This document shows, one piece after another, positions 1 through 64,000 of a stretch of 64,000 nucleotides of DNA. The notes under the pieces are model-generated. The model did no database searches. It worked only from the letters and a program-made list of their open reading frames with translations, and was not told the origin of the DNA. The DNA is from Candidatus Sungiibacteriota bacterium (GTDB lineage Bacteria > Patescibacteriota > Minisyncoccia > Sungbacterales > HO2-52-23), in the NCBI GenBank assembly GCA_016206285.1, contig JACQRW010000024.1:1376-65375 (forward strand), written 5' to 3'. The position numbers were made by a program, and so were the translations under genes. Every line of letters begins with the position of its first letter. The stretch's first letter is position 1.

Positions 1-298
1 ATGTGGCATATGCCAAAGAGTTTTTGTCGCCATACAGCACATGGAGACCGTGGAGCGAGCACAGCGGGACTGGCTATCACAAAGACACTCCGCCGTTCCT
101 GTCCGTGTGGCTTATGATTCTTATAGACAACACGATGCACATCATGATCAATGCTGTTGCATTAACCTGCTTCTAGTCTCCCCCATACACAGTAAAGCCC
201 CGACCTCATTGCCGGGGCATTCTTTTTTCCTGTCTCAAAATATCGGCGCCGACTTGGATATCCATGTGATAACTTTTTATTTCTGCTATACTCAACAT

Positions 299-919
299 AT
301 GCGATCATTTCCAAAACATCTCCAAAAACAATTCAAGATTTTCAAAAAACTCAACGCTCCGGCAAAAATCCAAAACTTTCTCGACACATTGCCGATCAAC
401 TTTGAAAAAGACAGTGACACATGCGCGTCTCCCCTTACGGTGCTCCGTACCAATCAGGCGCACTGCATCGAAGGGGCGATGCTTGCCGCCGCAGCTTTGT
501 GGTATCACGGCAAAAAACCGCTTCTGCTTGATCTGAAGACAATCAAAGACGATTCCGACCATGTGGTCACGCTTTTCAAAAAGCATGGTTTCTGGGGCGC
601 TATGAGCAAAACCAACCATGCCGTACTCCGTTACCGCGACCCGGTGTATAAAAGCGTGCGCGAGCTTGCCATGTCATACTTCCACGAATACTTTTTGGAC
701 AACGGCAAAAAAACACTGCGGAGTTTTTCAGCCCCATTCAGCTTGCTCGCCTTTGACGACGAATGGCTCACTTCCCCTGAAAACCTCTGGGGCATTGCCG
801 AAGGACTCGACGACTCGCCCCACGTTCCCATATTTTTCAAAGACACAGCGCCAACGCTCCGCCCCGCCCATCCTCTGGAAATCCAAGCCGGCAAACTCGT
901 AGAGTACGAAGAAAGGTAA
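299..919 (+). CDS. Hypothetical protein, possibly a papain/transglutaminase-like fold Cys hydrolase (Cys in ...AHCIEGAMLAAAAL..., downstream His/Asp candidates). Start trimmed to the ATG at 299; the 41..298 extension of the ORF is probably not coding.
   Basis: ORF track 41..919. Internal Met MRSFPKH is preceded by TATACT (287-292) 6 nt upstream. Motif resemblance only, no search run. Confidence 0.35.
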   Translation: MRSFPKHLQKQFKIFKKLNAPAKIQNFLDTLPINFEKDSDTCASPLTVLRTNQAHCIEGAMLAAAALWYHGKKPLLLDLKTIKDDSDHVVTLFKKHGFWGAMSKTNHAVLRYRDPVYKSVRELAMSYFHEYFLDNGKKTLRSFSAPFSLLAFDDEWLTSPENLWGIAEGLDDSPHVPIFFKDTAPTLRPAHPLEIQAGKLVEYEER

Positions 920-925
920 TCCTCT

Positions 926-1765
926 TTACGGCTTTTCGGCATAAAAAATGCCGTATGACCAAACGCGATTTCTAAGAAGCGACCACTGGTAGTACGCGGA
1001 AAGAATATTTTTCATCTGAACCTCGGTTCGTATGCCAAGCCATTGCATGAGCTTCCCCGGCAGGTAGACGAAGATAGCCGCAATACGGAGCTTTGCGGAT
1101 GAAGGTAAAACATGCTTTGTCTCGTCGGAAAAAGAGACGTTTTTAAATCCGAGTTGTTCCAAATAGCCGTGAAATTCATTGATGTGAGCGAGATTCGGCA
1201 CCGCCCAACCATCCAGCCATTTTGCAAGATGATTTCTTTCTCGTGCAGAAATTTCGACCCTGTTTAAAAAACCATCGGCGATAATCAGTCTGCCACCCGG
1301 CTTGAGTAACCGCCAAGCTTCGGCCAAAAATTTTCTTTTATCCTCGGCATGACACACGCTCTCAATCGCCCAAATAACAGTAAAGGACTCTCCAGAGAAA
1401 GTCGTCCGATTGTAGTTTTGGAGTTCGAAGTGGGTAAGATCACTGACTCCGCATTTGTCGGCGAGTTCCCGGGCTTTTTGTATGTGTCTTGAAATAACAC
1501 TGACCCCCGTTACCTTGGCACCAAAATCTTGAGCAATCCAGACTGAACTCCCGCCGATACCACATCCGGCGTCCAGCACATGATCGGCGGCATTCACATG
1601 CGCCCTCTGCGCAAGCACACGATTCATGTTGTTCACCGCTTGGACATGAGTGACATGCTCTTTGTCATAATACCCATAATGAAGAGCGTAACATCGGCCA
1701 AGTCCCCAAAGTAATTTATAATCAATCTCGCACTGGTTGTAGTAGTCTATAATTTTCTCGTGCAT
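926..1765 (-). CDS. Class I SAM-dependent methyltransferase (CFA-synthase/Methyltransf_11-like)
   Basis: Motif I VLDAGCGIGG, acidic residue after beta2, LLKPGGRLII motif; 279 aa ORF. Confidence 0.75.
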   Translation of the reverse strand: MHEKIIDYYNQCEIDYKLLWGLGRCYALHYGYYDKEHVTHVQAVNNMNRVLAQRAHVNAADHVLDAGCGIGGSSVWIAQDFGAKVTGVSVISRHIQKARELADKCGVSDLTHFELQNYNRTTFSGESFTVIWAIESVCHAEDKRKFLAEAWRLLKPGGRLIIADGFLNRVEISARERNHLAKWLDGWAVPNLAHINEFHGYLEQLGFKNVSFSDETKHVLPSSAKLRIAAIFVYLPGKLMQWLGIRTEVQMKNILSAYYQWSLLRNRVWSYGIFYAEKP

Positions 1766-1775
1766 GGTTTTTTGT

Positions 1776-2132
1776 TTATCTCATTATCTCCGTCTCAAAC
1801 CATTGCTCCTGAAAGTGGATTGCCGATATTATTTGTACATCGGTCATCTCCACTCCGCGCGGCACGACGATCAGCTTGTCATCGTCATCATTATTGCGAT
1901 GCGCTATCGCGATGCACATGCCTTTTGCCAGTTGCATCGGTTCGTTTATGCCAAGGTAATACACATCCAAATCCTCGCCATCCGGAGCTTGTACTCCCTC
2001 AATAAAACCATAATTCACTTCATACACAAACCCGTGCTTCGGATGCCTGGATCCAAGCGGCCGGTCAATCACCACCTCGACTTCTTTTCCAAGATACTCC
2101 CTCGCCAGTTGCAATGATTTTGTTTCCTCCAT
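1776..2132 (-). CDS. Inorganic pyrophosphatase-like protein, short form lacking the canonical N-terminal and C-terminal segments
   Basis: YEVNYGFIEG...DGEDLDVYYLG matches the family I PPase core (NYGxIP...DGDPLDV), and KLIVVP/IHFQEQWFE match the distal PPase segment. Start taken at MEETKSLQ. Confidence 0.45.
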   Translation of the reverse strand: MEETKSLQLAREYLGKEVEVVIDRPLGSRHPKHGFVYEVNYGFIEGVQAPDGEDLDVYYLGINEPMQLAKGMCIAIAHRNNDDDDKLIVVPRGVEMTDVQIISAIHFQEQWFETEIMR

Positions 2133-2443
2133 AATGTTAAACACTCGGTGTTGCACAAATAGAATCAAAATTCACCGGAGAAGTATCAGCACGCTTTGGT
2201 CGAAATACTTTTACGACCCCGTCAAAATCATCATGAATAAACGCGCAAGCCGTAATGACTTGCTGCCCCTGCGCCGGTATTTCGCTGTCGTGTGAGATTG
2301 GGGTTAGCATTTGATTTATCACTGTTGCATTTCCGCATCTATTCTCTTGTCAAAATGATGACCTTTTTACTGCAAGGAAAGTCAGATTTTGTATACAGCT
2401 TGATACTTTGATTTTTCTATTTCCCATTGCTATACTGCTCATT

Positions 2444-2923
2444 ATGGAGGATATATCCGATTATCACAAGTTACGGGATGTCACACAAAAGTTTTATAGT
2501 GGGATCGGCATAATACGATCTCCAGCTCTCAATGATTCAGTCCATTTCACCGCCGAGGGTTTCAATCATATCATTTTCAAAGGTTCGCGCTCCGAGCGAG
2601 AGAAACCCTCGCAAATTCTCCGGTTCAAACTCTTACCGCTTGCCGCAAAACTCATCGGTCTCTCAACAACTCATCAAGAATTTGAGGAAACAATCAAAGA
2701 GTTTGAAGTCAAAAGCTACAAGAAGCGTGTCCGGCAATCAAAGCGGGTGCGCTACTGGGGAATTATTGCCATCATTGAAGGCAGGAAGATAAAAGTCATT
2801 GTACGAAGAATAGGCGAAAACGGAGCATTACACTTTTGGAGCATTGTACCGGCATGGACTACAAACAAATACAGAGACATCAGGTTCTTCACAACCATGA
2901 AAGGCAATCCAGACGAAGATTGA
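2444..2923 (+). CDS. Hypothetical protein (start taken at MEDISDYHKL)
   Basis: ORF 2408..2923 on the track; no recognisable family. Confidence 0.4.
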   Translation: MEDISDYHKLRDVTQKFYSGIGIIRSPALNDSVHFTAEGFNHIIFKGSRSEREKPSQILRFKLLPLAAKLIGLSTTHQEFEETIKEFEVKSYKKRVRQSKRVRYWGIIAIIEGRKIKVIVRRIGENGALHFWSIVPAWTTNKYRDIRFFTTMKGNPDED

Positions 2924-3205
2924 AATCAAAAATGCCGCCGTCAGGCGGTATCTTTGATGTGCCTGCCGTCGGCTTATGAATTAGCCGAATAGGGCTGACG
3001 CCCCACAAGCACATTTGTAGTATATCACATGCGAGGGAGGAGTACAAGAGAGAGTATAAATTCACTACGTTTTCGGCTTCGTACTATAGCGAGAGTATTC
3101 GTAGTCATTTTTCTTTGAATTAAAATGGCCAGTACTAAAGGATGGATAATCATTACCTCTTTCGGAGACTTTTACTCTACCATTTTTGACGCTCCTCGAA
3201 ACGCT

Positions 3206-3772
3206 TTATTTATCGCCAATTACTTTACCTTTTATGGATTTCATTAATGGGAAAATATAAAGCCCTGCGCCAATCAGTAAGGACATCATTAAAATTGAAA
3301 TGGAAACACAGGTCTCAGGAGTTCCGTGAAAGACGAACACATACAGATTGGAAATTACAGAGAAAATATAAGCATATATAAATGACTTTGTAATATTATT
3401 CCAAACCATGACTGAGTCATGATTTGGAACAGTTATACGCCATACTATATCTAAATATTCCGTTCTATTTTTTAGAATTTCAGTTTCCAGCCATGAACCG
3501 GAGGAAGCAAATGGATGGCTCTTAACAATTGAGCTAATCCTGAGCGATGCAGGAAAATATGTAAAAATAGCGATCGCTAATAGCCATAAGGTCCAAGACA
3601 AGAAATGTAGTAAGTATGAAGCGTTAGAGATAAGCTGAGGAAGAAAAGAAAGCAGACCTGCGATTGTCAGCATGACTCCAATCCTGCTCGTTTGATCAGA
3701 TTGAATCGCTCGAATATTTTCGAGTTGCTCATTAAAGAATGCTATTTTTTGTTTGTATATATCATCCTCCAT
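3206..3772 (-). CDS. Hypothetical multi-pass membrane protein in an AT-rich segment
   Basis: 188 aa ORF with several hydrophobic helices and lower GC than its neighbours. Confidence 0.45.
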   Translation of the reverse strand: MEDDIYKQKIAFFNEQLENIRAIQSDQTSRIGVMLTIAGLLSFLPQLISNASYLLHFLSWTLWLLAIAIFTYFPASLRISSIVKSHPFASSGSWLETEILKNRTEYLDIVWRITVPNHDSVMVWNNITKSFIYAYIFSVISNLYVFVFHGTPETCVSISILMMSLLIGAGLYIFPLMKSIKGKVIGDK

Positions 3773-3813
3773 ATTTTTATGGCTCCTCGGAGTTCGAACC
3801 TATATCAAATTTG

Positions 3814-3884
3814 CTGCGGGACTAGGATTCGAACCTAGATTAACGGATTCAGAGTCCGCTGGCCTGCCGTTAGCCGATCCCGCA
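3814..3884 (-). tRNA. tRNA-Gln (anticodon CUG)
   Basis: Manual cloverleaf: acceptor UGCGGGA/UCCCGCA with U1-A72, anticodon loop CUCUGAA, T-arm CUAGG-UUCGAAU-CCUAG, discriminator G, CCA not encoded. Confidence 0.75.
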
Positions 3885-3948
3885 ATGAAATAAAATTGCC
3901 TTATACAGGCAATTTTATCGTAGCACATTATTTGAAAAAATCCAACAA

Positions 3949-4857
3949 TCACACATGCAAATAACGCCGCACCGCAACAAAGCTGGAGAGGATGCCAAGA
4001 CCGACGCCAAAGGTGAGCATGATGAGAAAAAATTCAACCAGATGCAGAGTGAAATAGCTGAAGAGATTGAACTCCGGGACGAGAAACGCGAGCTTGGGCG
4101 ATGCATACCAGGTAAGCGGGAAGAAAACCACGGTGGTGACCAGCGCTGCGAAAAAGCCGTACAGAGCGCCGGACACGAGAAACGGGCCGCGGATAAACCA
4201 GCTGGTACCGCCGACTAAGCGCATGATGCCGATTTCCTCGCGCATGGTATAGATAACCAGACGGAGCGTGTTAAAAGCCACAAGCATGGAAATAACCGCC
4301 AGCACCAACGCAAGCACCGCGCCCGATGCGCGCACCGTAGCCAGAATAGAGCCAAGACGCTCCACTACGCGCTCATTTTCGGAAAAGTTAATTTTGTCCA
4401 CGATAGGATAATCTTTTTGCTGAAGAAAGCTTGAGATCGCGGCAAATCGCGAAGAGTCTTTTGCTTTTATATTGATGCTCGCCTCAAGCGGATTTTCTCC
4501 AAGTTCAACAAGCGCCCCAGTGATAAGCTGGTTGTCTTTATGCCGCTCTCGAAACGCAGCAAGCGCTGCATCGCGCGAGGTGTAGGATACGTCAGCAACA
4601 TCGGCGTGAGATTCAAGATCACTCTTCACGCTGAAAATATCCTGTTCGGATGCAGTGGGATCAAAATAGATGCTCACATCAATCCGCGATTCGAGCTGCG
4701 CCAAAATGGTATTTGCAAATGCGCCCAAAAACACCAGATTGCCGATCACGAAAAGCGCCAAAACCATAACCATGATGGTGGCAAGAGACAGCCAAGCATT
4801 TCGCCTGAAACTGACATATCCGGCTGAAAAAACTCGTTTTAATGTGGTAATGGCCAT
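3949..4857 (-). CDS. ftsX: Cell division ABC transporter permease FtsX
   Basis: 302 aa with 4 TM helices and a large periplasmic loop. Typical FtsX N-terminus (RRNAWLSLATIMV), immediately downstream of ftsE. Confidence 0.85.
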   Translation of the reverse strand: MAITTLKRVFSAGYVSFRRNAWLSLATIMVMVLALFVIGNLVFLGAFANTILAQLESRIDVSIYFDPTASEQDIFSVKSDLESHADVADVSYTSRDAALAAFRERHKDNQLITGALVELGENPLEASINIKAKDSSRFAAISSFLQQKDYPIVDKINFSENERVVERLGSILATVRASGAVLALVLAVISMLVAFNTLRLVIYTMREEIGIMRLVGGTSWFIRGPFLVSGALYGFFAALVTTVVFFPLTWYASPKLAFLVPEFNLFSYFTLHLVEFFLIMLTFGVGLGILSSFVAVRRYLHV

Positions 4858-4911
4858 AATGAATAATGAATAGTGAATAGAGATTAGTGGATAGCCAATA
4901 GTGAATGGAAA

Positions 4912-5622
4912 TCAAACGCTTTGTGTTTTTTCTTTTCCAATATCCGGCATATAGGTTCCGTTTTCTTCGTCGCTGGTGATATGGCCCTGCTCAAACGTGA
5001 TCACCCGGCGGCCAAGATTGTTCACCACTTCCCGATCATGCGTGGCCAGGATTACGGTAGTGCCAAGCCCGTTTACTTTAAGCAGCAGCTTCACGATCTC
5101 GGCAGTATTGCCCGGGTCAAGGTTGCCGGACGGTTCGTCCGCAAGCAGCACATCGGGACGGTTGATAAGCGCGCGGGCAATCGCGATGCGCTGTTTTTCC
5201 CCGCCGGAAAGCTGATGCGGAAAATTATTTTCCTTGCCCGTAAGCCCCACGAGTTGGATCGCCTGCGGCACATCTTCTTTAATCTCTTCCGGAGTCCGCC
5301 CAGCCACTTCCATGGCAAATGCCACATTCTCGTATGCCGTTTTCATGGGAAGCAGCTTATAATCCTGAAATACCGTGCCGATTCTCCTTCGGATCCGGTG
5401 CAGATCGCGGCGCGGCACGTCCGTAATGTCAAACCCGTCGAGAAAAATGCGCCCGGATGTCGGCTCCTCCTCGCGCAATAGCAGCCGCAAGAGTGTGGTT
5501 TTGCCCGCTCCGGACGTGCCCACAATAGAAACAAACTCCTTTGGCTCGATCCGCATGGTCACATCCTGCAGCGCCGTCGAATGGCTGTTATAAATTTTTG
5601 ATACGTTATCGAAGAAAATCAA
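4912..5622 (-). CDS. ftsE: Cell division ATP-binding protein FtsE (ABC ATPase); apparent TTG start
   Basis: Walker A GTSGAGKTT, signature LSGGEKQR, Walker B LLADEP. The N-terminus MIFFDNVSKIY is typical of FtsE. Confidence 0.9.
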   Translation of the reverse strand: MIFFDNVSKIYNSHSTALQDVTMRIEPKEFVSIVGTSGAGKTTLLRLLLREEEPTSGRIFLDGFDITDVPRRDLHRIRRRIGTVFQDYKLLPMKTAYENVAFAMEVAGRTPEEIKEDVPQAIQLVGLTGKENNFPHQLSGGEKQRIAIARALINRPDVLLADEPSGNLDPGNTAEIVKLLLKVNGLGTTVILATHDREVVNNLGRRVITFEQGHITSDEENGTYMPDIGKEKTQSV

Positions 5623-5706
5623 GGAAAATATCTAATTTCTAATTACTCTAATGCCTAATCAAATTCCGTACGTTGGGTTTTGATTAGATCAATTAGGAAT
5701 TAGGAA

Positions 5707-6808
5707 TTAGGAATTAAATTTGATCTCGCTTTCTATAAACTCATCCAACGCCCCGTCCAGCACTTTATCTATCTGCGATGTCTCGGTTCCGGTGCGGTGG
5801 TCTTTTACCATCTGGTACGGGTGCATCACATACGAGCGAATTTGGTTGCCCCACTCAATCTTCACTTTTTCGCTTTGCACGCCACGCCGTTCCTGCTCCT
5901 GCTGTTCGAGCTGCAGCTTATACAGCTTTGCGCGCAGCAGACTCATGGCCATTTCCCGGTTCTGGTCCTGAGAGCGCTCGTTTTGGGACGCCACCTGCAA
6001 TCCCGTCGGCACATGCGTGATGCGCACTGCGGTCTCGCGCTTGTTCACGTTCTGCCCGCCCGGACCGGACGACCGGAAAAAATCAATATTCAATTCTTCG
6101 GGTTTCAGCTCTGCCTCTTCCGGGGCAACCATTTCCGGCATTACATCCACCAGCGCAAAAGACGTGTGGCGCAACGATTGCGACGAGAATGGCGAGATGC
6201 GCACCAGCCGATGCACCCCTCCTTCTTTTTTCAGATAGCCATACGCATACGGAGCCTCCACCAGAATAGTCGCATTCTTAATGCCCCACCCGGCGGGTCC
6301 GCTTCCTTCTCCCCAGTGTTCATGGATGATTTTCGTACTCCATCCGCGGTTTTCAAAAAATCTTTGATACATGCGATAGAGAAGCGCTGCCCAGTCTTCG
6401 GCATCGCGCCCGCCCGCACCCGCATAAATCGAGAGTGCCGCATTGCCTTTGTCGTATTTTCCCGAGAAAAAAAGTTGGGTTTCGATCTGCCGCACCTCTT
6501 TTTCCAGGATGCGCCCTCGGGACTCGATCTCCTGCAGCATTTTTTCATCGCTGCCGGCCATGGCCGCAAGCTCCCGCAATGTTTTTACTTCATCCGCAAT
6601 CCGGTCATGCTGTTCGCTATCCCGTTTCAGCTGGCTTAATTCTTTGCTGATTGCCGCCGCGGAGTCATGATTATCCCAAAAGCCAGGCTGCTGCATCTCA
6701 TGTTCAATTTTCAAAACCTCTTGGCGCTTTCCGGCAACGTCAAAGACGGTCCGCGAATCCGCGGATTTTAGCATCTGTTTCGTTCAACCGCTGCAATATA
6801 TCTTCCAT
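5707..6808 (-). CDS. prfB: Peptide chain release factor 2 with programmed +1 ribosomal frameshift. Frame 0 is 6808..6740 (MEDILQRLNETDAKIRGFADRL-stop); translation shifts at CTT TGA C into the 355-aa frame ending at 5707.
   Basis: GGQ motif, SPF tripeptide, conserved RF2 core. The upstream short ORF ends in the canonical shift site CTTTGAC (6745..6739), and the downstream frame aligns to RF2 from DVAGKRQEV. Confidence 0.85.
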
Positions 6809-6851
6809 AGAATATAGTATACCATATTCCGCAAAAAAGAAAAAGGGGTGA

Positions 6852-6924
6852 AGCCACCTCCCGGGATCGAACCGGGGACCTACACGTTACGAGTGTGTCG
6901 CTCTGCCAACTGAGCTAAGGTGGC
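6852..6924 (-). tRNA. tRNA-Thr (anticodon CGU)
   Basis: Acceptor GCCACCU/AGGUGGC, D-arm GCUC-AGUUGGCA-GAGC, anticodon loop CUCGUAA, T-arm CCCGG-UUCGAUC-CCGGG, 73 nt. Confidence 0.85.
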
Positions 6925-6973
6925 ACATATTTCTCAATAGCTTACGTGATATTCCATTATTTTTCAACCGGCG

Positions 6974-7609
6974 TCAGATGACCTGCTTCTCGACCAAAAA
7001 ATCGAGCACGGCATGAAAGAGCTTGTCATGTCCCTGCTTATTGGGATGCAAGCCGTCTTCAAGGTCTTGCGGCTGCAGCATGGCAAGAAGATCCAGGTGC
7101 GGAACATGGTACTCGGCACATATTTCCTTAATGATCGCATCATACGTACCAATGCGTTCGTTGGAAAAATAAGTAGTTTCAAAGGGGGTGGTGCGCGCTT
7201 CATCAACGCCGGTCAGACCAATCCAGACAATCATGTGGGTGCGGTGCTTTGCCTTGTCTATGAGCATCCGGACATTTTCTCGAAAGCGGTCCGGAGATAC
7301 ACGCCCCTCGACTTCGCTCGGGACAAGCGGCATATTTTGCTTTTCGCGGCAGCTGGAGTCATTGGTACCCACCGCAAAGATGATAATATGCGGTTCTCGC
7401 GCTTCAGCCTCAATCTGAAACCGCTTGAGCACATCCTCAGTCGTATTGCCTGGAATGCTCAAGTTGTAGAGAAAGTAGTAGAGGGTAAACTTCGACTCAA
7501 GTGTTTTTTGCTGGAGCGTATTCTGCAGCTGGTCCGCCCACCCCAGATGATGCGTCCACTCCCCGTACGCAATGCTGTCCCCGAATATACAGATGTTTTT
7601 TGTCGGCAT
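6974..7609 (-). CDS. SGNH/GDSL family hydrolase (lipase/acylesterase-like)
   Basis: GDSIAYG block I with catalytic Ser, GTND block, DGLHPN block V (Asp-x-x-His). Confidence 0.75.
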   Translation of the reverse strand: MPTKNICIFGDSIAYGEWTHHLGWADQLQNTLQQKTLESKFTLYYFLYNLSIPGNTTEDVLKRFQIEAEAREPHIIIFAVGTNDSSCREKQNMPLVPSEVEGRVSPDRFRENVRMLIDKAKHRTHMIVWIGLTGVDEARTTPFETTYFSNERIGTYDAIIKEICAEYHVPHLDLLAMLQPQDLEDGLHPNKQGHDKLFHAVLDFLVEKQVI

Positions 7610-7615
7610 GGATGT

Positions 7616-8986
7616 TTAATTTTCTTTTTTCAATGCACCGGCAGTATACACGTTGGAAGCGTTCCAAAGCAACCAGCCGTGCTGCTCGACACGCTCGGCG
7701 GCATCAATCTGCAAACGAACTTTTTCGGCTCCGTACGGACGGCCGGCAAGCCGGTCTTGCTCATGGAAAAAATCTTCAAGCCATGGCCGCAGACGCACTC
7801 CGCCGACCGGCGGACGAGACATGATCTGGTTTATCGAGGTGTTTAAGCTTGTTGAAGCAACAGTGATCGTACTAGTTCCGATCCCATTCAGAAAATCTCT
7901 CGCCGCCCGCAAAGAACGCCCTACGGTTATGTCCGGATGTGTCCGCACCCCTTTTATATCAAGACTGATCGGCGGCAATTTACGCGTAGGATCCGCGGGC
8001 AAATACAACCCGCCATAATAATGCGACGGATAAACCATAAATGAAATATAGTCAAAACTCTCGCCAATATCCTGCAATCGCTGCCCGATCCCCGTATCGC
8101 TCGTAAGGAGCGCTACATATCCGAAAAGGTCCGCAGAAATGATAATGTCCGGTTTGTATGCGCGCATCTGTCGGCCCAGAAACGAGAAAAAGCTTTTCAT
8201 CACATCGTATTTTTGCGTTTTACGGTTCCATGACGGGTAGATCGCAGCCGCCACCTCTCCGTCCGAAGGAAACCGCACATAATCAAATTGCAGCTCATCA
8301 AATCCAAGATCAATCATTTGTTTGGCAAACGAAACAATATATTCGCGCGCGCCCTGCGATGCCGGATCAAGCCAGTACCCGCCCTTGTTGTCCTGCCAAA
8401 ATCCGCCGGCTGGCGGAACATTCGCGCCGGCGTTCCCCGGAGTTCGCAGATACTTTTTATTCGCGCACTGGTCCGATATTTTTTTCGGCGATGCGCGCTT
8501 CAGATACCATTCCGGATGGCTATTGATCTGTGAGGCGTCTTTGAAAACCACAATCCGCGCGATCGCCCAGATATTATTGCGATGCAGTTCGTCGAGTAAT
8601 GTTTTAAGATGTTTCGGATTATAATCCGCACCGCATACCTCTTTCACATCAATCACAATACCGTTCACCTCGGTGGTTTTTGCAAGCCCGATAATCTGAT
8701 TACGCAACCGGGTGGCGCCCGCCCCTTGGTCATTGGCCACGTCTGCAGTCATATAGAGCCCTCTGATGTCGCTTGATCTTTTGAGTGCTTCTTCGCGCAA
8801 CTCTTCCGGAGATTTCTCCGGCGCTTCCGACTGCAATAAGTCACCGGTCTGCAGAAGCGCTCCCATCATTCGCTTCACTCCCGATGGCTTTTCGACAGCA
8901 CGAGAAGTAAAAGTCAACAAACCGGCTACAGCCGCTCCCACAACCGCCACTCCGAAAAATCCTTTGAGAAAAGATTTCATATTCAA
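7616..8986 (-). CDS. Secreted putative polysaccharide hydrolase, TIM-barrel GH-like (DUF4015/GH114-like)
   Basis: N-terminal signal/TM segment; internal resemblance to putative glycoside hydrolase-like families (…DELQFDYVRFP…). Family assignment unverified. Confidence 0.45.
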   Translation of the reverse strand: MNMKSFLKGFFGVAVVGAAVAGLLTFTSRAVEKPSGVKRMMGALLQTGDLLQSEAPEKSPEELREEALKRSSDIRGLYMTADVANDQGAGATRLRNQIIGLAKTTEVNGIVIDVKEVCGADYNPKHLKTLLDELHRNNIWAIARIVVFKDASQINSHPEWYLKRASPKKISDQCANKKYLRTPGNAGANVPPAGGFWQDNKGGYWLDPASQGAREYIVSFAKQMIDLGFDELQFDYVRFPSDGEVAAAIYPSWNRKTQKYDVMKSFFSFLGRQMRAYKPDIIISADLFGYVALLTSDTGIGQRLQDIGESFDYISFMVYPSHYYGGLYLPADPTRKLPPISLDIKGVRTHPDITVGRSLRAARDFLNGIGTSTITVASTSLNTSINQIMSRPPVGGVRLRPWLEDFFHEQDRLAGRPYGAEKVRLQIDAAERVEQHGWLLWNASNVYTAGALKKEN

Positions 8987-9261
8987 TCAAACACGACTGT
9001 TGAGCCGATATTGTCTCCTTTATCAAAACCATGGATCAGCACGCTCACGTCATCCCCGACCTTGCTGAATTCCTCCGGCACCTCGTCCCGATACTCGATC
9101 AGCCGCACCTCGCCGACCTTGCCATTGGCTATCACTTTCATCTTCAGCTTGATCGCGCCTTCCAGCAGCACCCCCACCACGACCAACCCCTTCCCGATCA
9201 TCGGAAATGAATCCCGCACCTGCAATTTTGCCCCGTGTTTTCGCATAATAAATTTGAACAA
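8983..9261 (-). CDS. Small stand-alone protein resembling EF-Tu domain II (beta-barrel)
   Basis: GKGLVVVGVLLEGAIKLKMKV...GDDVSVLIHG resembles the GTVVTGRVERG...GENVGVLLRG segment of EF-Tu domain 2. 92 aa, and its start overlaps the upstream stop by 4 nt. Confidence 0.4.
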   Translation of the reverse strand: MFKFIMRKHGAKLQVRDSFPMIGKGLVVVGVLLEGAIKLKMKVIANGKVGEVRLIEYRDEVPEEFSKVGDDVSVLIHGFDKGDNIGSTVVFD

Positions 9262-9270
9262 AAAAATGTA

Positions 9271-9341
9271 AGCGGGTGAAGGGAATCGAACCCTCGTTCT
9301 TAGCTTGGGAAGCTAACGTACTGCCACTGTACTACACCCGC
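9271..9341 (-). tRNA. tRNA-Gly (anticodon CCC)
   Basis: Acceptor GCGGGUG/CACCCGC, D-arm GUAC-AGUGGCA-GUAC, anticodon stem UUAGC/GCUAA with loop UUCCCAA, T-loop UUCGAUU, 71 nt. Confidence 0.85.
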
Positions 9342-9383
9342 ACTACTATCAATCGTCCTACCACTAAACTATGGCCGCGTGAA

Positions 9384-9647
9384 TCAGGTTATAAGTCTCA
9401 GACGGCGCAGATCATCTTCAGTCCAGCCGATTGCTTCGACAACACTGCGCAATGTTTGACGCGTGAGCGTGTCACTGCTGTGATGATAATGTATAACGGT
9501 AATCCTGCCATCCGGATGGCGATAAATGCGGCCGCCGGAGCGTGTTTCGCGTTCCAACAAAAACCCGTCACGCAACAGGGCATTGACGAGTTCGCGTACT
9601 GACGTATTGCGCAAAAGATGCGAGCACCGCGATACGTTATCATTCAT
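9384..9647 (-). CDS. hicA: HicA-family toxin (YcfA-like mRNA interferase)
   Basis: 87 aa with GF..ER.TRSGGRIYRHPDGRITVIHYHH....LTRQTLRSVVEAIG, matching the HicA core GSH..Y.HP.G...TVP.H...L..GTL.SIL. Overlaps the upstream hicB by an ATGA. Confidence 0.7.
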   Translation of the reverse strand: MNDNVSRCSHLLRNTSVRELVNALLRDGFLLERETRSGGRIYRHPDGRITVIHYHHSSDTLTRQTLRSVVEAIGWTEDDLRRLRLIT

Positions 9648-10057
9648 AGCGTAACCGCAATAACCGGCGCGTTAATGGTTTCAACCGTTTTCGCCATCGG
9701 AATGCTCTGCCCATATTTCACCAAAACCTCAAGGTATGCCTGCGCCGCTTCCCGCAATGCCCCCAGTGCCTCTCCTTGGTTGCGACCCAATGTCGCGCAT
9801 CCCGGCAATGTTGAAATCCATGCACTCCAACGCCCATCTTTTTCCTGTTCCAACTGGGCTCGAAAGACGTAGGACTTTACCTTGTGAATACTCATGGAAG
9901 TAGATCTTTTTACCTTTCTGGTCGCAACACTACTTGGCGCATCTCTTAAAATTCCAAAAGCCTCATCAGAAAACTCTTTTTTAGTTTTCTTGCTTCCAAC
10001 TTTTTTTGCTTCTAATAACTTTTGATATTCTTTTTTGCTGATAGTAACGGTTTCCAT
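9644..10057 (-). CDS. hicB: HicB-family antitoxin (UPF0150/RNase H-like fold with C-terminal extension)
   Basis: YVFRAQLEQEKDGRWSAWISTLPGCATLGRNQGEALGALREAAQAYLE matches the HicB core (…PGC.TQG.T.EEA…EA…LE); lies immediately upstream of hicA with a 4-nt overlap. Confidence 0.65.
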   Translation of the reverse strand: METVTISKKEYQKLLEAKKVGSKKTKKEFSDEAFGILRDAPSSVATRKVKRSTSMSIHKVKSYVFRAQLEQEKDGRWSAWISTLPGCATLGRNQGEALGALREAAQAYLEVLVKYGQSIPMAKTVETINAPVIAVTL

Positions 10058-10095
10058 ACATGTACTCTACCCTATATTGTCTTATGAGGCAAGCA

Positions 10096-11604
10096 TCACC
10101 GATACTTTGGCGTTACCCAAAATCCAAGGCGGTGTTTGCCGCCAAGCATGACGCGGGTCTGCGCCTCGAGCGCGGGAAATGCACCGAACACGATCATGGT
10201 GACCGGCATCAGTATCCATTGGAAGAAATATAAAATATAGTGGCGCTTGCGAAACCACTCAGGTTTGGGCGGCAACAGAATAATACCCAACACTGCCGAA
10301 GATACGATACCGACCATGGCAAAACTCATGATAAAGCGCGTAATACGCGGCAAGTTATAGGAAAGCACCGATACGTTGAATTCTGATCCTCCGATCGTTA
10401 CCGGCAACCAGCCAAGCACGAAAATAATGATCGAGTTGGTCGCCCATGAATGGAAACCCTCAATATAATGAAACCCGCGATAGAGCTTTTTTTTGAAAGG
10501 CATCTTTGGATGACGGCGAAATCCCTCAAGCATATAGGGCACGTTTTCACACCCGCCCCATGCCCAGCGGCGCTGCTGCTTGTAGAGATTTTTCATAGTT
10601 TGCCAAAATGTCAGCGCGACATTGGCATCCATGGACACGGGATACAAAATCGGCACTACGCGCCAATCGCCGTCGTAATGAAGAAAGCACTGCCAGAAAA
10701 TTTGTGAATCTTCCGACACAATGCCCGTATTCCAGAACCCGATCTCGACCAGTGCCTTGAAGGGCATCGCGTGCGATGAGAACGTAGCCATGCGCTCCGG
10801 ACGCGACTGCTGGATCATATGCCAAAACGATGAGGAAAACGCGATCACGCGTCCAAGCGCCGGAGCCTGATAGATGTTGTTTGTAAACAGCGGCACCGGC
10901 TGAAAACTCGACCGCTGCGGATACGGACAGGTAAGAAATTCGTAGGTCAGAATGCCAAAATATTCCGGAAATACCTGCGTATCAACATCCAAGACGGACA
11001 CCATGATCTGCTCATACGGAATTCCGAGCGGATCAATAATTTTTTCTTTCACTTGCCTGCCCGCCCATGTTTCGTTGGATCCCTTGCCCGGAATTTCATC
11101 CGGCAACTCTGCAGGATGCACCGTTGTGAGCAATTGGAAAAATTTGCCTTTGAACTCCCGTTCAATGCGCTGCGCTATTTCCTCCCCTTCCGGCGCGCGG
11201 CCTTCAGTGGCAAGCACTACGATCATGCGATCCGCAGGATAGTTGGCAGCAAGCAGCAATTTGAATGTCTCTGCCACCAGTTCATACGGCTCTTTGTACA
11301 TGGGAAATATCACCAGGTGATATATGTCCTGCCATGGTTTATTTTCTTTTTGGAGCCGCTCAAGCCAGTTTACTTTCATATTATGCCGCATCTGCTTGAA
11401 CGACGCACGCAAATGGAGTGAGAAATATAATGTTTTCAAAAACCAATAGGTATCAAAAACAATAATAAAGACGCTCGTCCATACTGGCAGGATATGCGAA
11501 AACACAATCGCCCCAATCAAAGTCCCCCACGCCAGCACCCCGGGCAGAAATTCAAAGAGACGGAATAAGTTTTTCTTTTCTGTATCGTATTGAGCGGTTT
11601 TCAT
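10096..11604 (-). CDS. Membrane-embedded family 2 glycosyltransferase (processive synthase-like, with DxD and QxxRW motifs)
   Basis: VLDVDT (DxD), KQQRRWAWG (QxxRW), multiple N- and C-terminal TM helices; 502 aa. Confidence 0.7.
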   Translation of the reverse strand: MKTAQYDTEKKNLFRLFEFLPGVLAWGTLIGAIVFSHILPVWTSVFIIVFDTYWFLKTLYFSLHLRASFKQMRHNMKVNWLERLQKENKPWQDIYHLVIFPMYKEPYELVAETFKLLLAANYPADRMIVVLATEGRAPEGEEIAQRIEREFKGKFFQLLTTVHPAELPDEIPGKGSNETWAGRQVKEKIIDPLGIPYEQIMVSVLDVDTQVFPEYFGILTYEFLTCPYPQRSSFQPVPLFTNNIYQAPALGRVIAFSSSFWHMIQQSRPERMATFSSHAMPFKALVEIGFWNTGIVSEDSQIFWQCFLHYDGDWRVVPILYPVSMDANVALTFWQTMKNLYKQQRRWAWGGCENVPYMLEGFRRHPKMPFKKKLYRGFHYIEGFHSWATNSIIIFVLGWLPVTIGGSEFNVSVLSYNLPRITRFIMSFAMVGIVSSAVLGIILLPPKPEWFRKRHYILYFFQWILMPVTMIVFGAFPALEAQTRVMLGGKHRLGFWVTPKYR

Positions 11605-11659
11605 AAAAGTATTTCACTAAACAAAACAGACTGCCGGCAAATCAGTTTAGGAGCTGCGG

Positions 11660-13384
11660 CTATAGTATCTCCTTTTGATAACACTGTTTGCAATAGACGA
11701 TTGGCGCTTCCGCTTCGGTATAGTTGGTTTCAAAATCAGCGCCGCAGAGTTTGCAGACCCGCGAAATGAGCCGTAAATCCCTCACCCATTGGTTAAATTT
11801 CGCTTCAATCCTGCAAAACGGGCACTGCCGCGGAAGCGGAAAATTTCTCTCGCGCAAAAATTTGAATTCAGCCGGAATAATTTTAAATCCTCTTTCACAT
11901 ATACTGCATTGAAGTACTTCGTTCAAGATTGAATCATCCGCATCTTTAATATGATCGGGGATATCCGCCGTCTTCAGGGTAATATGATGCCGCCCTATTT
12001 TGGCTTCCTTGTATCGGTATCCGTTTTCTTCTATGTCTTCCTGCGCGAGCGGGAAAAAACCGTTTGCAATGGTCTCATTATATGCATAGGGCGACAATGC
12101 GACCGGGAAAAATTCTCCATAGCCGTATAGCCTCCCCCGTGTATCCTGATACGGCATTTCTTTCATATGTGCGATGATTTTTTCGCGCAGAGTAAAATAC
12201 TCTTCCTTTGTATACCGTTTATTCAGAATAACATACTCTCCTTTTCGCGCCGACACGCACCCGAAATAATTCGAGCCGCCTATTGAATCTACCGAGTACT
12301 CGGCGTTTACCGCGTTAATCCCGGTACTCAAACAAAACTTGAGTCCGGAACTATTCTCGCCCACATTGCAGCATTCATACGACAAGGCCAGATTGTTGCC
12401 CCAGCTGAATATATCATAGCAATCTTTTATCGGCGGGTCATACAGCATAAAAAGATACTTTGAATCCTCGGCGCCGTTTACCTCAAAGCACTGGGTACAA
12501 TTTCTGGATCGAAATACATGAGAACCCGTCGAATTGACGGAAAACTCCTCCTGAACCGGTTTTGGAGGAAGCGTCTTCCAGTGATCTTCCGCAAGCCGCT
12601 GTACCTCCTGATAGGTCTGGTACGAGCCAAGGTCCCACCGGGCAATTTCCTTGAAGTAATCATCTTTTGAATACGCTTTATTGAAGACATAATACTGTTT
12701 GTTGCGCAGATTAGCGGATGCAAAGCAATTCTGACAATTAAATGAATCTTTCAAGAATGCGCAATCAACCGAATCAGTCACCTGGCTTCTTAACCCTGCG
12801 CATCGGCTGTTTTTATACGAGTGCATCGAATCATAACATAAATCGGAAGAAACCATTGCAGACGAATCCAAGGTGTCTTTTACATGATTTAAAAAGAACC
12901 CGTATGCTGAATTTTCAACGAAATCCGCCATAAACAGCAGGTATGCATTCTTCAAATGCCCCGCAAGGTTGTTATAGAAGGAATTGACCATCGTAGAAGC
13001 ATCAATCCTCAACGCCGCCAAAGGCACCTCATGCAAAAGGCCGTTGAATTGTTCGAAAAACGGACGCGAGAAATCATAGTCGCGGCCATATGTCATGGGA
13101 TCCCATTGGTCCGACCACCAACATGAAGTGCAATAAACCCGATATCGCGCATCCGGAGGATACGTTGAAATAATATCTTTCTTGCAAAGATCGCAAAGCC
13201 GCTGATACAGATGAAAGATGTTGAAAAATGCCAGCCTCCGCTGCAATCTGCACTTCGGACAAAACGTGGGCGGCGGCACCTGCATCTTTTCATAAAACAC
13301 AAAATCCTCCGGCTCGATGGTGAAGGGATTTTTGCAATTTTGGCAGGGCTTGTCCTGAGCTTGTCGAAGGATTTCGGGGTTCAT
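11660..13384 (-). CDS. Cys-rich zinc-ribbon repeat protein, paralog A of a 10-copy tandem family (unnamed family). Start trimmed to MNPEILRQAQDKPCQNC, which overlaps the upstream stop as ATGA.
   Basis: N-terminal CQNCxxPF..PEDFxFYEK..VPxPTxCPxCR, internal CxxCFxC..LRNKQYYxFNKxYSKxxY repeats, C-terminal CxxC..FKIIPAEFKFLRERNFPLP..CPFCR and ...YCKQCYQKEIL. SD AGGAGG lies within the last codons of paralog B. Confidence 0.75.
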   Translation of the reverse strand: MNPEILRQAQDKPCQNCKNPFTIEPEDFVFYEKMQVPPPTFCPKCRLQRRLAFFNIFHLYQRLCDLCKKDIISTYPPDARYRVYCTSCWWSDQWDPMTYGRDYDFSRPFFEQFNGLLHEVPLAALRIDASTMVNSFYNNLAGHLKNAYLLFMADFVENSAYGFFLNHVKDTLDSSAMVSSDLCYDSMHSYKNSRCAGLRSQVTDSVDCAFLKDSFNCQNCFASANLRNKQYYVFNKAYSKDDYFKEIARWDLGSYQTYQEVQRLAEDHWKTLPPKPVQEEFSVNSTGSHVFRSRNCTQCFEVNGAEDSKYLFMLYDPPIKDCYDIFSWGNNLALSYECCNVGENSSGLKFCLSTGINAVNAEYSVDSIGGSNYFGCVSARKGEYVILNKRYTKEEYFTLREKIIAHMKEMPYQDTRGRLYGYGEFFPVALSPYAYNETIANGFFPLAQEDIEENGYRYKEAKIGRHHITLKTADIPDHIKDADDSILNEVLQCSICERGFKIIPAEFKFLRERNFPLPRQCPFCRIEAKFNQWVRDLRLISRVCKLCGADFETNYTEAEAPIVYCKQCYQKEIL

Positions 13385-15138
13385 AAAATTTCCTCCTGAT
13401 AACACTGTTCGCAATAGATAATTTCTTTTCGATCTGGCGCGTAAGAGGTCAGAAAGGCGTTTGCACATGCTGCGGTACCGTGGGGATGCGCGCCTTGATT
13501 TTGGTATGCGGCATTGTACGATTGTTGGCCGGCACATTGGCATGTTCGCTGATAAAATTTCGGCTGGTTGCGATATTTCGTGCGCTCAATAAATCGGCAG
13601 TTGTGGCAGATACGCGGAATCGGAAGCGTCATACGACGGTAAAACTCAAGCTCCATGGGAATCAGGCGAAACGCCTTGTTGCATGATGCACACTTAATAA
13701 CTTCTTTGAGAATATCATCGCCGATGTCGTTGATGTGATCGGGCAGGTTTTGCGCGTCCACCGTGGTTTTGAACTCGCGCGTCTCGGGCTCCCGCCAGAC
13801 GTACTTTTTTCGTATCGCTTCTTCTTTGGTCAGCGGGAAAAAGTCGTTTGCGAGCGTTTCGTTATACGCAAAAGGAGAAAACTCCGGCGGAAAGAACTCG
13901 CCGTAACGATACACCCTTCCCTGCTGGTCGGTAAACGGCATCTCATTCATGTGCCTGATAATTTTGTCGCGCAAAACAAAATACTCCTCTTGCGTATATT
14001 GCTTGTTAAAAATACAGTATGACTTTTTCCGCAACCCCACGCAGCCAAAGAGATTATTGGATGACATGCACTTAAACGAATATTCGATGCCGCGATCCGC
14101 CGGCCAGCAATCCATGGTAAACTTCAAGCTACTGCACCCGCTTCCGGAAACCAGCACCTCATACATAAGTTCGCTGTGCTCGCCCCAGATGGTGAAGTCA
14201 TACGAGTCATAAACCCCAAGTACCACTCCCTGAGAGTATTTTACATTTTCCGCATCAGCTACATTAAAACTCTCATGAACATTTTTACCGGAGGTAATCA
14301 TATCGCCGGATACGTTGACATTGTGCACGCCCGCCATAAATTTGCAGGGTAGAGACAGAGAAAACTGCCGCACCTGTTTTTTGATCTCCTCAAGCGACTG
14401 GTGCGATCCAAGGCCGAATTGATCGAGTTTCGCAAAATAATCCTCGCGGGAATACGGCCGGTTAAAAATATAGTATTGCTTGTTGCGCAGATTCGCGCAT
14501 CCGAAGCAGTTGGAACAGCCCATGCAATCACGTGAAAACCAGACATCATGGCATTTCTCGCAACGGTTGGAAAAACGCGTCTGATATGAATCAACGACAC
14601 TGGTGCACTCATAACAGAATTCATTGCGCGCAAGCGTGGTACAATCGAGAGAGTCTTTCATATTATTCGCATCACTTACGTACGCGCACCGCTCGCAGCT
14701 GCCAAGATTAAAACAGAGGTAACAATCTTTGAGGTTGCTTGCCCCATGCACATAGTCTGAATTGATCAGATTGATCACGCTCCGGCTCACCCATGGCACA
14801 TCGTACATGAGCGTTTTAAACTGTTCGAAAAACGGCCGGGAAAAGTCATACTCGCGGCCATAATCCATCGGATCCCATGCGTCTGACTGCCAATACTCAT
14901 CGTTATAAATTTTTGCCTGCACCTGCGGTGGAAACTCCGAAAAAATATCTTTGCCCGATATCTCGTCTTTATGCCGGAACAGCTGCCGCTCATTTTCAAA
15001 CAGCATTCTCCGAATCATCCGGCACTCCGGACACCACGTCGGCGCAGGCACCTTGATCTTCTCGTAAAATGCAAAATCCTCCGGTTTAATAGTGAACGGC
15101 TGGCTGCAGTTTTGACAGGTGCGGGTTTCTTGATTCAT
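13381..15138 (-). CDS. Cys-rich zinc-ribbon repeat protein, paralog B
   Basis: 585 aa starting MNQETRTCQNCSQPFTIKPEDFAFYEKIKVPAPTWCPECR and ending ...YCEQCYQEEIL. About 65% identical to paralog I at the N-terminus; start ATG overlaps the hicA stop (ATGA). Confidence 0.8.
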   Translation of the reverse strand: MNQETRTCQNCSQPFTIKPEDFAFYEKIKVPAPTWCPECRMIRRMLFENERQLFRHKDEISGKDIFSEFPPQVQAKIYNDEYWQSDAWDPMDYGREYDFSRPFFEQFKTLMYDVPWVSRSVINLINSDYVHGASNLKDCYLCFNLGSCERCAYVSDANNMKDSLDCTTLARNEFCYECTSVVDSYQTRFSNRCEKCHDVWFSRDCMGCSNCFGCANLRNKQYYIFNRPYSREDYFAKLDQFGLGSHQSLEEIKKQVRQFSLSLPCKFMAGVHNVNVSGDMITSGKNVHESFNVADAENVKYSQGVVLGVYDSYDFTIWGEHSELMYEVLVSGSGCSSLKFTMDCWPADRGIEYSFKCMSSNNLFGCVGLRKKSYCIFNKQYTQEEYFVLRDKIIRHMNEMPFTDQQGRVYRYGEFFPPEFSPFAYNETLANDFFPLTKEEAIRKKYVWREPETREFKTTVDAQNLPDHINDIGDDILKEVIKCASCNKAFRLIPMELEFYRRMTLPIPRICHNCRFIERTKYRNQPKFYQRTCQCAGQQSYNAAYQNQGAHPHGTAACANAFLTSYAPDRKEIIYCEQCYQEEIL

Positions 15139-15356
15139 ATATTTTCAAAGTCTTCTTCGCGCAAATGCGATTGTCTCACGATTGACCGAAATGTGCCATA
15201 CGGAATTTCCCTTTTGTTCATCGGAACGATAACCGTATGTATCCCAGCCACAACTTTCCGGCGATACTTCGCGTGGCTTCCGCGCTGGGAGACAAAAACA
15301 AAGCCCCTGAATTCAAGGACTTTGACAATATACTGCGAAGAATACAATTTAGGCAT
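15135..15356 (-). CDS. hicA: HicA-family toxin embedded in the paralog array
   Basis: 73 aa with IVKVLEFRGFVFVSQRGSHAKYRRKVVAGIHTVIVPMNKREIPYGTFRSIVRQSHL, a textbook HicA signature. 8-nt overlap with the upstream hicB; ATGA overlap with paralog B. Confidence 0.75.
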   Translation of the reverse strand: MPKLYSSQYIVKVLEFRGFVFVSQRGSHAKYRRKVVAGIHTVIVPMNKREIPYGTFRSIVRQSHLREEDFENI

Positions 15357-15570
15357 ATTGGAACGCCTTTTTCACGATGGAGGGAGAGCGTATCTCCTGA
15401 ATTTTCCGCGGCACATCTTCGAGATACAGTTCAAATGCTTCCTGAAGATTTTTGATTGCTTCTGATTTGGTCTTGCCGAAACTTGAGACATCGGCGTTCA
15501 GACATTGAGCCACATAATACTTGCCCTCTTTCCATACAATAGAGATAATATTGATCTTTTTCATACGCAT
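15349..15570 (-). CDS. hicB: HicB-family antitoxin (short form, 73 aa). Start trimmed to MRMKKINI; the longer ORF 15349..15921 on the track runs antisense-frame through paralog C and is not credible.
   Basis: ISIVWKEGKYYVAQCLNADVSSFGKTKSEAIKNLQEAFELYLE matches the HicB/UPF0150 core; lies directly upstream of hicA. Confidence 0.7.
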   Translation of the reverse strand: MRMKKINIISIVWKEGKYYVAQCLNADVSSFGKTKSEAIKNLQEAFELYLEDVPRKIQEIRSPSIVKKAFQYA

Positions 15571-15595
15571 ATAATAGCACGTTACGGAAATTTGT

Positions 15596-17374
15596 TCAAA
15601 CGACCTCGCTTTGATAACATTGCTCGCAATAGACGATTTCGGGTCTGTCGGGAGCATAAGAGGTCTGGAACTCGTTGGAGCAGGGAGCATCACCGTGCGC
15701 GTGTCCGGTCTGATTCTGGTATACTCCGTTTGCAGACGATTTACCAGCGCACTGGCAGAAACGATGCCAGAGTTCAAATGGATTACGGAAAGCCAGACGG
15801 GCGGCATTGCGGCACAGGAAACATCGCCTCGGAATCGGGAGCGACATTTTACGGTAAAACGCAAGTTCCTGCGGGATAATACGGTAATTTCTCGAACATG
15901 CCCCGCAGACCAGAATTTCATTCGTGATCGAATCGGAAATGTTCCGAATACTGTCCGGCAGATCGGATAATGCGATGGTTTCTTTCCCCGTAGTTAGCTG
16001 CAAAGAATCGCGCCATTGAAAATCTTTGGCATGCGCATCTTCCTCCGCAAGGGGATGATACATCTGGGCCACGGTCTCGTTGTATCCGAAACGCGAGAGA
16101 CGGGCCGGAAAAAATTCTCCCCACTCTCCGGTTGTTTTCATGTGCTCGATAATCCTGTTCTTGAGCTTTTCGTACTCTTCTTTTGAATACTGCTTGTTGA
16201 AAATACAGTACTCGCCCTTCTTCAGACCGACGCAGCCAAACAGATATTTGGAAGAATGACAGCTGTCGCAATACGTCACTTCCATGTTCTTCCACGAGTA
16301 GAACGAAAAAAAATTGCGGTACGACTGGTCCGGCGTAAGCGCTTCGTAGCACTGGTTAATCTCTCCGGCAACAAGAATATCATAGCTATCCTTGGAAGCT
16401 TCGCCATTCTCGAAGTACTTGGAGTCCTCCGCATTGAACGCATTAAAAACATAGTGACAATTTTTTGAATTGATAAGATCGTCCCCGATCGAGGCAACGC
16501 AATTTTTTAGGTTTGCATATCGACGAGGATACTTCATAATAAACTCACCGAATTCTTTTTTCGCCCGTTCTCTGCCGTTGTGCGTATCAAGACGATACTC
16601 CGCGATGATCCGTTTATACTCTTCTTCCGAGTATTGCTTATTTTTTACGTAGAAGCGCTTATGACGCAACCCGATAGATAGAAAACAATCCGACGAGTCG
16701 CGGCAGTCATAACAGAAATGCATATCTTTGACGCTGAACGAGTAGTATATATTTGTGGAACGATAACACTGCTGTGTACAGATGCTTTCATAGCTAAGCT
16801 CACAATCACCAAAGCTGCTCATTGCGTCAACAACTTCTTTTGCTTTGATCACTTCATGGCCGTATAAGCTATCTTCGAGTTTCCATGCCAACAAGACCAT
16901 ATAGCAATTTCTGCCAAACGAGAAATCATGCGTATATTGACAATTCACGCTTCCAATGCCGTCATCATTAATAAGCGCGAGCGCCGGCACGCGGTTTTGC
17001 AGTTCAACAAATTGTTCGAAAAACGGACGGGAAAAATTAAAGTCAGCCGCGTAATCTTTCGCATCCCACTGGTCCGACCACCAGCACTTATTACAATAGA
17101 CGGGAAACCTTTTGTCCGGAGCGTACAGCGACACGATCTGCTTTTTGCAAAGATCGCATGTCCGCGAGTAAAAATTAAAATCATTGCGCCACGCCATCCG
17201 CCGTTGTCTGCGGCATTTGGGGCAAAATGTCGGCGCAGGCACCTTGATCTTCTCGTAAAACGCAAAATCCTCCGGCTCAATGGTGAACGGTTTGCTGCAA
17301 TTCTGGCAGGGCTTGTCCTGCCCTCGACTCGAGCTCGGGCCGAGAGTAGCTTGTCGAAGGATTTCGAGGTTCAT
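15596..17374 (-). CDS. Cys-rich zinc-ribbon repeat protein, paralog C. Start MNLEILRQA..., with a 9-aa insertion TLGPSSSRG relative to paralog A.
   Basis: Same domain layout as the other paralogs, ending ...YCEQCYQSEVV. ATGA overlap with the paralog D stop at 17371-17374. Confidence 0.8.
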   Translation of the reverse strand: MNLEILRQATLGPSSSRGQDKPCQNCSKPFTIEPEDFAFYEKIKVPAPTFCPKCRRQRRMAWRNDFNFYSRTCDLCKKQIVSLYAPDKRFPVYCNKCWWSDQWDAKDYAADFNFSRPFFEQFVELQNRVPALALINDDGIGSVNCQYTHDFSFGRNCYMVLLAWKLEDSLYGHEVIKAKEVVDAMSSFGDCELSYESICTQQCYRSTNIYYSFSVKDMHFCYDCRDSSDCFLSIGLRHKRFYVKNKQYSEEEYKRIIAEYRLDTHNGRERAKKEFGEFIMKYPRRYANLKNCVASIGDDLINSKNCHYVFNAFNAEDSKYFENGEASKDSYDILVAGEINQCYEALTPDQSYRNFFSFYSWKNMEVTYCDSCHSSKYLFGCVGLKKGEYCIFNKQYSKEEYEKLKNRIIEHMKTTGEWGEFFPARLSRFGYNETVAQMYHPLAEEDAHAKDFQWRDSLQLTTGKETIALSDLPDSIRNISDSITNEILVCGACSRNYRIIPQELAFYRKMSLPIPRRCFLCRNAARLAFRNPFELWHRFCQCAGKSSANGVYQNQTGHAHGDAPCSNEFQTSYAPDRPEIVYCEQCYQSEVV

Positions 17375-19164
17375 ACTATTTCTGTTTGATAACACGTCTC
17401 GCAATAGACGATTTCGGGTCTGTCGGGAGCATAGGAGGTCTGGAAGTTGTTTGGGCAGCGCTCTCCCATATGATGCGCATGCTCCGATGAATTCTTATAG
17501 ACTTGATTATCACACGCGCACTGTCGTTGCCATTTTTTCAACACCGGGCTTCTTTGCAGCGTCCGTTCACGATGACGGCAATAAAAACATTTGCGCGGTA
17601 ACGACAATTTCATATTTCGATAAAACTCCAGTTCCGATGCAGTGATGCGAAATGCCTTTGTGCAGTTATGCTGCTGCGCTTCCTTCTGATTATTGTCCCA
17701 ATTCTCGCAAAGAATCGTTTCTTTCAATAGAGAGTCAGGCACATCATTGATATGATCAGGAAGCCCCTGCCAGGACATCGTAGTGAGATAATCTTTCACC
17801 GCAGGATCCCGCCACAAAAATCCTCTTTTCACAGCTTCAACTTGGCTGAGCGGCATATACTCCTGGACCACGGATTCATTGTACGCATAGGGACAAAGCT
17901 CGGCCGGAATGAATTCTCCATATGCATACTCTCGCCCCCTCGCATCGCGATACGGCATGGCATTCATATGCTCTTTTATCTTTATAAGAAGCTTTTCATA
18001 CTCTTCTTTGCTATATTGTTTGTTCAAAATACAATATGATTTGTTTCGCAGACCAACGCATCCAAACAGATTGTTTACCGATGGCGAGCATGAAAACGAA
18101 TATTCGACATCATAACTGTCAATATACACAAGCACTGAAAACTTGATGTTTGAAGCGTTATATCCGACATTATTGCACTCATAGATTTTTTCCGCATTCC
18201 ATCCGAAGAGATCGTAATCATAGCAATTTTTGGGCCCGAAAGGAAGTTTAATAAAGGAGCAAAACCGACTATCCTCTCCGTCCGCCACCATATATGAATC
18301 AAGGACATTCCTGCTATGATACACATAGTCTCCGGAAACATTTTGATTGTGCGACCCGTGCATGAAGCGCACCGGAAACATCTGGAAAGCTTCGCGTGCT
18401 TTCTTTTTAACTTCGAGGAGACTTTGGTGCGATCCAAGATCAAATTCAGCAATTTTCTTGGAATACTCTTCCGGAGAATACTGCATATTGAAGATGCAAT
18501 GCGACTTATTTCGCAACCCGACGCAGCCGAAACAATCGGTACAATTTATGCAATCTTTGCAAAATACGACATTATTGCAGTCCTCGCAGTTGCTCGAATA
18601 CAACACCCCGTAGCATTTTACGCAGTCAAAACATTCGTAACAAAGTTCGCAAAAATCAACGGACAAAATATCGAAACAGTTTCTCGCTTGGTTGAGAGCA
18701 ACGCCGTAAGACGAATTTTCTGTGAAGTCCGCATCGAAAAGCATGTAGCATTCTTTCAAGTTGCTGCAGTTCATGCAGTATTCGCTCCTCACATTATTGA
18801 GAAAAGACCGGCTCGGCCACGGGACGGTTTGTATGAGTTCTTTCAGCTGTTCGAAAAAAGGCCGTGAAAAATCGTACTCGTTGCCGTATTGCATGGGATC
18901 CCATTGATCCGACCACCAGTAATCACGGTCATATACCTTGACCGGGGCGTTGGGAGAAAACATGGAAAAGATATCTTTTCCGGTCGCATCGCATTTCCGC
19001 TTATAAAAAATGTTCTCGTTTCGCCAGATCATCCTGCGCTGAAACCTGCACTCCGGACACCACGTCGGCGGCGGCACTTTGATCTTCTCATAAAACTCAA
19101 AGTCCTCCGGTTTGATGGTGAACGGCTTTTTGCAATTCTGACACTGTTTGATTTCTTGGTTCAT
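17371..19164 (-). CDS. Cys-rich zinc-ribbon repeat protein, paralog D (start trimmed to MNQEIKQCQNC)
   Basis: The ORF track extends to 19317, but the conserved N-terminus begins at the ATG at 19164, 8 nt after the paralog E stop. Ends ...YCETCYQTEIV. Confidence 0.75.
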   Translation of the reverse strand: MNQEIKQCQNCKKPFTIKPEDFEFYEKIKVPPPTWCPECRFQRRMIWRNENIFYKRKCDATGKDIFSMFSPNAPVKVYDRDYWWSDQWDPMQYGNEYDFSRPFFEQLKELIQTVPWPSRSFLNNVRSEYCMNCSNLKECYMLFDADFTENSSYGVALNQARNCFDILSVDFCELCYECFDCVKCYGVLYSSNCEDCNNVVFCKDCINCTDCFGCVGLRNKSHCIFNMQYSPEEYSKKIAEFDLGSHQSLLEVKKKAREAFQMFPVRFMHGSHNQNVSGDYVYHSRNVLDSYMVADGEDSRFCSFIKLPFGPKNCYDYDLFGWNAEKIYECNNVGYNASNIKFSVLVYIDSYDVEYSFSCSPSVNNLFGCVGLRNKSYCILNKQYSKEEYEKLLIKIKEHMNAMPYRDARGREYAYGEFIPAELCPYAYNESVVQEYMPLSQVEAVKRGFLWRDPAVKDYLTTMSWQGLPDHINDVPDSLLKETILCENWDNNQKEAQQHNCTKAFRITASELEFYRNMKLSLPRKCFYCRHRERTLQRSPVLKKWQRQCACDNQVYKNSSEHAHHMGERCPNNFQTSYAPDRPEIVYCETCYQTEIV

Positions 19165-19172
19165 ACGAAGAT

Positions 19173-20921
19173 TCACGCGACTTTGGCATGATAGCACTGC
19201 TCGCAATAAATGTTTTTCTCTCCCAGTGCCGGATCGTACATGGTAGGCACGATTTTTCCGCATTTCGCGCAGGCAACCTCCCAGAATTGCAGCCGCATAT
19301 CCATGTCTTTGCGCCACTGGGCCATACGGACAAACGGATGCACGCGCGGAAGCGGCAGATTGTATTTTCGATAAAATGCAAGTTCAAAAGGCACGATGCG
19401 AAATTTCCTGTTATGCTCCACGTCAAGAATGACTTTTTGCAAAATGGAGTCATCCACATCTTTAATATCAAGCGAAAGTTCGCTTGAGCGAAGCACTGAC
19501 AAAGAGGTCTCTCCTGACGCATCCTCCGGGATGTTTTCAACCCAATAGCCGTCGCGCTTTGCTTTCTCTAAATCCTCAAATCCGGGATAGGCCGTGATCA
19601 AAGAGGTGTTATACGGAAATGGCGCTAACGCAGGCGGGAAAAACTCTCCATACTCTCCCCTCTCAAGCATGGCTTTCTTGAGCAGATCAACAACCCGCCA
19701 GTATTCCTCCGGCGCATACTGTTTATTGAATATACAAAATGATTTGTTGCGCAAGCCTACGCAGCCAAACAAATCGTGACAATTATAGCACGAATCGCAG
19801 TATTCCAGGTCGCGGGAATTATGGACGTTGTTTGAAAATTTGATGCCATAATTGTTTTCCGCGGATACGGAAATAAATTCATAACATAATTCAAAGTTTG
19901 CCCCGCCAAGGATATCATACGAATCGCGCGCGCCCAGAAATCCCAGAGAGTAGCACACGCGTTCAGACTCGAACGCGAAAAGTACGAAGTAGCAGTCTTT
20001 GACATTGAACATCCATGTCCCGACCGAATTCACCCACTGCTCTCCGTGGATATTTTTTTTGATCGCGTTTTTCTTCAGCTCTTGAAAATCTTTGAGATAC
20101 TTTTGCAGTTCTTCGTAATTTCCCAGATTGACTTCGCGTAATTTCTTTTCATATTCCTCGCGAGAAAGCTGCTGGTTGTAGAAACAATATTTTTTGTTGC
20201 GCAGATTCGAGCACATAAAGCAATGCTCGCAGTTTTTGCAGTCAAAGAGAAAATAACTCTCGATGCTGTTTTCCGTCCAATAACAGAAAAAACATTTGAA
20301 CATCGTGGTCCCATGCGAACCGTAGCATGAATCGGCGGAAATACACGCCCAGCAGTCCATACAGTTTTTATTTTTCATGCAGCATTCGACATAGTAAAGA
20401 TCTTCTCCGTACAGCATGTCAAACGCAACATAGCAATTTTTCAGATGCGTGGAGCTGTTGGTATATTCAGAGTTTACGTTTGAAGAATCATTATTCAGAT
20501 TCGGGCGCGGAACCTCGCGCTGCAGCAGCCGAAACTGGCCAAAAAACGGCTGTCCAGAATCCGGCGCTTTCCCGTATGAGAGCGGATCCCACTGGTCCGA
20601 AAACCATATGCCGTGCTCATAGATTTTAAAAGGGGCAGTACGGGGATAGACCGATATGATTTCTTTGCCCGTATGCGCCGATTTCACTTTGAAAAATTGA
20701 TACCCGGGTGCAAAGGTAAGTTTTTTTCTCCAGCGCTCCAGCGGCGAGAGCGTAGGCAGCGGCACGCGTATTTTCCGGTAGAATTCGACATCTTCGGGCC
20801 GGATGTAAAACTTTTCTCCGGAAACCCGGCATGTCCGCCACTGCCCGCCTTGCTCGTCCAATTCCAAACCGGCAAAGTATCGCTCAATCGCTTGGTCGAA
20901 TTGGGGCGTTTTTGCATTCAT
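19173..20921 (-). CDS. Divergent member of the Cys-rich paralog family (paralog E). The terminal zinc-ribbon cysteines are largely replaced, while the central Cys-rich repeats are retained.
   Basis: N-terminus RTCRVSGEKFYIRPEDVEFYRKIRVPLPTLSPLERWRKK against the consensus CQNCxxPFTIxPEDFAFYEKIxVPxPTxCPxCRxxRR. C-terminus HNRKFRIVPFELAFYRKYNLPLPRVHPFVRM against CxxCxxAFRIIPxELxFYRKMxLPxPxxCxxCR. Ends ...YCEQCYHAKVA. Confidence 0.75.
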   Translation of the reverse strand: MNAKTPQFDQAIERYFAGLELDEQGGQWRTCRVSGEKFYIRPEDVEFYRKIRVPLPTLSPLERWRKKLTFAPGYQFFKVKSAHTGKEIISVYPRTAPFKIYEHGIWFSDQWDPLSYGKAPDSGQPFFGQFRLLQREVPRPNLNNDSSNVNSEYTNSSTHLKNCYVAFDMLYGEDLYYVECCMKNKNCMDCWACISADSCYGSHGTTMFKCFFCYWTENSIESYFLFDCKNCEHCFMCSNLRNKKYCFYNQQLSREEYEKKLREVNLGNYEELQKYLKDFQELKKNAIKKNIHGEQWVNSVGTWMFNVKDCYFVLFAFESERVCYSLGFLGARDSYDILGGANFELCYEFISVSAENNYGIKFSNNVHNSRDLEYCDSCYNCHDLFGCVGLRNKSFCIFNKQYAPEEYWRVVDLLKKAMLERGEYGEFFPPALAPFPYNTSLITAYPGFEDLEKAKRDGYWVENIPEDASGETSLSVLRSSELSLDIKDVDDSILQKVILDVEHNRKFRIVPFELAFYRKYNLPLPRVHPFVRMAQWRKDMDMRLQFWEVACAKCGKIVPTMYDPALGEKNIYCEQCYHAKVA

Positions 20922-20930
20922 AGGTTACTT

Positions 20931-22625
20931 TCAATCAAGTTCTTTTTGATAGCATTTCGCACATAAAATCTTCTGGCCCGCAAGCGAGGACGGATACTCG
21001 ACGGAAGCCCCGCATTGTTCACACACCCCATGCACACTCTTCAATTCCGCCATCCAGAGGTTTAATTTTTCCTTGATCCGGCACAGAGGACACCGGCGCG
21101 GCAGCGGCAGCGAGCGCCGTTTCAAAAAATCCAGCTCCCGGGGAATAATCCGAAAGCCGCGTCGGCATTCGGCACAGCGTATAATCTCTTTCAAAATCCG
21201 CTCGCCTGCATCTTTGATATGATCCGGCAACTCGGAGGCGTCGCGATCAATATGGTGTTCGGTTTTTTCTTCTTTTGTCCATACAAAACCTTGCGTACGC
21301 GCCTCATCTTCAGTACGCGGAAACATATTGTGTGCAAGAGATTCATTGTAGCCGTGGGGACTGAATTCCGGGGGAAAAAATTCACCGTAGAAGTATTTTC
21401 GTCCGACACGGTCCTCAAAGGGAACGCGGCGCATCTCGTCCTTGATTTTCCCGACAAGCGAATGATATTCCTCTTTCGAATATTGCTTGTTCAAAATGCA
21501 GTAGTGCTGGCTGCGAAGCGAGACACACCCAAAGGTATTGGAAGATCCCACGCCGCTTAATACCGTGTACTCCATGTCATACGCTCCCTCAAAACAGAGA
21601 TTACCAAAACGGATGTTTGCCGCGTTGCGCCCGACCAATCCCTCGTAGCAAGACTGGGCTTCTCCCCAAGTGGATATATCGTATGAATCTTTCACATCGC
21701 GCACCATGAAAAGATACCGGGAATCTTCTCCCCGCGTCACCTCATAACAATCTTTGCAATTTTTGGATTGGTGAACGTAATTTCCCGTGCAGTTCACCGA
21801 GAATTCGTCAAACCGGACTTTAGGCGGGTACTGCTGCCAATGAGATTCCGCCGCCTTTTTCGCCTCCATGTATATGCGATACGAGCCAAAATCCCATTTT
21901 TTCATCTCCTCAGCATACTTTTCCTTGGAATAAGGCTTATTGAAAATATGATATTGCTTGTTTCGCAAATTTGCAGAAGCAAAACAATCCGTGCAATGAT
22001 GACAATCCCGCAAAAACGAACAATACGCGGACTCATACACCTGATTGCGCAATCCCGTACCGTAACTCACCTTATAGATGTGCGCGGAGTCATAGCAGGT
22101 ATCACACTGCTGTATGAGCGAACAATCATAGGTGCTCTTTGAGCGAAACACATACACGCCATACGCGCAATCTTCCACTTCGTCGGTCTGCGAGAGAAGA
22201 TATGAGTCCTTCACTTTTCCGGCGTAATTATTGTAGGGCGAGTTCTGCGCGGTATCAAGATCAACCGCCAGACCTATGAGCGGAACGCTTTTCCATAACT
22301 CGCGAAACTGCTCGAAAAACGGCTTGGAAAAGTCATAGTCCCGGCCATAATCCCTCGCGTCCCACTTGTCGGACCACCAGCACTGCGGACAATACACCAC
22401 AAACGGAGCATCAGGATGGTAGTTGGTGATAAACGGCTGCTTACAAAGACCGCATATCCGGTGATAGAGGTGGATCAAATTCAAAAACGAAAGCCGCCGC
22501 TGCAGCCGACATTGGGGACACCACGTCGGCGCAGGCACCTGCATCTTCTCGTAAAACGCAAAATCCTCCGGCTCGATGGTAAAGGGATTTTTGCAATTCT
22601 GGCAGGTTTTGGTTTCTTTATTCAT
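20931..22625 (-). CDS. Cys-rich zinc-ribbon repeat protein, paralog F (same subfamily as A; start trimmed to MNKETKTCQNC)
   Basis: N-terminus matches paralog A through FLNLIHLYHRICGLC...YCPQCWWSDKWD. ATGA overlap with the paralog G stop at 22622-22625. Confidence 0.8.
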   Translation of the reverse strand: MNKETKTCQNCKNPFTIEPEDFAFYEKMQVPAPTWCPQCRLQRRLSFLNLIHLYHRICGLCKQPFITNYHPDAPFVVYCPQCWWSDKWDARDYGRDYDFSKPFFEQFRELWKSVPLIGLAVDLDTAQNSPYNNYAGKVKDSYLLSQTDEVEDCAYGVYVFRSKSTYDCSLIQQCDTCYDSAHIYKVSYGTGLRNQVYESAYCSFLRDCHHCTDCFASANLRNKQYHIFNKPYSKEKYAEEMKKWDFGSYRIYMEAKKAAESHWQQYPPKVRFDEFSVNCTGNYVHQSKNCKDCYEVTRGEDSRYLFMVRDVKDSYDISTWGEAQSCYEGLVGRNAANIRFGNLCFEGAYDMEYTVLSGVGSSNTFGCVSLRSQHYCILNKQYSKEEYHSLVGKIKDEMRRVPFEDRVGRKYFYGEFFPPEFSPHGYNESLAHNMFPRTEDEARTQGFVWTKEEKTEHHIDRDASELPDHIKDAGERILKEIIRCAECRRGFRIIPRELDFLKRRSLPLPRRCPLCRIKEKLNLWMAELKSVHGVCEQCGASVEYPSSLAGQKILCAKCYQKELD

Positions 22626-24367
22626 GCCATTTCTGCCTGGTAACACTCCTCGCAATAGATGATTTCTTTTCTTTCAGGAGCGTAACTTGTCTCAAATTCA
22701 TTTGGACATTGATTCAAACCATGAACATGGGAGCTTGCGTTAGCGTATATCCCATTGGCGCTCTTCTGCCCGGAGCAATGGCAATGTACTCGCCAGAGCT
22801 TGCGGGGATTGCGCATTGCCATGCGATCTTGTCTGCGACATGCAGGACACTTTGCAGGTATCGGCATGTTCATTTTCCGATAGAATGCCAGCTCCTCCGG
22901 CAGAATACGAAAAGCAGTAGTACAATGAAGATTTTTTTCTTTCGCGCCAGGGTCATCTTGCGAAACGCACCCGATGACTTTTTCAAGAATGCTTTCATTA
23001 GTATCTCCAATCGTTTCCGGAATGTCTTCCGGACGCAGAGTAATGCCATACCCGCGTTCAGGCCGCTCGTACCACCGCATCCCCTTTGACAGAACATCAG
23101 TTTTTGTAAGCGGAAAATAATCCTGTGCTACTGTTTCGTTGTATGCAAACAACGTACGGGTTGCGGGGAAAAATTCTCCCCACTCTTTGGTCTCTTTCAT
23201 GTGTGCGATGATTTTTTCAAGAAGTGCTGCATATTCCTCTTTGGTATACTGTTTGTTGAAGATACAGTACTCGGCTTTTTTCAGTCCAACACAGCCGAAA
23301 AGATCATGGCTGTTGGTACAGAGTTCGGAATAAAACGAGTTAAGCACCTGAACACTCTTAGTTACTCCGATAGAACTTTGCGCCGTGACGCCTTCATTTT
23401 CATATCCAAGCTCAACCCATGCCTCCGTGCAGTCAATGCTGTCTTTTGAATAATTGGTGTCCTGGCAATAGCGCAGATTCTCCGCCTCACTGGCGTGGAA
23501 AACCGCAAAGGAGTTTTTGATGTCATGGATGTAATCTCCTACGGAATGAAGTGTGTTTCTGCCGTGATAACTTTTATGCGGGTATCTCATCGCAAGCTCC
23601 ACGAGCAATATCTTCTCTTTTTGTATATTCGCGCGGCTGAATACAAATTCAGAAAGCCGCTTCTCGTATTCTTCGCGCGTCAGCTGCTCGTTTTTCCAGC
23701 AATATGATTTGTTCCGTAATCCATAGCATCCGAAACACGATGTGCATCCTCTGCAATCCTTCAAAAAATAACTTGTGGTCGTGTCGGCGCAGTCTTCAAG
23801 ATACGCGGAACGACTGCAATTGATACTATTAAGGGATTCGTACAGTAGTTCGCTTTGGAGGATGTCATAGCAGTCAACGGATTCGCGTGTTTTATCCAAC
23901 CAGTATCCGTAGAGGCAGTTTTCGGAATATGCCGTTGAGACGCACATGTAGCAGTTTTTGTTACTCACCGATTGATTTGTATATTCGGAATTGGTGCTAT
24001 GCCAATTTGCCATTGCAATATGCGGAACTTTCAGGCGAAATGCATGGAATTGTTCAAAGAACGGCTGCGAAAAATCAAAATCGCGGGCGTATGCATACGG
24101 ATCCCACCCATCCCCCCACCAGCACGAGTGGCAATATACCGGTCCCGGATATTCAGAATTATACAGAGAGACGGTATCCTTGGCGCACAGATCGCATTTC
24201 CGGCGGTAAAAATTCCATTCATTCCGGTTCGTAAGCCGCCGCTGATACCGGCACTCCGGACAAAACGTGGGCGGCGGCACTTTGATCTTCTCATAAAACG
24301 CAAAGTCCTCCGGTTCAATAGTAAAGCCAGTTTGGCAGTTTTGGCATTGTTTTTGTTCTGTCGGCAT
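22622..24367 (-). CDS. Cys-rich zinc-ribbon repeat protein, paralog G. Start chosen at MPTEQKQCQNC by alignment with the other paralogs; an alternative start 24 nt upstream at 24391 (MSWSQYYT...) is possible.
   Basis: Same architecture, ending ...YCEECYQAEMA. First gene of the G-F-E-D-C sub-operon, after the divergent intergenic region 24392-24535. Confidence 0.7.
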   Translation of the reverse strand: MPTEQKQCQNCQTGFTIEPEDFAFYEKIKVPPPTFCPECRYQRRLTNRNEWNFYRRKCDLCAKDTVSLYNSEYPGPVYCHSCWWGDGWDPYAYARDFDFSQPFFEQFHAFRLKVPHIAMANWHSTNSEYTNQSVSNKNCYMCVSTAYSENCLYGYWLDKTRESVDCYDILQSELLYESLNSINCSRSAYLEDCADTTTSYFLKDCRGCTSCFGCYGLRNKSYCWKNEQLTREEYEKRLSEFVFSRANIQKEKILLVELAMRYPHKSYHGRNTLHSVGDYIHDIKNSFAVFHASEAENLRYCQDTNYSKDSIDCTEAWVELGYENEGVTAQSSIGVTKSVQVLNSFYSELCTNSHDLFGCVGLKKAEYCIFNKQYTKEEYAALLEKIIAHMKETKEWGEFFPATRTLFAYNETVAQDYFPLTKTDVLSKGMRWYERPERGYGITLRPEDIPETIGDTNESILEKVIGCVSQDDPGAKEKNLHCTTAFRILPEELAFYRKMNMPIPAKCPACRRQDRMAMRNPRKLWRVHCHCSGQKSANGIYANASSHVHGLNQCPNEFETSYAPERKEIIYCEECYQAEMA

Positions 24368-24535
24368 AGTATAGTATTGCGACCATGACACCCTCTCACC
24401 GCATGATACCTGTTAATTTTCGCAAACTCAAGGATTAAAAATACTTATAAGAGCTGTGGACAATCATGCTTTACATTGCGCAGTACATGGAGTATACTGA
24501 AACTTAGATTATACGAATAACTTAATCATAAGAAT

Positions 24536-25369
24536 ATGAAAAAAACATTATCTTTTATTGCTGGTTTTTCGATCCTTGCACAACTCGCTCCAATTGCAGT
24601 TTTGGCGCAAACTCCGGGCGAAACAAGACCGGAACGGCGGCAGCAAATGCAGGAAAAACGCCGGGAAAATAGGCAAGAAGTGCAGGGGGAAAAAGCGGAG
24701 CTTCGCGAAGAAACCAAGCTAAAGCGCGAAACACTCAAAACCGATATCAGACAGAAAGCGGAAACATTGCGCCAGCAAATCCAGGAAAGAGCAAAAACCT
24801 TCCGGGAAGCAACCACAACCGTGGAGCAAAAAAAGGCATTCCGCGCTGAAATAAAGGAGAAACGGCAAACGTTTAAAACCGAGGTCAAAGAAAAACGCGA
24901 AGAGTTCCGGCAAGAAACAAAAAAACGCAGGGAAGAATTCAAAAAACATGTTGGCGAGAAGCGAGCGGAAAACATAGAACGGTTTTTTGACCAGATGGTC
25001 AAAAAAGTTGAATCGGCCATTGACCGGCTGAATCAGTCCGCCGATAAAATTGAGGCGCGAATCGACCAAGCAGAAGACAATGGGAAAAATGTAAGCGCGA
25101 TTCGTACGGAACTTGAGGCAGCTCGCGTGAAAATCGCCGATGCCGAAACCGCACTTGCCACTGCCAAAGCAAAATATGCCGAAACGGCTTCAAGCCAAGA
25201 CCCCAAAACCGCATTCGCGAATGTGCGTGCGGCAATGAAAATCGTTTCTGACAAAGTGAAGAACGCGCATCAAGCACTGGTAGCAGTTATCAGTTCACTG
25301 AAAGGAGTCGCCGGCAAAACTACTTCTGCTCCTCCGGCGCCAGCGCCTACGTCGACACCAAGCCAATAA
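24536..25369 (+). CDS. Secreted, highly charged coiled-coil repeat protein (K/R/E-rich), function unknown
   Basis: Signal peptide MKKTLSFIAGFSILAQLAPIAVLAQT, followed by ~200 aa of repetitive RxxxxKxE heptad-like sequence and a Pro/Ala/Thr-rich C-terminal tail. Confidence 0.6.
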   Translation: MKKTLSFIAGFSILAQLAPIAVLAQTPGETRPERRQQMQEKRRENRQEVQGEKAELREETKLKRETLKTDIRQKAETLRQQIQERAKTFREATTTVEQKKAFRAEIKEKRQTFKTEVKEKREEFRQETKKRREEFKKHVGEKRAENIERFFDQMVKKVESAIDRLNQSADKIEARIDQAEDNGKNVSAIRTELEAARVKIADAETALATAKAKYAETASSQDPKTAFANVRAAMKIVSDKVKNAHQALVAVISSLKGVAGKTTSAPPAPAPTSTPSQ

Positions 25370-25393
25370 AAGTAACTATAATTCAACATATTT

Positions 25394-25672
25394 ATGAATG
25401 AAACCATGCAATCAAATCAATCGCAGTTGCCCCCGGAGAAAAAAACAACATCGCGACTTTTGACTATCGTTGTGCTTGGCGCGGTGATCGTACTTGCCAT
25501 TGTCGTTTATCTCTTTTCTTCGGGCTCTTCGACTCCTTTGCCTTCGGAAGAAACAACGGCAGTCCCGGCCCCGACAGAAGAAGCAGATGCGCTTGCACAA
25601 GAGGTGCAAAGTATGAATCTGGAAGGTCTTGATGCCGAACTTGGTGATATTGAAAAAGAACTCGCACAGTAG
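25394..25672 (+). CDS. Small single-pass membrane protein, hypothetical
   Basis: 92 aa with one TM helix (LLTIVVLGAVIVLAIVVYLF) and an acidic C-terminal tail; followed by a terminator. Confidence 0.45.
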   Translation: MNETMQSNQSQLPPEKKTTSRLLTIVVLGAVIVLAIVVYLFSSGSSTPLPSEETTAVPAPTEEADALAQEVQSMNLEGLDAELGDIEKELAQ

Positions 25673-25690
25673 CATCTTCCAAAACATCAA

Positions 25691-25724
25691 AATACCGCGC
25701 CCTCTTACGGGGCGCGGTATTTTT
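25691..25724. terminator. Bidirectional rho-independent terminator between the convergent genes at 25394-25672 (+) and paralog H (-)
   Basis: ATACCGCGCCC-tcttac-GGGCGCGGTAT followed by TTTTTG on the plus strand and by a T-rich run on the minus strand. Confidence 0.65.
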
Positions 25725-25728
25725 GTCT

Positions 25729-27510
25729 TTACACAACTTCGCTCTGATAACACTGCTCACAGTATATGATCTCCGGACGGTCGGGCGAGTAGGAGGTTTG
25801 AAATTCATTGGTACAAGGCATATCACCATGAAAATGTTCTATATCATTGACATATGCTCCGTTTGTGGATTTTGAACCCCCGCACTGACAGCTCCGCAAC
25901 CAAAGCCGGACCGGATTACGCTGTCGCACCCGGCTATAATGTCGGCAACTGGGACAAAGTTTTGGGACCGGTATCTTCATCTGCCGGTAAAATTGCAGCT
26001 CCGGCGCGATAATGCGAAAAGCTTTGGTGCATTGCTCCTCGCACTGGCCTTTATGCCCGCATTCGATAATTTCTTTCAGAATCGAGTCGTCTATATTAGT
26101 GATATCGTCCGGAATGTCTTCGAATGTAAGCGTGGGGGTATGCGTTTTTTGATCCGGATCGCGCCATGAGAACCCCTGCGCCAATGCTTTTTCTTTGGTA
26201 AGAGGGTACGCCTCCTGGGCCAATGTTTCGTTGTAGGCAAACGGGCTGATTTCAATCGGGAAAAACTCCCCGTAGGCGTAACTACGGCCCTGCGTGCCCG
26301 CGTAGGGCATATCCTGCATATGTTGAATCAATCTGGGAACCAGTTCTTTGTATTCCACTTCAGAATATTGTTTATTCAGGATGCAGTATTGCTTGTTTCT
26401 CATACCAATACAGCCAAACAGATTGCTCACATGGTGGCAATTATATGAATAGTAGATATCATGCGAATTAAAAACGAATCGGGAGAAAAAAACTCTGCTG
26501 CCCGGGTACACGCTCGAACTTTCGTATACCAATTCCGTGTTCAAGCCCGCCCGATCCAGATCAAAACAATCTTTGATACGCGAGTAGGCAAGCACATCGT
26601 ACGCGCAATCTTCTGCGCCGCCAAAAACATCAAAACATTGGCGGCAGTTTTTTGCCTGTTCCAAATTGTCGCCAGTGGAGTTGGCAGTCTGAATCAGGCG
26701 GGCAAAACGGCGCGGAAAATTGACGGAAAAATTTGCAAACTTCTGTTTCAATTCTGTGATTTGCTTCGCATCACCCGAATTTATTTCCTTGAGTCGTTTT
26801 TGATACTCCTCTTTTGTAAGCTGCTCATTCCAAAAGCAGTAGGATTTATTCTTTAAATTCACGCATCCGAAACAATCATGGCAGTTTTTGCAGTTAAACA
26901 AGAAAGCGCTGTCATAACAATCATCGCAGTAACGGCTATACCTCAAACGCATACACGAAATGCAATCCACGGTCTCATAGTTGAACTCGCTCTTGGAAAC
27001 CCAGTAGGCATCCACGCACTCTTTGCAGTTAAAGACATAGGTAGAGTAAAGCGTGTTTTCATTAAAATCGCCCCCGAATACGAGATAGCAGTTTTTATTG
27101 CCCTCGGTTATACTGCAATACTCGCTGTTTATGGGGTTAATGTTCATGACCGCAATATCCGGCACCTCGCGCCATAACTCCTGGAGCTGTGTAAAAAACG
27201 GCTTGCTCCAGTCAATCTCTTTCCCATAATCCAGAGGATTCCAAGCATCTCCCCACCATGCTTGGTGATCATAGGTGCGCTGCGGATTGTCCGGCGAAAA
27301 GACCGAGATGGATTCTTCGGCATGTCCCGGTGCTTCGCATTTTTTCTTATACAAAGTCCGCTCGTTGCGAAACGCCAATCGGCGTTGGAGCCGGCAATTA
27401 AAACAAAACGTAGGCGGCGGCACGTTTATCTTCTCGTAAAACGCAAAGTCCTCCGGCTCGATGGTGAACGAGTTTTTGCAGTTTTGGCAGATTTTGGTTT
27501 CGGAATTCAT
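25729..27510 (-). CDS. Cys-rich zinc-ribbon repeat protein, paralog H (start trimmed to MNSETKICQNC)
   Basis: Ends ...YCEQCYQSEVV. ATGA overlap with the paralog I stop at 27507-27510, and SD-like AGGAAG inside the last codons of I. Confidence 0.8.
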   Translation of the reverse strand: MNSETKICQNCKNSFTIEPEDFAFYEKINVPPPTFCFNCRLQRRLAFRNERTLYKKKCEAPGHAEESISVFSPDNPQRTYDHQAWWGDAWNPLDYGKEIDWSKPFFTQLQELWREVPDIAVMNINPINSEYCSITEGNKNCYLVFGGDFNENTLYSTYVFNCKECVDAYWVSKSEFNYETVDCISCMRLRYSRYCDDCYDSAFLFNCKNCHDCFGCVNLKNKSYCFWNEQLTKEEYQKRLKEINSGDAKQITELKQKFANFSVNFPRRFARLIQTANSTGDNLEQAKNCRQCFDVFGGAEDCAYDVLAYSRIKDCFDLDRAGLNTELVYESSSVYPGSRVFFSRFVFNSHDIYYSYNCHHVSNLFGCIGMRNKQYCILNKQYSEVEYKELVPRLIQHMQDMPYAGTQGRSYAYGEFFPIEISPFAYNETLAQEAYPLTKEKALAQGFSWRDPDQKTHTPTLTFEDIPDDITNIDDSILKEIIECGHKGQCEEQCTKAFRIIAPELQFYRQMKIPVPKLCPSCRHYSRVRQRNPVRLWLRSCQCGGSKSTNGAYVNDIEHFHGDMPCTNEFQTSYSPDRPEIIYCEQCYQSEVV

Positions 27511-29273
27511 GAGATTTCTTCCTGATAACACGATTCGCAGTAGACGATTTCAGGACGGTCGGGAGCATAGGACGTTTCAAAATCATTGGAACACGGCTGG
27601 ACTCCATGAAGATGTGCACCCTCATTTTGATATGCTCCATTTTCGCTTTGCGCCCCGGCACACTGGCAGCGACGGAAATAAAACCGAACCGGATTCCGGC
27701 ATTTCATGCGTTCCCGATGACGACACGCGACACAAAGCCGCGGCAAAGGCAGCGACATGTTCTTTAGAAAATCAAATTCCATCTGGATAATCCGATATGC
27801 CCCTCCGCACGAACCGCATCGGATAACCTCCTTTAACAATGAATCTTCGGCATTGCGGATATGATCGGGCAGATCTTTTGCGTCAATAGTAGCTTCATGT
27901 CCCCTTGCTTCGGAATCATGCCAGGAATATCCCCTTTCCAGTGCTTCGTCTTTTTCCCGGGGAAGAAAATCGCCCGCGATCGTCTCGTTGTACGCAAACG
28001 GCGAAAACTCGGATGGGAAAAATTCACCGTAGCGATATATGTTTCCGCGCGCATCGGTATAGGGCATCTCATGCATATGCCGGATGATTTTCTCGCGAAG
28101 CGCGAAGTAATCCTCTTTTGAGTATTGTTTGTTGAAAATACAGTAGGACTTCTTTTTAAGTCCCACGCAGCCAAAAAGATAGCTGGGAGAAGAGTGACAA
28201 TGCACGGAGTATTCCACGTCGTGGGCGGAAGACCAGCAGTTCCAGCTGAATTTTACATTGTGACACGCATTTCCCGTTTGCAACGCCTCGTACATCAACT
28301 CCGATGTCTCGCCCCATAATGTATAGTCGTAGCTGTCCTTTGTCGCACCCAAATATACACCCTGACAATAACGCGAGTCCTCAATTTGCGTCGCATTATA
28401 ACAATACTTGGCATTTTTTCCGTATGAGACAAAATCTCCAGACACGCTGGCATTATGCCAGCCGGACATATATTTATAGGGCAGCGAGCGCCAGTGTTTT
28501 GCGACGCGTTCTTTTACCTCCACGAACGACTGATATGAGCCCTGATCGAAAATTCTTTTCAATTCTTCGCCATATGCTTCCCGGGTATACGGCTTGTTGA
28601 AAATGTGATACTGCTTGTTGCGAAGATTCGCAGATCCGAAACAATCTGAACATCCGACGCAATCCCGCGAGAACCATACGTTATGGCACTGTTCCAGATT
28701 ATGCGAATAAAAAACACGGTTGCAGTCGTATAGAAAAGACCCTTCATAGCACAGTTCATCGCGCATTCCCGTGGTCAGGTCAAAAGTACTTTTTAAATAC
28801 CCGGCATCAATGGCGTATGCCGCGTCTTCGGAGTAGCCGGTACTGAAGCAGAGATAGCAATTTTTAAGATAATAAGCGTTATTTGAATAGTCGGAGTTAA
28901 TGGCATTCGAAATATTTCTGCTTGCCCATGGAACCGCATACATTAACTCTTTGAACTGCTCAAAAAACGGCCGCGAAAAGTCATAATTCCTTCCGTAGTC
29001 CATCGGATCCCATGCATCGGACCACCAGTAATCTTTCTCATAGATTTTTATCGGCACATGCGGCGAAACCCAAGAAAATATCTCTTTTCCGGAAATATCA
29101 TCCCTTTTCCTGTACAAAACGCGCTCATTGCGAAACAAACACCGACGAATAAGTCTGCACTCCGGACAAAACGTAGGCGGCGGCACGTTTATCTTCTCGT
29201 AAAACACAAAGTCCTCCGGTTCGATAGTGAACGGCCTTTTGCAGTTTTGGCAGATGCGGGTTTCGGGGTTCAT
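27507..29273 (-). CDS. Cys-rich zinc-ribbon repeat protein, paralog I (first gene of the I-H sub-operon)
   Basis: 588 aa starting MNPETRICQNCKRPFTIEPEDFVFYEKINVPPPTFCPECR and ending ...YCESCYQEEIS. Same subfamily as paralog B. Confidence 0.8.
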   Translation of the reverse strand: MNPETRICQNCKRPFTIEPEDFVFYEKINVPPPTFCPECRLIRRCLFRNERVLYRKRDDISGKEIFSWVSPHVPIKIYEKDYWWSDAWDPMDYGRNYDFSRPFFEQFKELMYAVPWASRNISNAINSDYSNNAYYLKNCYLCFSTGYSEDAAYAIDAGYLKSTFDLTTGMRDELCYEGSFLYDCNRVFYSHNLEQCHNVWFSRDCVGCSDCFGSANLRNKQYHIFNKPYTREAYGEELKRIFDQGSYQSFVEVKERVAKHWRSLPYKYMSGWHNASVSGDFVSYGKNAKYCYNATQIEDSRYCQGVYLGATKDSYDYTLWGETSELMYEALQTGNACHNVKFSWNCWSSAHDVEYSVHCHSSPSYLFGCVGLKKKSYCIFNKQYSKEDYFALREKIIRHMHEMPYTDARGNIYRYGEFFPSEFSPFAYNETIAGDFLPREKDEALERGYSWHDSEARGHEATIDAKDLPDHIRNAEDSLLKEVIRCGSCGGAYRIIQMEFDFLKNMSLPLPRLCVACRHRERMKCRNPVRFYFRRCQCAGAQSENGAYQNEGAHLHGVQPCSNDFETSYAPDRPEIVYCESCYQEEIS

Positions 29274-29353
29274 ATAAAAATCAGATGGTTATTCACGTTA
29301 TTTACTATTGACATTCTTTACGCTTTTTGCTAACCTGTAGTTATTACGACGAA

Positions 29354-29395
29354 AAGGGGCCCGAACGGTTAACTACCTAAGGCCCCCTTTTCTTT
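29354..29395 (-). terminator. Intrinsic terminator of the NYN-domain gene; the stop codon and last six codons lie inside the hairpin
   Basis: Plus strand GGGGCC-(19 nt loop)-GGCCCC followed by CTTTTCTTTT. On the minus strand the stem is followed by UUUU. Separates the NYN gene from the paralog array. Confidence 0.5.
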
Positions 29396-29909
29396 TGGCT
29401 ATTTTTTCTTTCACGCCGTTTCTGTCAAGGCCGTCAAAATATTTTCTCGTTATCTTCTTATACAACGAAGACGCTCTCTTAAAATCTGGAAATAAAATTT
29501 TCTCAAATCTTTTCTCTTCAATCAAGAACTCAACGAGCAGTTTATAGTCACCGTCTCCGGACACTAACACAACCTTATCAAAATTCTCTTTTCGATACAG
29601 TATTTTCATCACCGAGAAAACAATATCAGTGTCTACATTTCCCTTCTTGACGCCAAGCATCGCCGGATTATGTTCCCTAAATTTCAAAATGAACCCCGCT
29701 TCCTGTATTTCATCATAGAGGTCTTGATAATCCTCCTGTACGAAACCAAGAAAATAGTACGCTTTTTCTACTCCATACTTCTGCCGCAAATACACCCGAA
29801 ACCTCGTCAAATCAATACGCCACGGTTTGTCAGCCGTTGTGATGCTCATATACAAATTCTGCCCATCAACAAAAGCAATATTGTTTTGTTGTTTATCGCC
29901 CTTTGTCAT
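29373..29909 (-). CDS. NYN-domain (LabA/PIN-like) putative ribonuclease
   Basis: IAFVDGQNL, VDTDIVFSVM and VVLVSGDGDY are the acidic motifs of NYN/PIN-like nucleases. Confidence 0.7.
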   Translation of the reverse strand: MTKGDKQQNNIAFVDGQNLYMSITTADKPWRIDLTRFRVYLRQKYGVEKAYYFLGFVQEDYQDLYDEIQEAGFILKFREHNPAMLGVKKGNVDTDIVFSVMKILYRKENFDKVVLVSGDGDYKLLVEFLIEEKRFEKILFPDFKRASSLYKKITRKYFDGLDRNGVKEKIAKRKGGLR

Positions 29910-29919
29910 ATTTTAAAAA

Positions 29920-31407
29920 CTACCCCAACAGTTTCTTCATGATTTCTTGCACCAATGCAGGATTGGCTTTGCCGCGGGTTTCTTTCATGACCTGGCCGAC
30001 GAGGAATTGGAGCACCGTAGTTTTGCCGGAGCGGTAGTCGGCAGCAACTTGAGGGTTTTCGGCAATGATGTGTGCCACAATATTTTCAAGATCGCCGGCA
30101 TCAGACATCTGCCAGAGTCCTTTTTCGTTGATGAATTCGGATGGGTCCGCGCCGGTGCGAAATGATTCTTCGAAGACCTCTTTTGCATTGGTGTTTGAGA
30201 TTTTGTTTTCCGATACCAAAACAACGATCTCGGCAAAATTTTCCGGTGTCAACAGTACTTCACTCACCGGAACCATCGTCTCTTTGAGCAAGCGCATAAA
30301 ATCTCCTACCATGAATGCACCAATGGTTTTGATAAGACTCTTTTTTGGCGCATCAGGAGTTTCTTTATCATGTTGCATTGCCTCGCTTACCACCGCCTCA
30401 AAATAATCACCAATTGCTTTTTCGCGTACGATGATTTGGGCATGATCTCCTTCAATGCCGTACTCTTTCATAAACCGCTCTTGTTTTGCGGCAGGCAACT
30501 CCGGCAAGTGGATGCGAATTTCTTCAACATACGCGGCGGACAAACGCAGCGGCGGCAGATCCGGCTCCGGAAAATACCGGTAGTCGTGCGCTTCTTCCTT
30601 GGAGCGCTGGGAAACGGAAATGCCTTTGTGTTCATTCCACCCGCGGGTTTCCTGTGCGATCTTCTCTCCCCTCTCCAACAGCTCGACTTGCCGCTTCATC
30701 TCGTATGCAGCGGCATCGGCGGCATATTTGAATGAGTTGATGTTTTTCACCTCCACCTTGGTGCCAAATTCTTTCTGCCCCACCGGCCGCATGGAGATAT
30801 TTACCTCCACGCGCATCTGTCCCTTTTCCATATTGGCATCTGATGCGCCCACATAACGTACGATCTGCTGCAATGCCTCGCCAAACTGCCGTACCTCCTC
30901 GCCTGTGCGGAAATCCGGCTCGGTCACCAGCTCCATAAGCGGCACGCCCGCACGATTGAAATCCACCAATGATGTTTTTCCGTCCTTGTCATGGCTAAGC
31001 CGCCCCGTATCTTCTTCCAGATGAATTCTGGTGACTCTGATTTTCTTTTTCTCTTGCTCTTTGTTATGTGTTCCTTGCGTCGTGATCTCCAAATACCCTC
31101 CGCTCACGATCGGATACTTATACTGTGAAATTTGATAGCCTTTCGGCAGATCGGGATAAAAATAATTTTTCCGGTCAAATTGGGAAAACTCCCCGATGGT
31201 TCCGTTGATTGCCAGACCCATGGCAATAACTTTCTTGACTGCATCCTCGTTGATAAACGGCAGCGTACCCGGATGTCCCATGCAGATGGGGCAGATATTG
31301 GTATTGGGGTGCTGCTCGTCCGGGTCATTGAGCGAGTAGCAGAACATTTTGGTCTTGGTATTGAGCTCGGCATGGATCTCCAAGCCGATTACAGCTTCGT
31401 ATTGCAT
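29920..31407 (-). CDS. gatB: Aspartyl/glutamyl-tRNA(Asn/Gln) amidotransferase subunit B
   Basis: N-terminus EAVIGLEIHAELNTKTKMFC...CPICMGHPGTLP; full-length 495 aa with the C-terminal YqeY-like tail. Confidence 0.9.
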   Translation of the reverse strand: MQYEAVIGLEIHAELNTKTKMFCYSLNDPDEQHPNTNICPICMGHPGTLPFINEDAVKKVIAMGLAINGTIGEFSQFDRKNYFYPDLPKGYQISQYKYPIVSGGYLEITTQGTHNKEQEKKKIRVTRIHLEEDTGRLSHDKDGKTSLVDFNRAGVPLMELVTEPDFRTGEEVRQFGEALQQIVRYVGASDANMEKGQMRVEVNISMRPVGQKEFGTKVEVKNINSFKYAADAAAYEMKRQVELLERGEKIAQETRGWNEHKGISVSQRSKEEAHDYRYFPEPDLPPLRLSAAYVEEIRIHLPELPAAKQERFMKEYGIEGDHAQIIVREKAIGDYFEAVVSEAMQHDKETPDAPKKSLIKTIGAFMVGDFMRLLKETMVPVSEVLLTPENFAEIVVLVSENKISNTNAKEVFEESFRTGADPSEFINEKGLWQMSDAGDLENIVAHIIAENPQVAADYRSGKTTVLQFLVGQVMKETRGKANPALVQEIMKKLLG

Positions 31408-31514
31408 ATATCAAAGAATAGCACAAAATCAGGACAAGCAAAAATTGACTGAATCGGCAGGATATGTCATGTATAAAGACAATCTGGCCTTTTAAAAATG
31501 AAAAGGAGCATAAA

Positions 31515-32807
31515 ATGGAACGAATCCGCGTATACGCGATTGGCATGGGAGCAGTAACGCCTGTAGGAAATTCAGTTCCGATTATGTGGAATAATCTTCT
31601 CAATGGAGCCAGTGGAATCGGGTATAACACATTTAGTTCATACCGGCGCGTGACTCAAGATGAATATGACAATCCGACAGAAGACCTCTATTTCCAAAAC
31701 AGCATTGCCGCAGAAGTAAAGGACTTTGATCCGGAACAATGGATAGATAAAAAAGACATACGGCGCTTTGATCCATTTGCTCAATTTGCCATTGCCGCAG
31801 CGGACGAGGCAGTACAACAAGCAGGATTATTGGAAATTACCAATGGAAACAGAAATCGCTGGGGAGTCTTTATCGGAAGCGGCAACGGAGGACAAGCCAC
31901 GAATGAATATTATCACGACCTTATGCGTGCAAAAGGAGCGCGTTCTGTAAGTTCTTTTATGGTGCCGGGTATTATGCTCAACGCCGCAACTGCCGCTGTT
32001 GCACGAATCTACGGTTGCCAAGGAGACAGTGCAACACTGACATCGGCATGCGCAACAGGAGTTGATGTATTGGGACTGGCACTGGAAAGAATACGTCGGG
32101 GAAAAGTGGAGGTTGCCATAGCCGGCGCAAGCGATGCGGTTATCACCCCTCTGACTGTTGCAGGATTTGCCAATATGAAGGCGCTCTTGAAAACATATGA
32201 TGGCAACCCCAAAGAAAGCTCGCGGCCGTTTGACCGCGATCGCAAAGGTTTTGTCATGGGCGAAGGCGCGGGTATTATGGTGCTTGCATCGGAAAAATTT
32301 ATAGAAATACACCACCTCACTCCGTTGGCTGAAATCGCCGGATACGGCTGCGCACAGGACGCATATCATCTTACCGCTCCGGACCCGGACGGAACGTACG
32401 CGGCAAAAGCTATCCGCAATGCCCTTAATGATGCCGGCATCATACCGGACCAAATCGGCTATATCAACGCCCACGGAACCGGAACACCATTGAACGACAA
32501 AATGGAAACTATTGCTCTGAAACTTGCTCTTGGCAGAAGCATTGCAAGAGATATTCCCACCAGCTCGACGAAATCTATGATCGGCCACTTGATCGGCGCA
32601 GCCGGAGCGGTTGAAACAATCATTACCGCACTGACCCTTATATACGGGAAAGCCCATCCTACGCTCAATCTTGATAATGTAGGTCCCGAATGCGCGGGGC
32701 TTGACCATATCATCGATAGACCCCGTATGATACATACGGATTATGCTCTTAAAGACGCTTTTGGATTCGGCGGTACCAACTCCGCATTGATATTAAAACG
32801 AGTATAA
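31515..32807 (+). CDS. fabF: Beta-ketoacyl-ACP synthase I/II-like condensing enzyme (KAS). Start trimmed to MERIRVYAIGMG, preceded by the SD AAAGGAG.
   Basis: Active-site Cys in ATLTSACATGVD, catalytic His in INAHGTGTPLNDK and GHLIGAAGAVE, thiolase-fold length. Confidence 0.8.
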   Translation: MERIRVYAIGMGAVTPVGNSVPIMWNNLLNGASGIGYNTFSSYRRVTQDEYDNPTEDLYFQNSIAAEVKDFDPEQWIDKKDIRRFDPFAQFAIAAADEAVQQAGLLEITNGNRNRWGVFIGSGNGGQATNEYYHDLMRAKGARSVSSFMVPGIMLNAATAAVARIYGCQGDSATLTSACATGVDVLGLALERIRRGKVEVAIAGASDAVITPLTVAGFANMKALLKTYDGNPKESSRPFDRDRKGFVMGEGAGIMVLASEKFIEIHHLTPLAEIAGYGCAQDAYHLTAPDPDGTYAAKAIRNALNDAGIIPDQIGYINAHGTGTPLNDKMETIALKLALGRSIARDIPTSSTKSMIGHLIGAAGAVETIITALTLIYGKAHPTLNLDNVGPECAGLDHIIDRPRMIHTDYALKDAFGFGGTNSALILKRV

Positions 32808-32834
32808 AGAATGCGCACGCCGCATTCTTTTTTC
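32808..32834 (+). terminator. Rho-independent terminator after the KAS gene
   Basis: AGAATGCG-cacgc-CGCATTCT followed by TTTTT. Confidence 0.65.
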
Positions 32835-32916
32835 ATTGCTCTGAAATAAGATTGGGGAATTCGGTTTTTTATAGTATAATTTATCTATTGTACTTTTTAT
32901 AAAAAGGAGGAGCAGC

Positions 32917-33228
32917 ATGAGACAAATTCTTTATTTGATACTTGCTCTTTTGATTATGGCGGCAATTGGTATCTTGATACCATTTCGCGCATATGGCGAG
33001 AATTTCGCCGATCTCAACATAACTGAATTTCAAGGCGGAATAATCAAATTTTCAGATTCCGCCAAACACCAAGGCGCAAAAAGACAGCCCAAGCACGGAA
33101 AAACCCGCAAAGATCAAACAAAGATCAATCCTCCGCAATCTCCACTATTGAGGTTGGAACAAACACCGGCGCCAAAACCAAAATTCTCTCCATTTCTTCG
33201 GCCGCTTCATCCGATCAGGCGCGCATAA
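32917..33228 (+). CDS. Small membrane-anchored basic protein, hypothetical
   Basis: SD AAAAGGAGG 7 nt upstream; N-terminal TM helix, then a K/R/P-rich tail. Confidence 0.5.
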   Translation: MRQILYLILALLIMAAIGILIPFRAYGENFADLNITEFQGGIIKFSDSAKHQGAKRQPKHGKTRKDQTKINPPQSPLLRLEQTPAPKPKFSPFLRPLHPIRRA

Positions 33229-33317
33229 CTTCTGCAGGCACATAGAGTGCTTGCAATTTTTTTATTCCAAACCGGATTGCATTTTCCGGTATTTTTGGTA
33301 CGATACTCGGAGACATT

Positions 33318-33389
33318 GGTCCCATCGTCTATCGGTTAGGACATCACGCTTTCAATGTGAGAAGCCGGGTTCGACTCCCGGTGGGACCG
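33318..33389 (+). tRNA. tRNA-Glu (anticodon UUC)
   Basis: Acceptor GGUCCCA/UGGGACC, anticodon loop CUUUCAA, T-arm CCGGG-UUCGACU-CCCGG, 72 nt. Confidence 0.85.
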
Positions 33390-33434
33390 TCCTTCGCTCA
33401 AGCTTCGAATGGCGAAGCCGCAAAAATTTCATCC

Positions 33435-33508
33435 GCGCCCGTAGCTCAGTGGTAGAGCGTTCCCTTGACATGGGAAAGGCCCGAAGTCCGATCCTTCGCG
33501 GGCGCACC
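33435..33508 (+). tRNA. tRNA-Val (anticodon GAC), CC of the CCA end encoded
   Basis: Acceptor GCGCCCG/CGGGCGC, D-arm GCUC-AGUGGUA-GAGC, anticodon loop UUGACAU, T-arm CGAAG-UCCGAUC-CUUCG. Confidence 0.85.
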
Positions 33509-33582
33509 TCTTGCTTTTTCTACGCCATATATGATACATACAAATAAAGTATGGATTTTTGACATTAAAAAGGAGAAAAAGG

Positions 33583-33876
33583 ATGGCAACTCGCAAAGAT
33601 ATCAATGCCGTCGCACAAAAATTGAATATCATGGTTGACGGCAAGACCGATGCAACAGCCGCACAATTGATTCTTGACTATCAGACCAATGACCGCTCGC
33701 GAGAGATTCAGAAATTATTTTCTCAACATCATCTTACTGTGGCTATACTTCAAGTAATCGCAACTTCGGACAACCACACCACGGTGACTCATAATCCGAT
33801 AGACCGTGGCAACGGCAAAAAGAAAAACGGAAAACATCTGAGCAGAGATCGTGGCTCAAGAATGGCCCGGCGATGA
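33583..33876 (+). CDS. Hypothetical small basic protein
   Basis: SD AAAGGAGAAAAAGG before the ATG at 33583; 97 aa; no recognisable family. Confidence 0.4.
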   Translation: MATRKDINAVAQKLNIMVDGKTDATAAQLILDYQTNDRSREIQKLFSQHHLTVAILQVIATSDNHTTVTHNPIDRGNGKKKNGKHLSRDRGSRMARR

Positions 33877-34158
33877 AACATTTTTTTGAAGGCACAAGGG
33901 CATACCAGCTTTCCATCGTCGTTCTCATGCTGTACCAAAATAGGGCGATACTGATCGACAAGCCTTTCCCAGAAACGAAAAAACGGATTGCCTCCAAACC
34001 CCTATCCAGTAGGACATATCGGCATATTGCGCACGGACGCATGAGCTCGTGGAAACGATAGCCATCCTATTTTCTTTCTGTATACGCGGCCAGACGTGAT
34101 CTGGACGCGTTTTCTTTTTGCATCGCGAGTAAAATATGCTATATTTGAAACAATATAT

Positions 34159-34938
34159 ATGCCAACGTACCATACAATTGAGGATGAGTGGCTGGCGTTT
34201 CTTACCGGAGAACATAAAGAACTCAAACGCGGAAGAAAAATATTCCGACTGATCCCCTCCCACCCGCGGTGCAAATGGTGCAGCGCGCCATTTGGCATAC
34301 CCGGGAAATTCATCTCGCAATTACTCGGTAAGCGGCCGGAGCGCAAGAACCCGAATTTTTGCAATGCGTGCTTTTCCACGCTTAAGATTGGCGGCGCGGA
34401 GATTGAGCTGTCGTTTTTGTTCGCAGATGTGCGCGGATCCACCGCCCTTGCCGAGCGCATTGGCCCTGCGGCGTTTCGTAATTTATTGAACAGATTTTAT
34501 GGGATCGCGGTAGATGTCCTGCTTGCGCAGGATGCTTTGGTGGACAAATTTGTGGGAGATGAGGTGATCGGCCTTTTTATACCGGCGCTTTCGGGCAAAG
34601 ACCATGCCAACCGCGCAATCGAGGCAGCGCAAGAGCTGCTCCGCCGCACAGGCCATGGCGCGGGCAAAGAACCATGGCTTCCCATCGGCGCGGGCGTGCA
34701 TACCGGCATTGCTTTTGTCGGAGCAGTGGGCGATGAAAATGGCGTGCGCGATCTAACCGCGCTCGGCGACCCGGTCAACACAGCCGCACGTCTGGCATCA
34801 GTTGCGGCTGCCGGAGAGATTTTGGTAAGCGATACCGCACTGTCACAGGCAGGCATTGACGCGGGTGACAGAGAACAACGCAATCTCGCTCTCAAAGGCA
34901 AGAGTGAGACTGTTGCCGTACATGTATTGACCGTATGA
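34159..34938 (+). CDS. Class III adenylate/guanylate cyclase with N-terminal Cys4 zinc-ribbon (start trimmed to MPTYHTIEDEW)
   Basis: CKWC...CNAC ribbon followed by the cyclase homology domain ELSFLFADVRGSTALAE...KFVGDEVIGLF...GIAFVGAVGDENG...GDPVNTAARL. Confidence 0.7.
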   Translation: MPTYHTIEDEWLAFLTGEHKELKRGRKIFRLIPSHPRCKWCSAPFGIPGKFISQLLGKRPERKNPNFCNACFSTLKIGGAEIELSFLFADVRGSTALAERIGPAAFRNLLNRFYGIAVDVLLAQDALVDKFVGDEVIGLFIPALSGKDHANRAIEAAQELLRRTGHGAGKEPWLPIGAGVHTGIAFVGAVGDENGVRDLTALGDPVNTAARLASVAAAGEILVSDTALSQAGIDAGDREQRNLALKGKSETVAVHVLTV

Positions 34939-34969
34939 CCGCAAAAACCTATACTGCATAAGGTTCTGA

Positions 34970-35044
34970 GGGCGCTTAGCTCAGTGGTAGAGCGTCTCGT
35001 TTACACCGAGAAGGCCCAAGGTTCGATCCCTTGAGCGCCCACCA
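34970..35044 (+). tRNA. tRNA-Val (anticodon UAC), CCA encoded
   Basis: Acceptor GGGCGCU/AGCGCCC, anticodon stem UCUCG/CGAGA with loop UUUACAC, T-arm CAAGG-UUCGAUC-CCUUG. Confidence 0.85.
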
Positions 35045-35066
35045 TTCGATTAACTCATGACAGGCC

Positions 35067-36308
35067 ATGGATTCCTATCAGTATCTTATTATCGGTGGAG
35101 GCATTGCCGGGGTGACGGCTGCGGAGACCATCCGCGAGCAAAATCCGGATGCGACTATCGGCATTGTCACGCACGAGCCGTATCCGCTATACTCGCGCGT
35201 GCTGCTGCCGACATACCTGAAACGGAAAATCCCGCGGGAAAAATTGTTTCTGCGCACCATTGACGATTTTATCGAATCACGCATCGAATTGCGCCTGCAG
35301 GAAACCGTAACGTCCGTAGACGAAAAGCGCCGCGAAGTCACCCTGCACAACGGCGCAACCCTCGGGTACCAAAAACTTCTGCTCGCAAGCGGCGGACGCG
35401 CCAGGCCATGGGGCAAGCCAGAAGACGAATCGATAATCTACCGGCTGCAGACTATTGACGACGCAGACCGGCTGTTTAGCGCCCTCGCCGATGTCAGGAA
35501 CCCTCTGGTGATCGGCTCATCATTTATCTCGCTTGAATTTTTGGAGATTTTCCTTATCAATAACATAGCGCCCGCACTGCTCATGCGCGACGAGTACTTT
35601 TTTATGCCGTACCTTGAGGAGACCGGCGGCGAACTGATGCGAGCTCATTTTCAGCGGCACCATATTACCCTCTATGAACACGACGAGATTGCAAAAATAC
35701 AACATAACCAACACGGCCTTACCATTTTGACCAAGAAACAGCAGCTCATACCGTGCGATGCGCTTGCGGTCGGCATCGGCATTGAGCGAAATCTCGAATT
35801 TGCGCGTGCTGCAAATATATTGCGCGGCGATACCGGCATACGCGTCAACGAGTTTTTTGAAACCAATCAGGAAAATATCTATGCAGCCGGAGACATTGCC
35901 GAAATGATGAACCCGGCCACCGGAAACTGGCACGCAACCGGCAACTGGACCAGCGCCTTTTTGCAGGGCAAGCATGCCGGACTGAACATGGCCGGAGCGC
36001 GAAAACCTTTCGCTGACATTCCATCCTACTCTATTACTAATCTTGGCCTTCAGATCACCATGATCGGAGACTGTCTCCCTATGGGCGATCCTCCGACTGC
36101 CGACGCTATCGTCCGCATCAATCCTGATACCAATGAATACGAACGGCTTTTTCTTGCGGACGGAGCACTCAAAGGAGCGGTGCTCATCAACCGATTCAAA
36201 GACCGGGCGCATATCACGCAATTGATCAAATCACAACAAAAACTTGATGCGTACCGGGACAAACTGGCATCGTTTCAGTTTGACATAACGTCAATTCCAA
36301 TGGTATAA
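35067..36308 (+). CDS. FAD-dependent pyridine nucleotide-disulfide family oxidoreductase (NADH oxidase/rubredoxin reductase-like)
   Basis: N-terminal Rossmann motif IIGGGIAG, second dinucleotide-binding region VIGSSFISLE, conserved AAGD motif near the C-terminus. Confidence 0.7.
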   Translation: MDSYQYLIIGGGIAGVTAAETIREQNPDATIGIVTHEPYPLYSRVLLPTYLKRKIPREKLFLRTIDDFIESRIELRLQETVTSVDEKRREVTLHNGATLGYQKLLLASGGRARPWGKPEDESIIYRLQTIDDADRLFSALADVRNPLVIGSSFISLEFLEIFLINNIAPALLMRDEYFFMPYLEETGGELMRAHFQRHHITLYEHDEIAKIQHNQHGLTILTKKQQLIPCDALAVGIGIERNLEFARAANILRGDTGIRVNEFFETNQENIYAAGDIAEMMNPATGNWHATGNWTSAFLQGKHAGLNMAGARKPFADIPSYSITNLGLQITMIGDCLPMGDPPTADAIVRINPDTNEYERLFLADGALKGAVLINRFKDRAHITQLIKSQQKLDAYRDKLASFQFDITSIPMV

Positions 36309-36339
36309 TTTTCAGTAATAAGGAGATCAATTATTTTTT

Positions 36340-36448
36340 GTCATTCCCGCGAAAGCGGGAATCCAGGAGGTATGGTTCCCCGCTTTCGCCTGCCTGCCGG
36401 TAGGCATGGCGAGGACAAGCCTGGATTCCCGATCAAGTCGGGAATGAC
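36340..36448. repeat. 109-bp palindromic intergenic element. Two inverted 28-bp units (GTCATTCCCG-N7/8-CGGGAATCCAGG), each itself a hairpin, flank a 52-bp core carrying AGGAGG and a 26-codon mini-ORF.
   Basis: Unit 1 36340-36367; unit 2 36420-36448 is its reverse complement except for the loop. SD AGGAGG at 36365-36370, then ATG at 36372; the ORF ends TAG at 36450-36452. Confidence 0.55.
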
Positions 36449-36460
36449 ATAGGCATTACT

Positions 36461-37201
36461 ATGGAAGATCAAAACGCTCAGCAGTATGAAACACCGCAGG
36501 CAACCCCGGAAGTCCGGCCAACGCCAAACCCGTTACTTGTTCCCATCGCAATTATTATTGCCGGAGCGCTGATCGGCGGCTCGGTACTGTATTCAAATTC
36601 GAGCAGGCGGCCGGCACCGCAGCTCGGTGCAGCAAACACCGGAAAAGCAGTGGACAACGCGGAACTCCTGAAGCAGGCGCAAAATGATTCCCGATCGCTC
36701 GGAAACCCGGATGCGCCCGTTACTATTGTCGAGTTCGCGGACTTCCAGTGTCCGTTCTGCGGAAAGTTTTTCCGGGAAAGCGGGACCAAAATCATTGATC
36801 AGTACGTCAAAACCGGCAAAGTGCGTTTCGTGTACCGCGACTTCGCATTCCTCGGACCTGAATCCACTATGACCGCGGAAGCAAGCCGCTGCGCCCAAGA
36901 CCAGCAGGCGTTTTGGCAATACCATGATTATGTTTTCAGCCATCAACAGGGAGAAAACCAGGGAGCGTTTTCCAAAGAAAACCTGAAGGGCTTTGCCGCC
37001 ATACTCAAGCTTGATACGCAAAAATTCAACGCGTGCCTCGACACAGGCACGCACCGTGACGAAGTGCAGAAAGATCTTGAACTCGGGCGTTCGCTGGGTG
37101 TAGACGGCACTCCGTCCACGTTTGTGAATGACAAATTTTTCAACGGTGCACTCCCGTTTGAAGAGTTTAAAAAAGCAATTGAAGCGGAACTTGCCAAATA
37201 G
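36461..37201 (+). CDS. Membrane-anchored DsbA-family thiol:disulfide oxidoreductase (thioredoxin fold, CPFC active site)
   Basis: VTIVEFADFQCPFCGKF active site, N-terminal TM helix, C-terminal cis-Pro region VDGTPSTFVN. Confidence 0.75.
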   Translation: MEDQNAQQYETPQATPEVRPTPNPLLVPIAIIIAGALIGGSVLYSNSSRRPAPQLGAANTGKAVDNAELLKQAQNDSRSLGNPDAPVTIVEFADFQCPFCGKFFRESGTKIIDQYVKTGKVRFVYRDFAFLGPESTMTAEASRCAQDQQAFWQYHDYVFSHQQGENQGAFSKENLKGFAAILKLDTQKFNACLDTGTHRDEVQKDLELGRSLGVDGTPSTFVNDKFFNGALPFEEFKKAIEAELAK

Positions 37202-37257
37202 GAACAGAATGACAAAACCCGATATGCCCGCGTTCTATCCACAGACGCATATTTTTC

Positions 37258-37848
37258 ATGAAGAAGTCATACCTGGATGAAGCCGATGAATACAAAGATC
37301 CGAGCGATCTGAAAGACGAGGAAATTCTCCGGGCGGCGCAAGACGAGCCCGCACTTTTCGAGGTGCTGGTCGAGCGGTATCGGTCTCCGCTCCTGCGTGC
37401 GGCACTGCGCATAGTCAAAGGCCGGGAAGAGGCTGAGGATATCGTGCAGGAAGCGTTTGTAAAAATCTATAAAAATGCGCACCAGTTCCAAAAACTTGAA
37501 GGCATTGAGTTCAAATCGTGGGCATATAAGGTGGCGATCAATACTGCCATCACCCACTACCGCAAGCTCAAGCGCGGAGAATTTTTAAGCGAAGACCCGA
37601 GTGTGTTCGAGAAGCCCTCTGAAGAACAGTTTGACCGGCATCTGCACGAGCGCGCCGATGCAAAAAGCGCAATCGCCGAAACGCTTGCCAAAGTGCCGGA
37701 ACACTTGCGCAGCGTACTCGAAGCGTACTATTTTGAAGACAAATCGTACCAGACTATCGCCCAAGAACACAATATCTCGATTCCCACATTGAAAATGCGC
37801 CTGTTCCGGGCAAAAAAAGTTTTTAAAAAATTAAGCGACATTGGATAA
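37258..37848 (+). CDS. ECF (sigma-70 family group IV) RNA polymerase sigma factor
   Basis: Region 2 (LFEVLVERYRSPLLRAALRIV...EDIVQEAFVKIYKN) and region 4 HTH (LRSVLEAYYFEDKSYQTIAQEHNISIPTLKMRLFRAKK). Confidence 0.8.
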   Translation: MKKSYLDEADEYKDPSDLKDEEILRAAQDEPALFEVLVERYRSPLLRAALRIVKGREEAEDIVQEAFVKIYKNAHQFQKLEGIEFKSWAYKVAINTAITHYRKLKRGEFLSEDPSVFEKPSEEQFDRHLHERADAKSAIAETLAKVPEHLRSVLEAYYFEDKSYQTIAQEHNISIPTLKMRLFRAKKVFKKLSDIG

Positions 37849-38257
37849 CGAAAACAATACTATGAATACCATTCAAACGCCGATTCGCGGCGAACAAGAC
37901 TCGACCGCAACAAAATTCAACGGGCAGATTCTGCAAAGCGTGTACCGGGTATGGCTTTTCCGCAAGCTTCTGCCCGTGCTTATCGGCGAGATTATTTTTC
38001 TCTCCCTGCTGCTCTACGGCATCGGGCGGCTGGTCTTTGTCGAGCGCGTGATCGGCAACGGTTTTAACGTGCTTTTTCTGAACCCGACTGGCATTTTCCT
38101 GTTCGGATTTGACGCATTCAGCCACGCAACCGGAGTAACTAAATTGCTGGCCATCGCCATTGTTATTCTTGCGGCACTCGTGATCCGCCATATCACGCAG
38201 GGCATGCTCCGCCTGATCCTGGTACGCCAGAATTATTTCGGCCAAATCCGGAAATGA
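37841..38257 (+). CDS. Putative membrane anti-sigma factor (co-transcribed, 8-nt overlap with the sigma factor gene)
   Basis: 138 aa with a cytoplasmic N-terminus then two or three TM helices; assigned from position and topology only. Confidence 0.4.
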   Translation: MDNENNTMNTIQTPIRGEQDSTATKFNGQILQSVYRVWLFRKLLPVLIGEIIFLSLLLYGIGRLVFVERVIGNGFNVLFLNPTGIFLFGFDAFSHATGVTKLLAIAIVILAALVIRHITQGMLRLILVRQNYFGQIRK

Positions 38258-38988
38258 CTCCTCTTGAAATTATCTACGCCGATCAGCATATGATCGTGAT
38301 TAACAAACCCCCGGGCATTGCCGTGCACGGGGGTGTTTCGGTTTTTGGCGAGACGCTGGTTGATTCCCTGCTTCAACAATTTCCCGAAATCCGCACAGTC
38401 GGAGACGACTCCACAATTCGCCCGGGCATCGTGCACCGGCTCGATAAAGATACGTCCGGCATCATGGTGATAGCACGAACCCAGGAAAGTTTTGAAATCC
38501 TCAAAAATATTTTCAAGACTAGGCAAGTGCAAAAAACATACCTTGCGATTATCTGCGGCAACCCAAAACAAAAAACCGGCATAATCACGTTCCCCATCGG
38601 CCGGCTCATAAAAAACCCATTAAAACGAGGCGCTGATACTCCCGGGCGCCCAACCGTAATCCGGGGAGCGCGTGAAGCTTACACGGAGTACCGGGTGCTC
38701 AAAACCGGACAGACATATTCCCTGATTGAACTTAAGCCCAAAACCGGGCGCATGCACCAGCTGCGCGTGCATCTCAAAGCACTCGGAACTCCCATTGCCT
38801 GCGATCGTATCTACGGCGGCAAGCAGGTGTGCTGCCCAACTCCCAATGGTCGCCAGCTTCTCCACGCCCAGTCCCTTACTTTCAGCTTTCCCGATGCCGG
38901 CAGCCTCTTTTTCGAAGCCGACCCGCCCGAAGATTTCAGACTTGCCCTGAATGCAATTGAAGGGCTTGCACAAGAGCTGATTGCATGA
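38254..38988 (+). CDS. RluA-family pseudouridine synthase
   Basis: IVHRLDKDTSGIMVIART catalytic Asp motif, KTYLAIICG, HQLRVHL motif. Confidence 0.85.
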   Translation: MTPLEIIYADQHMIVINKPPGIAVHGGVSVFGETLVDSLLQQFPEIRTVGDDSTIRPGIVHRLDKDTSGIMVIARTQESFEILKNIFKTRQVQKTYLAIICGNPKQKTGIITFPIGRLIKNPLKRGADTPGRPTVIRGAREAYTEYRVLKTGQTYSLIELKPKTGRMHQLRVHLKALGTPIACDRIYGGKQVCCPTPNGRQLLHAQSLTFSFPDAGSLFFEADPPEDFRLALNAIEGLAQELIA

Positions 38989-39003
38989 TATATATATCTT
39001 TAT

Positions 39004-39420
39004 ATGACAACAACCATTGAACAAACCAATTTGCGTGCAAATCTGCCAGAACTGCGGCCCGGCGACCTGGTGCGCGTGCATCAAAAAATCAAAGAGGGCG
39101 AAAAGGAGCGGATCAGTATTTTTGAAGGCCTGGTTATCGCGACAAAACACGGAACAGGCGTTTCAGCTACGCTTACCGTACGGAAAGTAGTGGACGGGAT
39201 CGGCGTGGAGCGCGTGTTTCCGATCCACTCCCCCCGCATAGACAAAATCGAGGTTGTGCGCCGATCAAAAGTGGGACGTGCCAAGCTCTATTACATCCGC
39301 GACAAGGCGGCTCGCGAGGTGCGCCGCAAAATGCGCACGCTCCGGCTTGAAACTCCCATAACGCCGGCGGAAGAGTCAATCACAAACGAAGAAGTTGAGG
39401 CAGCAGCGCCGACCGAATAA
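39004..39420 (+). CDS. rplS: 50S ribosomal protein bL19 with C-terminal extension
   Basis: [71 protein letters not shown]. Confidence 0.9.
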
Positions 39421-39433
39421 GTCGGTGCCTTGC

Positions 39434-39520
39434 GCGCGGGTGGCGAAATTGGCAGACGCACTACCTTGAGGTGGTAGCGGGGGCAACCCCTTGGAGGTTC
39501 GAGTCCTCTCCCGCGCACCA
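39434..39520 (+). tRNA. tRNA-Leu (anticodon GAG), type II with long variable arm, CCA encoded
   Basis: Acceptor GCGCGGG/CCCGCGC, anticodon stem CUACC/GGUAG with loop UUGAGGU, variable arm CGGGGGCAACCCCUU, T-loop UUCGAGU, 87 nt. Confidence 0.85.
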
Positions 39521-39544
39521 GTAGTAAATTTTATCAAATAAATA

Positions 39545-39579
39545 GCCCGCCGCGGAAATACCGGGCGGGTTTTTGTTTT
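39545..39579. terminator. Bidirectional intrinsic terminator after tRNA-Leu(GAG) and at the 3' end of the minus-strand gene 39582-40754
   Basis: CCCGCC-gcggaaataccg-GGCGGG followed by TTTTTGTTTT. Confidence 0.6.
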
Positions 39580-39581
39580 CA

Positions 39582-40754
39582 CTATATTTTGGTATGCGTC
39601 CGCGAAATTCTCTTGACATTTTCTTCGCGGCCGGCATCATAAAGAGTCAAAATCTGATTTTCCATCCGCCAGGTAAAACGAAGTCCTTTGTCGCTAATGC
39701 GGCTCCATCGACAGTCGGCCGGGCTGTTGAAGAGCGGATCGGGCATGACCTCAGTGTTTAGAGAATTATGCCGCGATCCGTATTGGCACAAGAAATTGAT
39801 TTGTTTTACCATTTGCTTTTGGACTTCCGGCGCTGCATTGCGATAGAACTTCAAATAATAATATTCATATTTGACCTCAATGGCGACTTGCTCGTTATGT
39901 TCTTCGGGATTTCCGCACCAGATCGCTTTTTGAGGCAATTCCTCGGGGATGGCATTGCGCTTACTCCCAAAATCGCGAATCTGCTCTGCACACGCAAAAA
40001 GCCGAGTCGACAGTGTAGGATAAGCAAGCCCGATTTTTTCAATCGCTTTAGCGTCAGTATCCTCTTGCGTTGATTCCAATTCATGAATACGGAAATCTTT
40101 TGCTTCGAGTTTCGATTGAAGCCGCTTAAGTTCCTCCATATAATATTCTCCCCGTTCAAGCAACATATCATTCTGTTGTTCCAAATATGTCACTTGATTT
40201 GTCAGACGCACCGTCTCATCCAAAATCGTCTGCACTGCCACGGCGATTGTCTCGCAAGGATGCTGCGGCTCGTCCGCGGACCTGCGCTCTGTCACCAACA
40301 TGATACTCGCCGCCATTTCAGCTGCATGCAATGTTTCCTCGCGCATTTTCCGTTGTTCTTCAAGATCAACAATCTGTTGCCATGTGGTAATGCCGCAATC
40401 AAGCAGTATTTGCAAGGGACGCGTCCTTTTAGAACCCTTTTGCAGCAATCCATTGATTTCTTCTATTCTCTTTTGATCTTCGCCTTTTAAGTACACATAG
40501 ACCATACAGTATTGGCCTACATATCGGTCAACGGACGAATCACTGCTCTCTAAATTTTGCTCTTCCATCTCTTTCAATGCTGCACTTTTTGATCCTGGTA
40601 TTCGAAAGGAATAGTCTCCCGTTACATGTTTCAGCATTATCTTTTGCCGTTTTCTTACTATTGGCGTAAAGAATGCACGTGTCTCATCGAAAAGATCGAA
40701 AATATCAATTGGCGCAATATCAATTGGTGCCGGCATACATATCTCCTTTTCCAT
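39582..40754 (-). CDS. Hypothetical coiled-coil protein, 390 aa, no recognised family
   Basis: Long uninterrupted ORF with a central Q/E/L-rich predicted coiled coil and lower GC. Confidence 0.5.
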   Translation of the reverse strand: MEKEICMPAPIDIAPIDIFDLFDETRAFFTPIVRKRQKIMLKHVTGDYSFRIPGSKSAALKEMEEQNLESSDSSVDRYVGQYCMVYVYLKGEDQKRIEEINGLLQKGSKRTRPLQILLDCGITTWQQIVDLEEQRKMREETLHAAEMAASIMLVTERRSADEPQHPCETIAVAVQTILDETVRLTNQVTYLEQQNDMLLERGEYYMEELKRLQSKLEAKDFRIHELESTQEDTDAKAIEKIGLAYPTLSTRLFACAEQIRDFGSKRNAIPEELPQKAIWCGNPEEHNEQVAIEVKYEYYYLKFYRNAAPEVQKQMVKQINFLCQYGSRHNSLNTEVMPDPLFNSPADCRWSRISDKGLRFTWRMENQILTLYDAGREENVKRISRTHTKI

Positions 40755-40884
40755 TAAAATGCCATGTAAAGAAGCTGCCTTAACTTAAGGTCAAAAGCAG
40801 GATATTGTCAATCTTGGCGCGTACCTGCCGCACAGTTGAAAAAAAATAAGAAACCGTGTAGAATACCGGTAGTTTTGAAAAAAT

Positions 40885-40956
40885 GCCGCGGTAGCTCAGT
40901 GGTAGAGCAGACGCCTGAAGAGCGTCGTGTCGTCAGTTCAATTCTGACCCGCGGCA
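40885..40956 (+). tRNA. tRNA-Phe (anticodon GAA)
   Basis: Acceptor GCCGCGG/CCGCGGC, anticodon stem GACGC/GCGUC with loop CUGAAGA, T-arm GUCAG-UUCAAUU-CUGAC. Confidence 0.85.
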
Positions 40957-40971
40957 CAGTGAACAGTTTTT

Positions 40972-41042
40972 GCGGCCATGGTTTAGTGGTAGAACACGAC
41001 CTTGCCAAGGTTGAAACGGGAGTTCGATTCTCCCTGGCCGCA
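40972..41042 (+). tRNA. tRNA-Gly (anticodon GCC)
   Basis: Acceptor GCGGCCA/UGGCCGC, anticodon stem CGACC/GGUUG with loop UUGCCAA, T-arm GGGAG-UUCGAUU-CUCCC. Confidence 0.85.
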
Positions 41043-41154
41043 TGGACAGCAATCGAAATCGGGAAAGGGGTAGGGAAAACGGGAGTTTTTCCGTGGTGGA
41101 AGATTTGAAACCGCAAGGTTTCAAGGAGCACTAGCGACGAGTTCTAGCGAAGCG

Positions 41155-41172
41155 GATTCTCCCTGGCCGCAT
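41155..41172 (+). repeat. 18-bp direct repeat of the 3' end of tRNA-Gly(GCC) (GATTCTCCCTGGCCGCAT), 129 bp downstream of the tRNA; att-like
   Basis: Identical to 41026-41043, which is the tRNA-Gly T-loop/acceptor 3' strand plus 1 nt. Confidence 0.6.
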
Positions 41173-41232
41173 ACGTTATCCACAGATGATTTTTGACATG
41201 GCATCGGGTATACTGAAAGCACTAGAGAAGTT

Positions 41233-41670
41233 ATGTACTCTGCCAAAGGTCGAAGTATTTTCATGACCAAAAAATATAAAATGAACTCAAAACAATTTTT
41301 GATTCTGGGAGGTCTGGTATTGGTGCTTGTCGCAGTGCTTGGCATGGTCGGCGTGATCGGCCCGACAGCGGAGCAAAGCATTTTCGGACCGAACTGGTGG
41401 TTTGATGCCGGAGAAAACTGGGCGCATCTGGTACTTGGTGTCGTGGCGCTCCTTGCCGCATTCGTGCTTCCGGCAGGCATGCAAAAGCCGCTGGTTATCC
41501 TCGTAGGTCTGCTCGCGCTCGTCGTGGGTGTCTACAGCGCCGCGGTTTCCACTATGCTGCTTGGTGCAAACCTTGAGAACCCGGCAGACACAGTACTCCA
41601 TATTGCCGTCGGCCTGTGGGCGCTTCTTGCAGCAATGATGGGTAAAGAAAGCAGCTCGATGCCCATGTAG
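41233..41670 (+). CDS. Hypothetical 4-TM membrane protein (likely start at MTKKYKMNSKQ, 41263)
   Basis: Hydrophobic helices LILGGLVLVLVAVLGMVGVIG, HLVLGVVALLAAFVL and so on; followed by a perfect 38-bp palindromic terminator. Confidence 0.5.
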   Translation: MYSAKGRSIFMTKKYKMNSKQFLILGGLVLVLVAVLGMVGVIGPTAEQSIFGPNWWFDAGENWAHLVLGVVALLAAFVLPAGMQKPLVILVGLLALVVGVYSAAVSTMLLGANLENPADTVLHIAVGLWALLAAMMGKESSSMPM

Positions 41671-41690
41671 TTTTCCGGAAAGGAACCTAC

Positions 41691-41728
41691 AACTAAAATC
41701 ATTCCGACATGTCGGAATGATTTTAGTT
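41691..41728. terminator. Perfect 38-bp palindrome; bidirectional terminator between convergent genes
   Basis: AACTAAAATCATTCCGACA / TGTCGGAATGATTTTAGTT, flanked by T-runs on both strands. Confidence 0.6.
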
Positions 41729-41739
41729 TGGAAAATCGT

Positions 41740-42132
41740 TCATTTCTGGAGTTCTAGAAGGACTATCAGGACGAGGTTCACAATAACAAATTTTTCTACC
41801 AGAAATCTCCTTATAGTTTCAATTCGTTCAAGATCATAGTACATAGGCCTTCTGGCTTCTGCAGTCCTCCCCTCGGAGAACTCTAGTGTGACACCCTCTA
41901 TATTATCATATTGAACATTATAGATATCTCTTTTTTTATAAACTATCATTCGCTCGTAATATCGAATCTTAAACCAGTACCACATCAGAATCAAAATGAC
42001 AAAAATAAACAAAAAAGCGTTGCACAAAAAAAATACAACCAGACCTGTAAAGAAGAGTGCAATTTCGTCAATTTGAACAAGTTGGAAATTGTCTTTTCTT
42101 TTCATTTTATCTACCCAATCCTCAGAAGACAT
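41740..42132 (-). CDS. Hypothetical AT-rich membrane protein (2 TM helices followed by a possible bacterial PH-like domain)
   Basis: 130 aa with markedly AT-rich codon usage compared with neighbours; possible foreign origin. Confidence 0.4.
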   Translation of the reverse strand: MSSEDWVDKMKRKDNFQLVQIDEIALFFTGLVVFFLCNAFLFIFVILILMWYWFKIRYYERMIVYKKRDIYNVQYDNIEGVTLEFSEGRTAEARRPMYYDLERIETIRRFLVEKFVIVNLVLIVLLELQK

Positions 42133-42192
42133 ATTTGCAATTATAATGTTCAGTATTTATTGACATACTGTTTCGTTATAGAAGTCTATTGA

Positions 42193-42276
42193 TGCCCGGG
42201 GTGGGACTCGAACCCACACGAGGTTTCCCTCAGCAGATTTTAAGTCTGCCCTGGCTACCAGTTACAGCACCCGGGC
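42193..42276 (-). tRNA. tRNA-Leu (anticodon UAA), type II, uninterrupted
   Basis: Acceptor GCCCGGG/CCCGGGC, anticodon stem GCAGA/UCUGC with loop CUUAAAA, long variable arm, T-arm GUGGG-UUCGAGU-CCCAC, 84 nt. Confidence 0.85.
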
Positions 42277-42958
42277 TTATCATTGTTTTATATTTTTCCC
42301 ATCCTACTCTGGATTGCAAACATAGCTTTGCACTCTGTAATTTCCTCTCTAAAGCTAAACAGTCTTTATAATAACATTGCCCGAGAATAAGTTTTGCCGC
42401 AATTTTGCCAAACTTTAAGACATATAATTCATTCCGTCTGTTTTTTCTCGGATAGGTATGAATTTTACCGCTAACCCCAAGACACTCCGCACATTTTACC
42501 TGAAGCCACTCTGTAAATCTACTTGAACCGGAAACAACCTTTACTGACCACTGCTCTCCGCCATTTGTAGGATGACGCCAAGTAAGAATCGAGCCGTCAC
42601 CATCAATTACTCCTCGAAAAAAATCCGGAAAATACTCGAGAGGCACCCTAAGTGCTCCAATCGTGAGCGATTTCCTTTCTGTCAGACCAATCTGCAAAAG
42701 GTAATTATAGAATTTAACATCACTAAATTGAAGAAAGGCATAATTTTTTTCTTTTGACCCACCTCGGGTCTTCTTTATGATTTTTACTTTCAGTCCTAAG
42801 GCATCTCTTACAGTAGTAAGATAGTGCTCATCCTTAGCAGTAATATTGATATGCCGTTTATCTTTACTCAAATTACCATCCGTAGCTATCAAGCCAACTA
42901 CATACCACAAATGTCCGGGCTGTATTAGTTTTAAGTCCACCATACAGTAATGGTACAT
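42230..42958 (-). CDS. Double-motif LAGLIDADG homing endonuclease; its reading frame continues 47 nt into tRNA-Leu(UAA)
   Basis: Motif 1 LWYVVGLIATDGNLS and motif 2 FFRGVIDGDGSI. The last 15 codons (GAVTGSQGRLKIC) are the tRNA 5' half read in frame, and the stop codon lies in the anticodon arm. Confidence 0.7.
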   Translation of the reverse strand: MYHYCMVDLKLIQPGHLWYVVGLIATDGNLSKDKRHINITAKDEHYLTTVRDALGLKVKIIKKTRGGSKEKNYAFLQFSDVKFYNYLLQIGLTERKSLTIGALRVPLEYFPDFFRGVIDGDGSILTWRHPTNGGEQWSVKVVSGSSRFTEWLQVKCAECLGVSGKIHTYPRKNRRNELYVLKFGKIAAKLILGQCYYKDCLALERKLQSAKLCLQSRVGWEKYKTMISPGAVTGSQGRLKIC

Positions 42959-42977
42959 ATAAAGGGGCCTAAGGACA

Positions 42978-43050
42978 AGGTGCAGGAGGGATTCGCACCC
43001 TCGTATAACGGTTTTGCAGACCGTCGCGTTAGCTTCTTCGCCACTGCACC
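42978..43050 (-). tRNA. tRNA-Cys (anticodon GCA)
   Basis: Acceptor GGUGCAG/CUGCACC, anticodon stem ACGGU/ACCGU with loop CUGCAAA, T-arm GAGGG-UGCGAAU-CCCUC, discriminator U. Confidence 0.8.
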
Positions 43051-43051
43051 A

Positions 43052-43402
43052 TTATAACTCGCCTTTTTGTTTTAATTCCGCCAAAGATTTTTCCACCCGC
43101 TCGCGGCGGTCTTCGGCGCTATCCGGCAGAAAACGGATCTGCGGAACCGGACGCATACGGACGGCCCGGTTGAGCATCTGCTGGATCGGATAGATATTTT
43201 TTTCAAACACCGCCAAAACTTCAGCCTCACTGCCGCCCAATACCGAGAAAAATATAGTCGCATACCGGCTGTCTTTTGATACAACCATGCGCGTAAGCGT
43301 AACCAGACACCCTTCGGGAAACTCAAGTTCGCGGTCAATGATCTTACTCACCTCCTCTTTCAAAAATACGCTCAATTGTTCAATGCGGCGCGGGGATGCC
43401 AT
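43052..43402 (-). CDS. rbfA: Ribosome-binding factor A
   Basis: 116 aa; the KH-like core (...VTLTRMVVSKDSRYATIFFSVLG...IRFLPDSAEDRRERVEKSL) matches RbfA. Located upstream of infB on the minus strand as in many bacteria (here infB lies upstream of rbfA in transcription order). Confidence 0.75.
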   Translation of the reverse strand: MASPRRIEQLSVFLKEEVSKIIDRELEFPEGCLVTLTRMVVSKDSRYATIFFSVLGGSEAEVLAVFEKNIYPIQQMLNRAVRMRPVPQIRFLPDSAEDRRERVEKSLAELKQKGEL

Positions 43403-43408
43403 AATGGC

Positions 43409-44941
43409 TTAACTTAATTTCTGCCTGGTAATTTCTTCAAGAAACGCTTCGATCATATCACCCTCGATAATGGGCGTTTTAGTTTCGATCAACATGCCAA
43501 ATTCCGACCCTTTTTCAACCGTATCCGCATCAGACTTGTTGCGCTGGAGCTGGACAATGGTGCCGGTTCCGATCACTTCCCGCATGCGCGAAATTTCAAT
43601 CTTGGCGCCTTTTTTAACCACCCCAAGTTCTACGCGCCCGCCAATCACCTGATTATTGCCGTCTTTCTTGAAAATTTTCAGTATTTTTGCCTTGCCAAGC
43701 GACGTGCGCGTAATCTGCGGCGGAATGATTTCTTCCATTTTTTTGCGCGCCTCATCCAGTATCTCGTAAATCACATCGCCCCGGATAATACGCACATGCT
43801 CATGCTCGGCAAGCATGGCTGCGGTCGTATTGATATTCACCTTGAATCCCACGATCGTGACCAATTTGGTCGCAAGCGCCAGCTTTACATCGGACTCATT
43901 GATATCTCCCACTTCGCTCCGCAAAATTTTGACTCCGACAATATCCGAGTCAAGCTTTGCAAGCGATTCTTCAAGAGCTTCTTTGGAGCCGGATACGTCA
44001 GCTTTCACAATAAGATGAAAGACTGGCCTGCCGTGTACAATAGTATTTTCTCCGCCTGTAGATTTTTCAGGACTTGATACTGCATCGGGAAGCGATGAGA
44101 TAAAAAGCTCGGCTTCACCTTTGGTTGCAAATGAATGGAATGAATCGCCTACCGCCGGCGTCTCATGCAAACCTGTGATCCTGACCGGCGACGAAGGGCC
44201 CGCCTCCGTAATCGGCTGCCCAAGAAAATTTTCAAAGATTTTTATGCTCTCCAGCGATCTCCCGATTACGAGACTATGGCCTTTCAGAAGCGTACCGTCG
44301 CGCACCAAAAGAGTCGCGCTGATACCCCGGCGGTTGTCGCGCTCGGTTTCCAGCACTACTCCCTGGCCGGGCTTCTCCGGATGGCTGACAAAATGGTTTA
44401 CATCGGCAAGCAAAAGCAGCAGCGAGAGCAGATCGTCCATATGCGCTCCGGTCTGTCCGCTCACCTCTACAGACGGAATTTTGCCGCCATACGACTCGAC
44501 CAGCACGTTTTCCTTGGCAAGCTCCTGCTTTACGCGCTCCGGATTCGCTTCCGGCTTGTCCATCTTATTGATTGCCACCACATATGGCAGATTGTTTTCT
44601 GCCGCAATAGCCAGCGCCTCGCGCGTCTGCGGCTTCACGCCTTCGTCAGCGGCAACCACAATAACCGCCAGATCAGCGACTTGCGCTCCGCGTGAACGAA
44701 GTTTGGAAAAAAGTTCATGCCCGGGCGTGTCAATAAACGTAATACCGCGGCCATCTTGCGTCACTTCATACGCGCCTATATGCTGCGTAATCCCGCCGGA
44801 TTCCGATGCGACTACTTTTGTCTTGCGATACCAGTCCAGAATCGTGGTCTTCCCATGGTCAACATGCCCCATGACCACTACGATAGGAGGCCTCACGGCT
44901 ACGGTATTTTGTGTTATTGTGCTATCAGCTTTTTCTGTCAT
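43409..44941 (-). CDS. infB: Translation initiation factor IF-2 (short form lacking the long N-terminal region)
   Basis: G domain GHVDHGKTT...DTPGHELF...NKMD, then domains II-IV; 510 aa. Confidence 0.9.
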   Translation of the reverse strand: MTEKADSTITQNTVAVRPPIVVVMGHVDHGKTTILDWYRKTKVVASESGGITQHIGAYEVTQDGRGITFIDTPGHELFSKLRSRGAQVADLAVIVVAADEGVKPQTREALAIAAENNLPYVVAINKMDKPEANPERVKQELAKENVLVESYGGKIPSVEVSGQTGAHMDDLLSLLLLLADVNHFVSHPEKPGQGVVLETERDNRRGISATLLVRDGTLLKGHSLVIGRSLESIKIFENFLGQPITEAGPSSPVRITGLHETPAVGDSFHSFATKGEAELFISSLPDAVSSPEKSTGGENTIVHGRPVFHLIVKADVSGSKEALEESLAKLDSDIVGVKILRSEVGDINESDVKLALATKLVTIVGFKVNINTTAAMLAEHEHVRIIRGDVIYEILDEARKKMEEIIPPQITRTSLGKAKILKIFKKDGNNQVIGGRVELGVVKKGAKIEISRMREVIGTGTIVQLQRNKSDADTVEKGSEFGMLIETKTPIIEGDMIEAFLEEITRQKLS

Positions 44942-44943
44942 GA

Positions 44944-45402
44944 TTATTTCTGCATTGTTTCCTCCAACACCTTTTTCTCTTCTTCCGACAATTGATGCCT
45001 TGACCGCCCCCGTTCAATCGCTTTCCCGTAGATTCTCACGCCTTCGCGCGCAAAGAGCGAAGATACCATCACGCCCGTATTCTCGGCATCAAGCAGCGTC
45101 AGAATAAAACTATTGTCTCCGCCCGTATCATGAAACGGGTTAAATCTTACAAAACCTATTTTCTGCACGCTCATATCCGCTATGGCTTCTGTACGCGCGA
45201 GCCGCGGCTCCAATTCTTCAAGCTGCGTCTCAATCCTGCCCAAGCGCCTCACCACTTCGGCATGCATATCGTCCCCGGCGAGCTCCACGCCTCCGTACAG
45301 CTTGGCTATCTTTTTTTGGAGAGCCGCAATATACCATGCGCCAATGCCCCAGCTTACGATCAATAATCCGAATAAAATAAAAAATAGATACGCCATGGAC
45401 AT
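44944..45402 (-). CDS. DUF4446-like membrane-anchored protein (start trimmed to MSMAYLFFILFGLL)
   Basis: The upstream 90 codons of the track ORF overlap the divergent gene and have no support. The TM helix then a coiled coil then FVRFNPFHDTGGDNSFILTLLD are typical of this family. Confidence 0.55.
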   Translation of the reverse strand: MSMAYLFFILFGLLIVSWGIGAWYIAALQKKIAKLYGGVELAGDDMHAEVVRRLGRIETQLEELEPRLARTEAIADMSVQKIGFVRFNPFHDTGGDNSFILTLLDAENTGVMVSSLFAREGVRIYGKAIERGRSRHQLSEEEKKVLEETMQK

Positions 45403-45531
45403 ATCAGCCAGTGTAAACGCTTTTTCGCGATCCGTCCAGCTCTGGCACCCCGCTGAAAAGTACCTTATACTATAGTGGCTATCGCGACATATCCCCTCTT
45501 CCAGGACAGTAGACATCACAAGTCTATAAAA

Positions 45532-47193
45532 ATGATTTCGTTTTTGCACGCATATATCAAAAAGCTGACCGCAAAAAACAAAACCGTTTTTATTTTTCTC
45601 TGCGGCATAACGCTCTTTGCATACGGCACCATCCTGCCCGGAAATTTTGTCTTTGACGACAACATCTTCATACAAAATAACATTCAGATACGCTCGCTTG
45701 GCAATATCGGCGAGATTTATTCAAGCAATACGACTGCAGGATCGGGACTCATCGGAGACAATTTCTACCGCCCCAACCAGCAGCTCATCTACGCCATTTT
45801 ATATTCGCTCTTTGAGCTTACCCCTTTTTTCTTTCATCTGATCTCGCTGGCGTTTCATGCACTGAACGGCTGCCTGGTATTTGTGCTGTTCTCCAAAATC
45901 GGGTTGAAACGGCGCACGGCATTTTTCGGCTCGCTTTTGTTTTTACTCCATCCCATTCTCACCGAAGCCGTCAGTTATATATCCGGGCTTTCAGACCCGC
46001 TGGCCGCCTCCACCATATTGCTGACGCTTTTGATTTTTCTTGAAGCAATCAAAGATATTCCGCCAAAAAAGCATGTGCAGTGGCTCCTGCTCGGCGCAGC
46101 TGTTTTTTCTCTCGGACTGTTTTCAAAGGAAAATCAAATCGTATCGCTCGGCCTGCTTGCCGCACTGGCAATATGTGAATACAAAAGAGGCCGCCTGCCG
46201 CGCATATTTCCGGCAGTCGTATTCATCGGTATCCTCTCAATCATCGCCTCTGTGTATGTCTACGCGCGGCTGACTGTTCTGGACTTTACCGGCGTTGTCG
46301 GGCTCACTCCGGAAATCAACAACTACACGCAGCATATTAACATCCGGCTTGCGACATTCATCCATATTTTGCCGGAGTACTTCAAAATGATGCTGTTTCC
46401 GTGGCACTTAAACTATGAGAAGCCCTACGCCGCCTACGGCTCGCTTGCCGGAATCCAGTCCGGCATCGGCATGCTTATACTGCTCGCCATGGGCATAGTG
46501 GCAGTGGCTGGCATCTTCAAAAAAAATATCGGGGTATTGCACGGCAGTTTTCTTGGGTTGTCGTGGTTCATTATGGCTCTTCTTCCGGTCAGCGGCATCA
46601 TACCGGTCAACGCCATGTATTTGGAGCATTGGCTTTATCTGCCCATTATCGGGATCATTCTTGCGCTGTGTTTTCTCGCCGAGTTTCTCGCCAAAAAATT
46701 GCCGCCAGCCGTAAAAAAAATCGCCCTGTTGGCGTTTCCGGTTATCCTGATACTTTTCATTGCGCGCATCATGATGCGCAATGCCGAGTGGGGCGATCCG
46801 ATACGGTTTTATACCAATGAACTGCGCTATACCCAATCTTCGGCGCGAATCTATACCGACCTTGGCATGGAAGAGGCTGTGCGGGGCCGATGCGATGTTG
46901 CCATCGGGCATTATGAAAAAGCAATTTCACTCAACGACACCTACCCGCAAACGCACCACAACATGGCGCGATGCCTTGAGCATATGGGAAAACCGGAGGC
47001 GGCGGCAAACGAATATCTGAAGGCATTGTTTATCCAGCCAAATTTCATTTATAGTCTTGCAGGGCTTTCCAACCTCCTTTCTTCAGTCGGAGACCGCCGC
47101 GGCGCAAGCTTTTTTGAACTCACTCTCAAAGCGCAAAAAAATGAGCCGGTCACGAGAGCAGATATTATGCAGACGGTGCAGGAACAGCAGTAA
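45532..47193 (+). CDS. Polytopic membrane protein with C-terminal TPR repeats, probably a GT-C fold glycosyltransferase (PMT/TMTC-like). Start trimmed to MISFLHAY.
   Basis: About 11 TM helices with an N-terminal FDDNIFIQNN...YRPNQ loop motif like that of PMT/TMTC enzymes, and C-terminal TPR-like repeats (HYEKAISLND..., ANEYLKALFIQPN). Confidence 0.55.
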   Translation: MISFLHAYIKKLTAKNKTVFIFLCGITLFAYGTILPGNFVFDDNIFIQNNIQIRSLGNIGEIYSSNTTAGSGLIGDNFYRPNQQLIYAILYSLFELTPFFFHLISLAFHALNGCLVFVLFSKIGLKRRTAFFGSLLFLLHPILTEAVSYISGLSDPLAASTILLTLLIFLEAIKDIPPKKHVQWLLLGAAVFSLGLFSKENQIVSLGLLAALAICEYKRGRLPRIFPAVVFIGILSIIASVYVYARLTVLDFTGVVGLTPEINNYTQHINIRLATFIHILPEYFKMMLFPWHLNYEKPYAAYGSLAGIQSGIGMLILLAMGIVAVAGIFKKNIGVLHGSFLGLSWFIMALLPVSGIIPVNAMYLEHWLYLPIIGIILALCFLAEFLAKKLPPAVKKIALLAFPVILILFIARIMMRNAEWGDPIRFYTNELRYTQSSARIYTDLGMEEAVRGRCDVAIGHYEKAISLNDTYPQTHHNMARCLEHMGKPEAAANEYLKALFIQPNFIYSLAGLSNLLSSVGDRRGASFFELTLKAQKNEPVTRADIMQTVQEQQ

Positions 47194-47406
47194 TGATGAT
47201 TTTATTCAGTTTATAGCTATAAGTCAACGGTGATTAATTCTGATTCTAAACTCAATAACTTTTTTGAGCAGCTCTTTTACCACCTCGTCTTTGAAGTAGC
47301 TATTGCCCGGACTCATGCCTATCACTGGATATATTTTGGTCATATGCGGTTCGAATATGGAATTTTGCGGACATTGTCCGCCGAAGCCCGCTATAGCGGG
47401 CGAAGA

Positions 47407-47493
47407 CGGAGGCGGGAGGATTCGAACCTCCGAGGGGATTGCTCCCCTACCGGTTTTCGAGACCGGCGATTTCAACCACTCACCCACGCCTCC
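47407..47493 (-). tRNA. tRNA-Ser (anticodon CGA), type II
   Basis: Acceptor GGAGGCG/CGCCUCC, anticodon stem CCGGU/ACCGG with loop CUCGAAA, long variable arm UAGGGGAGCAAUCCCCUC, T-arm GGAGG-UUCGAAU-CCUCC, discriminator G. Confidence 0.85.
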
Positions 47494-47588
47494 GTGAATG
47501 CATAATAGCGCGTTCAAACTAACACAAAATAATCATAAAATCAACCTAATTTCTGCCATTCACGATGACCAAACAAAAAGAACAACCG

Positions 47589-47618
47589 CGGACATAAACC
47601 CGCGGCATTTTTATCCAA
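47589..47618 (-). terminator. Intrinsic terminator downstream of the response-regulator gene
   Basis: Minus strand GCCGCGGG-tttatgt-CCGCGG followed by TTGTTCTTTTTGTTT. Confidence 0.5.
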
Positions 47619-47646
47619 TGTGTCCGAAACGCTGTACCAAAACGCG

Positions 47647-48063
47647 CTAAGACGCGAGGCCCGTCTTATCTTTTACTTTTTGGATCACATCGCTGAGCTG
47701 CCAATGGGACTTGACCAGATATTCATATGCGCCAAGTTCTACGGCATCAGCCAGCACTTTCATATCGCGATCTATATTGGTGAGCAAAATCACTTCCGCG
47801 TGCCTGCCCCATGCGTCGTCGCGAAGCCGCTTGAGCACGTCAATGCCGCCAATGCCGGGAAGCAGCAAATCAAGCAAAATAATGTCCGGGTGCGCCGAAA
47901 GCGCCATCTCCAGGCCAGCTTCGCCGGTTGGCGCTTCAAGCACTTCAAACCCTTCCTCCTGAAAAGTATCTCCCAAAGTGCGCAAAAGCGCCGCCTCGTC
48001 TTCAATAATCAATATCTTCTTGCCATTCCCCGCTTTTTTATTTTCTGTGGTTTTGTTTGTCAT
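47647..48063 (-). CDS. Single-domain response regulator (CheY-like receiver). Start trimmed to MTNKTTENKK, with a TATACT hexamer 6 nt upstream.
   Basis: KKILIIEDE...DIILLDLLLPGIGGIDVLKRLR...VILLTN...K, with the phospho-acceptor Asp and the conserved Thr/Lys. Confidence 0.75.
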   Translation of the reverse strand: MTNKTTENKKAGNGKKILIIEDEAALLRTLGDTFQEEGFEVLEAPTGEAGLEMALSAHPDIILLDLLLPGIGGIDVLKRLRDDAWGRHAEVILLTNIDRDMKVLADAVELGAYEYLVKSHWQLSDVIQKVKDKTGLAS

Positions 48064-48154
48064 AGCTATAGTATATACAGGAACGGTTTTAAAATGCAAC
48101 AACCCTTCTTTATACAACAGTAAACCTCTCTGAAACGTGTCAGAGAGGCTGCTT

Positions 48155-48736
48155 TTATGGAGATAGGATACGGTACTGAACAACATGCGTTCGGATAACA
48201 AGAACGCATAATGCAGTTGATTGAGTAATAAAAAACGAGACCGGTTGTGCCGCATCTTCCCACGTAACATGAGGAATTGCGGCTATAGCGCATAGACTGC
48301 CGAACCACCCGATCGCCCATGCAAGTTTATCTTCGCGTTCCGGATGCTGCCATGCCGAATCAAACGTCGGCAAACAACCGATACTGTTTGCGATCAGGCT
48401 TGCCCAGATACCATACAGCGAATCATGAGAGATTTTCCATAAAATAACGCCGATAACGGAAACTGCCAGGCAATAGGTATGCAAAGGCTTCCACGCCAGA
48501 GAACCATATCGCAATGCAAGGATCAAAATAATACATGTGCCGACAGCTCCTCCTACGATTTGCCCGTTAACCGCGTGTTTTTCGTACATACTGAAGAAAA
48601 AACCAAGATCAACAATTGTCCAGATAATCCACGATGCCTTGACCGGCTCCTTTCCTTTATACAAAATTGCATACCCGTAAAAAAGCAGCGAAATCAATGC
48701 AAGCAGTCCCGCAAAAATCGTCAGCCCCTTTTGCAC
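48155..48736 (-). CDS. Hypothetical polytopic membrane protein (6 TM)
   Basis: 193 aa hydrophobic ORF. Confidence 0.45.
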   Translation of the reverse strand: MQKGLTIFAGLLALISLLFYGYAILYKGKEPVKASWIIWTIVDLGFFFSMYEKHAVNGQIVGGAVGTCIILILALRYGSLAWKPLHTYCLAVSVIGVILWKISHDSLYGIWASLIANSIGCLPTFDSAWQHPEREDKLAWAIGWFGSLCAIAAIPHVTWEDAAQPVSFFITQSTALCVLVIRTHVVQYRILSP

Positions 48737-48872
48737 CGCATCCCCCCTTTTTTATGTCCGGCATATATTATGAACTGTTACAGTCCTAACATGTCACAAA
48801 TACGCTGGCAAGTTGGCACAAACAAAGAACCATCTTTGAGAGATGGCTTTTTGACGGCAATAAAAAAATTGG

Positions 48873-48943
48873 TGGACCTACGGGGAGTCGAACCCCGGTA
48901 TCGCGAATGCCATTCGCGCACTCTGCCATTGAGTTATAGGCCC
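48873..48943 (-). tRNA. tRNA-Ala (anticodon GGC)
   Basis: Acceptor GGGCCUA/UAGGUCC, D-arm ACUC-AAUGGCA-GAGU, anticodon stem CGCGA/UCGCG with loop AUGGCAU, T-arm CGGGG-UUCGACU-CCCCG. Confidence 0.85.
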
Positions 48944-48991
48944 AAATGAAGTCTCTATTTCAAGATAGAGGCCTCATGAGAAAAAGACACT

Positions 48992-49981
48992 CTAACGAAA
49001 CTGGCTTTTCAAAAGCGTACTGCCCATCAGAATTTCGTTTGCCCAGTAGGTACCAGTGGCGCCGGAGGACAGGATGTCGTATGTGTATCCGGCATCATAC
49101 GGCAAGAGTTCGATTTTTACCAGTACTGCGCCGTCAAGCACATCTCCTTGCTTCAAGCTCTTGACGAGCCGTGCATCCGCAGTAGGGTGATCGGGTGAAA
49201 CAAACAGCTCGCGGCCGTCAGCCAAAACCAGATGCGCCACGCGATGCGTTGCGGGTACGGATGTCTTTCCTGCCGCACGTACAACCGCGCGTACACGGTT
49301 TCCCAATGCATCGCTTGTCCATACCGCCATGCCCTCGCGCATGTTTTCCACCGCGATCTTTCCATTTGGCGTATCAATCAGCATGCCTGCAGCCAGACAT
49401 CTCGGGCAGCCGCCCATCGGCGGGTTGCCCGTAGTTTTTTCAAACGTGACCGTCTGGTTTGCAAAATCAATTCGCACCAGTTTTTCCGATACGCCCTCAC
49501 AGGCATACCCGATGTCATCGCCGATACGCAAAGTTTTCGGCACGCCCTCTCCGTACGCAACCGGATATTGCTGATACCACAAACCTTCAACCGTATCGAG
49601 ATTGATTTTTTGAATAAGAAAAGACCCTTCCTGCTCTCCCGCTTTTTTTATAATAATCTGCGAATGCGGAGAGGGTGTCGGCACAGGCACCGGCCGGGGT
49701 GCGGGACACGGCGCAAACTCGCATTTTGGCCCGGTGCGGCTCACATAACTCCCGTCCGGGCATTGTTTTGCATCCTGGGTACAGGCAACAGGCGGCACGG
49801 GAGCGGGATTCGGATTTGGAGCCGGAACCGGAACCGGAACCGGAGATTCAACGCCTCCCGAAGGTTCCAGAACTTCAAAAATATGATTACTTTTGATGAG
49901 AAGATAGGAAGAGATTATTGCCAGCAGGGCAATAATAATGACGAGAATCGGACTGACAAAACCGTTATTTTTTGTACGCAT
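48992..49981 (-). CDS. Membrane-anchored protein with Pro-rich linker and C-terminal Hint (Hedgehog/intein-like) domain
   Basis: N-terminal TM helix, then a PVPVPAPNPNPAPVPP linker, then GGCPRCLAAGMLIDTPNGKIAVENMREGMAVWT..., a Hint N-terminal splicing-type motif. Confidence 0.6.
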   Translation of the reverse strand: MRTKNNGFVSPILVIIIALLAIISSYLLIKSNHIFEVLEPSGGVESPVPVPVPAPNPNPAPVPPVACTQDAKQCPDGSYVSRTGPKCEFAPCPAPRPVPVPTPSPHSQIIIKKAGEQEGSFLIQKINLDTVEGLWYQQYPVAYGEGVPKTLRIGDDIGYACEGVSEKLVRIDFANQTVTFEKTTGNPPMGGCPRCLAAGMLIDTPNGKIAVENMREGMAVWTSDALGNRVRAVVRAAGKTSVPATHRVAHLVLADGRELFVSPDHPTADARLVKSLKQGDVLDGAVLVKIELLPYDAGYTYDILSSGATGTYWANEILMGSTLLKSQFR

Positions 49982-50013
49982 AACCTTTGATAATTATGTT
50001 TGAAATAATAGTA

Positions 50014-50085
50014 TGCCCTCGGCAGGAATCGGACCCGCATCTTATCCTTAGGACGGATCTGCTCTATCCATTGAGCTACGAGGGC
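50014..50085 (-). tRNA. tRNA-Arg (anticodon CCU)
   Basis: Acceptor GCCCUCG/CGAGGGC, D-arm GCUC-AAUGGAUA-GAGC, anticodon loop GUCCUAA with one mismatch in the stem, T-arm GCGGG-UCCGAUU-CCUGC. Confidence 0.75.
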
Positions 50086-50152
50086 CATTGCACTAAAGCT
50101 TCGCGGGACAAGCTCTTTCGCATTAATTTCCACATTATGCTATCATATTTTC

Positions 50153-51238
50153 ATGGCTTTCACAAACTACGAAGAACATGTTATCAAGACAATCGAAAAT
50201 GTCATGCCGGGCGTGGTCAGCATCATGGTCGGCAAAGAATACGAGGAGATTTTAGCCGAGCGTCCGCACGAACTCATGGTGCCGCATGGAAGCACGTTTG
50301 ACGCTCCGTCCCCCGCTTCCCCGCCAACCCCTCCCGAAGACGAGCTTCCGCATACGCCAAGCGGCAAAGTGCAGATCGGCGGCGGATCAGGTTTTTTGGT
50401 TGATCCGTCCGGACTGGTGCTTACCAACAAGCACGTCGTGTACGACCATGAAGCAGAATACATCGTTACCACTTCATCCGAAGACACCTACCGCGCCCGC
50501 GTGGTTGCGCGGGATCCGCTCAACGATGTCGCGATCCTGCAGATCGAGGGAGAAGATTTCCCCTATATCCCGCTCGGCAATTCCAACGCGATCAAGCTCG
50601 GCCAGACCGTGCTTGCCGTAGGTACGGCGCTGGGCGAGTTTCAGAATACCGTCTCATCCGGCATCGTATCCGGCCTTTCCCGTTTTATCACGGCAGTTAC
50701 GGATTCAGAGGGCCACTCGGAGCGTTTGCGCGGGCTTATCCAGACCGATGCCGCCATCAACCCGGGCAATTCCGGCGGCCCGCTCGTAAACCTCAAAGGC
50801 GAGGCAATCGGCATCAACGCCGCAGTGGTATTCGGCGCGCAAAATATCGGGTTCGCGATCCCCATCTCAAAAGCAAAACACGATCTGGAAGAATTAAAAA
50901 AATACGGCCGCATCCGGAGGCCGTTTCTCGGCGTACGCTATGTACTGCTTAACCCCATGCTCATGAAAAAGTTCAAACTGTCCGTAGAACACGGCGCATT
51001 TGTGCTTCGCGAAGGCACTCCGGACAGACCGGCCATTGTGGAAAAATCACCCGCTGACCGCGCAGGCATACAGGAAGGCGACATTATTCTCGCGCTCAAC
51101 GACACCCGGATCACGGACAAGACAACTCTCGAGGACGTGCTTGAAAATACGGCGCTTGGTGCCAGCATCTCCGTTACAGTATTGCGCAAAGGAGAAGAAA
51201 AAATGCTCACGCTCATTGCCGAGGAACGAACCGCATAA
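50153..51238 (+). CDS. HtrA/DegP-family periplasmic serine protease with one PDZ domain
   Basis: Catalytic triad context TNKHVV (His), DVAILQ (Asp), GNSGGPLVN (Ser), with a C-terminal PDZ domain. Confidence 0.9.
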   Translation: MAFTNYEEHVIKTIENVMPGVVSIMVGKEYEEILAERPHELMVPHGSTFDAPSPASPPTPPEDELPHTPSGKVQIGGGSGFLVDPSGLVLTNKHVVYDHEAEYIVTTSSEDTYRARVVARDPLNDVAILQIEGEDFPYIPLGNSNAIKLGQTVLAVGTALGEFQNTVSSGIVSGLSRFITAVTDSEGHSERLRGLIQTDAAINPGNSGGPLVNLKGEAIGINAAVVFGAQNIGFAIPISKAKHDLEELKKYGRIRRPFLGVRYVLLNPMLMKKFKLSVEHGAFVLREGTPDRPAIVEKSPADRAGIQEGDIILALNDTRITDKTTLEDVLENTALGASISVTVLRKGEEKMLTLIAEERTA

Positions 51239-51290
51239 ACCACTGTCAACACTTTTTGAAACGATCGTCTGAAATTTGTTGACACAAATT

Positions 51291-51761
51291 TTATATTCCT
51301 TCCCGCCGGTCAACCAGACCACCGAGATAGTCGGCCTTATAAATCAGTGCTCCTCCCTGCGTGATTTTTTCCTCGCCGGAAAATTGCTCGATATCTCCTT
51401 CCCATGAATTCGTGTAGGCATATTCCCCTTCCTGATATTCTTTTGGCCCCCGAAACGGGTGGTCTTCGGGCATGCGCATGAGCGCGTTTCGCAAGACCTG
51501 ATATACAGGATTTGTCTCGACACCTTTCTCAACCCGGCCGTAATATACCATCATCCATATCGGCCTATCCTGATGAAACACGATTACCCTTCCGCCATAC
51601 GGCTCCCCGCCAAAAAAATTATCGTGCGATCTCCACTCGCCTTTTTGGAAAGGAATCGTGGTTGACCAGTCGGATTCTTTGATCCACTTCTTCTCCTCCC
51701 CGCCAGCGTATCCGGCCTTATTTGAATCAACCAAAAATTGCCGCAGTAATTCTTTGTTCAT
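51291..51761 (-). CDS. Hypothetical cytoplasmic protein (DUF-type, W/Y/G-rich)
   Basis: 156 aa ORF with no confident family assignment. Confidence 0.45.
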   Translation of the reverse strand: MNKELLRQFLVDSNKAGYAGGEEKKWIKESDWSTTIPFQKGEWRSHDNFFGGEPYGGRVIVFHQDRPIWMMVYYGRVEKGVETNPVYQVLRNALMRMPEDHPFRGPKEYQEGEYAYTNSWEGDIEQFSGEEKITQGGALIYKADYLGGLVDRREGI

Positions 51762-51782
51762 AAAAAGTTGCTTTGAAAAAAA

Positions 51783-52667
51783 TTATTCTGGTGTAATACT
51801 GCCAAGCACTACGATTGAAATGATGACCAATACAAGCCCGAGTATTTGATGATATTTGAGCTTCTCCCTGTTAAAATAGAAGCCCAGAAAACTTGCAAGC
51901 GCAATATAGCCCTCGCTTATACTGGTGGCAACCGCAATCGGAATATACAATGTCGCGTATGAAAACATGATCCATGCCAGATTATCAAAGAAACTCACGT
52001 TGAAAATCAATCTTTTATTTTGTTTGAAGTCGGCAGCGGCTTCCCGCAATCGGGAAGCAGAGATCAAATAAACAAAAGCGACAACCGCAATAAACGCGCT
52101 GGTGAACCAGTTGATCATAAGCGGGCTGATCGCCCGCGCGCCGATGCCAAAAAGAAAGTTCACGGCCCCCATGCACAAAGCCGCGGACAACGCGTACCAT
52201 ATGCCTTTTTCGAGATGGATAGTTTTAACATGATGGAACGACTTCGTGGATACGAGAAAAATCCCGATCATTGATGACCCGATCAGCAGACCCTGAAGCA
52301 AGGTAAGCCTTTCACGGATAATGTAGAGCGATAACACGACGGTAACGATAATCTCAAGCGCATAAATAGGCTCAATCACGGAGATTTTGCCCACTCTTAA
52401 GGCTTCGAAATCAAGCAGCGCCGCAAGCAATATGGCGCAGCTTGCAACAAGAAGCAGGATCGTATGGCTGTTCAAAGCGCTTGCGAGATCGCGATAGACA
52501 AAAGGAAGCAGGATGATCGAACCGAACGCAGTTATATAAAACAGCGCGATCCAGTCGCCGAATTTTCTGGCGCTTCGCTGGATCAGAAAATCGCCAAGAC
52601 CCCATGAAAACAACGCGGCAAGCGCAAAAAGAATTCCCATAAAGACGCGGACAAATTGTTGTCCCAT
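51783..52667 (-). CDS. EamA/DMT-superfamily transporter (10 TM)
   Basis: Two repeated 5-TM EamA-like halves, 294 aa. Confidence 0.7.
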   Translation of the reverse strand: MGQQFVRVFMGILFALAALFSWGLGDFLIQRSARKFGDWIALFYITAFGSIILLPFVYRDLASALNSHTILLLVASCAILLAALLDFEALRVGKISVIEPIYALEIIVTVVLSLYIIRERLTLLQGLLIGSSMIGIFLVSTKSFHHVKTIHLEKGIWYALSAALCMGAVNFLFGIGARAISPLMINWFTSAFIAVVAFVYLISASRLREAAADFKQNKRLIFNVSFFDNLAWIMFSYATLYIPIAVATSISEGYIALASFLGFYFNREKLKYHQILGLVLVIISIVVLGSITPE

Positions 52668-52682
52668 TATTTAGTTTACCGT

Positions 52683-52755
52683 GGGCGGCTAACGGGAATC
52701 GAACCCGTGATAAGAGCTCCACAAGCTCCTGTGTTGCCTCTACACCATAGCCGCC
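52683..52755 (-). tRNA. tRNA-His (anticodon GUG); G-1 not genomically encoded
   Basis: Acceptor GGCGGCU/AGCCGCC with discriminator C, anticodon stem GGAGC/GCUCU with loop UUGUGGA, T-arm ACGGG-UUCGAUU-CCCGU. Confidence 0.8.
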
Positions 52756-52843
52756 ATATATTTAGACAGTATAGCAGAAAAACGGCTCTTGACAAGGAGC
52801 TTCAGGGGGTATATTATGCAGATAGTAAGAAGCGAAACGCGTT

Positions 52844-53032
52844 ATGAGAAAGTTAAATGAAAGACAGCGCGAGGTATTGGCCGAAAAATTCGCGGATTTG
52901 GGAAATATTTCAATAGGATCGCTGGTATTCGGATTTGTTCTCCAGTCCAATGTCTTGAACGGATTGTCGTTGTTTATCGGGTTGGGTATTGCGTTTGCCA
53001 CCTACGGCATATCAATCTCATTACAAAAATAA
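52844..53032 (+). CDS. Possible small 2-TM membrane protein
   Basis: 62 aa ORF with a hydrophobic C-terminal half; weak support. Confidence 0.3.
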   Translation: MRKLNERQREVLAEKFADLGNISIGSLVFGFVLQSNVLNGLSLFIGLGIAFATYGISISLQK

Positions 53033-53151
53033 CTCAAGAAATATGGTCCAGCAACTTTTCACACCATTGAACCTATTCTTGCTCGGCATACTGGCCATGA
53101 TACTTATTTTTGGCACATGGGGAATCATGTCGCGCCCGCACAGATAACAAT

Positions 53152-53223
53152 ATGAAATTTATCATCACTCAAAACATCAGACATCATCATGCACGCTTCT
53201 CTTGCGAAAGAGGGTTACATTGA
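53152..53223 (+). CDS. Candidate His-rich leader peptide (MKFIITQNIRHHHARFSCERGLH) of a hisS attenuator
   Basis: Three consecutive CAT His codons (53182-53190) plus a fourth His, lying in the 180-bp leader upstream of hisS and followed by alternative hairpins. Confidence 0.5.
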   Translation: MKFIITQNIRHHHARFSCERGLH

Positions 53224-53267
53224 TGCGTCCGGTTTCTCTTCTTAGTTTTATTCCGACATCAGCATAA

Positions 53268-53299
53268 CCCCCTCTCGCAACGAGAGGGTTTTATTTATT
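53268..53299 (+). promoter_or_regulatory. Attenuator terminator (CCCCCTCTCG-caa-CGAGAGGG + TTTTATTTATT). The competing antiterminator pairs AGAGGG (53209-53214) with CCCTCT (53270-53275).
   Basis: Region 1 TTCTCTT (53197-53203) can pair with region 2 AAGAGGG (53208-53214), region 2 with region 3, and region 3 with region 4. This is the classic 1:2 / 2:3 / 3:4 arrangement. Confidence 0.5.
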
Positions 53300-53332
53300 G
53301 AATTATCAGCCATAAAATGATACTATTTTCTC

Positions 53333-54655
53333 ATGTCAGATCAAATCAAAAAACCTAACCGCATCAAGCCGGAGCTGCCGAGCGGGTTTCGGGATTACGG
53401 GCCCGCGGATGCGATTGCGAAGCAGGCGATGATTGATACGATTCGAAAGACCTTCGAGCGTTTTGGATTTGATCCGCTGGAGACCTCGTCGGTGCAGCGC
53501 ACCGAAGTGCTGACCGGAGGCGAGGAAGATTCGGGAAAGATCATCTTTAATGTAAAGGGATCACAGGAGGAAACTTCGGACAGTTCGCTTCGTTTCGATC
53601 TGACCGTGCCGCTTGCACGGTTCATGGCGGCCAATCCAGACCTGCCCAAACCCTTTAAGCGCTATCAGATCGGCAATGTCTGGCGCGGCGAGCGGCCCCA
53701 GCAGGGACGGTACCGCGAATTTCTTCAGGCGGATGTGGATATTGTAGGATCATCTTTGATCGATGCAGATGCGGAGATTGCAACCATTATCTATACCGTA
53801 TTCAAAAATCTCGGCATTGAGAATTTTGTCATCAACTACAACAACCGGAAGATGCTGGACATGCTTCCTAAATTTGCTGGATTCCCTGAAGAAAAACTAT
53901 GGGATGCGCTGCGTATTATAGATAAAAAAGACAAGATCGGAGAAGACGGGATTCGCGGCGAACTGGAGAAAAATTTTTCAGGATCGATCGCTGATAAGAT
54001 TTTAGAGTTTCTGACGGAGGATTTCGAACCCACGCTGCAAGGAGAGGGATTTAGTGAATACGGGAAAATTGCAAGTATGATTCTCCAAAGCACGGGGTGT
54101 GATGTCGATATGGTAAATAAATTTTTTAAATTAGAACGGACTCTTGTACGCGGACTCTCCTACTACACCGGATCGGTTTTTGAAGTAACGCTTCCAGATG
54201 CGCCTGAAATAGGCAGCGTGTGCGGCGGCGGAAGATATGATGAACTCGTCTCTCAATTTACCGGGCAGAACATCCCGGCGGTGGGCGTATCGTTTGGTGT
54301 TGACCGTCTGTTTGCCGCAATGGAAAAAATCGGAACGCTCAAGAAAAAACAAACGCTTACCCAAGTGCTCATTCTGCAACTGGATGCCAACCTGAAAGAT
54401 GAGTATCTTTCTATGGCACAAGAATTGCGCAATGCCGGGATCAACACCGCTCTTTACATGGGCGATGACTCGATGCTAAAAGGACAGCTGAATTACGCGC
54501 TTAAGAAAGAAATTCCGTACGTGGTGATCTGTGGCAGCCGTGAGAAAGAAAAAAACGTCGTTACGGTGAAAAATCTGGCAACGCGGGAACAGCAAGAGAT
54601 CACTAGAGAGAAGATAGTTGAATTTTTTGGAAAGCAAGCTGCTCTATGCGTTTGA
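53333..54655 (+). CDS. hisS: Histidine--tRNA ligase
   Basis: Class II motifs (FRDYGP...; RFDLTVPLAR; YQIGNVWRGERPQQGRYREFLQADVD; GGGRYDEL) and the C-terminal anticodon-binding domain. Confidence 0.9.
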   Translation: MSDQIKKPNRIKPELPSGFRDYGPADAIAKQAMIDTIRKTFERFGFDPLETSSVQRTEVLTGGEEDSGKIIFNVKGSQEETSDSSLRFDLTVPLARFMAANPDLPKPFKRYQIGNVWRGERPQQGRYREFLQADVDIVGSSLIDADAEIATIIYTVFKNLGIENFVINYNNRKMLDMLPKFAGFPEEKLWDALRIIDKKDKIGEDGIRGELEKNFSGSIADKILEFLTEDFEPTLQGEGFSEYGKIASMILQSTGCDVDMVNKFFKLERTLVRGLSYYTGSVFEVTLPDAPEIGSVCGGGRYDELVSQFTGQNIPAVGVSFGVDRLFAAMEKIGTLKKKQTLTQVLILQLDANLKDEYLSMAQELRNAGINTALYMGDDSMLKGQLNYALKKEIPYVVICGSREKEKNVVTVKNLATREQQEITREKIVEFFGKQAALCV

Positions 54656-54673
54656 AAATTGAAAATTAACTAA

Positions 54674-54745
54674 GCCCCCGTAGCTCAATGGATAGAGCAG
54701 TGCTCTTCTAAGGCATTGATGAGGGTTCGATTCCTTCCGGGGGCA
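54674..54745 (+). tRNA. tRNA-Arg (anticodon UCU)
   Basis: Acceptor GCCCCCG/CGGGGGC, D-arm GCUC-AAUGGAUA-GAGC, anticodon loop CUUCUAA, T-loop UUCGAUU. Confidence 0.8.
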
Positions 54746-54751
54746 ATTGCA

Positions 54752-55093
54752 TTATCGGGCTTTGGTTGACGATGCCGCACTCCCCGGCTCTTCATACACG
54801 CTCAAAATATCATCGAATTTTTTTTGGCGGGCATCGAGAAGCCCCAATGTTTCTGTGATTTCTTTTTCGGAAAGATTTATTTTCTTTTCGCTTCCGGCAA
54901 CAGGCTGGCGCACCTTGACTACATCGGTATAGAATACCAGGCCGTCAAAAAGCAGCACGCCCACGGCGAGCATTGCAAGAGCGTATGTGCCAATGACAAC
55001 GCTGCGTCCCCGCAGGATTCGAAAAGCCCGTGCTAAGAGGTTCTGTTTCGCATCCGGAGACGCGCGATGAAAGAATGAGGTGAAAAAAATCAT
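54752..55093 (-). CDS. Hypothetical small membrane protein at the distal end of the pilus cluster (PilP-position)
   Basis: 113 aa with one TM helix; assigned from position only. Confidence 0.35.
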   Translation of the reverse strand: MIFFTSFFHRASPDAKQNLLARAFRILRGRSVVIGTYALAMLAVGVLLFDGLVFYTDVVKVRQPVAGSEKKINLSEKEITETLGLLDARQKKFDDILSVYEEPGSAASSTKAR

Positions 55094-55097
55094 ACTA

Positions 55098-55616
55098 TTA
55101 CGGCAATGCCTTCACGCGTATGCCGATGCGCAAGCGGACTTTGGGCGAGTCCTCAATGCGTTGAATCGACAGATCGTCAATTATCAACTGGTATGGGGCT
55201 GACTCCATCAGTTTGAGAACATCTGCGACATTTTCTTCCGCCCCCTCGATGGTAAAACGAAAAGCCATCATGTCGCCGGCAGTTTCTCTATTGTCCAGAT
55301 CAATGGCGATTGCGGTGCGCGTCACAGCTCCAAGCGTCTCAAATTTTTTGAAAAATGCCACCGGATTTGTCCGGCTGATGCCAAGCGCCCGTATCCGGTC
55401 AAAATCGGCGCTATGCTCGCGAAGCAAGGTTTTGAGTGCTCCGGCCTGCTGCTGTTCCTTGCGCCGGGAAGCAATATCCGTATCGGACTGGAGAAGTTCG
55501 AATGCCGAATTCGCGACATATCCGTACATCCATACATACGCGGCAATAAGGGCGACTATGGCGGACATGACGCATATGCCGGTTACGAAAAGTTTTTGTA
55601 TTGGCTTTAATTTCAT
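55098..55616 (-). CDS. PilO-like type IV pilus assembly protein
   Basis: N-terminal TM helix, coiled coil, then a PilO-like C-terminal domain; lies directly downstream of the pilM/pilN homologs. Confidence 0.5.
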   Translation of the reverse strand: MKLKPIQKLFVTGICVMSAIVALIAAYVWMYGYVANSAFELLQSDTDIASRRKEQQQAGALKTLLREHSADFDRIRALGISRTNPVAFFKKFETLGAVTRTAIAIDLDNRETAGDMMAFRFTIEGAEENVADVLKLMESAPYQLIIDDLSIQRIEDSPKVRLRIGIRVKALP

Positions 55617-55621
55617 AGATA

Positions 55622-56167
55622 TTACAATTCCTGTCCTGCTTTTAATTTACCCCGCATCGTAAAGTGAATATCGGCGCTGCGGATGATATCGGAAATGGGA
55701 AAGGACACGCTTTCGAGCATCTGCGAATCTTGAAGTTGTTTCTGAAAAAGTAAAAGGTCATCCCGTGTCTGCGCAAATCCGCTTATGGCAACATCTCCGC
55801 CCCTTGCAATCGAGAGTGTTTCAACCCGGACCGATCCGGACCTGACAAAAAATGTTTTGACCGATTGTGATGCATATCCGCGGCGGTCAAGAAACAGGCG
55901 CGCCTCTTTCAACAGAACACCCGTCTGCATGGCATCGGAAAATGCTTCCCGTAAGTTGAGCTTTTCGGCAAGCATGGCTTCCGCGGAGGCCTGTTCCGAT
56001 ACGTTGCTCTGCGCCATGGAGAGAAAGATGTATGAAGGAGTCAGCAAGATCAACCCGATCATAAGAATCCCCGCAGCCCGTGCACCGAAAAAAGAAATAA
56101 GGCGGCGGTATTCTTCAAGCTGAACGGCTTTTTTTTCTTCCGGCGGAAGAAGATTGGCAGTAAGCAT
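55622..56167 (-). CDS. PilN-like type IV pilus assembly protein
   Basis: Short cytoplasmic N-terminus, TM helix (AAGILMIGLILLTPSYIFL), periplasmic domain; immediately downstream of pilM. Confidence 0.5.
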   Translation of the reverse strand: MLTANLLPPEEKKAVQLEEYRRLISFFGARAAGILMIGLILLTPSYIFLSMAQSNVSEQASAEAMLAEKLNLREAFSDAMQTGVLLKEARLFLDRRGYASQSVKTFFVRSGSVRVETLSIARGGDVAISGFAQTRDDLLLFQKQLQDSQMLESVSFPISDIIRSADIHFTMRGKLKAGQEL

Positions 56168-56176
56168 AAAAAATTA

Positions 56177-57301
56177 TTATGAAGTACGAAGGCTCCGAAG
56201 CGCCAGACCAATGGTGGTTGCAAACGCCAGGGATTCATTTCTGCGAAGCGGCGGCACCGCAAATAAATGCCGGGGATACGCGGCAACCAACGGATCGGCA
56301 AGGCGCACCGGCAGACGCACCGCCTGGGAAAGATAGGTTTCAAGGCCAAAGAGACTGGCATCGCCCCCGACCAGCATGATGGATTGCACCGCATCAGACG
56401 CGCCATGCATATGTTCGGCATGATGGCTGTAATATGCAACCACCCGTTTTAATTCATCTCCAAGAACCGCCATAATCGGAAGCAGCGCATCAAATACGGC
56501 ACCATTCCGTTCTTTGCGGTTCAACCCGGTCTCGATTTTTATCAGGCGCGCCTCCTGCGGACTTATGTGAAAGGCTTTTGCGAGATGTTCTTCAAAAAGC
56601 TGTCCCCCCAGCTCAATCGTAGTCGTAAAAACGATCGCCCCGCCGACGCATACGATAAAACTGGTCCGGGTGCGCCCGATATCCACAATAATGCGGCTGA
56701 TGTTGTCGGCAAAATCCGGTACAACCGACCGGGTAATTGCCTGAGATTCGAGCTCAAGCGCGGCAAGCGACAGACCGGCGCGATGAAGCACCCGGACATA
56801 CCCCTCAATCAGCGATTTTGGAAAAGCCGTCACCGCCACGTCAAGATGATCCGTCTGTTTTGCGCGATCCGGCGGCACAATAATCTCATAATCATAAATC
56901 AACTCATCAAACGCAAGCGGAATATTCGCCTCTATTTCCCACCGGATCGCGTGTTCCACCTCCTCTTCTTTCATTTGTGGCAGCTGGATCACCCGCAAGA
57001 AACTTTTTTCTTCCGGAAGCGATACGACAAAAAACGACGACCGGGGAATCCGCTTTTCACCGGCCCGCCACTCGGAGAAAATGCGCGAAAGCTCGTCTTC
57101 TTTTTCTTTTTGAATCTCGCCTTTCACGATAATCCCCTCCGGCACGGAAAATTCACCGGAAGCCGCAAGGCCGTGTACGCCTTTTTTTATTTTGGGATCA
57201 AACGCAAGATATTTTACGGAAACATCCGAAATATCAAGCCCCGCGATCGGAAGCCGAACCATTGGACCGACATACTGCTCGATGAACTGTGAGATGCGCA
57301 T
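56177..57301 (-). CDS. pilM: Type IV pilus assembly ATPase-like protein PilM (actin/FtsA fold); start trimmed to MRISQFIEQY
   Basis: GLDISDVSVKYLAFD and IVDIGRTRTSFIVCVGG match the PilM/FtsA phosphate-binding loops. Confidence 0.75.
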   Translation of the reverse strand: MRISQFIEQYVGPMVRLPIAGLDISDVSVKYLAFDPKIKKGVHGLAASGEFSVPEGIIVKGEIQKEKEDELSRIFSEWRAGEKRIPRSSFFVVSLPEEKSFLRVIQLPQMKEEEVEHAIRWEIEANIPLAFDELIYDYEIIVPPDRAKQTDHLDVAVTAFPKSLIEGYVRVLHRAGLSLAALELESQAITRSVVPDFADNISRIIVDIGRTRTSFIVCVGGAIVFTTTIELGGQLFEEHLAKAFHISPQEARLIKIETGLNRKERNGAVFDALLPIMAVLGDELKRVVAYYSHHAEHMHGASDAVQSIMLVGGDASLFGLETYLSQAVRLPVRLADPLVAAYPRHLFAVPPLRRNESLAFATTIGLALRSLRTS

Positions 57302-57318
57302 AGGACTATTGTAGCAAA

Positions 57319-59091
57319 TTATGGCACCTGTTGCCACTCGTCAATCGAGTACCCGCCCGCAGGTCCGGAGGAAAACTGCAGGTTTGCCAGACCTGATTCA
57401 TACGTTACAACCGCTTTGTCCATATCAATGCCATAGGCAGTCACTTCTTTTGCCGTGGCATTGTTGCTCAGGTGGATGCGCCCGTGCGGCGCAAAGTAGA
57501 TGACGCCGGTCGAGTTATTGCTCACATCCATCACCTGGCTGGACGGCGTGTTTTTGGCGCTCACGAGAAGTACATAACTTCCCGAAGTGCCGGACCCGCC
57601 AAACGTACAATTGTTTGCCACGTCAATTTCATCATCGCCGACCACCACGCCGGAAAGCGTACCGTATCCCGAAGCGAGATTAAGGTGGCAATTGTTTGCA
57701 AAATCAATTTCCCCCTGCACCCAAAGCGTTCCCGCAATTGTCAAAGTTGCGCCGTTTTCAAATGTCAGGTCGCCGGTTATTTTTGCCGGACCAATGCTTT
57801 GAGACCCTGAAACAGTATAATTTCCGTTGATCACGGTACAGCCGGAACATGCGGCATCGTTTTTCCAGTCCTGGATCAAACCGTCGGTAATGGCAAATTC
57901 CTGCCGGATGGGATTTTCTATAATGCAATCGGAATTCGGGCATGAAGCACCATTGATAGTCACGTCTTCAAAAACATTTGCGCGGCCTTTGCTGGTCCCG
58001 CCGGATGCACCGATGGAGATGCCCTCTATTTTTGTGCTCACCCCGCCGATCCAGATTTTGAAATCAAGATCAGCATTTGTGTTCTTCCATGCAGCACTGC
58101 CCGAATCCCAGTCGTCCGCGTATTTGCCGGTATTATTACTATACGCATCAGAGGTATCCTTACGCCATATCCAATAGTTGGTGCCGGAATTTGATCCATA
58201 ATCAAGCACAATCCAATAGGTATTCCCGCTCACGACATTTGTCGGCGTTTCAAAAGAAACATTGATCCAAGATTCTGATGCCCCGATGCTGCTTTTGGAG
58301 ATAGTCGCACTGGCAAGACTTGCCGTTGACGGTTTGCCCCCATTATCAGCGGCGATATGTAACGTCAGGTCATTGGCGGGATTGCCGGCTTTCTTGATAT
58401 ACACCGAAACCCGATTAAGCGCGCCGGTCGAGGTGGCAAGAAAAGACTGCGCGATATCGCGGCTGCCCGTAGTTGTTGCAAACGCCTGATCCGCATCGCT
58501 CATCTCCCACGAGTAACTTGATGTCGCGGAAATACCGCCGGCAACAATCACATCTCCGGTCACGCTTCCCGATCCGGTTACGTTGCCGTTTGAATACACA
58601 TTTCCGACAACCTGTCCTTCGTTATGCGCAATATCAAGACCGCCGTCCCCAACCTGAATTCCATAATGAAAACTGATCGAATCAGTTGTAACGGTGATCT
58701 TGGTTTCGAGATTTTGCTGGAAATTATCGCGCTTGCCGGCCGAGCGCACTGTCTTTTGCGTGCCGGCTGTAGAAACGGTAATCGTAGTGGTGCCGTTGCC
58801 CACGTCGAGCGTTTCGCTTGCCGAATACTGTTTTCCCGAAACCACGCGGTAGACCATATCTTCAATGCCGCCTTCCGCAATGTACCGTGATTCGACCGAT
58901 TTGGTGAAAGCGGCATTGGTGCGCACCTCCTGTACGGCAAAAAACGTAAACCCGCCGACAATCGTGAGCGAAATAATCATTACCAGCAGCGTTGCGGTCA
59001 ACGCGACGTAACCGGCCGTTTTCCGGTGAAAACGGAATTTCCAATTTTTAATTTCTAATTTCCAAAGAATTTGGATTTTGGATTTTGACAT
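57319..59091 (-). CDS. Large (~590 aa) pilus-associated protein with N-terminal TM anchor and a long beta-rich Gly/Thr/Ser/Asn extracellular region (possible tip/adhesin-like pseudopilin). Start trimmed to MSKSKIQ.
   Basis: Lies within the pilin gene run; hydrophobic anchor GYVALTATLLVMIISLTIVGGF. The 5' coding region consists of AT-rich short tandem repeats. Confidence 0.45.
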   Translation of the reverse strand: MSKSKIQILWKLEIKNWKFRFHRKTAGYVALTATLLVMIISLTIVGGFTFFAVQEVRTNAAFTKSVESRYIAEGGIEDMVYRVVSGKQYSASETLDVGNGTTTITVSTAGTQKTVRSAGKRDNFQQNLETKITVTTDSISFHYGIQVGDGGLDIAHNEGQVVGNVYSNGNVTGSGSVTGDVIVAGGISATSSYSWEMSDADQAFATTTGSRDIAQSFLATSTGALNRVSVYIKKAGNPANDLTLHIAADNGGKPSTASLASATISKSSIGASESWINVSFETPTNVVSGNTYWIVLDYGSNSGTNYWIWRKDTSDAYSNNTGKYADDWDSGSAAWKNTNADLDFKIWIGGVSTKIEGISIGASGGTSKGRANVFEDVTINGASCPNSDCIIENPIRQEFAITDGLIQDWKNDAACSGCTVINGNYTVSGSQSIGPAKITGDLTFENGATLTIAGTLWVQGEIDFANNCHLNLASGYGTLSGVVVGDDEIDVANNCTFGGSGTSGSYVLLVSAKNTPSSQVMDVSNNSTGVIYFAPHGRIHLSNNATAKEVTAYGIDMDKAVVTYESGLANLQFSSGPAGGYSIDEWQQVP

Positions 59092-59104
59092 TTGAATTTT
59101 ATAG

Positions 59105-59644
59105 TTAATACGTCCCTCGGAGCGCCGCTGCGGCGTGCAGTGTGCTTGAGGCTGTGAACTGCGCATCTGCGAAGCCGGTGATCTGCAGCGTAATTACCAC
59201 CGCTTCGCGCCCAAGCCCCTGGCTGATCTGGTCAAACCGCATCTGGTTGACGCGCACCGACGGCGAAGTTACAGACGTAGTGGCCGCTCCCTCTTTGCGC
59301 ATCCAGACCCTGCCGTTATCGAGCCAGAAATCAATGTGGTTGACTGTCTCTTCGGAAGACGCCCCGACGGGTGTTACAATGCTCAATTGCCCCGCATTGC
59401 TTCCAAACACGCTTGTCGGGCTGTAAATCGCCTGGCTGCCTGAAATCTGCTGCATGAGTTGCTCTATAACCAAGCGCCCGTTTGAAACCACGCTGCGTTG
59501 GGCGCGCACCCGGTCATACGTGCGCACCACCCGCATCAGTGTTGCAATAATGAGCACCATAAACACGCTCAACATGCCCACATAAATGACAAGCTCAAGC
59601 ATGCTGATTCCCGATCTGTATGTGCGACACTCGGTGTTTAACAT
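59105..59644 (-). CDS. Prepilin-type (pseudopilin) protein
   Basis: Leader MLNTECRTYRS, cleavage motif G/ISMLE with Glu at +5, then a hydrophobic helix. Confidence 0.6.
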   Translation of the reverse strand: MLNTECRTYRSGISMLELVIYVGMLSVFMVLIIATLMRVVRTYDRVRAQRSVVSNGRLVIEQLMQQISGSQAIYSPTSVFGSNAGQLSIVTPVGASSEETVNHIDFWLDNGRVWMRKEGAATTSVTSPSVRVNQMRFDQISQGLGREAVVITLQITGFADAQFTASSTLHAAAALRGTY

Positions 59645-59647
59645 ATA

Positions 59648-60673
59648 TTATGGCGAGCTATATATTTTAAATCCGAAATCATAGTTGCTCAATAAAGTAC
59701 CGCCGTAGCCCGGATCGGAAAAATGCCCCACCGAACTGCTGGCAACACCGCCCGCATAGGGATTTGAAGAACCGTATGTCCAATACAGTGTGCCGCTGCC
59801 GCCTGATCCTGCATCAGCCGCGCTTGGCCTGGCACGCAAACGAATAGTGTATTTTTTGCCTGCGCCCAAAGAAACAAAATTTTGAAACCGGAATTCAACC
59901 CATGCGCCGGAACTGGTTGAGATCGTGGTACCCGTAATCTGGCTGGAGACGCCAAGCACGTTCCCCAAGGCATTTTCGCGGAGTTCGGCATACACATCCG
60001 ACGGAGCGGCGGCCGCATCGCGCCGGAGCAGCAGATCAATCCGCGAAACTTTTATGGCACTCGCCGGAGCAAGAAAAGACTGTGTCAAATCGCCGCTGCC
60101 GTCTCCGGAAGGAAAACTAAAATTAGATTCGTTCCCCGCATTTTCGTACGAAACCTGTTTGGTTTCTCCGGCGCCGCCCAGCGATGCCTGAAAATTCGTG
60201 ATATATGAAATAACACTGGAACTTTTTCCGCTCCCCCACTCAACACGGCTGGTCACTTTTCTCGTATTGGCATCTGCGGTTCCGGATGCGGCAATTTTGT
60301 CCTGGCTGTCGCGGAATACTTTGGCAAACGTGACAAAGCGCGTATAGGTGCCGTTGATGGCCGGCTGCGCCGCAGCGGTCAACTGCCATTTTCCGTTTTG
60401 CACAACCGGATAATAGCGGGTGGCGCCGGTGTCATCGAGAACGGCAATATTGTTTACCCACGATTCGTCCCGTACGGACCGCACCGCTTCAAGCGCCTCT
60501 CCGGCCAGCAGTGCTGCCTCCATATTTTCCTGACCGGCACGAAACAGCCGCAGCGCCGACACTTCGGCACGCATAAATACGAGAAAGGTCATGACAATGA
60601 TCCCGCATACGATGATCATTTCGATCAAGCCGAACCCGTCTTTGTTTTTCGTTTTATGTTTTATGTTTTTCAT
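59648..60673 (-). CDS. Prepilin-type (pseudopilin) protein
   Basis: Leader MKNIKHKTKNKD, motif G/FGLIE, then a hydrophobic helix; 341 aa. Confidence 0.65.
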   Translation of the reverse strand: MKNIKHKTKNKDGFGLIEMIIVCGIIVMTFLVFMRAEVSALRLFRAGQENMEAALLAGEALEAVRSVRDESWVNNIAVLDDTGATRYYPVVQNGKWQLTAAAQPAINGTYTRFVTFAKVFRDSQDKIAASGTADANTRKVTSRVEWGSGKSSSVISYITNFQASLGGAGETKQVSYENAGNESNFSFPSGDGSGDLTQSFLAPASAIKVSRIDLLLRRDAAAAPSDVYAELRENALGNVLGVSSQITGTTISTSSGAWVEFRFQNFVSLGAGKKYTIRLRARPSAADAGSGGSGTLYWTYGSSNPYAGGVASSSVGHFSDPGYGGTLLSNYDFGFKIYSSP

Positions 60674-60676
60674 GTA

Positions 60677-61657
60677 CTATGGTTCCGTTATCGTCCCGCC
60701 GGACGAGCCCACGGTAAGCGTACGGCAATCCGCCTCGTAGGTGGCAATCCAGCTCGCGTCAATTTCAATTTTGACTTTTTTGGTATTCAGGCGGCAATCA
60801 CGATCTATGGAAAGCGCAGTATCGGCACCGGAAAGCGCCAGGGTATGTATGCGCAGTACCTGGTCAAATCCGCCGATCGTGTTGGTTCCGGACCAGTCGA
60901 ATTTTGTTTTGCCGCCGTCAAAGTAGCCGGCCATGGGAATGGTCACTACCGTATCTGTGCCGGGCGGATCCGAAAACGTAAGTTTCAGGTTGGCTGAATC
61001 CTGAATGCTCCAGCCCAGTTGATACGAGCGGTGGCGCGTATCAAATACCCTGCTGTTGGACGGCGTTGCTGCGGGCTGCGATTCATACACCTTGCCGGTT
61101 TTTTCTATTACTACGCTGCCGGACAATGCCGCAGATCCTGGAACCTGCATAGTAAAAGAGCCGTCCTGATCGGTCTCGCCGCTCAATTGTTTAAATACCA
61201 CATCAGCACCGCCGCCGGTGAGTGAAATCGCCGCAATCTGAACAGTCTGTGGAAGCAAGAACGCCTGCGTGTAGGTGGCCGACGCATACGAGCTTCCCCG
61301 AAAAAGAATTGCCTGCGTCTGTTCCAGATGAACGCCCCAGACAGACCCGTCCTCTCCGGCAAGGGTACGCGCCTGCGCCGTGCGCAAGAAAGAGATCACG
61401 CTCTCCCGCGATGTCGTCAGATCGTGGGTATTGCGCGAATTGATAAAAGATGCGAGCACCATGCCAGCCAGCAAAGTCGCGATCCCGGCAACAATTATGA
61501 TTTCAATAAAAGTAAACCCTGTGTTTCCCGAAGAATTTTCAGATTTGAGCGCAGTTCGAGGCGCGGGTGAGCACCGAAGTAAGGCGTAGGATTCCCTACG
61601 CCGTCGAGGAGCGGAACCCGCAACAAAGAAATGTGCCAAAAATGAAAATTCTTTCAT
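60677..61657 (-). CDS. Prepilin-type protein with canonical G/FTFIE motif (candidate major pilin); true start uncertain, since the leader is unusually long from the first ATG
   Basis: NTGFTFIEIIIVAGIATLLAGMVLA is the class III signal peptide cleavage/methylation motif. Confidence 0.65.
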   Translation of the reverse strand: MKEFSFLAHFFVAGSAPRRRRESYALLRCSPAPRTALKSENSSGNTGFTFIEIIIVAGIATLLAGMVLASFINSRNTHDLTTSRESVISFLRTAQARTLAGEDGSVWGVHLEQTQAILFRGSSYASATYTQAFLLPQTVQIAAISLTGGGADVVFKQLSGETDQDGSFTMQVPGSAALSGSVVIEKTGKVYESQPAATPSNSRVFDTRHRSYQLGWSIQDSANLKLTFSDPPGTDTVVTIPMAGYFDGGKTKFDWSGTNTIGGFDQVLRIHTLALSGADTALSIDRDCRLNTKKVKIEIDASWIATYEADCRTLTVGSSGGTITEP

Positions 61658-62883
61658 ATGTTGTTTAGGCTGCCATAAATCGGCTGCAGCATCGCAACCG
61701 CAAAAAACCCAACGGCAATGCCGATCACGACCATAAGCAGCGGCTCGATGATCGTGGAAAGGTTTTTGGTGGTGGCGGTCACATCTTCTTCAAAAAACAG
61801 TGCAAGCCGCAGCATCATTTCCGATATTTTGCCGGTCTGCTCGCCGACACTGATCATCTGAATCACCATGGGCTGAAAAAGCTGCGGGTATTTTACCAAA
61901 ATCGTATGCAATTCGGTTCCTTTTTGTATTTCCGCGGATGCTTCATGCACCGCAGTCCGAAAGAGCGAATTTCCCAGTACCGACGAGGTAATCTCAAGAG
62001 ACTTTACGATCGGCACTCCGGAGGTAATCAAGTACGAGAGCGTCCGGCAAAACCGGGCAATATTGTATTTTTGGACAAGCGCCCCGAATATCGGCAGCTT
62101 CAAAACCACGCGGTCAAAAACTTCATGCCCGGCAGTACTCTTGAGCATCCGCCAAAATAAAACCCCGATTATCGCAATTCCCCCAAGCAGCCATATCCAG
62201 CGATACACTACAAAATCGCTGATAAAAATAATGATCCGCGTGCTCAAGGGCAGCTCCACGTTCAGTTCCTTGATCGTTTGCGCGAGCGACGGCACCACAT
62301 AGAGCATCATGAGCGTGCCGATCAGACAAAGCACCGTTAAAATAATAATCGGATAGGTCATGGCTCCGCGCACCCGCTTTCGCAGGTCATAATCTTTCTT
62401 CATCTGGTTGGCAAGCAGTTTGAGCACGAGTGCCAGCTTGCCCGTAGCCTCCCCCACCTCGATCATATTGATATACAGCTCGCCAAAAACATCCTGATGC
62501 GGGCGCAGGGCTTCGCCAAAAGGCTTTCCCTGCACCACCGAGCTTTTTATATCAGCCAGAATGCGCTGGAACTTTTTATTGCTCGACTGGTCTCCGGACA
62601 CTTCAAGCGCCTTGGTGAGCGGCAAGCCTGCCGACACCATGATCGCAAGATTGCGCGAAAAAAACATCTTATCCAAAATCGAAATCCCTTTCAAAGCCAC
62701 AATGAGCGCGCCAATATCCACATTAAAACGCCGTCCGGAAACAGCAGCTTTGTCTTTTGCCTCCAATAAAAATAACTCCTCAGCCTTGAGCGCCGCGGCA
62801 AGAGCTTTTTCACTTTCCGCCTCCCGCTCCCCATGCGTTGTTTTTCCCTTCTGATCCGCAGCCGTGTAAATATACATTGGCAT
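61654..62883 (-). CDS. pilC: Type IV pilus/T2SS platform protein (GspF/PilC family)
   Basis: Two T2SSF repeats and three TM segments, 409 aa, with a 4-nt overlap onto the downstream prepilin gene. Confidence 0.85.
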   Translation of the reverse strand: MPMYIYTAADQKGKTTHGEREAESEKALAAALKAEELFLLEAKDKAAVSGRRFNVDIGALIVALKGISILDKMFFSRNLAIMVSAGLPLTKALEVSGDQSSNKKFQRILADIKSSVVQGKPFGEALRPHQDVFGELYINMIEVGEATGKLALVLKLLANQMKKDYDLRKRVRGAMTYPIIILTVLCLIGTLMMLYVVPSLAQTIKELNVELPLSTRIIIFISDFVVYRWIWLLGGIAIIGVLFWRMLKSTAGHEVFDRVVLKLPIFGALVQKYNIARFCRTLSYLITSGVPIVKSLEITSSVLGNSLFRTAVHEASAEIQKGTELHTILVKYPQLFQPMVIQMISVGEQTGKISEMMLRLALFFEEDVTATTKNLSTIIEPLLMVVIGIAVGFFAVAMLQPIYGSLNNI

Positions 62884-63000
62884 ATGGGATTATTATACCA
62901 CTTGACGACCACGCAAACAATTGTGGATAGAAAAAAGTCAAGAAATATGCTATTGTTTCAGGTAGATATTTTACAGCTTTTCATCGAGAGGGAGAAAAGT

Positions 63001-63525
63001 ATGAAGGACGGCACACCTATTATACTGAGATTCGGGTCATGCAGTTGTCTGCCGAAAAAAATACTGTTACCACAGCACTTTACGACCAACTTCATGCATC
63101 AGGGGCGAAAAGTTACGTTGCCATTTGAAATCCAGCATGTCATTATTTCACAAGAAGAAAAGACTATGGCGCGGTTCGAGTCGCGTGTCCACCTTTTTCT
63201 CGATGCACATTATCGCGGATCTTACTGGGAGACATTTCTTGACCTCTGCGATATACACCAATGGAGCAGCAAATGTTATACTCCATATCCTTTTCGGCGT
63301 CGGGTGCGTATCGGCACGCAAGATCTCGTACTATGTGCGGAACGGTGGAAGATTTGGCAACAACCGACCCTTCCTTCTTCAGACGATATTCTCTCCGGCC
63401 TGAAAATCCTTCTCCAACGCCATAAGAGGAAACTTGGTTGGGACGCATTGCCTGCATGGTTTGCCAATATGACCCCGACAGGCTGGACGCTTCCTGAAAG
63501 TTTTTCTCTCATAGAATCATCATAG
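63001..63525 (+). CDS. Hypothetical protein (start trimmed to MKDGTPI, preceded by the SD GAGGGAGAAAAG)
   Basis: The track ORF is 62833..63525; a strong SD precedes the ATG at 63001. Confidence 0.4.
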   Translation: MKDGTPIILRFGSCSCLPKKILLPQHFTTNFMHQGRKVTLPFEIQHVIISQEEKTMARFESRVHLFLDAHYRGSYWETFLDLCDIHQWSSKCYTPYPFRRRVRIGTQDLVLCAERWKIWQQPTLPSSDDILSGLKILLQRHKRKLGWDALPAWFANMTPTGWTLPESFSLIESS

Positions 63526-63660
63526 CACGATCTTTCACCCAACCGCGGCCCTGTACTCCATGCAGAGCCGCTTTTTTATTGCTCACTGAGTAAATAAAAA
63601 GCCGCGCAATGGTGTATCGCACAGCTCAACTAATAAAAAAACTAAAAAGAGAAGGACAAT

Positions 63661-64000
63661 TTACTGGGGATTATCAAAAAGAGTCCATTTTGAAACCCGA
63701 CAGACATCTACATCATACCGTACGATTTCTTGGCCATTGTTAAATACGGCTCGAAAGTCATAACGGCAATATCCGGAACCATCGTCAATATTCACTCGCA
63801 CCTGATAGCCAGGCCTCAAAACATCGTTGCCAAGAATATCTTCTTCCCAGCCACCCCTACTGCGATTTGACGCATGAAAACGTACCATCGTATACGATGT
63901 CCGGTTGATAACTAAAACATGCCGGTCGTGGGAATCGCCCGCAAATGCCGCTATAGGAAACCATGAAAGCGCCATTACCAATAACGCACCGATGAAACGC
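63661..64000 (-). CDS. Secreted hypothetical protein, 5' end truncated by the window edge (TTG or an upstream start beyond 64000)
   Basis: The reading frame is open to the window edge, and the N-terminal region reads like a signal peptide (...RFIGALLVMALSWFPIAAFAGD). Confidence 0.4.
   Translation of the reverse strand, partial: RFIGALLVMALSWFPIAAFAGDSHDRHVLVINRTSYTMVRFHASNRSRGGWEEDILGNDVLRPGYQVRVNIDDGSGYCRYDFRAVFNNGQEIVRYDVDVCRVSKWTLFDNPQ

Follow-up and report, generated by a model that had tools for sequence, protein, structure and literature searches.

What is the role of a cysteine-rich protein family that takes up about a quarter of the 64-kb window, the whole stretch of DNA analyzed here? 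Few uncultivated bacteria are as abundant as Parcubacteria/Paceibacteria, whose genomes are <1 Mb. The original prediction was of ten tandem paralogs on the minus strand between positions 11660 and 29273. ORF listing combined with a six-frame search using a family HMM recovered exactly nine full-length genes there (574 to 997 bits each), as many as the prediction's own labels (A to I), and no tenth copy, pseudogene, or remnant was found by the HMM in the gaps between them. The predicted lengths of 575 to 650 aa describe the longest ORFs (574 to 648 aa), several of which are over-extended upstream, but starts at the conserved MN-x-E motif give proteins of 564 to 597 aa. Family genes account for 15.8 kb of coding DNA, or 24.7% of the window.

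The array is located where it was predicted but is not contiguous, as one HicB-like ORF and two plus-strand genes unrelated to the family intervene (Table 1). A strong bidirectional terminator is predicted to stop transcription of the I-H unit on one strand and of the two convergent genes on the other. The longer of the two plus-strand products had a single Pfam match, apolipoprotein-like and sub-threshold. ATGA stop/start overlaps couple four gene pairs (I-H, G-F, D-C, and B-A), and the AGGAGG upstream of paralog A lies inside the C-terminal codons of B. The nine genes are split among at least three transcription units. The protein encoded by paralog I is identical to NCBI HY617_03860 of Candidatus Sungbacteria. 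An RNA-family scan of the window returned 16 tRNAs and nothing else. An NYN-domain gene and HicB-like ORFs lie near the array.

Table 1. Positions of the paralogs, of the segments of paralog I, and of other features of the array within the window
Feature	Position	Strand	Remarks
Paralog I	27507-29273	-	588 aa; leads the I-H transcription unit; HMM 970 bits
Paralog I finger 1	29124-29273	-	
Paralog I finger 2	28989-29123	-	Cys-less
Paralog I linker helix	28920-28988	-	YDFSRPFFEQF
Paralog I solenoid half 1	28488-28919	-	
Paralog I solenoid half 2	28059-28487	-	
Paralog I middle segment	27834-28058	-	GEFFP/YNET
Paralog I finger 3	27690-27833	-	
Paralog I terminal finger	27510-27689	-	Long C/H form
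Paralog H	25729-27510	-	593 aa; ATG overlaps TGA stop of I (ATGA)
Terminator-like intrinsic hairpin	25689-25723	.	Strong, bidirectional; 14-15 bp stem, 8 GC pairs
Unrelated insert, 92-aa protein	25394-25672	+	Single hydrophobic segment
Unrelated insert, 277-aa protein	24536-25369	+	Signal-peptide-like N-terminus; helical body rich in Lys/Glu
Promoter-like site	24431-24403		Directly upstream of G; predicted
Paralog G	22622-24367	-	581 aa; alternative start GTG at 24391; Cys sites complete
Paralog F	20931-22625	-	564 aa; ATG overlaps stop of G (ATGA)
Paralog E	19173-20921	-	582 aa; Cys-poor subtype
Paralog D	17371-19164	-	597 aa; richest in Cys (38 Cys)
Paralog C	15596-17374	-	592 aa; Cys in 4/4 fingers; ATG overlaps stop of D (ATGA)
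Unrelated insert, small HicB-like/DUF7387-like ORF	15349-15570	-	
Terminator-like hairpin	15324-15299		3' of the HicB-like ORF
Paralog B	13381-15138	-	585 aa
Paralog A	11660-13384	-	574 aa; short terminal finger; ATG overlaps stop of B (ATGA)

Each paralog runs from treble-clef finger 1 through finger 2 and two homologous beta-solenoid halves to a second finger pair, which is the domain order originally proposed, although not every copy carries four metal-site fingers. Profile comparison with hhalign bore out the internal duplication, both for finger 1 against finger 3 (99.1%, E = 2e-18) and for solenoid half 1 against half 2 (99.8%, E = 4.5e-30), with a weak match between fingers 2 and 4 (61%, E = 8e-5). 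Finger 2 (CxxC-x17-CxxC), described as universal, has its four cysteines in A, C, F, and G alone; the other five copies (B, D, E, H, and I) have no Cys there. Fingers 1 and 3, described as zinc ribbons, were modeled instead as treble clefs (knuckle, hairpin, and helix). In finger 1, C8/C11 lie within the hairpin and C36/C39 at the helix start (models with pLDDT >90), and these four positions are 93 to 97% conserved. Among 185 members, cysteines are retained in finger 1 by 98%, in finger 3 by 92%, and in finger 4 by 97%. The CxxC-x17(-18)-CxxC spacing of fingers 2 and 4 is matched exactly in A, C, E, and F: exactly 17 residues separate the CxxC pairs in both fingers of A, 18 do so in finger 4 of E, and F has a terminal finger of the short x17 type. 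Finger 4 of B, C, D, G, H, and I takes a long form, with an insertion bearing extra C/H/H. The fingers probably bind zinc, judging from their Cys4 geometry and from ICP-MS on distant CxxC-x17-CxxC proteins, namely, TIGR04272-type small proteins of Methanosarcina mazei (PMC12704099).

The AlphaFold model of paralog I is compact (pLDDT, 87; pTM, 0.87), and the first 120 aa of paralog G were modeled at a pLDDT of 92. By sequence entropy, the fingers, linker, and solenoid caps vary least, and the stretches along the solenoids vary most. The conserved residues form a Tyr ladder and a set of Arg after each treble clef (R40, R43, R44, R518, R522, and R534); no His/Ser/Asp constellation was found when catalytic residues were sought among conserved positions. 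The predicted metal-rich character of the paralogs is supported by their 27 to 38 cysteines per protein, and in D the first solenoid half contains a run with one Cys per three residues. The paralogs have a pI of 5.6 to 7.2 and a net charge of -13 to +1. They lack signal peptides, their N-termini are polar, and a hydropathy scan revealed no transmembrane (TM) segment, in agreement with the predicted cytoplasmic location.

Pairwise identities among the window paralogs are 32 to 60%, lower than the 40 to 65% first estimated, although the anticipated pairs A/F (52%) and B/I (60%) are clear, as are B/D (50%) and C/G (46%). DNA identity between copies is 60 to 84%, with no recent duplication or gene conversion. 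Every window paralog has its nearest relatives in other genomes rather than inside the array, consistent with the original view of an old, lineage-specific expansion. The ortholog of B in another Sungiibacteriota MAG (L002) is 84% identical, with a dN/dS of 0.08; the duplications are old, and purifying selection maintains them, as had been expected. Paralog E, which had been taken for a degenerate member, has an intact ORF and is closer to L004 (48%) and L068 (45%) than to any window paralog (35%). Its fingers 1 to 3 are Cys-free yet retain the FxIxPEDxxFYxKIxVPxPT motif, its terminal finger is intact, and the same pattern of Cys loss occurs in 4 of the 185 members, E included.

The family comprises 5,425 clusters at 50% identity, and labeled records belong almost entirely to Patescibacteria/Parcubacteria. 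Genomes carry between 1 and at least 11 copies, and tandem arrays of up to 11 are common. A single domain fusion turned up among family representatives; it is of the GNAT family (P0249) and is probably an isolated case. As the original prediction anticipated, no characterized family was recognized: searches of the paralogs against Pfam, NCBIfam, PADLOC, and PHROGs gave just sub-threshold finger matches and a spurious Med15 KIX match, a profile search of PDB sequences gave no match, and no description of the solenoid family or of DUF8128 was found in the literature. The family has no name, domain model, or structural relative.

In related genomes, the family is tightly linked in operons to VirD4-like ATPases. 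No other clue to function is as strong, and it is invisible in this window, where VirD4-like, DUF8128, and sigma/HARE genes were sought and none was found. Among 80 family-centered genome loci, 31 contained VirD4-like ORFs (48 in total), nearly all on the same strand as the family genes (47/48) and many close to them (19 at ≤100 nt and 33 at ≤500 nt); about 60% of these loci had no ATPase within 10 kb. Family genes were present in 67 of 80 ATPase-centered metagenome loci (47/50 if ≥10 kb and 23/24 if ≥19 kb), all on the strand of the ATPase; since this sample consists of close orthologs (≥74% identity) of ATPases first picked beside family genes, it is a biased sample of Patescibacteria T4CPs. 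The module comprises a DUF8128 membrane protein (adjoining in 14 + 31 loci; L027 and L074 have it as a fusion with the ATPase), a 172-aa TM protein, and soluble VirD4/TraD-like ATPases in a short and a long form. This cassette was seen in an annotated 923-kb Sungiibacteriota genome and a Jorgensenbacteria contig, and it also adjoins the housekeeping genes secDF, dnaK/dnaJ, and cysS. The H subtype is the commonest neighbor of the long ATPase in other genomes: of the 130 family proteins in ATPase-centered loci, 55 match H best, as do 12 of the 16 located just downstream of the long ATPase.

The linked ATPases and the family have a finger type in common. The long ATPase carries zf_Tbcl_2/TIGR04272 above the cut-offs (E = 6e-13 and 2e-13; 48.7 and 49.8 bits), and the terminal finger of the family gives sub-threshold matches to the same models. 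The ATPases score 57 bits against the NCBIfam models for true VirD4/TraD (cut-off, 250), far enough below that their mechanism is itself presumptive, and they weakly match CedD/CedB DNA-import ATPases and HerA_antiphage. When the ATPase of the source MAG was sought by locus-tag prefix, none appeared among the best 120 ATPase homologs. Across Patescibacteria, 148 of 5,713 T4CPs are near virB4, and exaptation has been proposed (PMC12102498). Genomes in this group carry about two T4CP homologs that are not beside a T4SS, for reasons posed as a question in the literature, and the linkage described here speaks to that question.

We tentatively propose, with a probability of roughly 40%, that the paralogs are interchangeable clients or adaptors of a VirD4-like ATPase machine. 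Each protein would be a rigid double beta-solenoid with both ends capped by zinc-stabilized treble-clef fingers, working with the conserved VirD4/TraD-like ATPase module of the lineage, which is not T4SS linked. The finger motifs, which hardly vary, may provide a shared docking surface together with the Arg-rich helices after them, while variable solenoid faces would confer specificity on individual paralogs; a shared surface combined with variable faces is what leads us to propose interchangeability. We infer physical docking to the ATPase and a role as cargo, or as cargo/ligand adaptors, for an ATP-driven machine. Because the window contains no ATPase gene, its genes are read as a satellite array, and application of the model to them rests on homology to linked copies. 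Several observations weigh against the client or adaptor model: the window and about 60% of family-centered loci have no ATPase nearby, synteny in related small genomes can persist without functional coupling, the cassette has housekeeping genes beside it as well, and T4SS substrates typically have disordered tails, whereas these proteins have folded fingers at both termini.

It is possible, though rather unlikely, that the paralogs handle nucleic acids, with fingers and Arg-rich helices binding DNA or RNA, individual paralogs recognizing or coating different substrates, and the DUF8128-anchored VirD4/FtsK-like ATPase acting as a membrane translocase by which nucleotide-auxotrophic CPR cells take up or export DNA. 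The Arg residues directly after the treble clefs, the classical role of VirD4/TraD/FtsK-type ATPases as DNA pumps, the CedD/CedB matches, and the finger of the long ATPase would all fit, but the proteins are neutral to acidic, matched no known DNA/RNA-binding family in Pfam, NCBIfam, or the PDB profile search, and lack three zinc sites in the E subtype. The need for up to 11 diverged paralogs would also go unexplained.

An extension of the client or adaptor model, which we consider doubtful, is that the family, DUF8128, the 172-aa TM protein, and the two soluble ATPases form an unrecognized Parcubacteria/Paceibacteria-specific ATP-driven translocation system whose cargo would be the solenoid proteins, the arrays being an effector repertoire delivered or displayed to hosts. 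Such a system would resemble T7SS/T4CP-dependent export but without known channel components; no VirB-type genes were among the recurrent neighbors of the 80 + 80 loci, and neither VirB nor Ess/Ecc channel genes occur in the cassettes.

A hetero-oligomeric cytoplasmic scaffold or filament, in which solenoids stack end to end like bactofilins and translationally coupled paralogs co-assemble into a component of the ultra-small cell's architecture, is improbable. The ATGA-coupled pairs and the old, conserved subtypes are compatible with it, and the sole structural neighbors of the beta-solenoid core are stacking solenoids (e.g., curli CsgA and ice-binding proteins). However, variation in copy number disfavors a fixed stoichiometry, the model has helices and fingers covering the solenoid ends, and the ATPase linkage is left unexplained. 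More improbable still is a metal or redox function. Electron transfer or the buffering of metals would then depend on Fe-S clusters or several metal ions bound by the Cys ladder of solenoid half 1, a series of CxxC pairs whose last stretch is CxxCxxCxxC. The abundance of cysteine and the divalent-ion tolerance protein CutA1 as a neighbor in 7 + 18 loci agree with such a function, and CxxCxxCxxC is complete in 55% of the 185 members, with Ser, Ala, or Leu substitutions in I, A, C, and F. In many members, including I, A, and C, however, solenoid cysteines are swapped for A, T, L, G, V, or S and therefore look like core-packing positions, not essential ligands. The spacing also differs from the ferredoxin-type 4Fe-4S motif (CxxCxxCxxxCP), and neither Fer4 nor any other Fe-S family was matched in Pfam or NCBIfam. 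The suggestion of an anti-phage/inter-bacterial defense or variation locus, with diversified paralogs as sensors or effectors, has very little to recommend it: variable surfaces, the neighboring HicB-like and NYN-domain genes, and the use of HerA/FtsK-type ATPases by some defense systems (with the weak HerA_antiphage match) are outweighed by empty PADLOC (no protein model at E<0.9 for the four paralogs tested) and PHROGs searches, no tblastn match in plasmid and phage collections and a single partial, contig-edge match in IMG/VR, strong purifying selection on old orthologous subtypes, a lack of diversification machinery and recent repeats, and a partner ATPase whose conservation within the group (69 to 94%) resembles that of a housekeeping gene.

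The family must matter to Parcubacteria/Paceibacteria, since its genes fill ~16 kb here and form tandem arrays of at least 11 elsewhere, its diverged sequences fall into thousands of clusters, and purifying selection acts on it. The link to the ATPases is a testable hypothesis with named partners (a family protein, DUF8128, and the short and long ATPases), and should the paralogs prove to be carried by a new translocation machine or to act as its adaptors, the link would speak directly to host interaction of episymbiotic CPR bacteria. Even with a structural or nucleic-acid role, the family merits a Pfam/InterPro entry and structural work.

Among known finger families, zf_Tbcl (PF13451) is weakly similar to fingers 1 and 3, with a best score of 15.0 bits (F, residues 15 to 54; gathering threshold, 24) and no match to the other paralogs; finger 1 is modeled with the zf_Tbcl-type arrangement of CxxC pairs at a zinc knuckle and a helix N-terminus. 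Fingers 2 and 4 are weakly similar to zf_Tbcl_2 (PF23477)/TIGR04272 (E, 18.6 and 17.8 bits; C, 14.8 bits; cut-offs, 27 and 36), so that family finger matches of 15 to 19 bits all fall under the gathering cut-offs (24 to 36). Members of those families are small domains, single or in repeats, to which no function is assigned, and none has a solenoid core or the eight-segment architecture. The DksA/TraR C4 zinc finger superposes on finger 1 (1.8 to 1.9 Å over 37 to 38 residues), and FYVE/PHD/RING treble clefs are comparable finger folds. For the solenoid, the nearest fold types are LpxA/LpxD/GlmU, gamma-carbonic anhydrase, curli CsgA, and insect/plant ice-binding proteins, and neither a hexapeptide-repeat profile match nor a significant fold match to left-handed beta-helix transferases or gamma-carbonic anhydrases was obtained.

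The closest systems in organization are repertoires served by coupling ATPases, such as the Xanthomonas XVIPCD effectors recognized by VirD4 of the T4SS and the T7SS with EccC/EssC and adjoining substrate arrays. In these, an FtsK/VirD4-superfamily ATPase and a membrane partner lie beside variable numbers of diverged paralogs, which lack Sec signals and combine a conserved recognition module with a variable part, and further arrays occur elsewhere in the genome. Unlike those repertoires, the present family has no homology to known effector or signal domains, and its secretion is putative; the ATPase gene linkage expected of T4CP substrates is strong in relatives, with no such ATPase in the window. 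By analogy, the family appears to share with T4SS and T7SS repertoires an ATPase with a membrane partner, diverged paralogs, and a division into conserved and variable parts.

ORF listing, together with a family HMM run over all six frames of the window, recovered nine full-length family genes, every one of them on the minus strand. Neither a tenth copy nor a remnant was detected in those frames; the original prediction of ten copies is thus revised to nine. The proteins run to 564 to 597 aa from a shared MN-x-E start (several of the "longest ORFs" were over-extended upstream), and the product of paralog I is 100% identical to NCBI HY617_03860 of Candidatus Sungbacteria (Sungiibacteriota; Patescibacteria, Parcubacteria group), encoded on a metagenome-assembled contig. 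Four junctions (B|A, D|C, G|F, and I|H) have start and stop codons that overlap as ATGA. At the 3′ end of B, which encodes …CYQEEIL, the conserved C-terminal codons CAG GAG GAA form a Shine-Dalgarno-like AGGAGG 9 nt before the ATG of A, so that the C terminus of B and the ribosome-binding site of A share the same bases. The array is broken in two places, by a small HicB-like ORF and by a pair of plus-strand genes. Given these interruptions and the terminators, at least three transcription units are likely: I-H; G-F-E-D-C, perhaps with the hicB-like ORF; and B-A, which may run on into the GT2 gene.

Coordinates of features of the window (nucleotides) and of the modeled regions of paralog I (residues)
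Feature	Position	Strand	Basis
HicB-like antitoxin-type ORF outside the array	9644-10057	-	
Paralog A	11660-13384	-	ORF listing + family HMM
Paralog B	13381-15138	-	ORF listing + family HMM
B|A junction, 3′ end of B	13385-13420	-	
Small HicB-like ORF inside array, followed by terminator-like hairpin	15349-15570	-	
Paralog C	15596-17374	-	ORF listing + family HMM
Paralog D	17371-19164	-	ORF listing + family HMM
Paralog E	19173-20921	-	ORF listing + family HMM
Paralog F	20931-22625	-	ORF listing + family HMM
Paralog G	22622-24367	-	ORF listing + family HMM
277-aa secreted-looking protein, Lys/Glu-rich, helical, signal-peptide-like; unrelated to family	24536-25369	+	
92-aa single-TM protein; unrelated to family	25394-25672	+	
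Strong bidirectional terminator, 14-15-bp stem, where H and the two plus-strand genes converge	25689-25723		
Paralog H	25729-27510	-	ORF listing + family HMM
Paralog I	27507-29273	-	ORF listing + family HMM
NYN-domain gene (predicted RNase)	29373-29909	-	
Complete beta-ketoacyl synthase (KAS) gene	31464-32807	+	
Type IV pilus gene cluster	56177-62883	-	
PilM	56177-57337	-	
Pilus-cluster ORF without Pfam match (615 aa)	57319-59166	-	
Pilus-cluster ORF without Pfam match	59648-60673	-	
Pilus-cluster ORF without Pfam match	60677-61657	-	
PilC/T2SSF	61654-62883	-	
I, treble-clef finger (knuckle-hairpin-helix)	residues 1-50		AlphaFold2 model
I, second, small hairpin finger	residues 51-95		AlphaFold2 model
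I, helix with conserved FSRPFFEQF	residues 96-118		AlphaFold2 model
I, two strand-rich solenoid halves	residues ~119-262 and 263-405		AlphaFold2 model
I, GEFFP/YNET segment	residues 406-480		AlphaFold2 model
I, second treble clef	residues 481-528		AlphaFold2 model
I, terminal finger	residues 529-588		AlphaFold2 model

The array is flanked by ordinary chromosomal genes encoding a GT2 glycosyltransferase, a DUF4015 hydrolase, RF, an NYN-domain protein, GatB, and a ketoacyl synthase. The NYN-domain gene separates the first paralog from gatB and is that paralog's immediate upstream neighbor. The KAS gene is of note because fatty acid synthesis is usually missing from CPR bacteria. Farther along, three ORFs of considerable size in the pilus cluster have no match in Pfam. 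Sixteen tRNA genes are dispersed over the 64-kb window, which yielded no rRNA or further Rfam families.

An AlphaFold2 model of paralog I, built from a 65-sequence alignment, was confident and compact (pLDDT 87, pTM 0.87), and the N-terminal 120 residues of G, modeled alone, reached a pLDDT of 92. Both solenoid halves of the I model end in a C-x2-C-F-G-C...LRNK-x-YCIFNKQYS-x-EEY cap and a helix. Profile-profile comparison of sub-alignments revealed an internal duplication, in which finger 1 matched finger 3 (probability 99.1%, E 2e-18) and the first solenoid half matched the second (99.8%, E 4.5e-30); the match of finger 2 to finger 4 was weak (61%, E 8e-5). The predicted four-ribbon architecture holds, but not all four fingers are intact in every copy. 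Among 185 full-length members from 80 loci, Cys residues were kept in fingers 1, 3, and 4 in 98%, 92%, and 97% of members but in finger 2 in 45%, and within the window only A, C, F, and G keep them. A long form of finger 4 with an extra C/H/H site occurred in 58% of these members, and a CxxCxxCxxC run closing solenoid 1 in 55%. Where solenoid Cys are missing, small or hydrophobic residues take their place, which suggests that they are core positions rather than obligatory ligands. Binding of zinc by the fingers is probable from their Cys4 geometry and from ICP-MS data showing zinc in distant CxxC-x17-CxxC proteins (PMC12704099). The conserved non-Cys residues are mainly a periodic Tyr ladder and Arg residues after each treble clef, with no catalytic-looking set of conserved His or Ser. 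Sequence entropy reaches its minimum in the fingers, linker, and caps and peaks along the solenoids. As originally predicted, no TM segment or signal sequence was detected in the paralogs, which have pI values of 5.6 to 7.2.

The family is, as the first reading had supposed, truly uncharacterised, whether judged by sequence, by structure, or from the literature. In Pfam and NCBIfam the only matches were sub-threshold ones (zf_Tbcl, zf_Tbcl_2, and TIGR04272). Nothing matched in PADLOC, in PHROGs, among PDB sequences searched by profile, or in the PDB by Foldseek at E ≤ 0.001. No description of the family was found in full-text literature, and members are named "hypothetical protein" in public records. 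One representative, P0249 (731 aa), has a GNAT acetyltransferase domain at its N terminus, which reflects either an uncommon fusion or two genes merged in gene calling.

The family is also large and, again as proposed, lineage-specific. A word-indexed search of up to 8,000 candidates scored at least 7,980 clusters at 90% identity, an exhaustive profile search found 5,425 representatives at 50% identity with E ≤ 1e-3 (2,322 with E ≤ 1e-30), and at least 588 family loci lie in GTDB species genomes. Informative labels among the GTDB loci listed were of Parcubacteria type (Sung-, Staskawicz-, Nomura-, Giovannoni-, Jorgensen-, Lipton-, and Niyogibacteria, and Paceibacterota/Minisyncoccia). Among the 80 loci kept, many were labeled "uncultured Candidatus Saccharibacteria" and one "uncultured Gammaproteobacteria"; these automated labels were treated as uninformative. 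The family was absent from phage, IMG/VR, and plasmid collections save for a single partial match located at the edge of a contig. Members often stand in same-strand tandem arrays, with a maximum of 11 copies in 21 kb (L011) and seven to nine in several other loci. Identity among the nine window paralogs is 32 to 60% (B/I 60, A/F 52, B/D 50, C/G 46). Each has a nearer relative in another genome than inside the array: B shares 84% identity with a copy in related locus L002, and H has 31 closer relatives outside. Together with DNA identities of 60 to 84% among copies and a dN/dS of 0.08 between B and its ortholog, this points to an old expansion, as first proposed, with conserved subtypes and functional genes. 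Paralog E, at 32 to 36% identity to all other window paralogs, had been called degenerate; it is better described as a conserved Cys-poor subtype, since the non-Cys finger motif is kept and 10 closer relatives occur outside the array. In other genomes, family copies split over two or three adjacent ORFs (L003:6384-7695, L029:1742-3532, L041:498-2336, and L020:19584-21320) are frameshifts, representing either pseudogenes or assembly errors.

Two-way gene-neighborhood evidence ties the family to an equally unexplained ATPase module. In neighbor clustering, the dominant neighbor was a soluble P-loop ATPase (31 to 32 of 80 family-centered loci) that matches TrwB_AAD_bind, T4SS-DNA_transf, TraG-D_C, and DUF87, with scores far under curated VirD4/TraD cutoffs. 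The short form (about 485 to 505 aa) is 69 to 81% identical across the group; the long form (about 650 to 830 aa) has a genuine zf_Tbcl_2/TIGR04272 finger (E 6e-13, 2e-13) and, after it, a disordered tail. VirD4-like ORFs were on the family's strand in 47 of 48 cases, ≤100 nt from a family gene in 19 and ≤500 nt in 33. In the reverse test, the short ATPase was the query against independent JGI/ENA metagenome contigs; among 80 ATPase-centered loci, all close orthologs of ATPases first picked beside family genes, 67 contained family genes, always on the same strand, rising to 47 of 50 at ≥10 kb and 23 of 24 at ≥19 kb (mean, 3.25 copies). The H-like subtype was commonest in these loci and the usual occupant directly 3′ of the long ATPase. 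An ATPase within 10 kb is missing from ~60% of family-centered loci, no VirD4-like ATPase, DUF8128, or sigma/HARE gene occurs in the 64 kb of the window, and gene order shared by small, related genomes may reflect descent instead of function.

Gene order around the module varies. A 923-kb Sungiibacteriota genome has secD - secF - sigma70_r4/HARE-HTH - DUF8128 - family - GIY-YIG - short ATPase - long ATPase with zf_Tbcl_2, and a Jorgensenbacteria contig has DUF8128 - 172-aa protein - short ATPase, then a run of nine family genes that also contains CutA1. The module of Nomurabacteria-like genomes sits in a chaperone operon (grpE - dnaK - long ATPase - family(n) - short ATPase - dnaJ); in L021, L024, L072, and L076, both ATPase genes and the family genes lie between dnaK and dnaJ, with a PaaX-like regulator and a small ArsR-type HTH gene nearby. 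CutA1 (divalent-ion tolerance, PII-like) occurs inside or beside arrays in L006, L013, L014, L020, L047, L063, L080, and L084/L085 and in 18 ATPase-centered loci, often right after the short ATPase.

As a working hypothesis for function, to which we assign a probability of roughly 0.4, family members are zinc-stabilized solenoid clients (cargo) of a DUF8128/VirD4-like ATPase machine, or its cargo/ligand adaptors. We infer the following steps. The proteins would be rigid double solenoids that dock onto the machine through nearly invariant finger motifs and Arg-rich helices, with specificities differing through variable solenoid faces, and the paralogs would form an interchangeable set. The nine-gene array may then be a satellite repertoire, with an ATPase-linked copy at another site in the genome, the arrangement found in the complete Sungiibacteriota genome. 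Nucleic acid handling with a DNA-translocating ATPase is a less probable reading; Arg-rich fingers are in its favor, but an acidic pI and the absence of matches to DNA- or RNA-binding families argue against it. It is unlikely that the proteins build a hetero-oligomeric scaffold or filament, since copy number varies and the ends are capped, despite coupled genes and a solenoid fold. A metal or Fe-S redox role, suggested by the Cys runs and the CutA1 neighbor, is more doubtful still, as many members do without the Cys, whose spacing is also wrong for a ferredoxin. A defense or variation locus, raised originally, is very improbable, with no supporting evidence and a PADLOC blank, purifying dN/dS, and near absence from mobile-element collections against it.

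The family is a strong candidate for further work. DUF8128 has N-terminal TM helices and recurs in 14 + 31 loci, mostly as a separate gene adjacent to the VirD4-like ATPase; it is fused to that ATPase in L027:3169-5553 and L074:12694-15501, a Rosetta-stone arrangement suggesting that the two form one membrane-anchored ATPase. No recurrent VirB-type genes were found among neighbors of the family- and ATPase-centered loci. A 2025 survey reported 5,713 VirD4-like T4CPs in 2,918 Patescibacteria genomes, only 148 of them near virB4, and its authors proposed exaptation (PMC12102498). The family is a candidate partner for such orphan T4CPs, and the DUF8128-ATPase fusion recreates the usual membrane-anchored T4CP layout.

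Follow-up and report, generated by a model that had tools for sequence, protein, structure and literature searches.

A 111-nt block near the 5' end of an uncharacterised gene is common to eight of nine tandem paralogs in the 64,000-nt stretch of a Candidatus Sungbacteria genome analysed here (the window), and its copies agree at synonymous sites more often than the rest of the gene does. This synonymous excess is specific to the genome studied, the genealogy of the block is incongruent with that of the gene bodies, and discrete tracts are shared between particular copies. We consider the block to be probably explained by constraint on the protein together with old, sporadic gene conversion of short tracts between the tandem copies. 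A separate RNA or DNA element is not needed, and the block represents ordinary gene-family evolution by a known kind of process.

Organization of the array and the conserved block

The nine paralogs, denoted A to I, lie on the minus strand at 11660-29273 (Table 1). All are full length and co-oriented and have their own start codons; ATGA overlaps occur at four adjacent pairs. The preliminary description of this DNA had counted ten copies with 40-65% protein identity outside the block. No tenth paralog was found by tblastn, and the protein identity among gene bodies was measured at 30-57%. The gaps in the array contain a HicA/HicB-like pair and a coiled-coil ORF.

The block begins 7-26 codons past the ATG and encodes the peptide CQNCxxPFTIEPEDFAFYEKIKVPPPTFCPECRxQRR. 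The recurring sequence that had drawn attention to this region corresponds to a 48-nt core, which was found where expected in eight copies and in a weak form in E. A 24-mer taken from it matched six times with at most 3 mismatches, against 0 expected. The copies had been described as almost identical, but identity among the eight paralogs is 72-84% over the block and 81-98% over the core, and free variation is seen at many synonymous sites (TGC/TGT, CAA/CAG, AAT/AAC, GAT/GAC, TAT/TAC, ATC/ATT, and CCn). CCGGAGGA is present in each of the eight canonical copies, along with G-ending codons across the core. Paralog E has lost three of the four predicted zinc-binding cysteines at its N-terminus; its block is only ~50% identical to the other copies and the synonymous excess is absent.

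Table 1 Paralogs, block copies, and shared tracts of the array, in positions of the window.
Feature	Coordinates	Strand	Remarks
Paralog A	11660..13384	-	574 aa; ATG at 13384 overlaps stop of B (ATGA)
Paralog B	13381..15138	-	585 aa
Paralog C	15596..17374	-	592 aa; ATG overlaps stop of D
Paralog D	17371..19164	-	597 aa
Paralog E	19173..20921	-	582 aa; divergent copy
Paralog F	20931..22625	-	564 aa; ATG overlaps stop of G
Paralog G	22622..24367	-	581 aa
Paralog H	25729..27510	-	593 aa; ATG overlaps stop of I
Paralog I	27507..29273	-	588 aa; identical to NCBI protein HY617_03860, Candidatus Sungbacteria MAG
Block of A	13235..13345	-	CQNC...QRR, 111 nt; core 13265-13312; within the region of the preliminary description
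Block of B	15007..15117	-	Core 15037-15084; CCT-GCG 'VPAPT' haplotype, also in C and F
Block of C	17198..17308	-	Core 17228-17275; core 96% identical to B, gene bodies 39%
Block of D	19033..19143	-	Core 19063-19110; core 96% identical to G
Degenerate block of E	20721..20831	-	Weak core form 20751-20798
Block of F	22494..22604	-	Core 22524-22571
Block of G	24236..24346	-	Core 24266-24313
Block of H	27379..27489	-	Core 27409-27456; core matches I at 47/48, with a 40-nt mismatch-free run
Block of I	29142..29252	-	Core 29172-29219
3'-end tract of C	15623..15670	-	47/48 nt identical to D, sharp edges
3'-end tract of D	17398..17445	-	Partner of the C tract
5' extension of A	13341..13384	-	MNPEILRQAQDKPC; nearly base-for-base in C, nowhere else
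5' extension of C	17304..17374	-	Same sequence as A, with a further 27-nt palindromic insert

The encoded motif and its protein family

Judged from its sequence, the block probably codes for an N-terminal treble-clef-like zinc finger (CxxC...CPxC). The cysteines of the block peptide are spaced CxxC-x24-CPxC, and C8, C11, C36, and C39 hardly vary among 50 homologs. Across the family, no other 37-residue window is as conserved as the motif (0.74). AlphaFold2 predicts a beta-hairpin and helices, with a pLDDT of about 90 over the motif region. The topology is compatible with a knuckle-plus-helix arrangement in which the second cysteine pair is predicted at the N-terminus of a helix.

The best Pfam match of residues 1-44 was zf_Tbcl (PF13451) with E=4e-4 and 20.6 bits, which is under the curated cut-off of 24, and a few homologs are annotated as zf_Tbcl. 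The cysteine pattern and predicted fold of the block are like those of zf_Tbcl and zf_Tbcl_2 (PF23477), which are probable treble-clef zinc fingers. The finger here belongs to a protein of ~590 residues, the remainder of which has a beta-solenoid-like middle and two further cysteine clusters. Neither a family nor a solved relative was found for the protein beyond the zinc finger.

The family as a whole is very large (at least about 8000 relatives were scored), uncharacterised, and found in Parcubacteria, with predicted zinc fingers at both ends. None of 120 relatives listed carried a functional name. Arrays of 5-10 diverged, translationally coupled copies recur in many Parcubacteria. Our literature search found nothing relevant on the protein family or on gene conversion in CPR bacteria. 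Beyond the block, the family poses the larger question.

Synonymous sites in the block

The protein sequence forces the greater part of the DNA identity between the paralogs, and DNA similarity follows protein conservation because the motif consists mainly of two-codon amino acids. Back-translation with the codon usage of the genes predicted 72% identity for the block and 77% for the core, compared with 78% and 87% observed. The identity beyond this prediction is a genuine synonymous-site excess. Among pairs of identical residues, the same codon was used at a frequency of 0.61 in the block (0.64 without E), compared with 0.44 expected and 0.45 in the remainder of the gene, and the difference between the block and elsewhere was significant at the level of alignment columns (Mann-Whitney, p=6e-6). 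Downstream, the excess tapers off as far as about alignment column 130.

NG86 estimates of pS were 0.60 for the block and 0.41 for the core, compared with 0.83 for the gene body and 0.82 for another protein-conserved control block. Synonymous divergence is therefore lower in the block than in the body, as the preliminary description had held. Its claim of DNA-level conservation extending to synonymous positions stands as an excess over the gene body; it does not stand as a description of the whole signal, which is mostly forced by the protein and leaves many synonymous sites variable. The remaining synonymous divergence of the block corresponds to a dS of about 0.6-1.2.

Shuffling codons within the block among cells of the same residue gave a same-codon frequency of 0.53, compared with 0.64 observed (p<0.0005). 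The same shuffle restricted to the 20-codon core gave 0.72, compared with 0.75 observed (p=0.05). Since the core shuffle already reaches 0.72, part of the signal could be regional codon preference rather than shared ancestry.

Comparison with other genomes

Sets of eight consensus-like genes drawn from eight GC3-matched genomes gave a same-codon frequency of 0.46±0.026, with a maximum of 0.56 in 3000 draws, against which the window block (0.64) has a z of 6.4. The codons fixed in other arrays are different. K26 is AAG here and AAA in arrays L124 and L099, F23 is TTT in the window array and TTC in L143 and L099, P18 is CCG in the window array and CCC in L124, and T33 is ACG, ACC, or ACA depending on the array. 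A universal functional codon pattern was considered and rejected, since the fixed codons change from array to array and the Shine-Dalgarno-like GGAGGA is not conserved. A weak preference for particular codons at particular sites is seen family-wide (CCG within the PPP motif, GAG following CCG, ACG, and CGG), with a cross-genome excess of about 0.04-0.055.

When pairs were matched for the identity of their gene bodies, nucleotide identity was 0.75-0.82 in the window block compared with 0.65-0.68 between genomes, and the control block had no such excess. For the gene bodies, relatives in other genomes are nearer than the other copies of this genome; in the blocks, the paralogs are at least as similar to one another as to those relatives. 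The nearest related genomes (L002, L003, L001, and L161) match the window codon pattern at 0.58-0.65, which nearly equals the match among the window copies. This fits either a slowly evolving shared consensus or clade-wide selection. Paralog B has a single-copy ortholog in L002 (84% identical), and paralog I has an ortholog in L161 (77%) in a different gene neighbourhood. A metagenome scan for closer relatives with the same array reached at most 61% identity.

Shared tracts and genealogy

Block similarity and body similarity were not correlated across the paralogs (Mantel r=0.05, p=0.38). The cores fall into the groups {B,C,F} and {D,G,H,I}, and the bodies pair B with I and A with F. Paralog B illustrates the incongruence: its body is nearest to I (57% aa), while core identity is 96% with C and 83% with I. 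The core of I, in turn, is 98% identical to that of H, with bodies that are 41% identical. In B, C, and F, the synonymous CCT is perfectly linked to the adjacent GCG. Some of the apparent mosaicism could come from recurrent P/A and F/W amino-acid changes, repeated independently. The perfect run shared by H and I is the longest among all pairs, at 40 nt, and no pair is identical across the whole block, which indicates that no exchange was recent. At ~30 informative codons per gene, any single comparison is of low power.

Two further tracts were found outside the block. At the 3' end, C and D have the same codon at 18/21 synonymous codons, and identity just upstream falls to the random level. 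The 5' extension shared by A and C is identical over 18/18 and 17/17 nt and at 13/13 synonymous codons, and it is absent from the other copies and from the nearest relatives of A and C elsewhere. Our GENECONV-like permutation ignores site-rate variation, making its p-values within the conserved block optimistic, and we therefore based the reading on the incongruent genealogies and the tracts lying outside the block. The earlier suggestion of gene conversion or recombination between copies was supported by the genome-specific homogeneity, the incongruent block genealogy, and the sharp-edged shared tracts.

Discussion

We infer a recombination process that would reinforce itself. The block is the only segment in which runs of 20-40 identical bases persist, and it would for that reason be the sole place where homologous recombination could start. 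Each exchange would restore identity, and the segment would thereby stay able to recombine. Conversion would have only partly homogenised the block within this genome, and the dS remaining there points to exchange that was old, sporadic, and unprogrammed. The missing excess in E, whose block has diverged furthest, is as expected for exchange that depends on identity.

Segmental concerted evolution by gene conversion is known in bacterial multigene families such as tufA/tufB and the rRNA operons. As in those families, paralogs of one genome exceed the likeness of orthologs in a limited segment, the tracts are short and sharp-edged, the genealogy of the segment is discordant, and exchange depends on identity. 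Unlike in tufA/tufB and the rRNA operons, the homogenised segment is only about 50-110 nt long, its homogenisation is partial and old rather than near-perfect, and the flanking gene is saturated at synonymous sites, with the low protein identity given above.

Protein constraint and codon preference could in principle suffice by themselves. Constraint on the zinc finger, combined with biased codon choice (for translational accuracy or polyproline decoding), would then mimic homogenisation in the absence of any exchange. Such an account gains from the large share of identity that protein and codon usage already predict for core and block, from the family-wide bias towards CCG, GAG, ACG, and CGG and away from ATT and GTA, and from the enrichment of third-position G in the block at 90% of loci. 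The within-block codon shuffle nearly removes the core excess, and when B is compared with its L002 single-copy ortholog, the block excess is not significant (0.69 vs 0.61). We nevertheless regard it as rather unlikely. Random cross-genome sets never exceeded 0.56, below the window value, GC3-matched arrays fix different codons, and an equally protein-conserved second block has no excess. The codon chosen for the same residue also depends on the site (Cys is TGC at columns 10 and 38 and TGT at column 35), and the C-D and A-C tracts and the incongruent genealogy are left unexplained. GC-biased conversion was considered as the source of the third-position G enrichment and found no support: codons ending in C show no enrichment, and T-ending codons are the ones fixed at Phe and Cys sites.

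Selection might instead hold the synonymous sites as a nucleotide-level element within the coding sequence. Such an element could be a site bound by a genome-specific RNA (small or antisense), a Shine-Dalgarno-like pause inside the gene (CCGGAGGA), a structure at the 5' end of the mRNA, or a site for a DNA-binding protein. The shared codons of the core in 8/8 canonical copies, the retention of much of the codon pattern in the closest related genomes, and the ability of the extra 5' segment of A and C to pair with the block core are in line with this idea. The RNA-level alternative raised in the preliminary description nevertheless found no support in the structural searches. No Rfam match was found at E<=1 in 9000-32000, RNAalifold on the eight 5' ends gave a consensus of -6.6 kcal/mol with 0 compensatory pairs and a predicted hairpin that is broken in H and I, and single-sequence folds of the nine copies compared with shuffles gave z-scores scattered around zero (-1.84 to +1.70). 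No promoter or terminator recurs at the block on either strand. GGAGGA becomes CGAGGA in L124 and GGAAGA in L099, the nearest ortholog of B reads GAA AAA where the window reads GAG AAG, and selection on the block cannot account for tracts outside it, such as the C-D 3' end. We therefore judge such an element to be quite improbable.

The block had also been proposed to mark a cassette-like system. Under a programmed diversity mechanism, the block and the conserved 3' end would serve as a recombination site for shuffling variable bodies, in the style of antigenic variation. In the antigenic-variation loci pilE/pilS and vlsE, segments are exchanged through conserved flanking blocks. The array shares with these loci a set of diverged copies with short conserved blocks that may guide recombination, and the conserved ends of its tandem paralogs, the recurrence of such arrays in many Parcubacteria, and the signs of past end exchange would fit. 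However, silent donors and a single expression site are both lacking, and the copies are complete and apparently co-transcribed, with products that appear to be cytoplasmic. The intact, co-oriented, translationally coupled genes leave no room for silent cassettes, and no recombinase-like domain was found in the scanned gap and array-flanking ORFs. The bodies have stable orthologs in other genomes and are thus not shuffled, and the dS of the block implies that exchange was rare. A start in a zinc finger, with no N-terminal signal evident by alignment or model, makes a role in surface variation unlikely. A programmed system of this kind is in our view highly implausible.

The block might also be maintained as a handle for recombination or regulation, alike in the canonical copies of an array and different in each genome. 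It would then be a target through which a genome-encoded trans-acting RNA or protein co-regulates the paralogs, or a licence for gene-end exchange that makes chimeric paralogs. We think this very unlikely. If it were true, new chimeric paralogs would arise by end exchange in reduced CPR genomes, or the set of paralogs would be co-regulated.

Under protein constraint with short-tract conversion, the explanation we favour, the array would offer a clean, quantified case of conversion confined to one short segment that protein constraint keeps recombinable, in CPR/Parcubacteria, for which there is little documentation of paralogs recombining. It also carries a warning for genome scans, as DNA conservation in a conserved motif of low degeneracy, accompanied by antisense ORFs, is not evidence of an RNA element.

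The look-alike antisense ORF reported for every copy was present in 9/9 copies, with 76-192 codons, as the codon-for-codon complement of the sense frame. It is a by-product, because the complementary frame is open wherever the sense frame is free of TTA, CTA, and TCA, and a real antisense gene was rejected as a frame artefact.

Protein conservation and synonymous similarity in the 5' block

The array consists of nine tandem minus-strand paralogs (A to I, lettered by increasing coordinate) of 564-597 aa each, transcribed in the direction from I to A. A preliminary description counted ten copies, but a tblastn search did not find a further one. We compared a conserved 111-nt segment near the 5' ends (the block), its 48-nt core, and the rest of each gene (the body). 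The recurring sequence described earlier lies where it was placed, and a 24-mer taken from it has six matches at ≤3 mismatches, where none would be expected. Among the eight canonical copies, which exclude the divergent copy E (block about 50% identical to the others), identity was 72-84% over the block and 81-98% over the core. Many synonymous positions vary freely, and "almost identical" was therefore an overstatement. When these peptides were back-translated using the codon usage of the genes themselves, the core already reached 77% identity and the block 72%, so the DNA conservation in the block is mostly protein conservation.

The synonymous part of this conservation is nevertheless real. 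In pairs sharing a residue, the same codon was used at a frequency of 0.61 in the block (0.64 without E), compared with an expected 0.44 and a frequency of 0.45 in the body (column-level test, p=6e-6). Synonymous divergence (NG86 pS) was lower in the block (0.60) and its core (0.41) than in the body (0.83) or in a control block that is also conserved in protein (0.82). Equal synonymous divergence inside and outside the block, which would have refuted the earlier observation, was therefore not seen, and that observation is partly confirmed. The excess fades gradually downstream until about alignment column 130. These values rest on only about 30 informative codons per gene. Shuffling codons within the block gave 0.72 for the 20-codon core, compared with 0.75 observed (p=0.05), and regional codon preference thus contributes to the core signal.

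The block encodes a putative zinc finger in a large uncharacterized family

The block encodes CQNCxxPFTIEPEDFAFYEKIKVPPPTFCPECRxQRR, the most conserved 37-residue window across the protein family, whose four cysteines are nearly invariant; only one of them is left in E. The closest Pfam model for residues 1-44 was the treble-clef domain zf_Tbcl (E=4e-4, below the curated threshold), and the bulk of the protein matched no family from Pfam or NCBIfam. The NCBI protein HY617_03860, from a Candidatus Sungbacteria MAG, has the same sequence as copy I. The family has very many members, at least 7980 at E≤0.001 among 8000 candidates scored, and all names given among the 120 proteins listed were "hypothetical" or "uncharacterized". 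Neither sequence search nor Foldseek found a relative of solved structure. In an AlphaFold2 prediction for copy I that used a 50-sequence alignment (pLDDT 84, pTM 0.84), residues 1-45 form a beta-hairpin-plus-helix module at the N-terminus, the middle is beta-rich and solenoid-like, and the C-terminus carries further Cys-rich modules.

The N-terminal motif F.I.PED..FY.K..VP.PT.CP.CR recurs near the C-terminus as FRIIP.EL.FYRK..LPLPR.C..CR (copy I, residues 1-45 and 483-523), and CFGC.NLRNK.Y.IFN..YS.EEY is present twice. Judged from these repeats, the protein is built from internal duplications. The C-terminal motif copy shows no synonymous excess.

Arrays of 5-10 family members were found repeatedly in Parcubacteria/Patescibacteria genomes. 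Diverged arrays of 7-10 copies occur across Parcubacteria of very different GC content (loci L012, L143, L150, L156, L006, and others). As a new example of a known process, the block is of modest interest; the uncharacterized family and its coupled arrays are the more intriguing subject.

Synonymous similarity probably reflects exchange between copies

A family-wide codon preference could produce the same pattern, and a survey of 80 genes from 29 GC3-matched loci did reveal a site-specific bias of modest size. It favoured CCG in the PPP motif, GAG after CCG, ACG, and CGG, with ATT and GTA avoided; in 90% of loci, G was also more frequent at third positions of the block than at those of the body. 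Overall codon choice at block positions was close to background, and the bias led to only a small cross-genome excess (0.48 vs 0.425 expected). When eight consensus-like genes were drawn at a time from as many GC3-matched genomes (3000 draws), the value was 0.46±0.026, with a maximum ≤0.56, compared with 0.64 for the eight window copies (z=6.4). Family-wide codon bias therefore cannot explain the excess in the window. Other arrays were homogenized about as strongly (L143, z=6.3; L012, z=4.8; L022, L019, L072, L066, and L060), while L006, L059, L104, and L156 were not. The codon "dialect" differs from one homogenized array to the next. For K26 the window uses AAG where L124 and L099 use AAA, for F23 it uses TTT where L143 and L099 use TTC, and for P18 it uses CCG where L124 uses CCC; T33 is encoded by ACG, ACC, or ACA in different arrays. 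The single-copy ortholog of B in L002 (84% identical) has GAA AAA where the canonical window copies have GAG AAG, except A (GAA AAG); block-specific synonymous conservation between this ortholog and B was not significant (0.69 vs 0.61). The nearest related genomes (L002, L003, L001, and both L161 copies) come almost as close to the window pattern as the copies do to each other, which fits a slowly drifting shared consensus and also clade-level selection.

Exchange between copies is indicated by the differing histories of block and body. In the body, each window copy is closer to genes in other genomes than to its own paralogs (H, 0.61 to an L025 gene vs 0.44 to the best paralog; B, 0.83 to L002). 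In the block, similarity to genomic neighbours equals or exceeds similarity to these outside relatives. When body identity was matched, the window block was about 0.10 more identical than between-genome pairs, and the control block showed no excess. The body of B is closest to I, yet in the core B matches C at 96% identity and I at 83%; the core of I is 98% identical to H, with which it shares a 40-nt perfect run. A synonymous CCT is perfectly linked to an adjacent GCG in B, C, and F. Block and body similarity were uncorrelated (Mantel r=0.05, p=0.38), and the block genealogy is decoupled from that of the body. A second, pair-specific example is the 3'-end tract of the adjacent genes C and D, identical at 47/48 nt and 18/21 synonymous codons, with random-level identity immediately upstream. 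E, with its diverged block, shows no synonymous excess, as expected if exchange needs sequence identity.

Copies A and C share a 5' extension (MNxEILRQA...QDKP; 18/18 and 17/17 nt and 13/13 synonymous codons identical) on bodies only 33-34% identical. All other copies lack it, as do their nearest relatives in other genomes, and it may have originated by template switching. With the block core, the extension forms an imperfect inverted repeat, and in predicted mRNA folds of A and C it pairs with CCGGAGGAUUUU just past the start codon, which could affect their translation.

The best-supported reading is that a treble-clef-like zinc finger is under strong purifying selection and that sporadic short-tract gene conversion has acted as well. 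Homologous recombination is identity-dependent, and from this we infer that conversion would be confined to the only segment still similar enough to recombine, making exchange self-reinforcing. The residual block dS of about 0.6-1.2 shows that homogenization is old and incomplete. Of the earlier proposal, gene conversion is supported; a cassette system was not supported.

An RNA-level element, also suggested earlier, was likewise unsupported. The array had no Rfam match at E≤1, RNAalifold of the eight 5' ends gave -6.6 kcal/mol with no compensatory pairs, and the one hairpin that recurs is disrupted in H and I. Single-sequence fold z-scores scattered from -1.84 to +1.70, and no recurring promoter-like or terminator-like site was found at the block on either strand. 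Since arrays differ in codon dialect, the SD-like GGAGGA is not conserved across them. The look-alike antisense ORFs are present in all nine copies, but as a by-product of the codon-for-codon complementary frame, which only TTA, CTA, and TCA codons on the sense strand would close.

Organization of the array

Overlaps of 4 nt (ATGA) at the I/H, G/F, D/C, and B/A junctions suggest translational coupling of these pairs. The array is interrupted twice, by a HicB-like/HicA pair and by a gap between H and G. The strong hairpin after H probably divides it into at least an I-H unit and a G-to-C unit. Downstream lie a tRNA, a HicB-like antitoxin ORF, and a family-2 glycosyltransferase; upstream are an NYN-domain protein and an ORF that looks GatB-like by eye.

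Features of the paralog array and its surroundings (window coordinates)
Feature	Position	Strand	Description
Paralog array	11660-29273	-	Copies A to I
A inverted repeat	13288-13311 with 13365-13388		24 nt, 75% complementary
C inverted repeat	17258-17274 with 17355-17371		17 nt, 76% complementary
Extra 27-nt insert of C	17318-17349	-	Inside the shared extension; palindromic (CTCGGCCCGAGCTCGAG...); encodes TLGPSSSRG
C/D 3'-end tract	15623-15670, 17398-17445		
Toxin-antitoxin pair	15135-15564	-	Inserted between C and B
HicA toxin	15135-15356	-	PF07927, E=7e-12; stop overlaps ATG of B
Small HicB-like/DUF7387 ORF	15349-15564	-	Precedes HicA; weak matches
Terminator-like hairpin	15299-15324		At the toxin-antitoxin pair
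Strong bidirectional terminator-like hairpin	25689-25723		Directly after stop of H; 14-15 bp, then T runs on both strands
H-G gap, 1.3 kb	24368-25728		Plus-strand 277-aa ORF, only a weak coiled-coil-type match
Context genes around the array	9271-9341, 9644-10057, 10096-11604, 29373-29909, 29920-31407	-

Follow-up and report, generated by a model that had tools for sequence, protein, structure and literature searches.

The locus described here lies on the minus strand of the window, by which we mean the whole 64,000-nucleotide stretch of DNA that was analysed, in a Candidatus Sungbacteria MAG. An ORF is placed there between the genes for tRNA-Cys(GCA) and tRNA-Leu(UAA), as the earlier note on this DNA had stated, and ARAGORN and Rfam both position the two tRNAs on either side of it (Table 1). 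The ORF as listed starts 19 nt from tRNA-Cys, which is upstream, and its 3' end runs into tRNA-Leu(UAA). This tRNA gene is itself uninterrupted, as had also been claimed: the ARAGORN call is colinear, and a Rfam search of positions 39000–45000 of the window gave zero matches to group I intron models even at E ≤ 1.

Table 1 Features of the tRNA-Cys–tRNA-Leu locus and its surroundings (positions in the window).
Feature	Position	Strand	Basis and remarks
orf130	41740–42132		AT-rich; no family match
tRNA-Leu(UAA)	42193–42276	−	ARAGORN and Rfam, 52.2 bits; intact, intron-less
LAGLIDADG homing endonuclease ORF	42230–42958	−	242 aa as listed
ORF/tRNA-Leu overlap, 47 nt	42230–42276	−	ORF tail S-PGAVTGSQGRLKIC and TGA over tRNA 5' half
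HEG cassette, 698 bp	42278–42975	−	blastn against L167; ORF-only
LAGLIDADG motif 2, FRGVIDGDG	42593–42619	−	translation; predicted catalytic Asp121
LAGLIDADG motif 1, VVGLIATDG	42875–42901	−	translation; predicted catalytic Asp27
tRNA-Cys(GCA)	42978–43050	−	ARAGORN; Rfam tRNA 62.9 bits

The ORF had been read as a double-motif LAGLIDADG homing endonuclease gene (HEG), with a profile search left to decide the matter. Both motifs are present in the translation, and Pfam LAGLIDADG_3 (PF14528) matches the ORF in two stretches with 34.7 bits, above the cut-off of 22.5; phrog_4645, annotated as an endonuclease, matches as well (E 5.7e-27), while no NCBIfam model matches the ORF. A search for homologues gave 485 at E ≤ 1e-3, with a lowest value of 1e-119, which takes the ORF well outside what chance would produce. 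An AlphaFold2 model of the protein (pLDDT 84.2, pTM 0.83) has a secondary-structure order that fits two alpha-beta-beta-alpha-beta-beta-alpha domains, and a Foldseek search of the PDB with this model returned 62 matches at E ≤ 1e-3 that, among the matches listed, are all LAGLIDADG-fold proteins. The best of these is I-Tsp061I (2dch, E 1.8e-11), followed by intein endonucleases, I-OnuI variants and I-DmoI, and WhiA and the bI3 maturase are also among them; 2dch is the best PDB match by sequence as well (E 3e-9). The gene is thus an intact one for a single-chain double-motif LAGLIDADG protein. Enzymes of this kind cleave a long DNA target (~20 bp) site-specifically and leave 4-nt 3' overhangs. 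Because the homologues begin with MVDLK, translation probably starts at the second ATG of the ORF (42943), giving 237 aa; inspection of the sequence revealed no obvious Shine-Dalgarno motif before either candidate ATG.

The 47 nt shared with tRNA-Leu hold 14 sense codons and the stop, preceded by two bases of a Ser codon. The earlier note was right that the frame ends inside the 5' half of the tRNA, and slightly imprecise in placing the stop in the anticodon arm: the TGA occupies tRNA positions 45–47, where the variable arm begins, immediately 3' of the anticodon stem. Residues 224–242 have pLDDT values below 50 in the AlphaFold2 model and are predicted to be disordered. Across the family of related ORFs, the position of the stop varies between 43 nt ahead of the tRNA and 140 nt within it (distance from stop to tRNA-Leu start −140 to +43 nt, median +2). 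The overlap is a read-through into the tRNA, a by-product and no functional segment of the protein; the frame appears to enter the tRNA because no stop codon precedes it.

Comparison with loci that lack the ORF defines the inserted DNA. When the window is aligned by blastn to the HEG-less Sungbacteria locus L167, homology covers 1–427 and 1126–1213 of the compared segment, which leaves the cassette as a single indel (Table 1). Both edges of the indel are clean: homology runs through rbfA and tRNA-Cys and ends 2 nt past the latter, and on the other side a single nucleotide separates the indel from tRNA-Leu. The cassette stands where HEG-less relatives have a spacer of ~12–17 nt; in L167 the uninterrupted junction reads CCTGCGCCT-tgctaaataaatatgta-GCCCGGGTGTCGG. 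The Cys–Leu(UAA) pair is common to E. coli and the Patescibacteria loci examined, and the E. coli cysT–leuZ spacer also measures 12 nt. tRNA-Cys forms the upstream half of this conserved pair and would act as its left homology arm. The cassette has no room for a promoter or terminator of its own, and consensus scans for either yielded no more sites than shuffled sequence.

The earlier note had asked whether loci with and without the ORF exist and whether the gene is ubiquitous and fixed in all relatives. We chose Sungbacteria lineages by IF-2 similarity, without regard to the HEG, and found the gene in one of eight; the closest relatives are without it. Five of the seven HEG-less lineages have a Cys–Leu spacer of just 12–38 nt, and relatives with an IF-2 77–79% identical keep the synteny infB-rbfA-tRNA-Cys-tRNA-Leu...tRNA-Gly-tRNA-Phe. 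The spacer is 12 nt in L161/L162, 17 nt in L167/L168 and 80 nt in L166, and it also falls within 12–17 nt at L164 and L147. The HEG is also missing at L164 and at the more distant Sungbacteria loci L180–L182. A metagenome scan with IF-2 was informative for L147 only, the generic GTPase patterns having otherwise returned ~40%-identical IF-2s of unrelated bacteria. We considered and rejected the long spacers of L180 (230 nt), L181 (267 nt) and L166 (80 nt) as decayed HEGs: tblastn similarity is at chance level, and the spacers hold remnants of tRNA halves instead. The HEGs of the window and of its closest carrier, L179, are 77% identical, about the IF-2 identity among these Sungbacteria, so that within this clade inheritance with loss is indistinguishable from transfer.

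The insertion was at first also associated with an acquired island at 41.2–42.2 kb, said to be AT-rich and flanked by a repeat of the tRNA-Gly 3' end. AT-richness holds for the cassette (GC 38.7% against 48.2% for the window), and the repeat exists as an exact 18-nt match at 41026–41043 and 41155–41172, but its copies are 129 nt apart and bracket just 111 nt next to tRNA-Gly, and thus do not flank that segment. Were the HEG the cargo of an integrase-type island with a tRNA attachment site, the repeat copy at 41155–41172, the changing length of the tRNA-Leu to tRNA-Gly segment (40 nt to ~1150 nt among relatives) and the AT-rich orf130 with no family match would be in keeping with it. However, no integrase was found among the four ORFs scanned against Pfam in 39.6–43.0 kb, no repeats of tRNA-Leu or tRNA-Cys were found flanking the HEG, tRNA-Leu separates the cassette from the variable segment, and elsewhere the cassette occurs without that segment. 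We regard this origin as highly improbable. The cassette is a self-contained indel between two tRNAs and not part of a tRNA-Gly-bounded island, and the repeat and the AT-rich "island" are a matter separate from the HEG.

The identity of the tRNA raises another possibility, namely that the gene is the remnant of an intron- or intein-borne endonuclease, for instance of a tRNA-Leu(UAA) group I intron whose ribozyme was lost. Bacterial and plastid group I introns classically reside in tRNA-Leu(UAA), the closest solved relatives of the enzyme are intron- and intein-encoded, and a group I intron is present elsewhere in the related locus L010 (2950–3259). Nevertheless, scans of the window and of 13 related loci detected neither a group I intron nor any other known RNA beside the HEG, the gene precedes position 1 of a colinear tRNA and is hence outside the anticodon loop, the edges of the cassette coincide with the ends of the tRNAs, and an intein would need a host ORF, of which there is none. 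Such an ancestry is very improbable. We therefore abandon both the intron or intein remnant and the link to the classical tRNA-Leu(UAA) intron that the earlier note had entertained; the latter is also at odds with sister lineages at tRNA-Cys, tRNA-Leu(GAG) and tRNA-Ser(GCT), described below.

The relatives of the ORF and their host context point in a different direction. A genome scan with the single protein as query gave no matches, and an alignment-based scan did find the family, in MAGs of Patescibacteria, Omnitrophota, Elusimicrobia and Armatimonadota representing about 80 species. The family ORFs are free-standing, and tRNA-Leu(taa) follows directly on the same strand in 80 of 82 cases, the other two being cut by contig ends; tRNA-Leu(UAA) is the constant right-hand neighbour of this HEG family. 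GC is lower in the HEG than in its flanks at 80 of 81 loci (37.8% against 46.4%). All 81 family members compared share D27 and G28 as well as D119, G120, D121 and G122, none of these copies has an internal stop or frameshift, and dN/dS is 0.04–0.16 in 13 close HEG pairs. By these measures of sequence conservation, the gene is selectively maintained.

This conservation bears on whether the locus might be a fossil, that is a once-mobile HEG that has become stranded, inactive or without targets, with decay yet to catch up. No stop is left before the tRNA, so that the protein ends in a junk tail, and neither candidate start has an obvious Shine-Dalgarno motif, both of which a stranded gene could display. 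The low dN/dS, the invariance of catalytic and structural residues and the lack of frameshifts and internal stops in 81 copies nonetheless imply continuing selection on function, and HEG-less target alleles exist in related lineages, making a fossil quite unlikely. As a separate observation, the classical homing cycle predicts degenerate copies and none was among those retrieved, which may be explained by a pattern-based retrieval that is biased towards intact copies.

Selection could instead act for the benefit of the host. A domesticated LAGLIDADG protein might serve at the tRNA operon as a WhiA-like DNA-binding regulator or as a maturase-like cofactor of the tRNA-Leu precursor, and the intact state of all copies under strong purifying selection, the conservation of position across phyla, a HEG tree that broadly tracks phylum and the presence of WhiA and the bI3 maturase among the fold matches all agree with such a role. 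The fold is common to the window family, WhiA/DUF199, yeast HO and the bI3 maturase. Domesticated WhiA and maturases have lost their catalytic residues and are fixed in their hosts, whereas the window family keeps both Asp residues and is patchy among relatives, being absent from seven of eight Sungbacteria lineages that retain the same operon; yeast HO illustrates that free-standing LAGLIDADG genes can persist. The AT-rich, foreign-looking composition at nearly all loci and a similarity between distant genomes that is higher for the HEG than for IF-2 likewise speak against a host function, and the existence of sister lineages at other tRNAs is easier to reconcile with a selfish niche than with a single dedicated role. 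We consider domestication unlikely.

Of 91 genome pairs compared, 83 show a higher identity for the HEG than for IF-2 (mean 51.6% for the HEG and 42.8% for IF-2, r = 0.39); in the one closely related pair the HEG has evolved faster than IF-2 (73% against 85% identity). The HEG dendrogram mixes hosts whose tRNA-Leu acceptor stems differ. On a broad scale the HEG tree splits a Patescibacteria cluster from an Omnitrophota cluster, suggesting that much of the history of the gene may be vertical. A scan of viral contigs for phage carriers gave only distant relatives (23–37% identity), none of them beside a tRNA. Five other Pfam-confirmed LAGLIDADG_3 ORFs from other lineages abut other tRNAs, namely tRNA-Cys (L164, L052, L031), tRNA-Leu(gag) (L010) and tRNA-Ser(gct) (L147), which suggests that tRNA 5' leaders are a general niche for LAGLIDADG ORFs.

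Altogether, we favour a model, to which we assign a probability of about 75%, whereby the gene is a free-standing LAGLIDADG HEG that lives in the spacer of the ancient Cys(GCA)–Leu(UAA) operon, which is the 5' leader of tRNA-Leu, and spreads by homing. In agreement with this model, and with two of the possibilities raised at the outset, the locus has no ribozyme and the ORF fills the Cys–Leu spacer, as expected of a free-standing HEG, while its absence from seven Sungbacteria lineages and its occurrence at the same position in distant phyla are as expected of a mobile element with the 5' boundary of tRNA-Leu(UAA) as its home. In this model, the enzyme would recognise a site that extends from the spacer into the 5' end of tRNA-Leu and cut HEG-less genomes there, at the uninterrupted Cys–Leu junction; tRNA-Leu(UAA) thus probably carries part of the homing site. 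A HEG-carrying copy would then serve as the repair template, the two conserved tRNA genes acting as homology arms, and the repair would copy the cassette in and split the site, rendering the carrier immune. Having no promoter of its own, the cassette would be transcribed within the tRNA precursor, from which RNase P and 3'-end processing would free both tRNAs intact; the insertion would then cost the host as little as a self-splicing intron does. We infer this mechanism, including cleavage, target site and transfer, from comparative anatomy.

The first bases of tRNA-Leu differ by host group (GCCCGGG, GCCGGGG or GGGCAGG) and the spacer is not conserved; one fixed recognition sequence therefore cannot serve the whole family, and specificity would need to co-evolve with the target. 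As to the tRNA itself, that of the window is a mosaic in which the HEG-proximal 26 nt are 100% identical to the distant HEG carrier L069 and the distal 40 nt are 95% identical to the relative L167, only a hint that the HEG may have been copied in together with flanking markers. It also has an unusual CTG/CAG D-stem, and we examined immunity through the D-arm as a candidate: this D-stem occurs in 16 of 32 Patescibacteria-type HEG carriers and in none of five HEG-less loci (Fisher p = 0.057, from non-independent samples). We rejected it; the tRNA-Leu of the HEG carrier L179 is nearly identical to that of HEG-less L167, so the variant is unnecessary for self-protection.

A close known counterpart is SegB of phage T4, a free-standing HEG in a tRNA gene cluster that drives preferential inheritance of its region (PMC2330249). 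Similarly to SegB, the window HEG sits between tRNA genes and needs no intron or intein; SegB cuts the HEG-less genome and so promotes inheritance of its own gene and the flanking tRNA region (PMC2330249), an activity that the window HEG is predicted to share. The two differ in that SegB is a GIY-YIG enzyme acting during phage co-infection while the present family is LAGLIDADG and resides in cellular chromosomes, and in that SegB is a single known case while the window family is locked to the 5' boundary of one tRNA across phyla. Our literature search returned fungal mitochondrial cases and T4 SegB, and no account of LAGLIDADG genes at tRNA-Cys/Leu loci of bacteria.

The closest solved relatives, I-Tsp061I, I-DmoI and kindred enzymes (PDB 2dch and 2vs7), are likewise single-chain two-motif enzymes of about 190–220 aa from the LAGLIDADG_3 clade, but they are archaeal, lie inside introns of rRNA genes and target rDNA, whereas the window family is bacterial, free-standing and tRNA-adjacent, at an identity of ~20%. 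The tRNA-Leu(UAA) group I intron of cyanobacteria and plastids, which usually lacks an endonuclease, uses the same host gene and also hides in RNA that is removed from the mature tRNA; it is a ribozyme in the anticodon loop, while the window HEG has no ribozyme, occupies the 5' leader and would be removed by ordinary tRNA processing. Within the CPR bacteria, LAGLIDADG genes are reportedly found in rRNA insertions, in intervening sequences of both 16S and 23S (Brown et al. 2015). They share with the window family the host radiation, the superfamily and the strategy of targeting conserved structural RNAs, and differ in being inside intervening sequences, the window family lying between tRNA genes with no such machinery.

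More tentatively, at somewhat under even odds, we propose that these genes belong to an undescribed class of bacterial mobile elements, for which we suggest the name tRNA-leader homing genes: ORF-only cassettes at tRNA 5' boundaries in tRNA operons, in which tRNA processing would replace self-splicing and the flanking tRNAs would serve as universal homology arms, with separate lineages specialised on tRNA-Leu(UAA), tRNA-Cys, tRNA-Leu(GAG) and tRNA-Ser(GCT) and mobile both inside and across Patescibacteria, Omnitrophota and other uncultivated phyla. Were this so, RNase P cleavage of copies with a stop inside the tRNA would produce a non-stop mRNA, and expression of the HEG would depend on how the precursor is processed. 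The family found here also points to a recurrent source of conflicts between ORF and tRNA gene calls in MAGs, and to enzyme engineering it would offer a naturally occurring set of small LAGLIDADG scaffolds (~225 aa) whose specificities are new. On the usual view, homing endonucleases either enter conserved genes by means of an intron or intein or are confined to variable intergenic DNA. The few bases between co-transcribed tRNA genes, with removal by tRNA processing, may represent a third solution in cellular chromosomes, at a location that would be harmless to the host and is among the most conserved target neighbourhoods in bacteria; this would help to explain how such genes spread among uncultivated lineages with reduced genomes.

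The minus-strand ORF between tRNA-Cys and tRNA-Leu(UAA), in a window with 16 tRNA genes called by ARAGORN, encodes a LAGLIDADG protein: its Pfam LAGLIDADG_3 match, in two stretches, reaches 34.7 bits against a curated threshold of 22.5, and it also matches PHROG 4645 'endonuclease' (E 5.7e-27). Homologues begin with MVDLK, and the second ATG, at 42943, is therefore a likelier start than the listed one, which lies 19 nt from tRNA-Cys. An earlier note on this DNA, right in all essentials, had recognized the family and had placed the end of the gene in the 5' half of an intron-less tRNA-Leu(UAA). Indeed, the final 47 nt of the ORF are the first 47 nt of the tRNA, and group I intron models gave zero matches in 39000-45000, even at E<=1. 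The stop codon does lie inside the tRNA, but not in the anticodon arm as had been stated: the TGA occupies positions 45-47, just beyond the anticodon stem. That the gene is the remnant of an intron or intein, also raised in that note, is very improbable, as the locus has neither a ribozyme nor a host ORF for an intein.

An AlphaFold2 model built from 25 homologues is confident (pLDDT 84.2, pTM 0.83), and its helix/strand order fits two alpha-beta-beta-alpha-beta-beta-alpha halves; pLDDT is below 50 at residues 224-242, a stretch that includes the tail translated from the tRNA. The top Foldseek match in the PDB is the archaeal intron enzyme I-Tsp061I (E 1.8e-11), followed by intein endonucleases, I-OnuI variants, WhiA, I-DmoI and I-SceI, and a profile search of PDB sequences matched I-Tsp061I only (E 3e-9). 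The nearest structural relatives of the protein are archaeal rRNA-intron LAGLIDADG enzymes.

The position of this homing endonuclease gene (HEG) is a property of its family. Among 5.8 billion proteins we found 485 homologues, the best at 77% identity, and many close with PGAxxGxQxRLKI, the same-frame translation of the tRNA-Leu 5' half. At E<=1e-30 the family resolves into 152 clusters (50% identity), and at E<=1e-3 it is part of a superfamily of some 18,000. An alignment-based scan, with each species represented by a single genome, yielded 80 loci from MAGs labelled Patescibacteria, Omnitrophota, 'Planctomycetia', Elusimicrobia and Armatimonadota, and a family HMM run on every ORF of every fetched locus identified 82 members; tRNA-Leu(taa) comes next on the same strand in 80, and contig ends cut off the other two. 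In these 80, the distance from HEG stop to tRNA-Leu start is -140 to +43 nt (median +2), and eight loci, including the window, share an identical 47-nt overlap. The overlap in the window is one state in a continuum, in which a stop codon before the tRNA ends the ORF and translation otherwise enters the tRNA. Upstream lies mostly tRNA-Cys(gca), at times tRNA-Val or tRNA-Thr, and in some loci no tRNA at all, so that only the tRNA-Leu(UAA) 5' end is a constant partner. Where tRNA-Cys is upstream, its 3' end is mostly 46-64 nt from the conserved LWY motif, leaving only ~13-31 nt before the start codon, so that the ORF is in essence the whole mobile unit. Viral contigs held distant relatives only (23-37% identity), none adjoining a tRNA. 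In four loci, an extra 113-128 nt without an Rfam match separates the conserved HEG end from tRNA-Leu.

The remaining non-viral LAGLIDADG ORFs of the fetched loci (n=5) likewise all adjoin a tRNA 5' end. All five exceed the Pfam threshold and, where tblastn aligns them, their lineages are ~28-31% identical to the window protein; loci L052 and L031 carry a tRNA-Cys-type and a tRNA-Leu(UAA)-type HEG together in one operon. tRNA-Leu(UAA) is a famous group I intron host, and the ORFs at other tRNAs therefore suggest that its choice here is unconnected with that intron. The niche, as judged from these loci, appears to be the tRNA 5' leader in general. One group I intron (57.8 bits with Rfam Intron_gpI) does occur in the Patescibacteria-like locus L010, where it lies between tRNA-Gly(gcc) and tRNA-Val(tac); its host is presumably a tRNA gene uncalled by ARAGORN, and the LAGLIDADG genes of L010 do not adjoin it.

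Features of the window and of the comparison loci (L-numbers) fetched from other genomes
Locus	Feature	Position	Strand	Detail
Window	tRNA-Gly(gcc) 3'-end repeat, two copies	41026-41043; 41155-41172		exact, 18 nt
Window	tRNA-Leu(UAA) to tRNA-Gly(gcc) stretch	41173-42192
Window	GC-rich ORF	41233-41670	+	weak DUF4383 similarity
Window	Palindrome	41691-41728		19+19 nt
Window	AT-rich ORF, 130 aa	41740-42132	-	no significant Pfam, NCBIfam or PHROG match
Window	tRNA-Leu(taa)	42193-42276	-	ARAGORN; Rfam 52.2 bits
Window	LAGLIDADG ORF, 242 aa	42230-42958	-	between tRNA-Cys and tRNA-Leu
Window	HEG cassette	42278-42975	-	698 bp
Window	Motif 2, FRGVIDGDG	42593-42619	-	in LAGLIDADG ORF
Window	Motif 1, VVGLIATDG	42875-42901	-	in LAGLIDADG ORF
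Window	tRNA-Cys(gca)	42978-43050	-	ARAGORN; Rfam 62.9 bits
L161/L162	Cys-Leu spacer, 12 nt			IF-2 77%; no HEG
L167/L168	Cys-Leu spacer, 17 nt			IF-2 78%; no HEG
L166	Cys-Leu spacer, 80 nt	2556-2635		IF-2 79%; no HEG
L164	Cys-Leu spacer, 15 nt			IF-2 77%; no HEG; different LAGLIDADG gene upstream of tRNA-Cys
L180	Cys-Leu spacer, 230 nt	6251-6480		IF-2 60%; no HEG
L181	Cys-Leu spacer, 267 nt	5967-6233		IF-2 58%; no HEG
L182	Cys-Leu spacer, 38 nt			IF-2 58%; no HEG
L164	LAGLIDADG_3 ORF, second lineage	2873-3613		ends +25 nt from tRNA-Cys(gca)
L052	LAGLIDADG_3 ORF, second lineage	2471-3193		ends +10 nt from tRNA-Cys(gca)
L031	LAGLIDADG_3 ORF, second lineage	3120-3905		ends -23 nt, inside tRNA-Cys(gca)
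L010	LAGLIDADG_3 ORF, third lineage	3846-4580	-	14-nt overlap with tRNA-Leu(gag)
L147	LAGLIDADG_3 ORF, 337 aa	2895-3908	-	5-nt overlap with tRNA-Ser(gct)
L010	Group I intron	2950-3259	-
L043	Extra segment before tRNA-Leu	~2692-2814
L045	Extra segment before tRNA-Leu	~4628-4754
L062	Extra segment before tRNA-Leu	~4625-4750
L064	Extra segment before tRNA-Leu	~4646-4757

Among relatives the gene is patchy. We compared infB-rbfA neighbourhoods chosen solely by similarity of the host marker IF-2 (gene infB); the IF-2 of the window has a match at 100% identity in a Candidatus Sungbacteria MAG. The order infB-rbfA-tRNA-Cys-tRNA-Leu is kept in all seven relative lineages, and opposite-strand tRNA-Gly and tRNA-Phe are also present wherever the fetched contig extends far enough. 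The HEG, far from being ubiquitous and fixed, occurs in the window alone, that is in one of eight Sungbacteria lineages sampled. The nucleotide alignment with HEG-less L167 is unbroken across rbfA and tRNA-Cys (84% identity), stops 2 nt past tRNA-Cys and restarts 1 nt ahead of tRNA-Leu, delimiting a clean cassette that replaces a 14-nt spacer and has a GC content of 38.7% versus 48.2% for the window. The protein database contains the exact IF-2 of this contig, from an NCBI MAG, but not the exact HEG protein; the HEG may have gone uncalled in public annotation, possibly because of the tRNA overlap. In L162, a called 209-aa gene overlaps the tRNA-Gly gene on the opposite strand.

The HEG-less spacers of L166, L180 and L181 retain the 3' half of a second tRNA-Cys, lying ~30 nt (L166, L180) or ~95 nt (L181) past the intact gene. 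The L166 remnant is of another sequence type, matching the window and L167, the L181 remnant is itself interrupted, and in L180 a residual 5' half of tRNA-Leu also stands 14 nt ahead of the intact gene. These halves resemble scars, as if the Cys-Leu operon had repeatedly undergone break-and-repair or replacement.

Three comparisons point to horizontal spread. HEG identity exceeds IF-2 identity in 83 of the 91 pairs among 14 genomes with both genes (mean 51.6% versus 42.8%, r=0.39), the HEG diverging faster in the single closely related pair (73% versus 85%); HEG GC is below flank GC at 80 of 81 loci; and in the HEG dendrogram hosts with differing tRNA-Leu acceptor stems are mixed inside the Omnitrophota cluster, while a few Patescibacteria-type loci join that cluster or stand outside the main Patescibacteria cluster. 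We consider the HEG functional because none of the 81 copies examined contains a frameshift or internal stop, all of them retain both catalytic Asp residues, and dN/dS values are 0.04-0.16. Such strong purifying selection conflicts with a stranded, inactive HEG, which is improbable. The perfect integrity of all copies would suit a HEG domesticated for a host function, a somewhat less remote but still unlikely reading in view of the patchy presence, the retained catalytic residues, the foreign base composition and the occurrence of sister lineages at other tRNAs. Patchy presence, signs of spread and integrity together are probably the signature of an active, horizontally spreading HEG rather than of a fixed host gene or a fossil.

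We suggest a model for this HEG in which the enzyme would recognize the uninterrupted junction, namely the spacer, the first tRNA-Leu bases and perhaps the tRNA-Cys end, and cleave it. Repair from a HEG-bearing copy, with the two tRNA genes as homology arms, would install the cassette and thereby split the target site. A Cys-Leu(UAA) pair with a ~12-nt spacer is an ancient layout, found exactly so in E. coli glyW-cysT-leuZ. A promoter or terminator would not fit into the cassette, and consensus scans of it found none above chance, suggesting that it would be transcribed as part of the tRNA precursor, from which RNase P and processing of the 3' ends would release both tRNAs; the host would then lose nothing, tRNA processing taking over the role of splicing. 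The window tRNA-Leu is a mosaic. Over the 26 nt nearest the HEG, which include a CTG/CAG D-stem, it matches the distant HEG carrier L069 at 100% identity and close relatives at only 69-73%; over its distal 40 nt it is 93-95% identical to the close relatives L167 and L179. The mosaic may be a co-conversion tract, the short sequences being only suggestive. We rejected a variant tRNA-Leu D-arm as a means of self-protection, because L179, the closest HEG carrier (HEG 77% identical), and HEG-less L167 have nearly identical tRNA-Leu genes.

The earlier note had further proposed that a tRNA-Gly repeat borders an acquired AT-rich island. The two copies of the tRNA-Gly(gcc) 3' end, 129 nt apart, bracket only 111 nt and do not bound that segment; with no integrase among the four ORFs scanned against Pfam in 39.6-43.0 kb and no flanking repeat around the HEG, its being cargo of an integrase island is hardly credible. 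The repeat itself looks like an att scar of an integrative element since almost wholly lost. Relatives differ greatly in the length of DNA that separates tRNA-Leu(UAA) from the convergent tRNA-Gly(gcc): L166 has 40 nt, L161 and L167 have ~585 nt, and L164 has ~1150 nt, as does the window. Between the two convergent ORFs that this hypervariable stretch holds in the window lies a perfect palindrome (AACTAAAATCATTCCGACA/TGTCGGAATGATTTTAGTT), probably a bidirectional terminator hairpin.

The nearest functional analogue is SegB of phage T4, a free-standing HEG in a tRNA cluster (PMC2330249), although SegB is a GIY-YIG and not a LAGLIDADG nuclease. Full-text literature searches gave no description of LAGLIDADG genes at tRNA-Cys/Leu loci of bacteria; their coverage was incomplete, which makes this absence of evidence only. 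The enzyme family and the free-standing homing lifestyle are already known; new is the precise and phylogenetically broad tRNA niche. The finding is solid, generalisable and comes with directly testable predictions, and it extends established concepts while overturning none.
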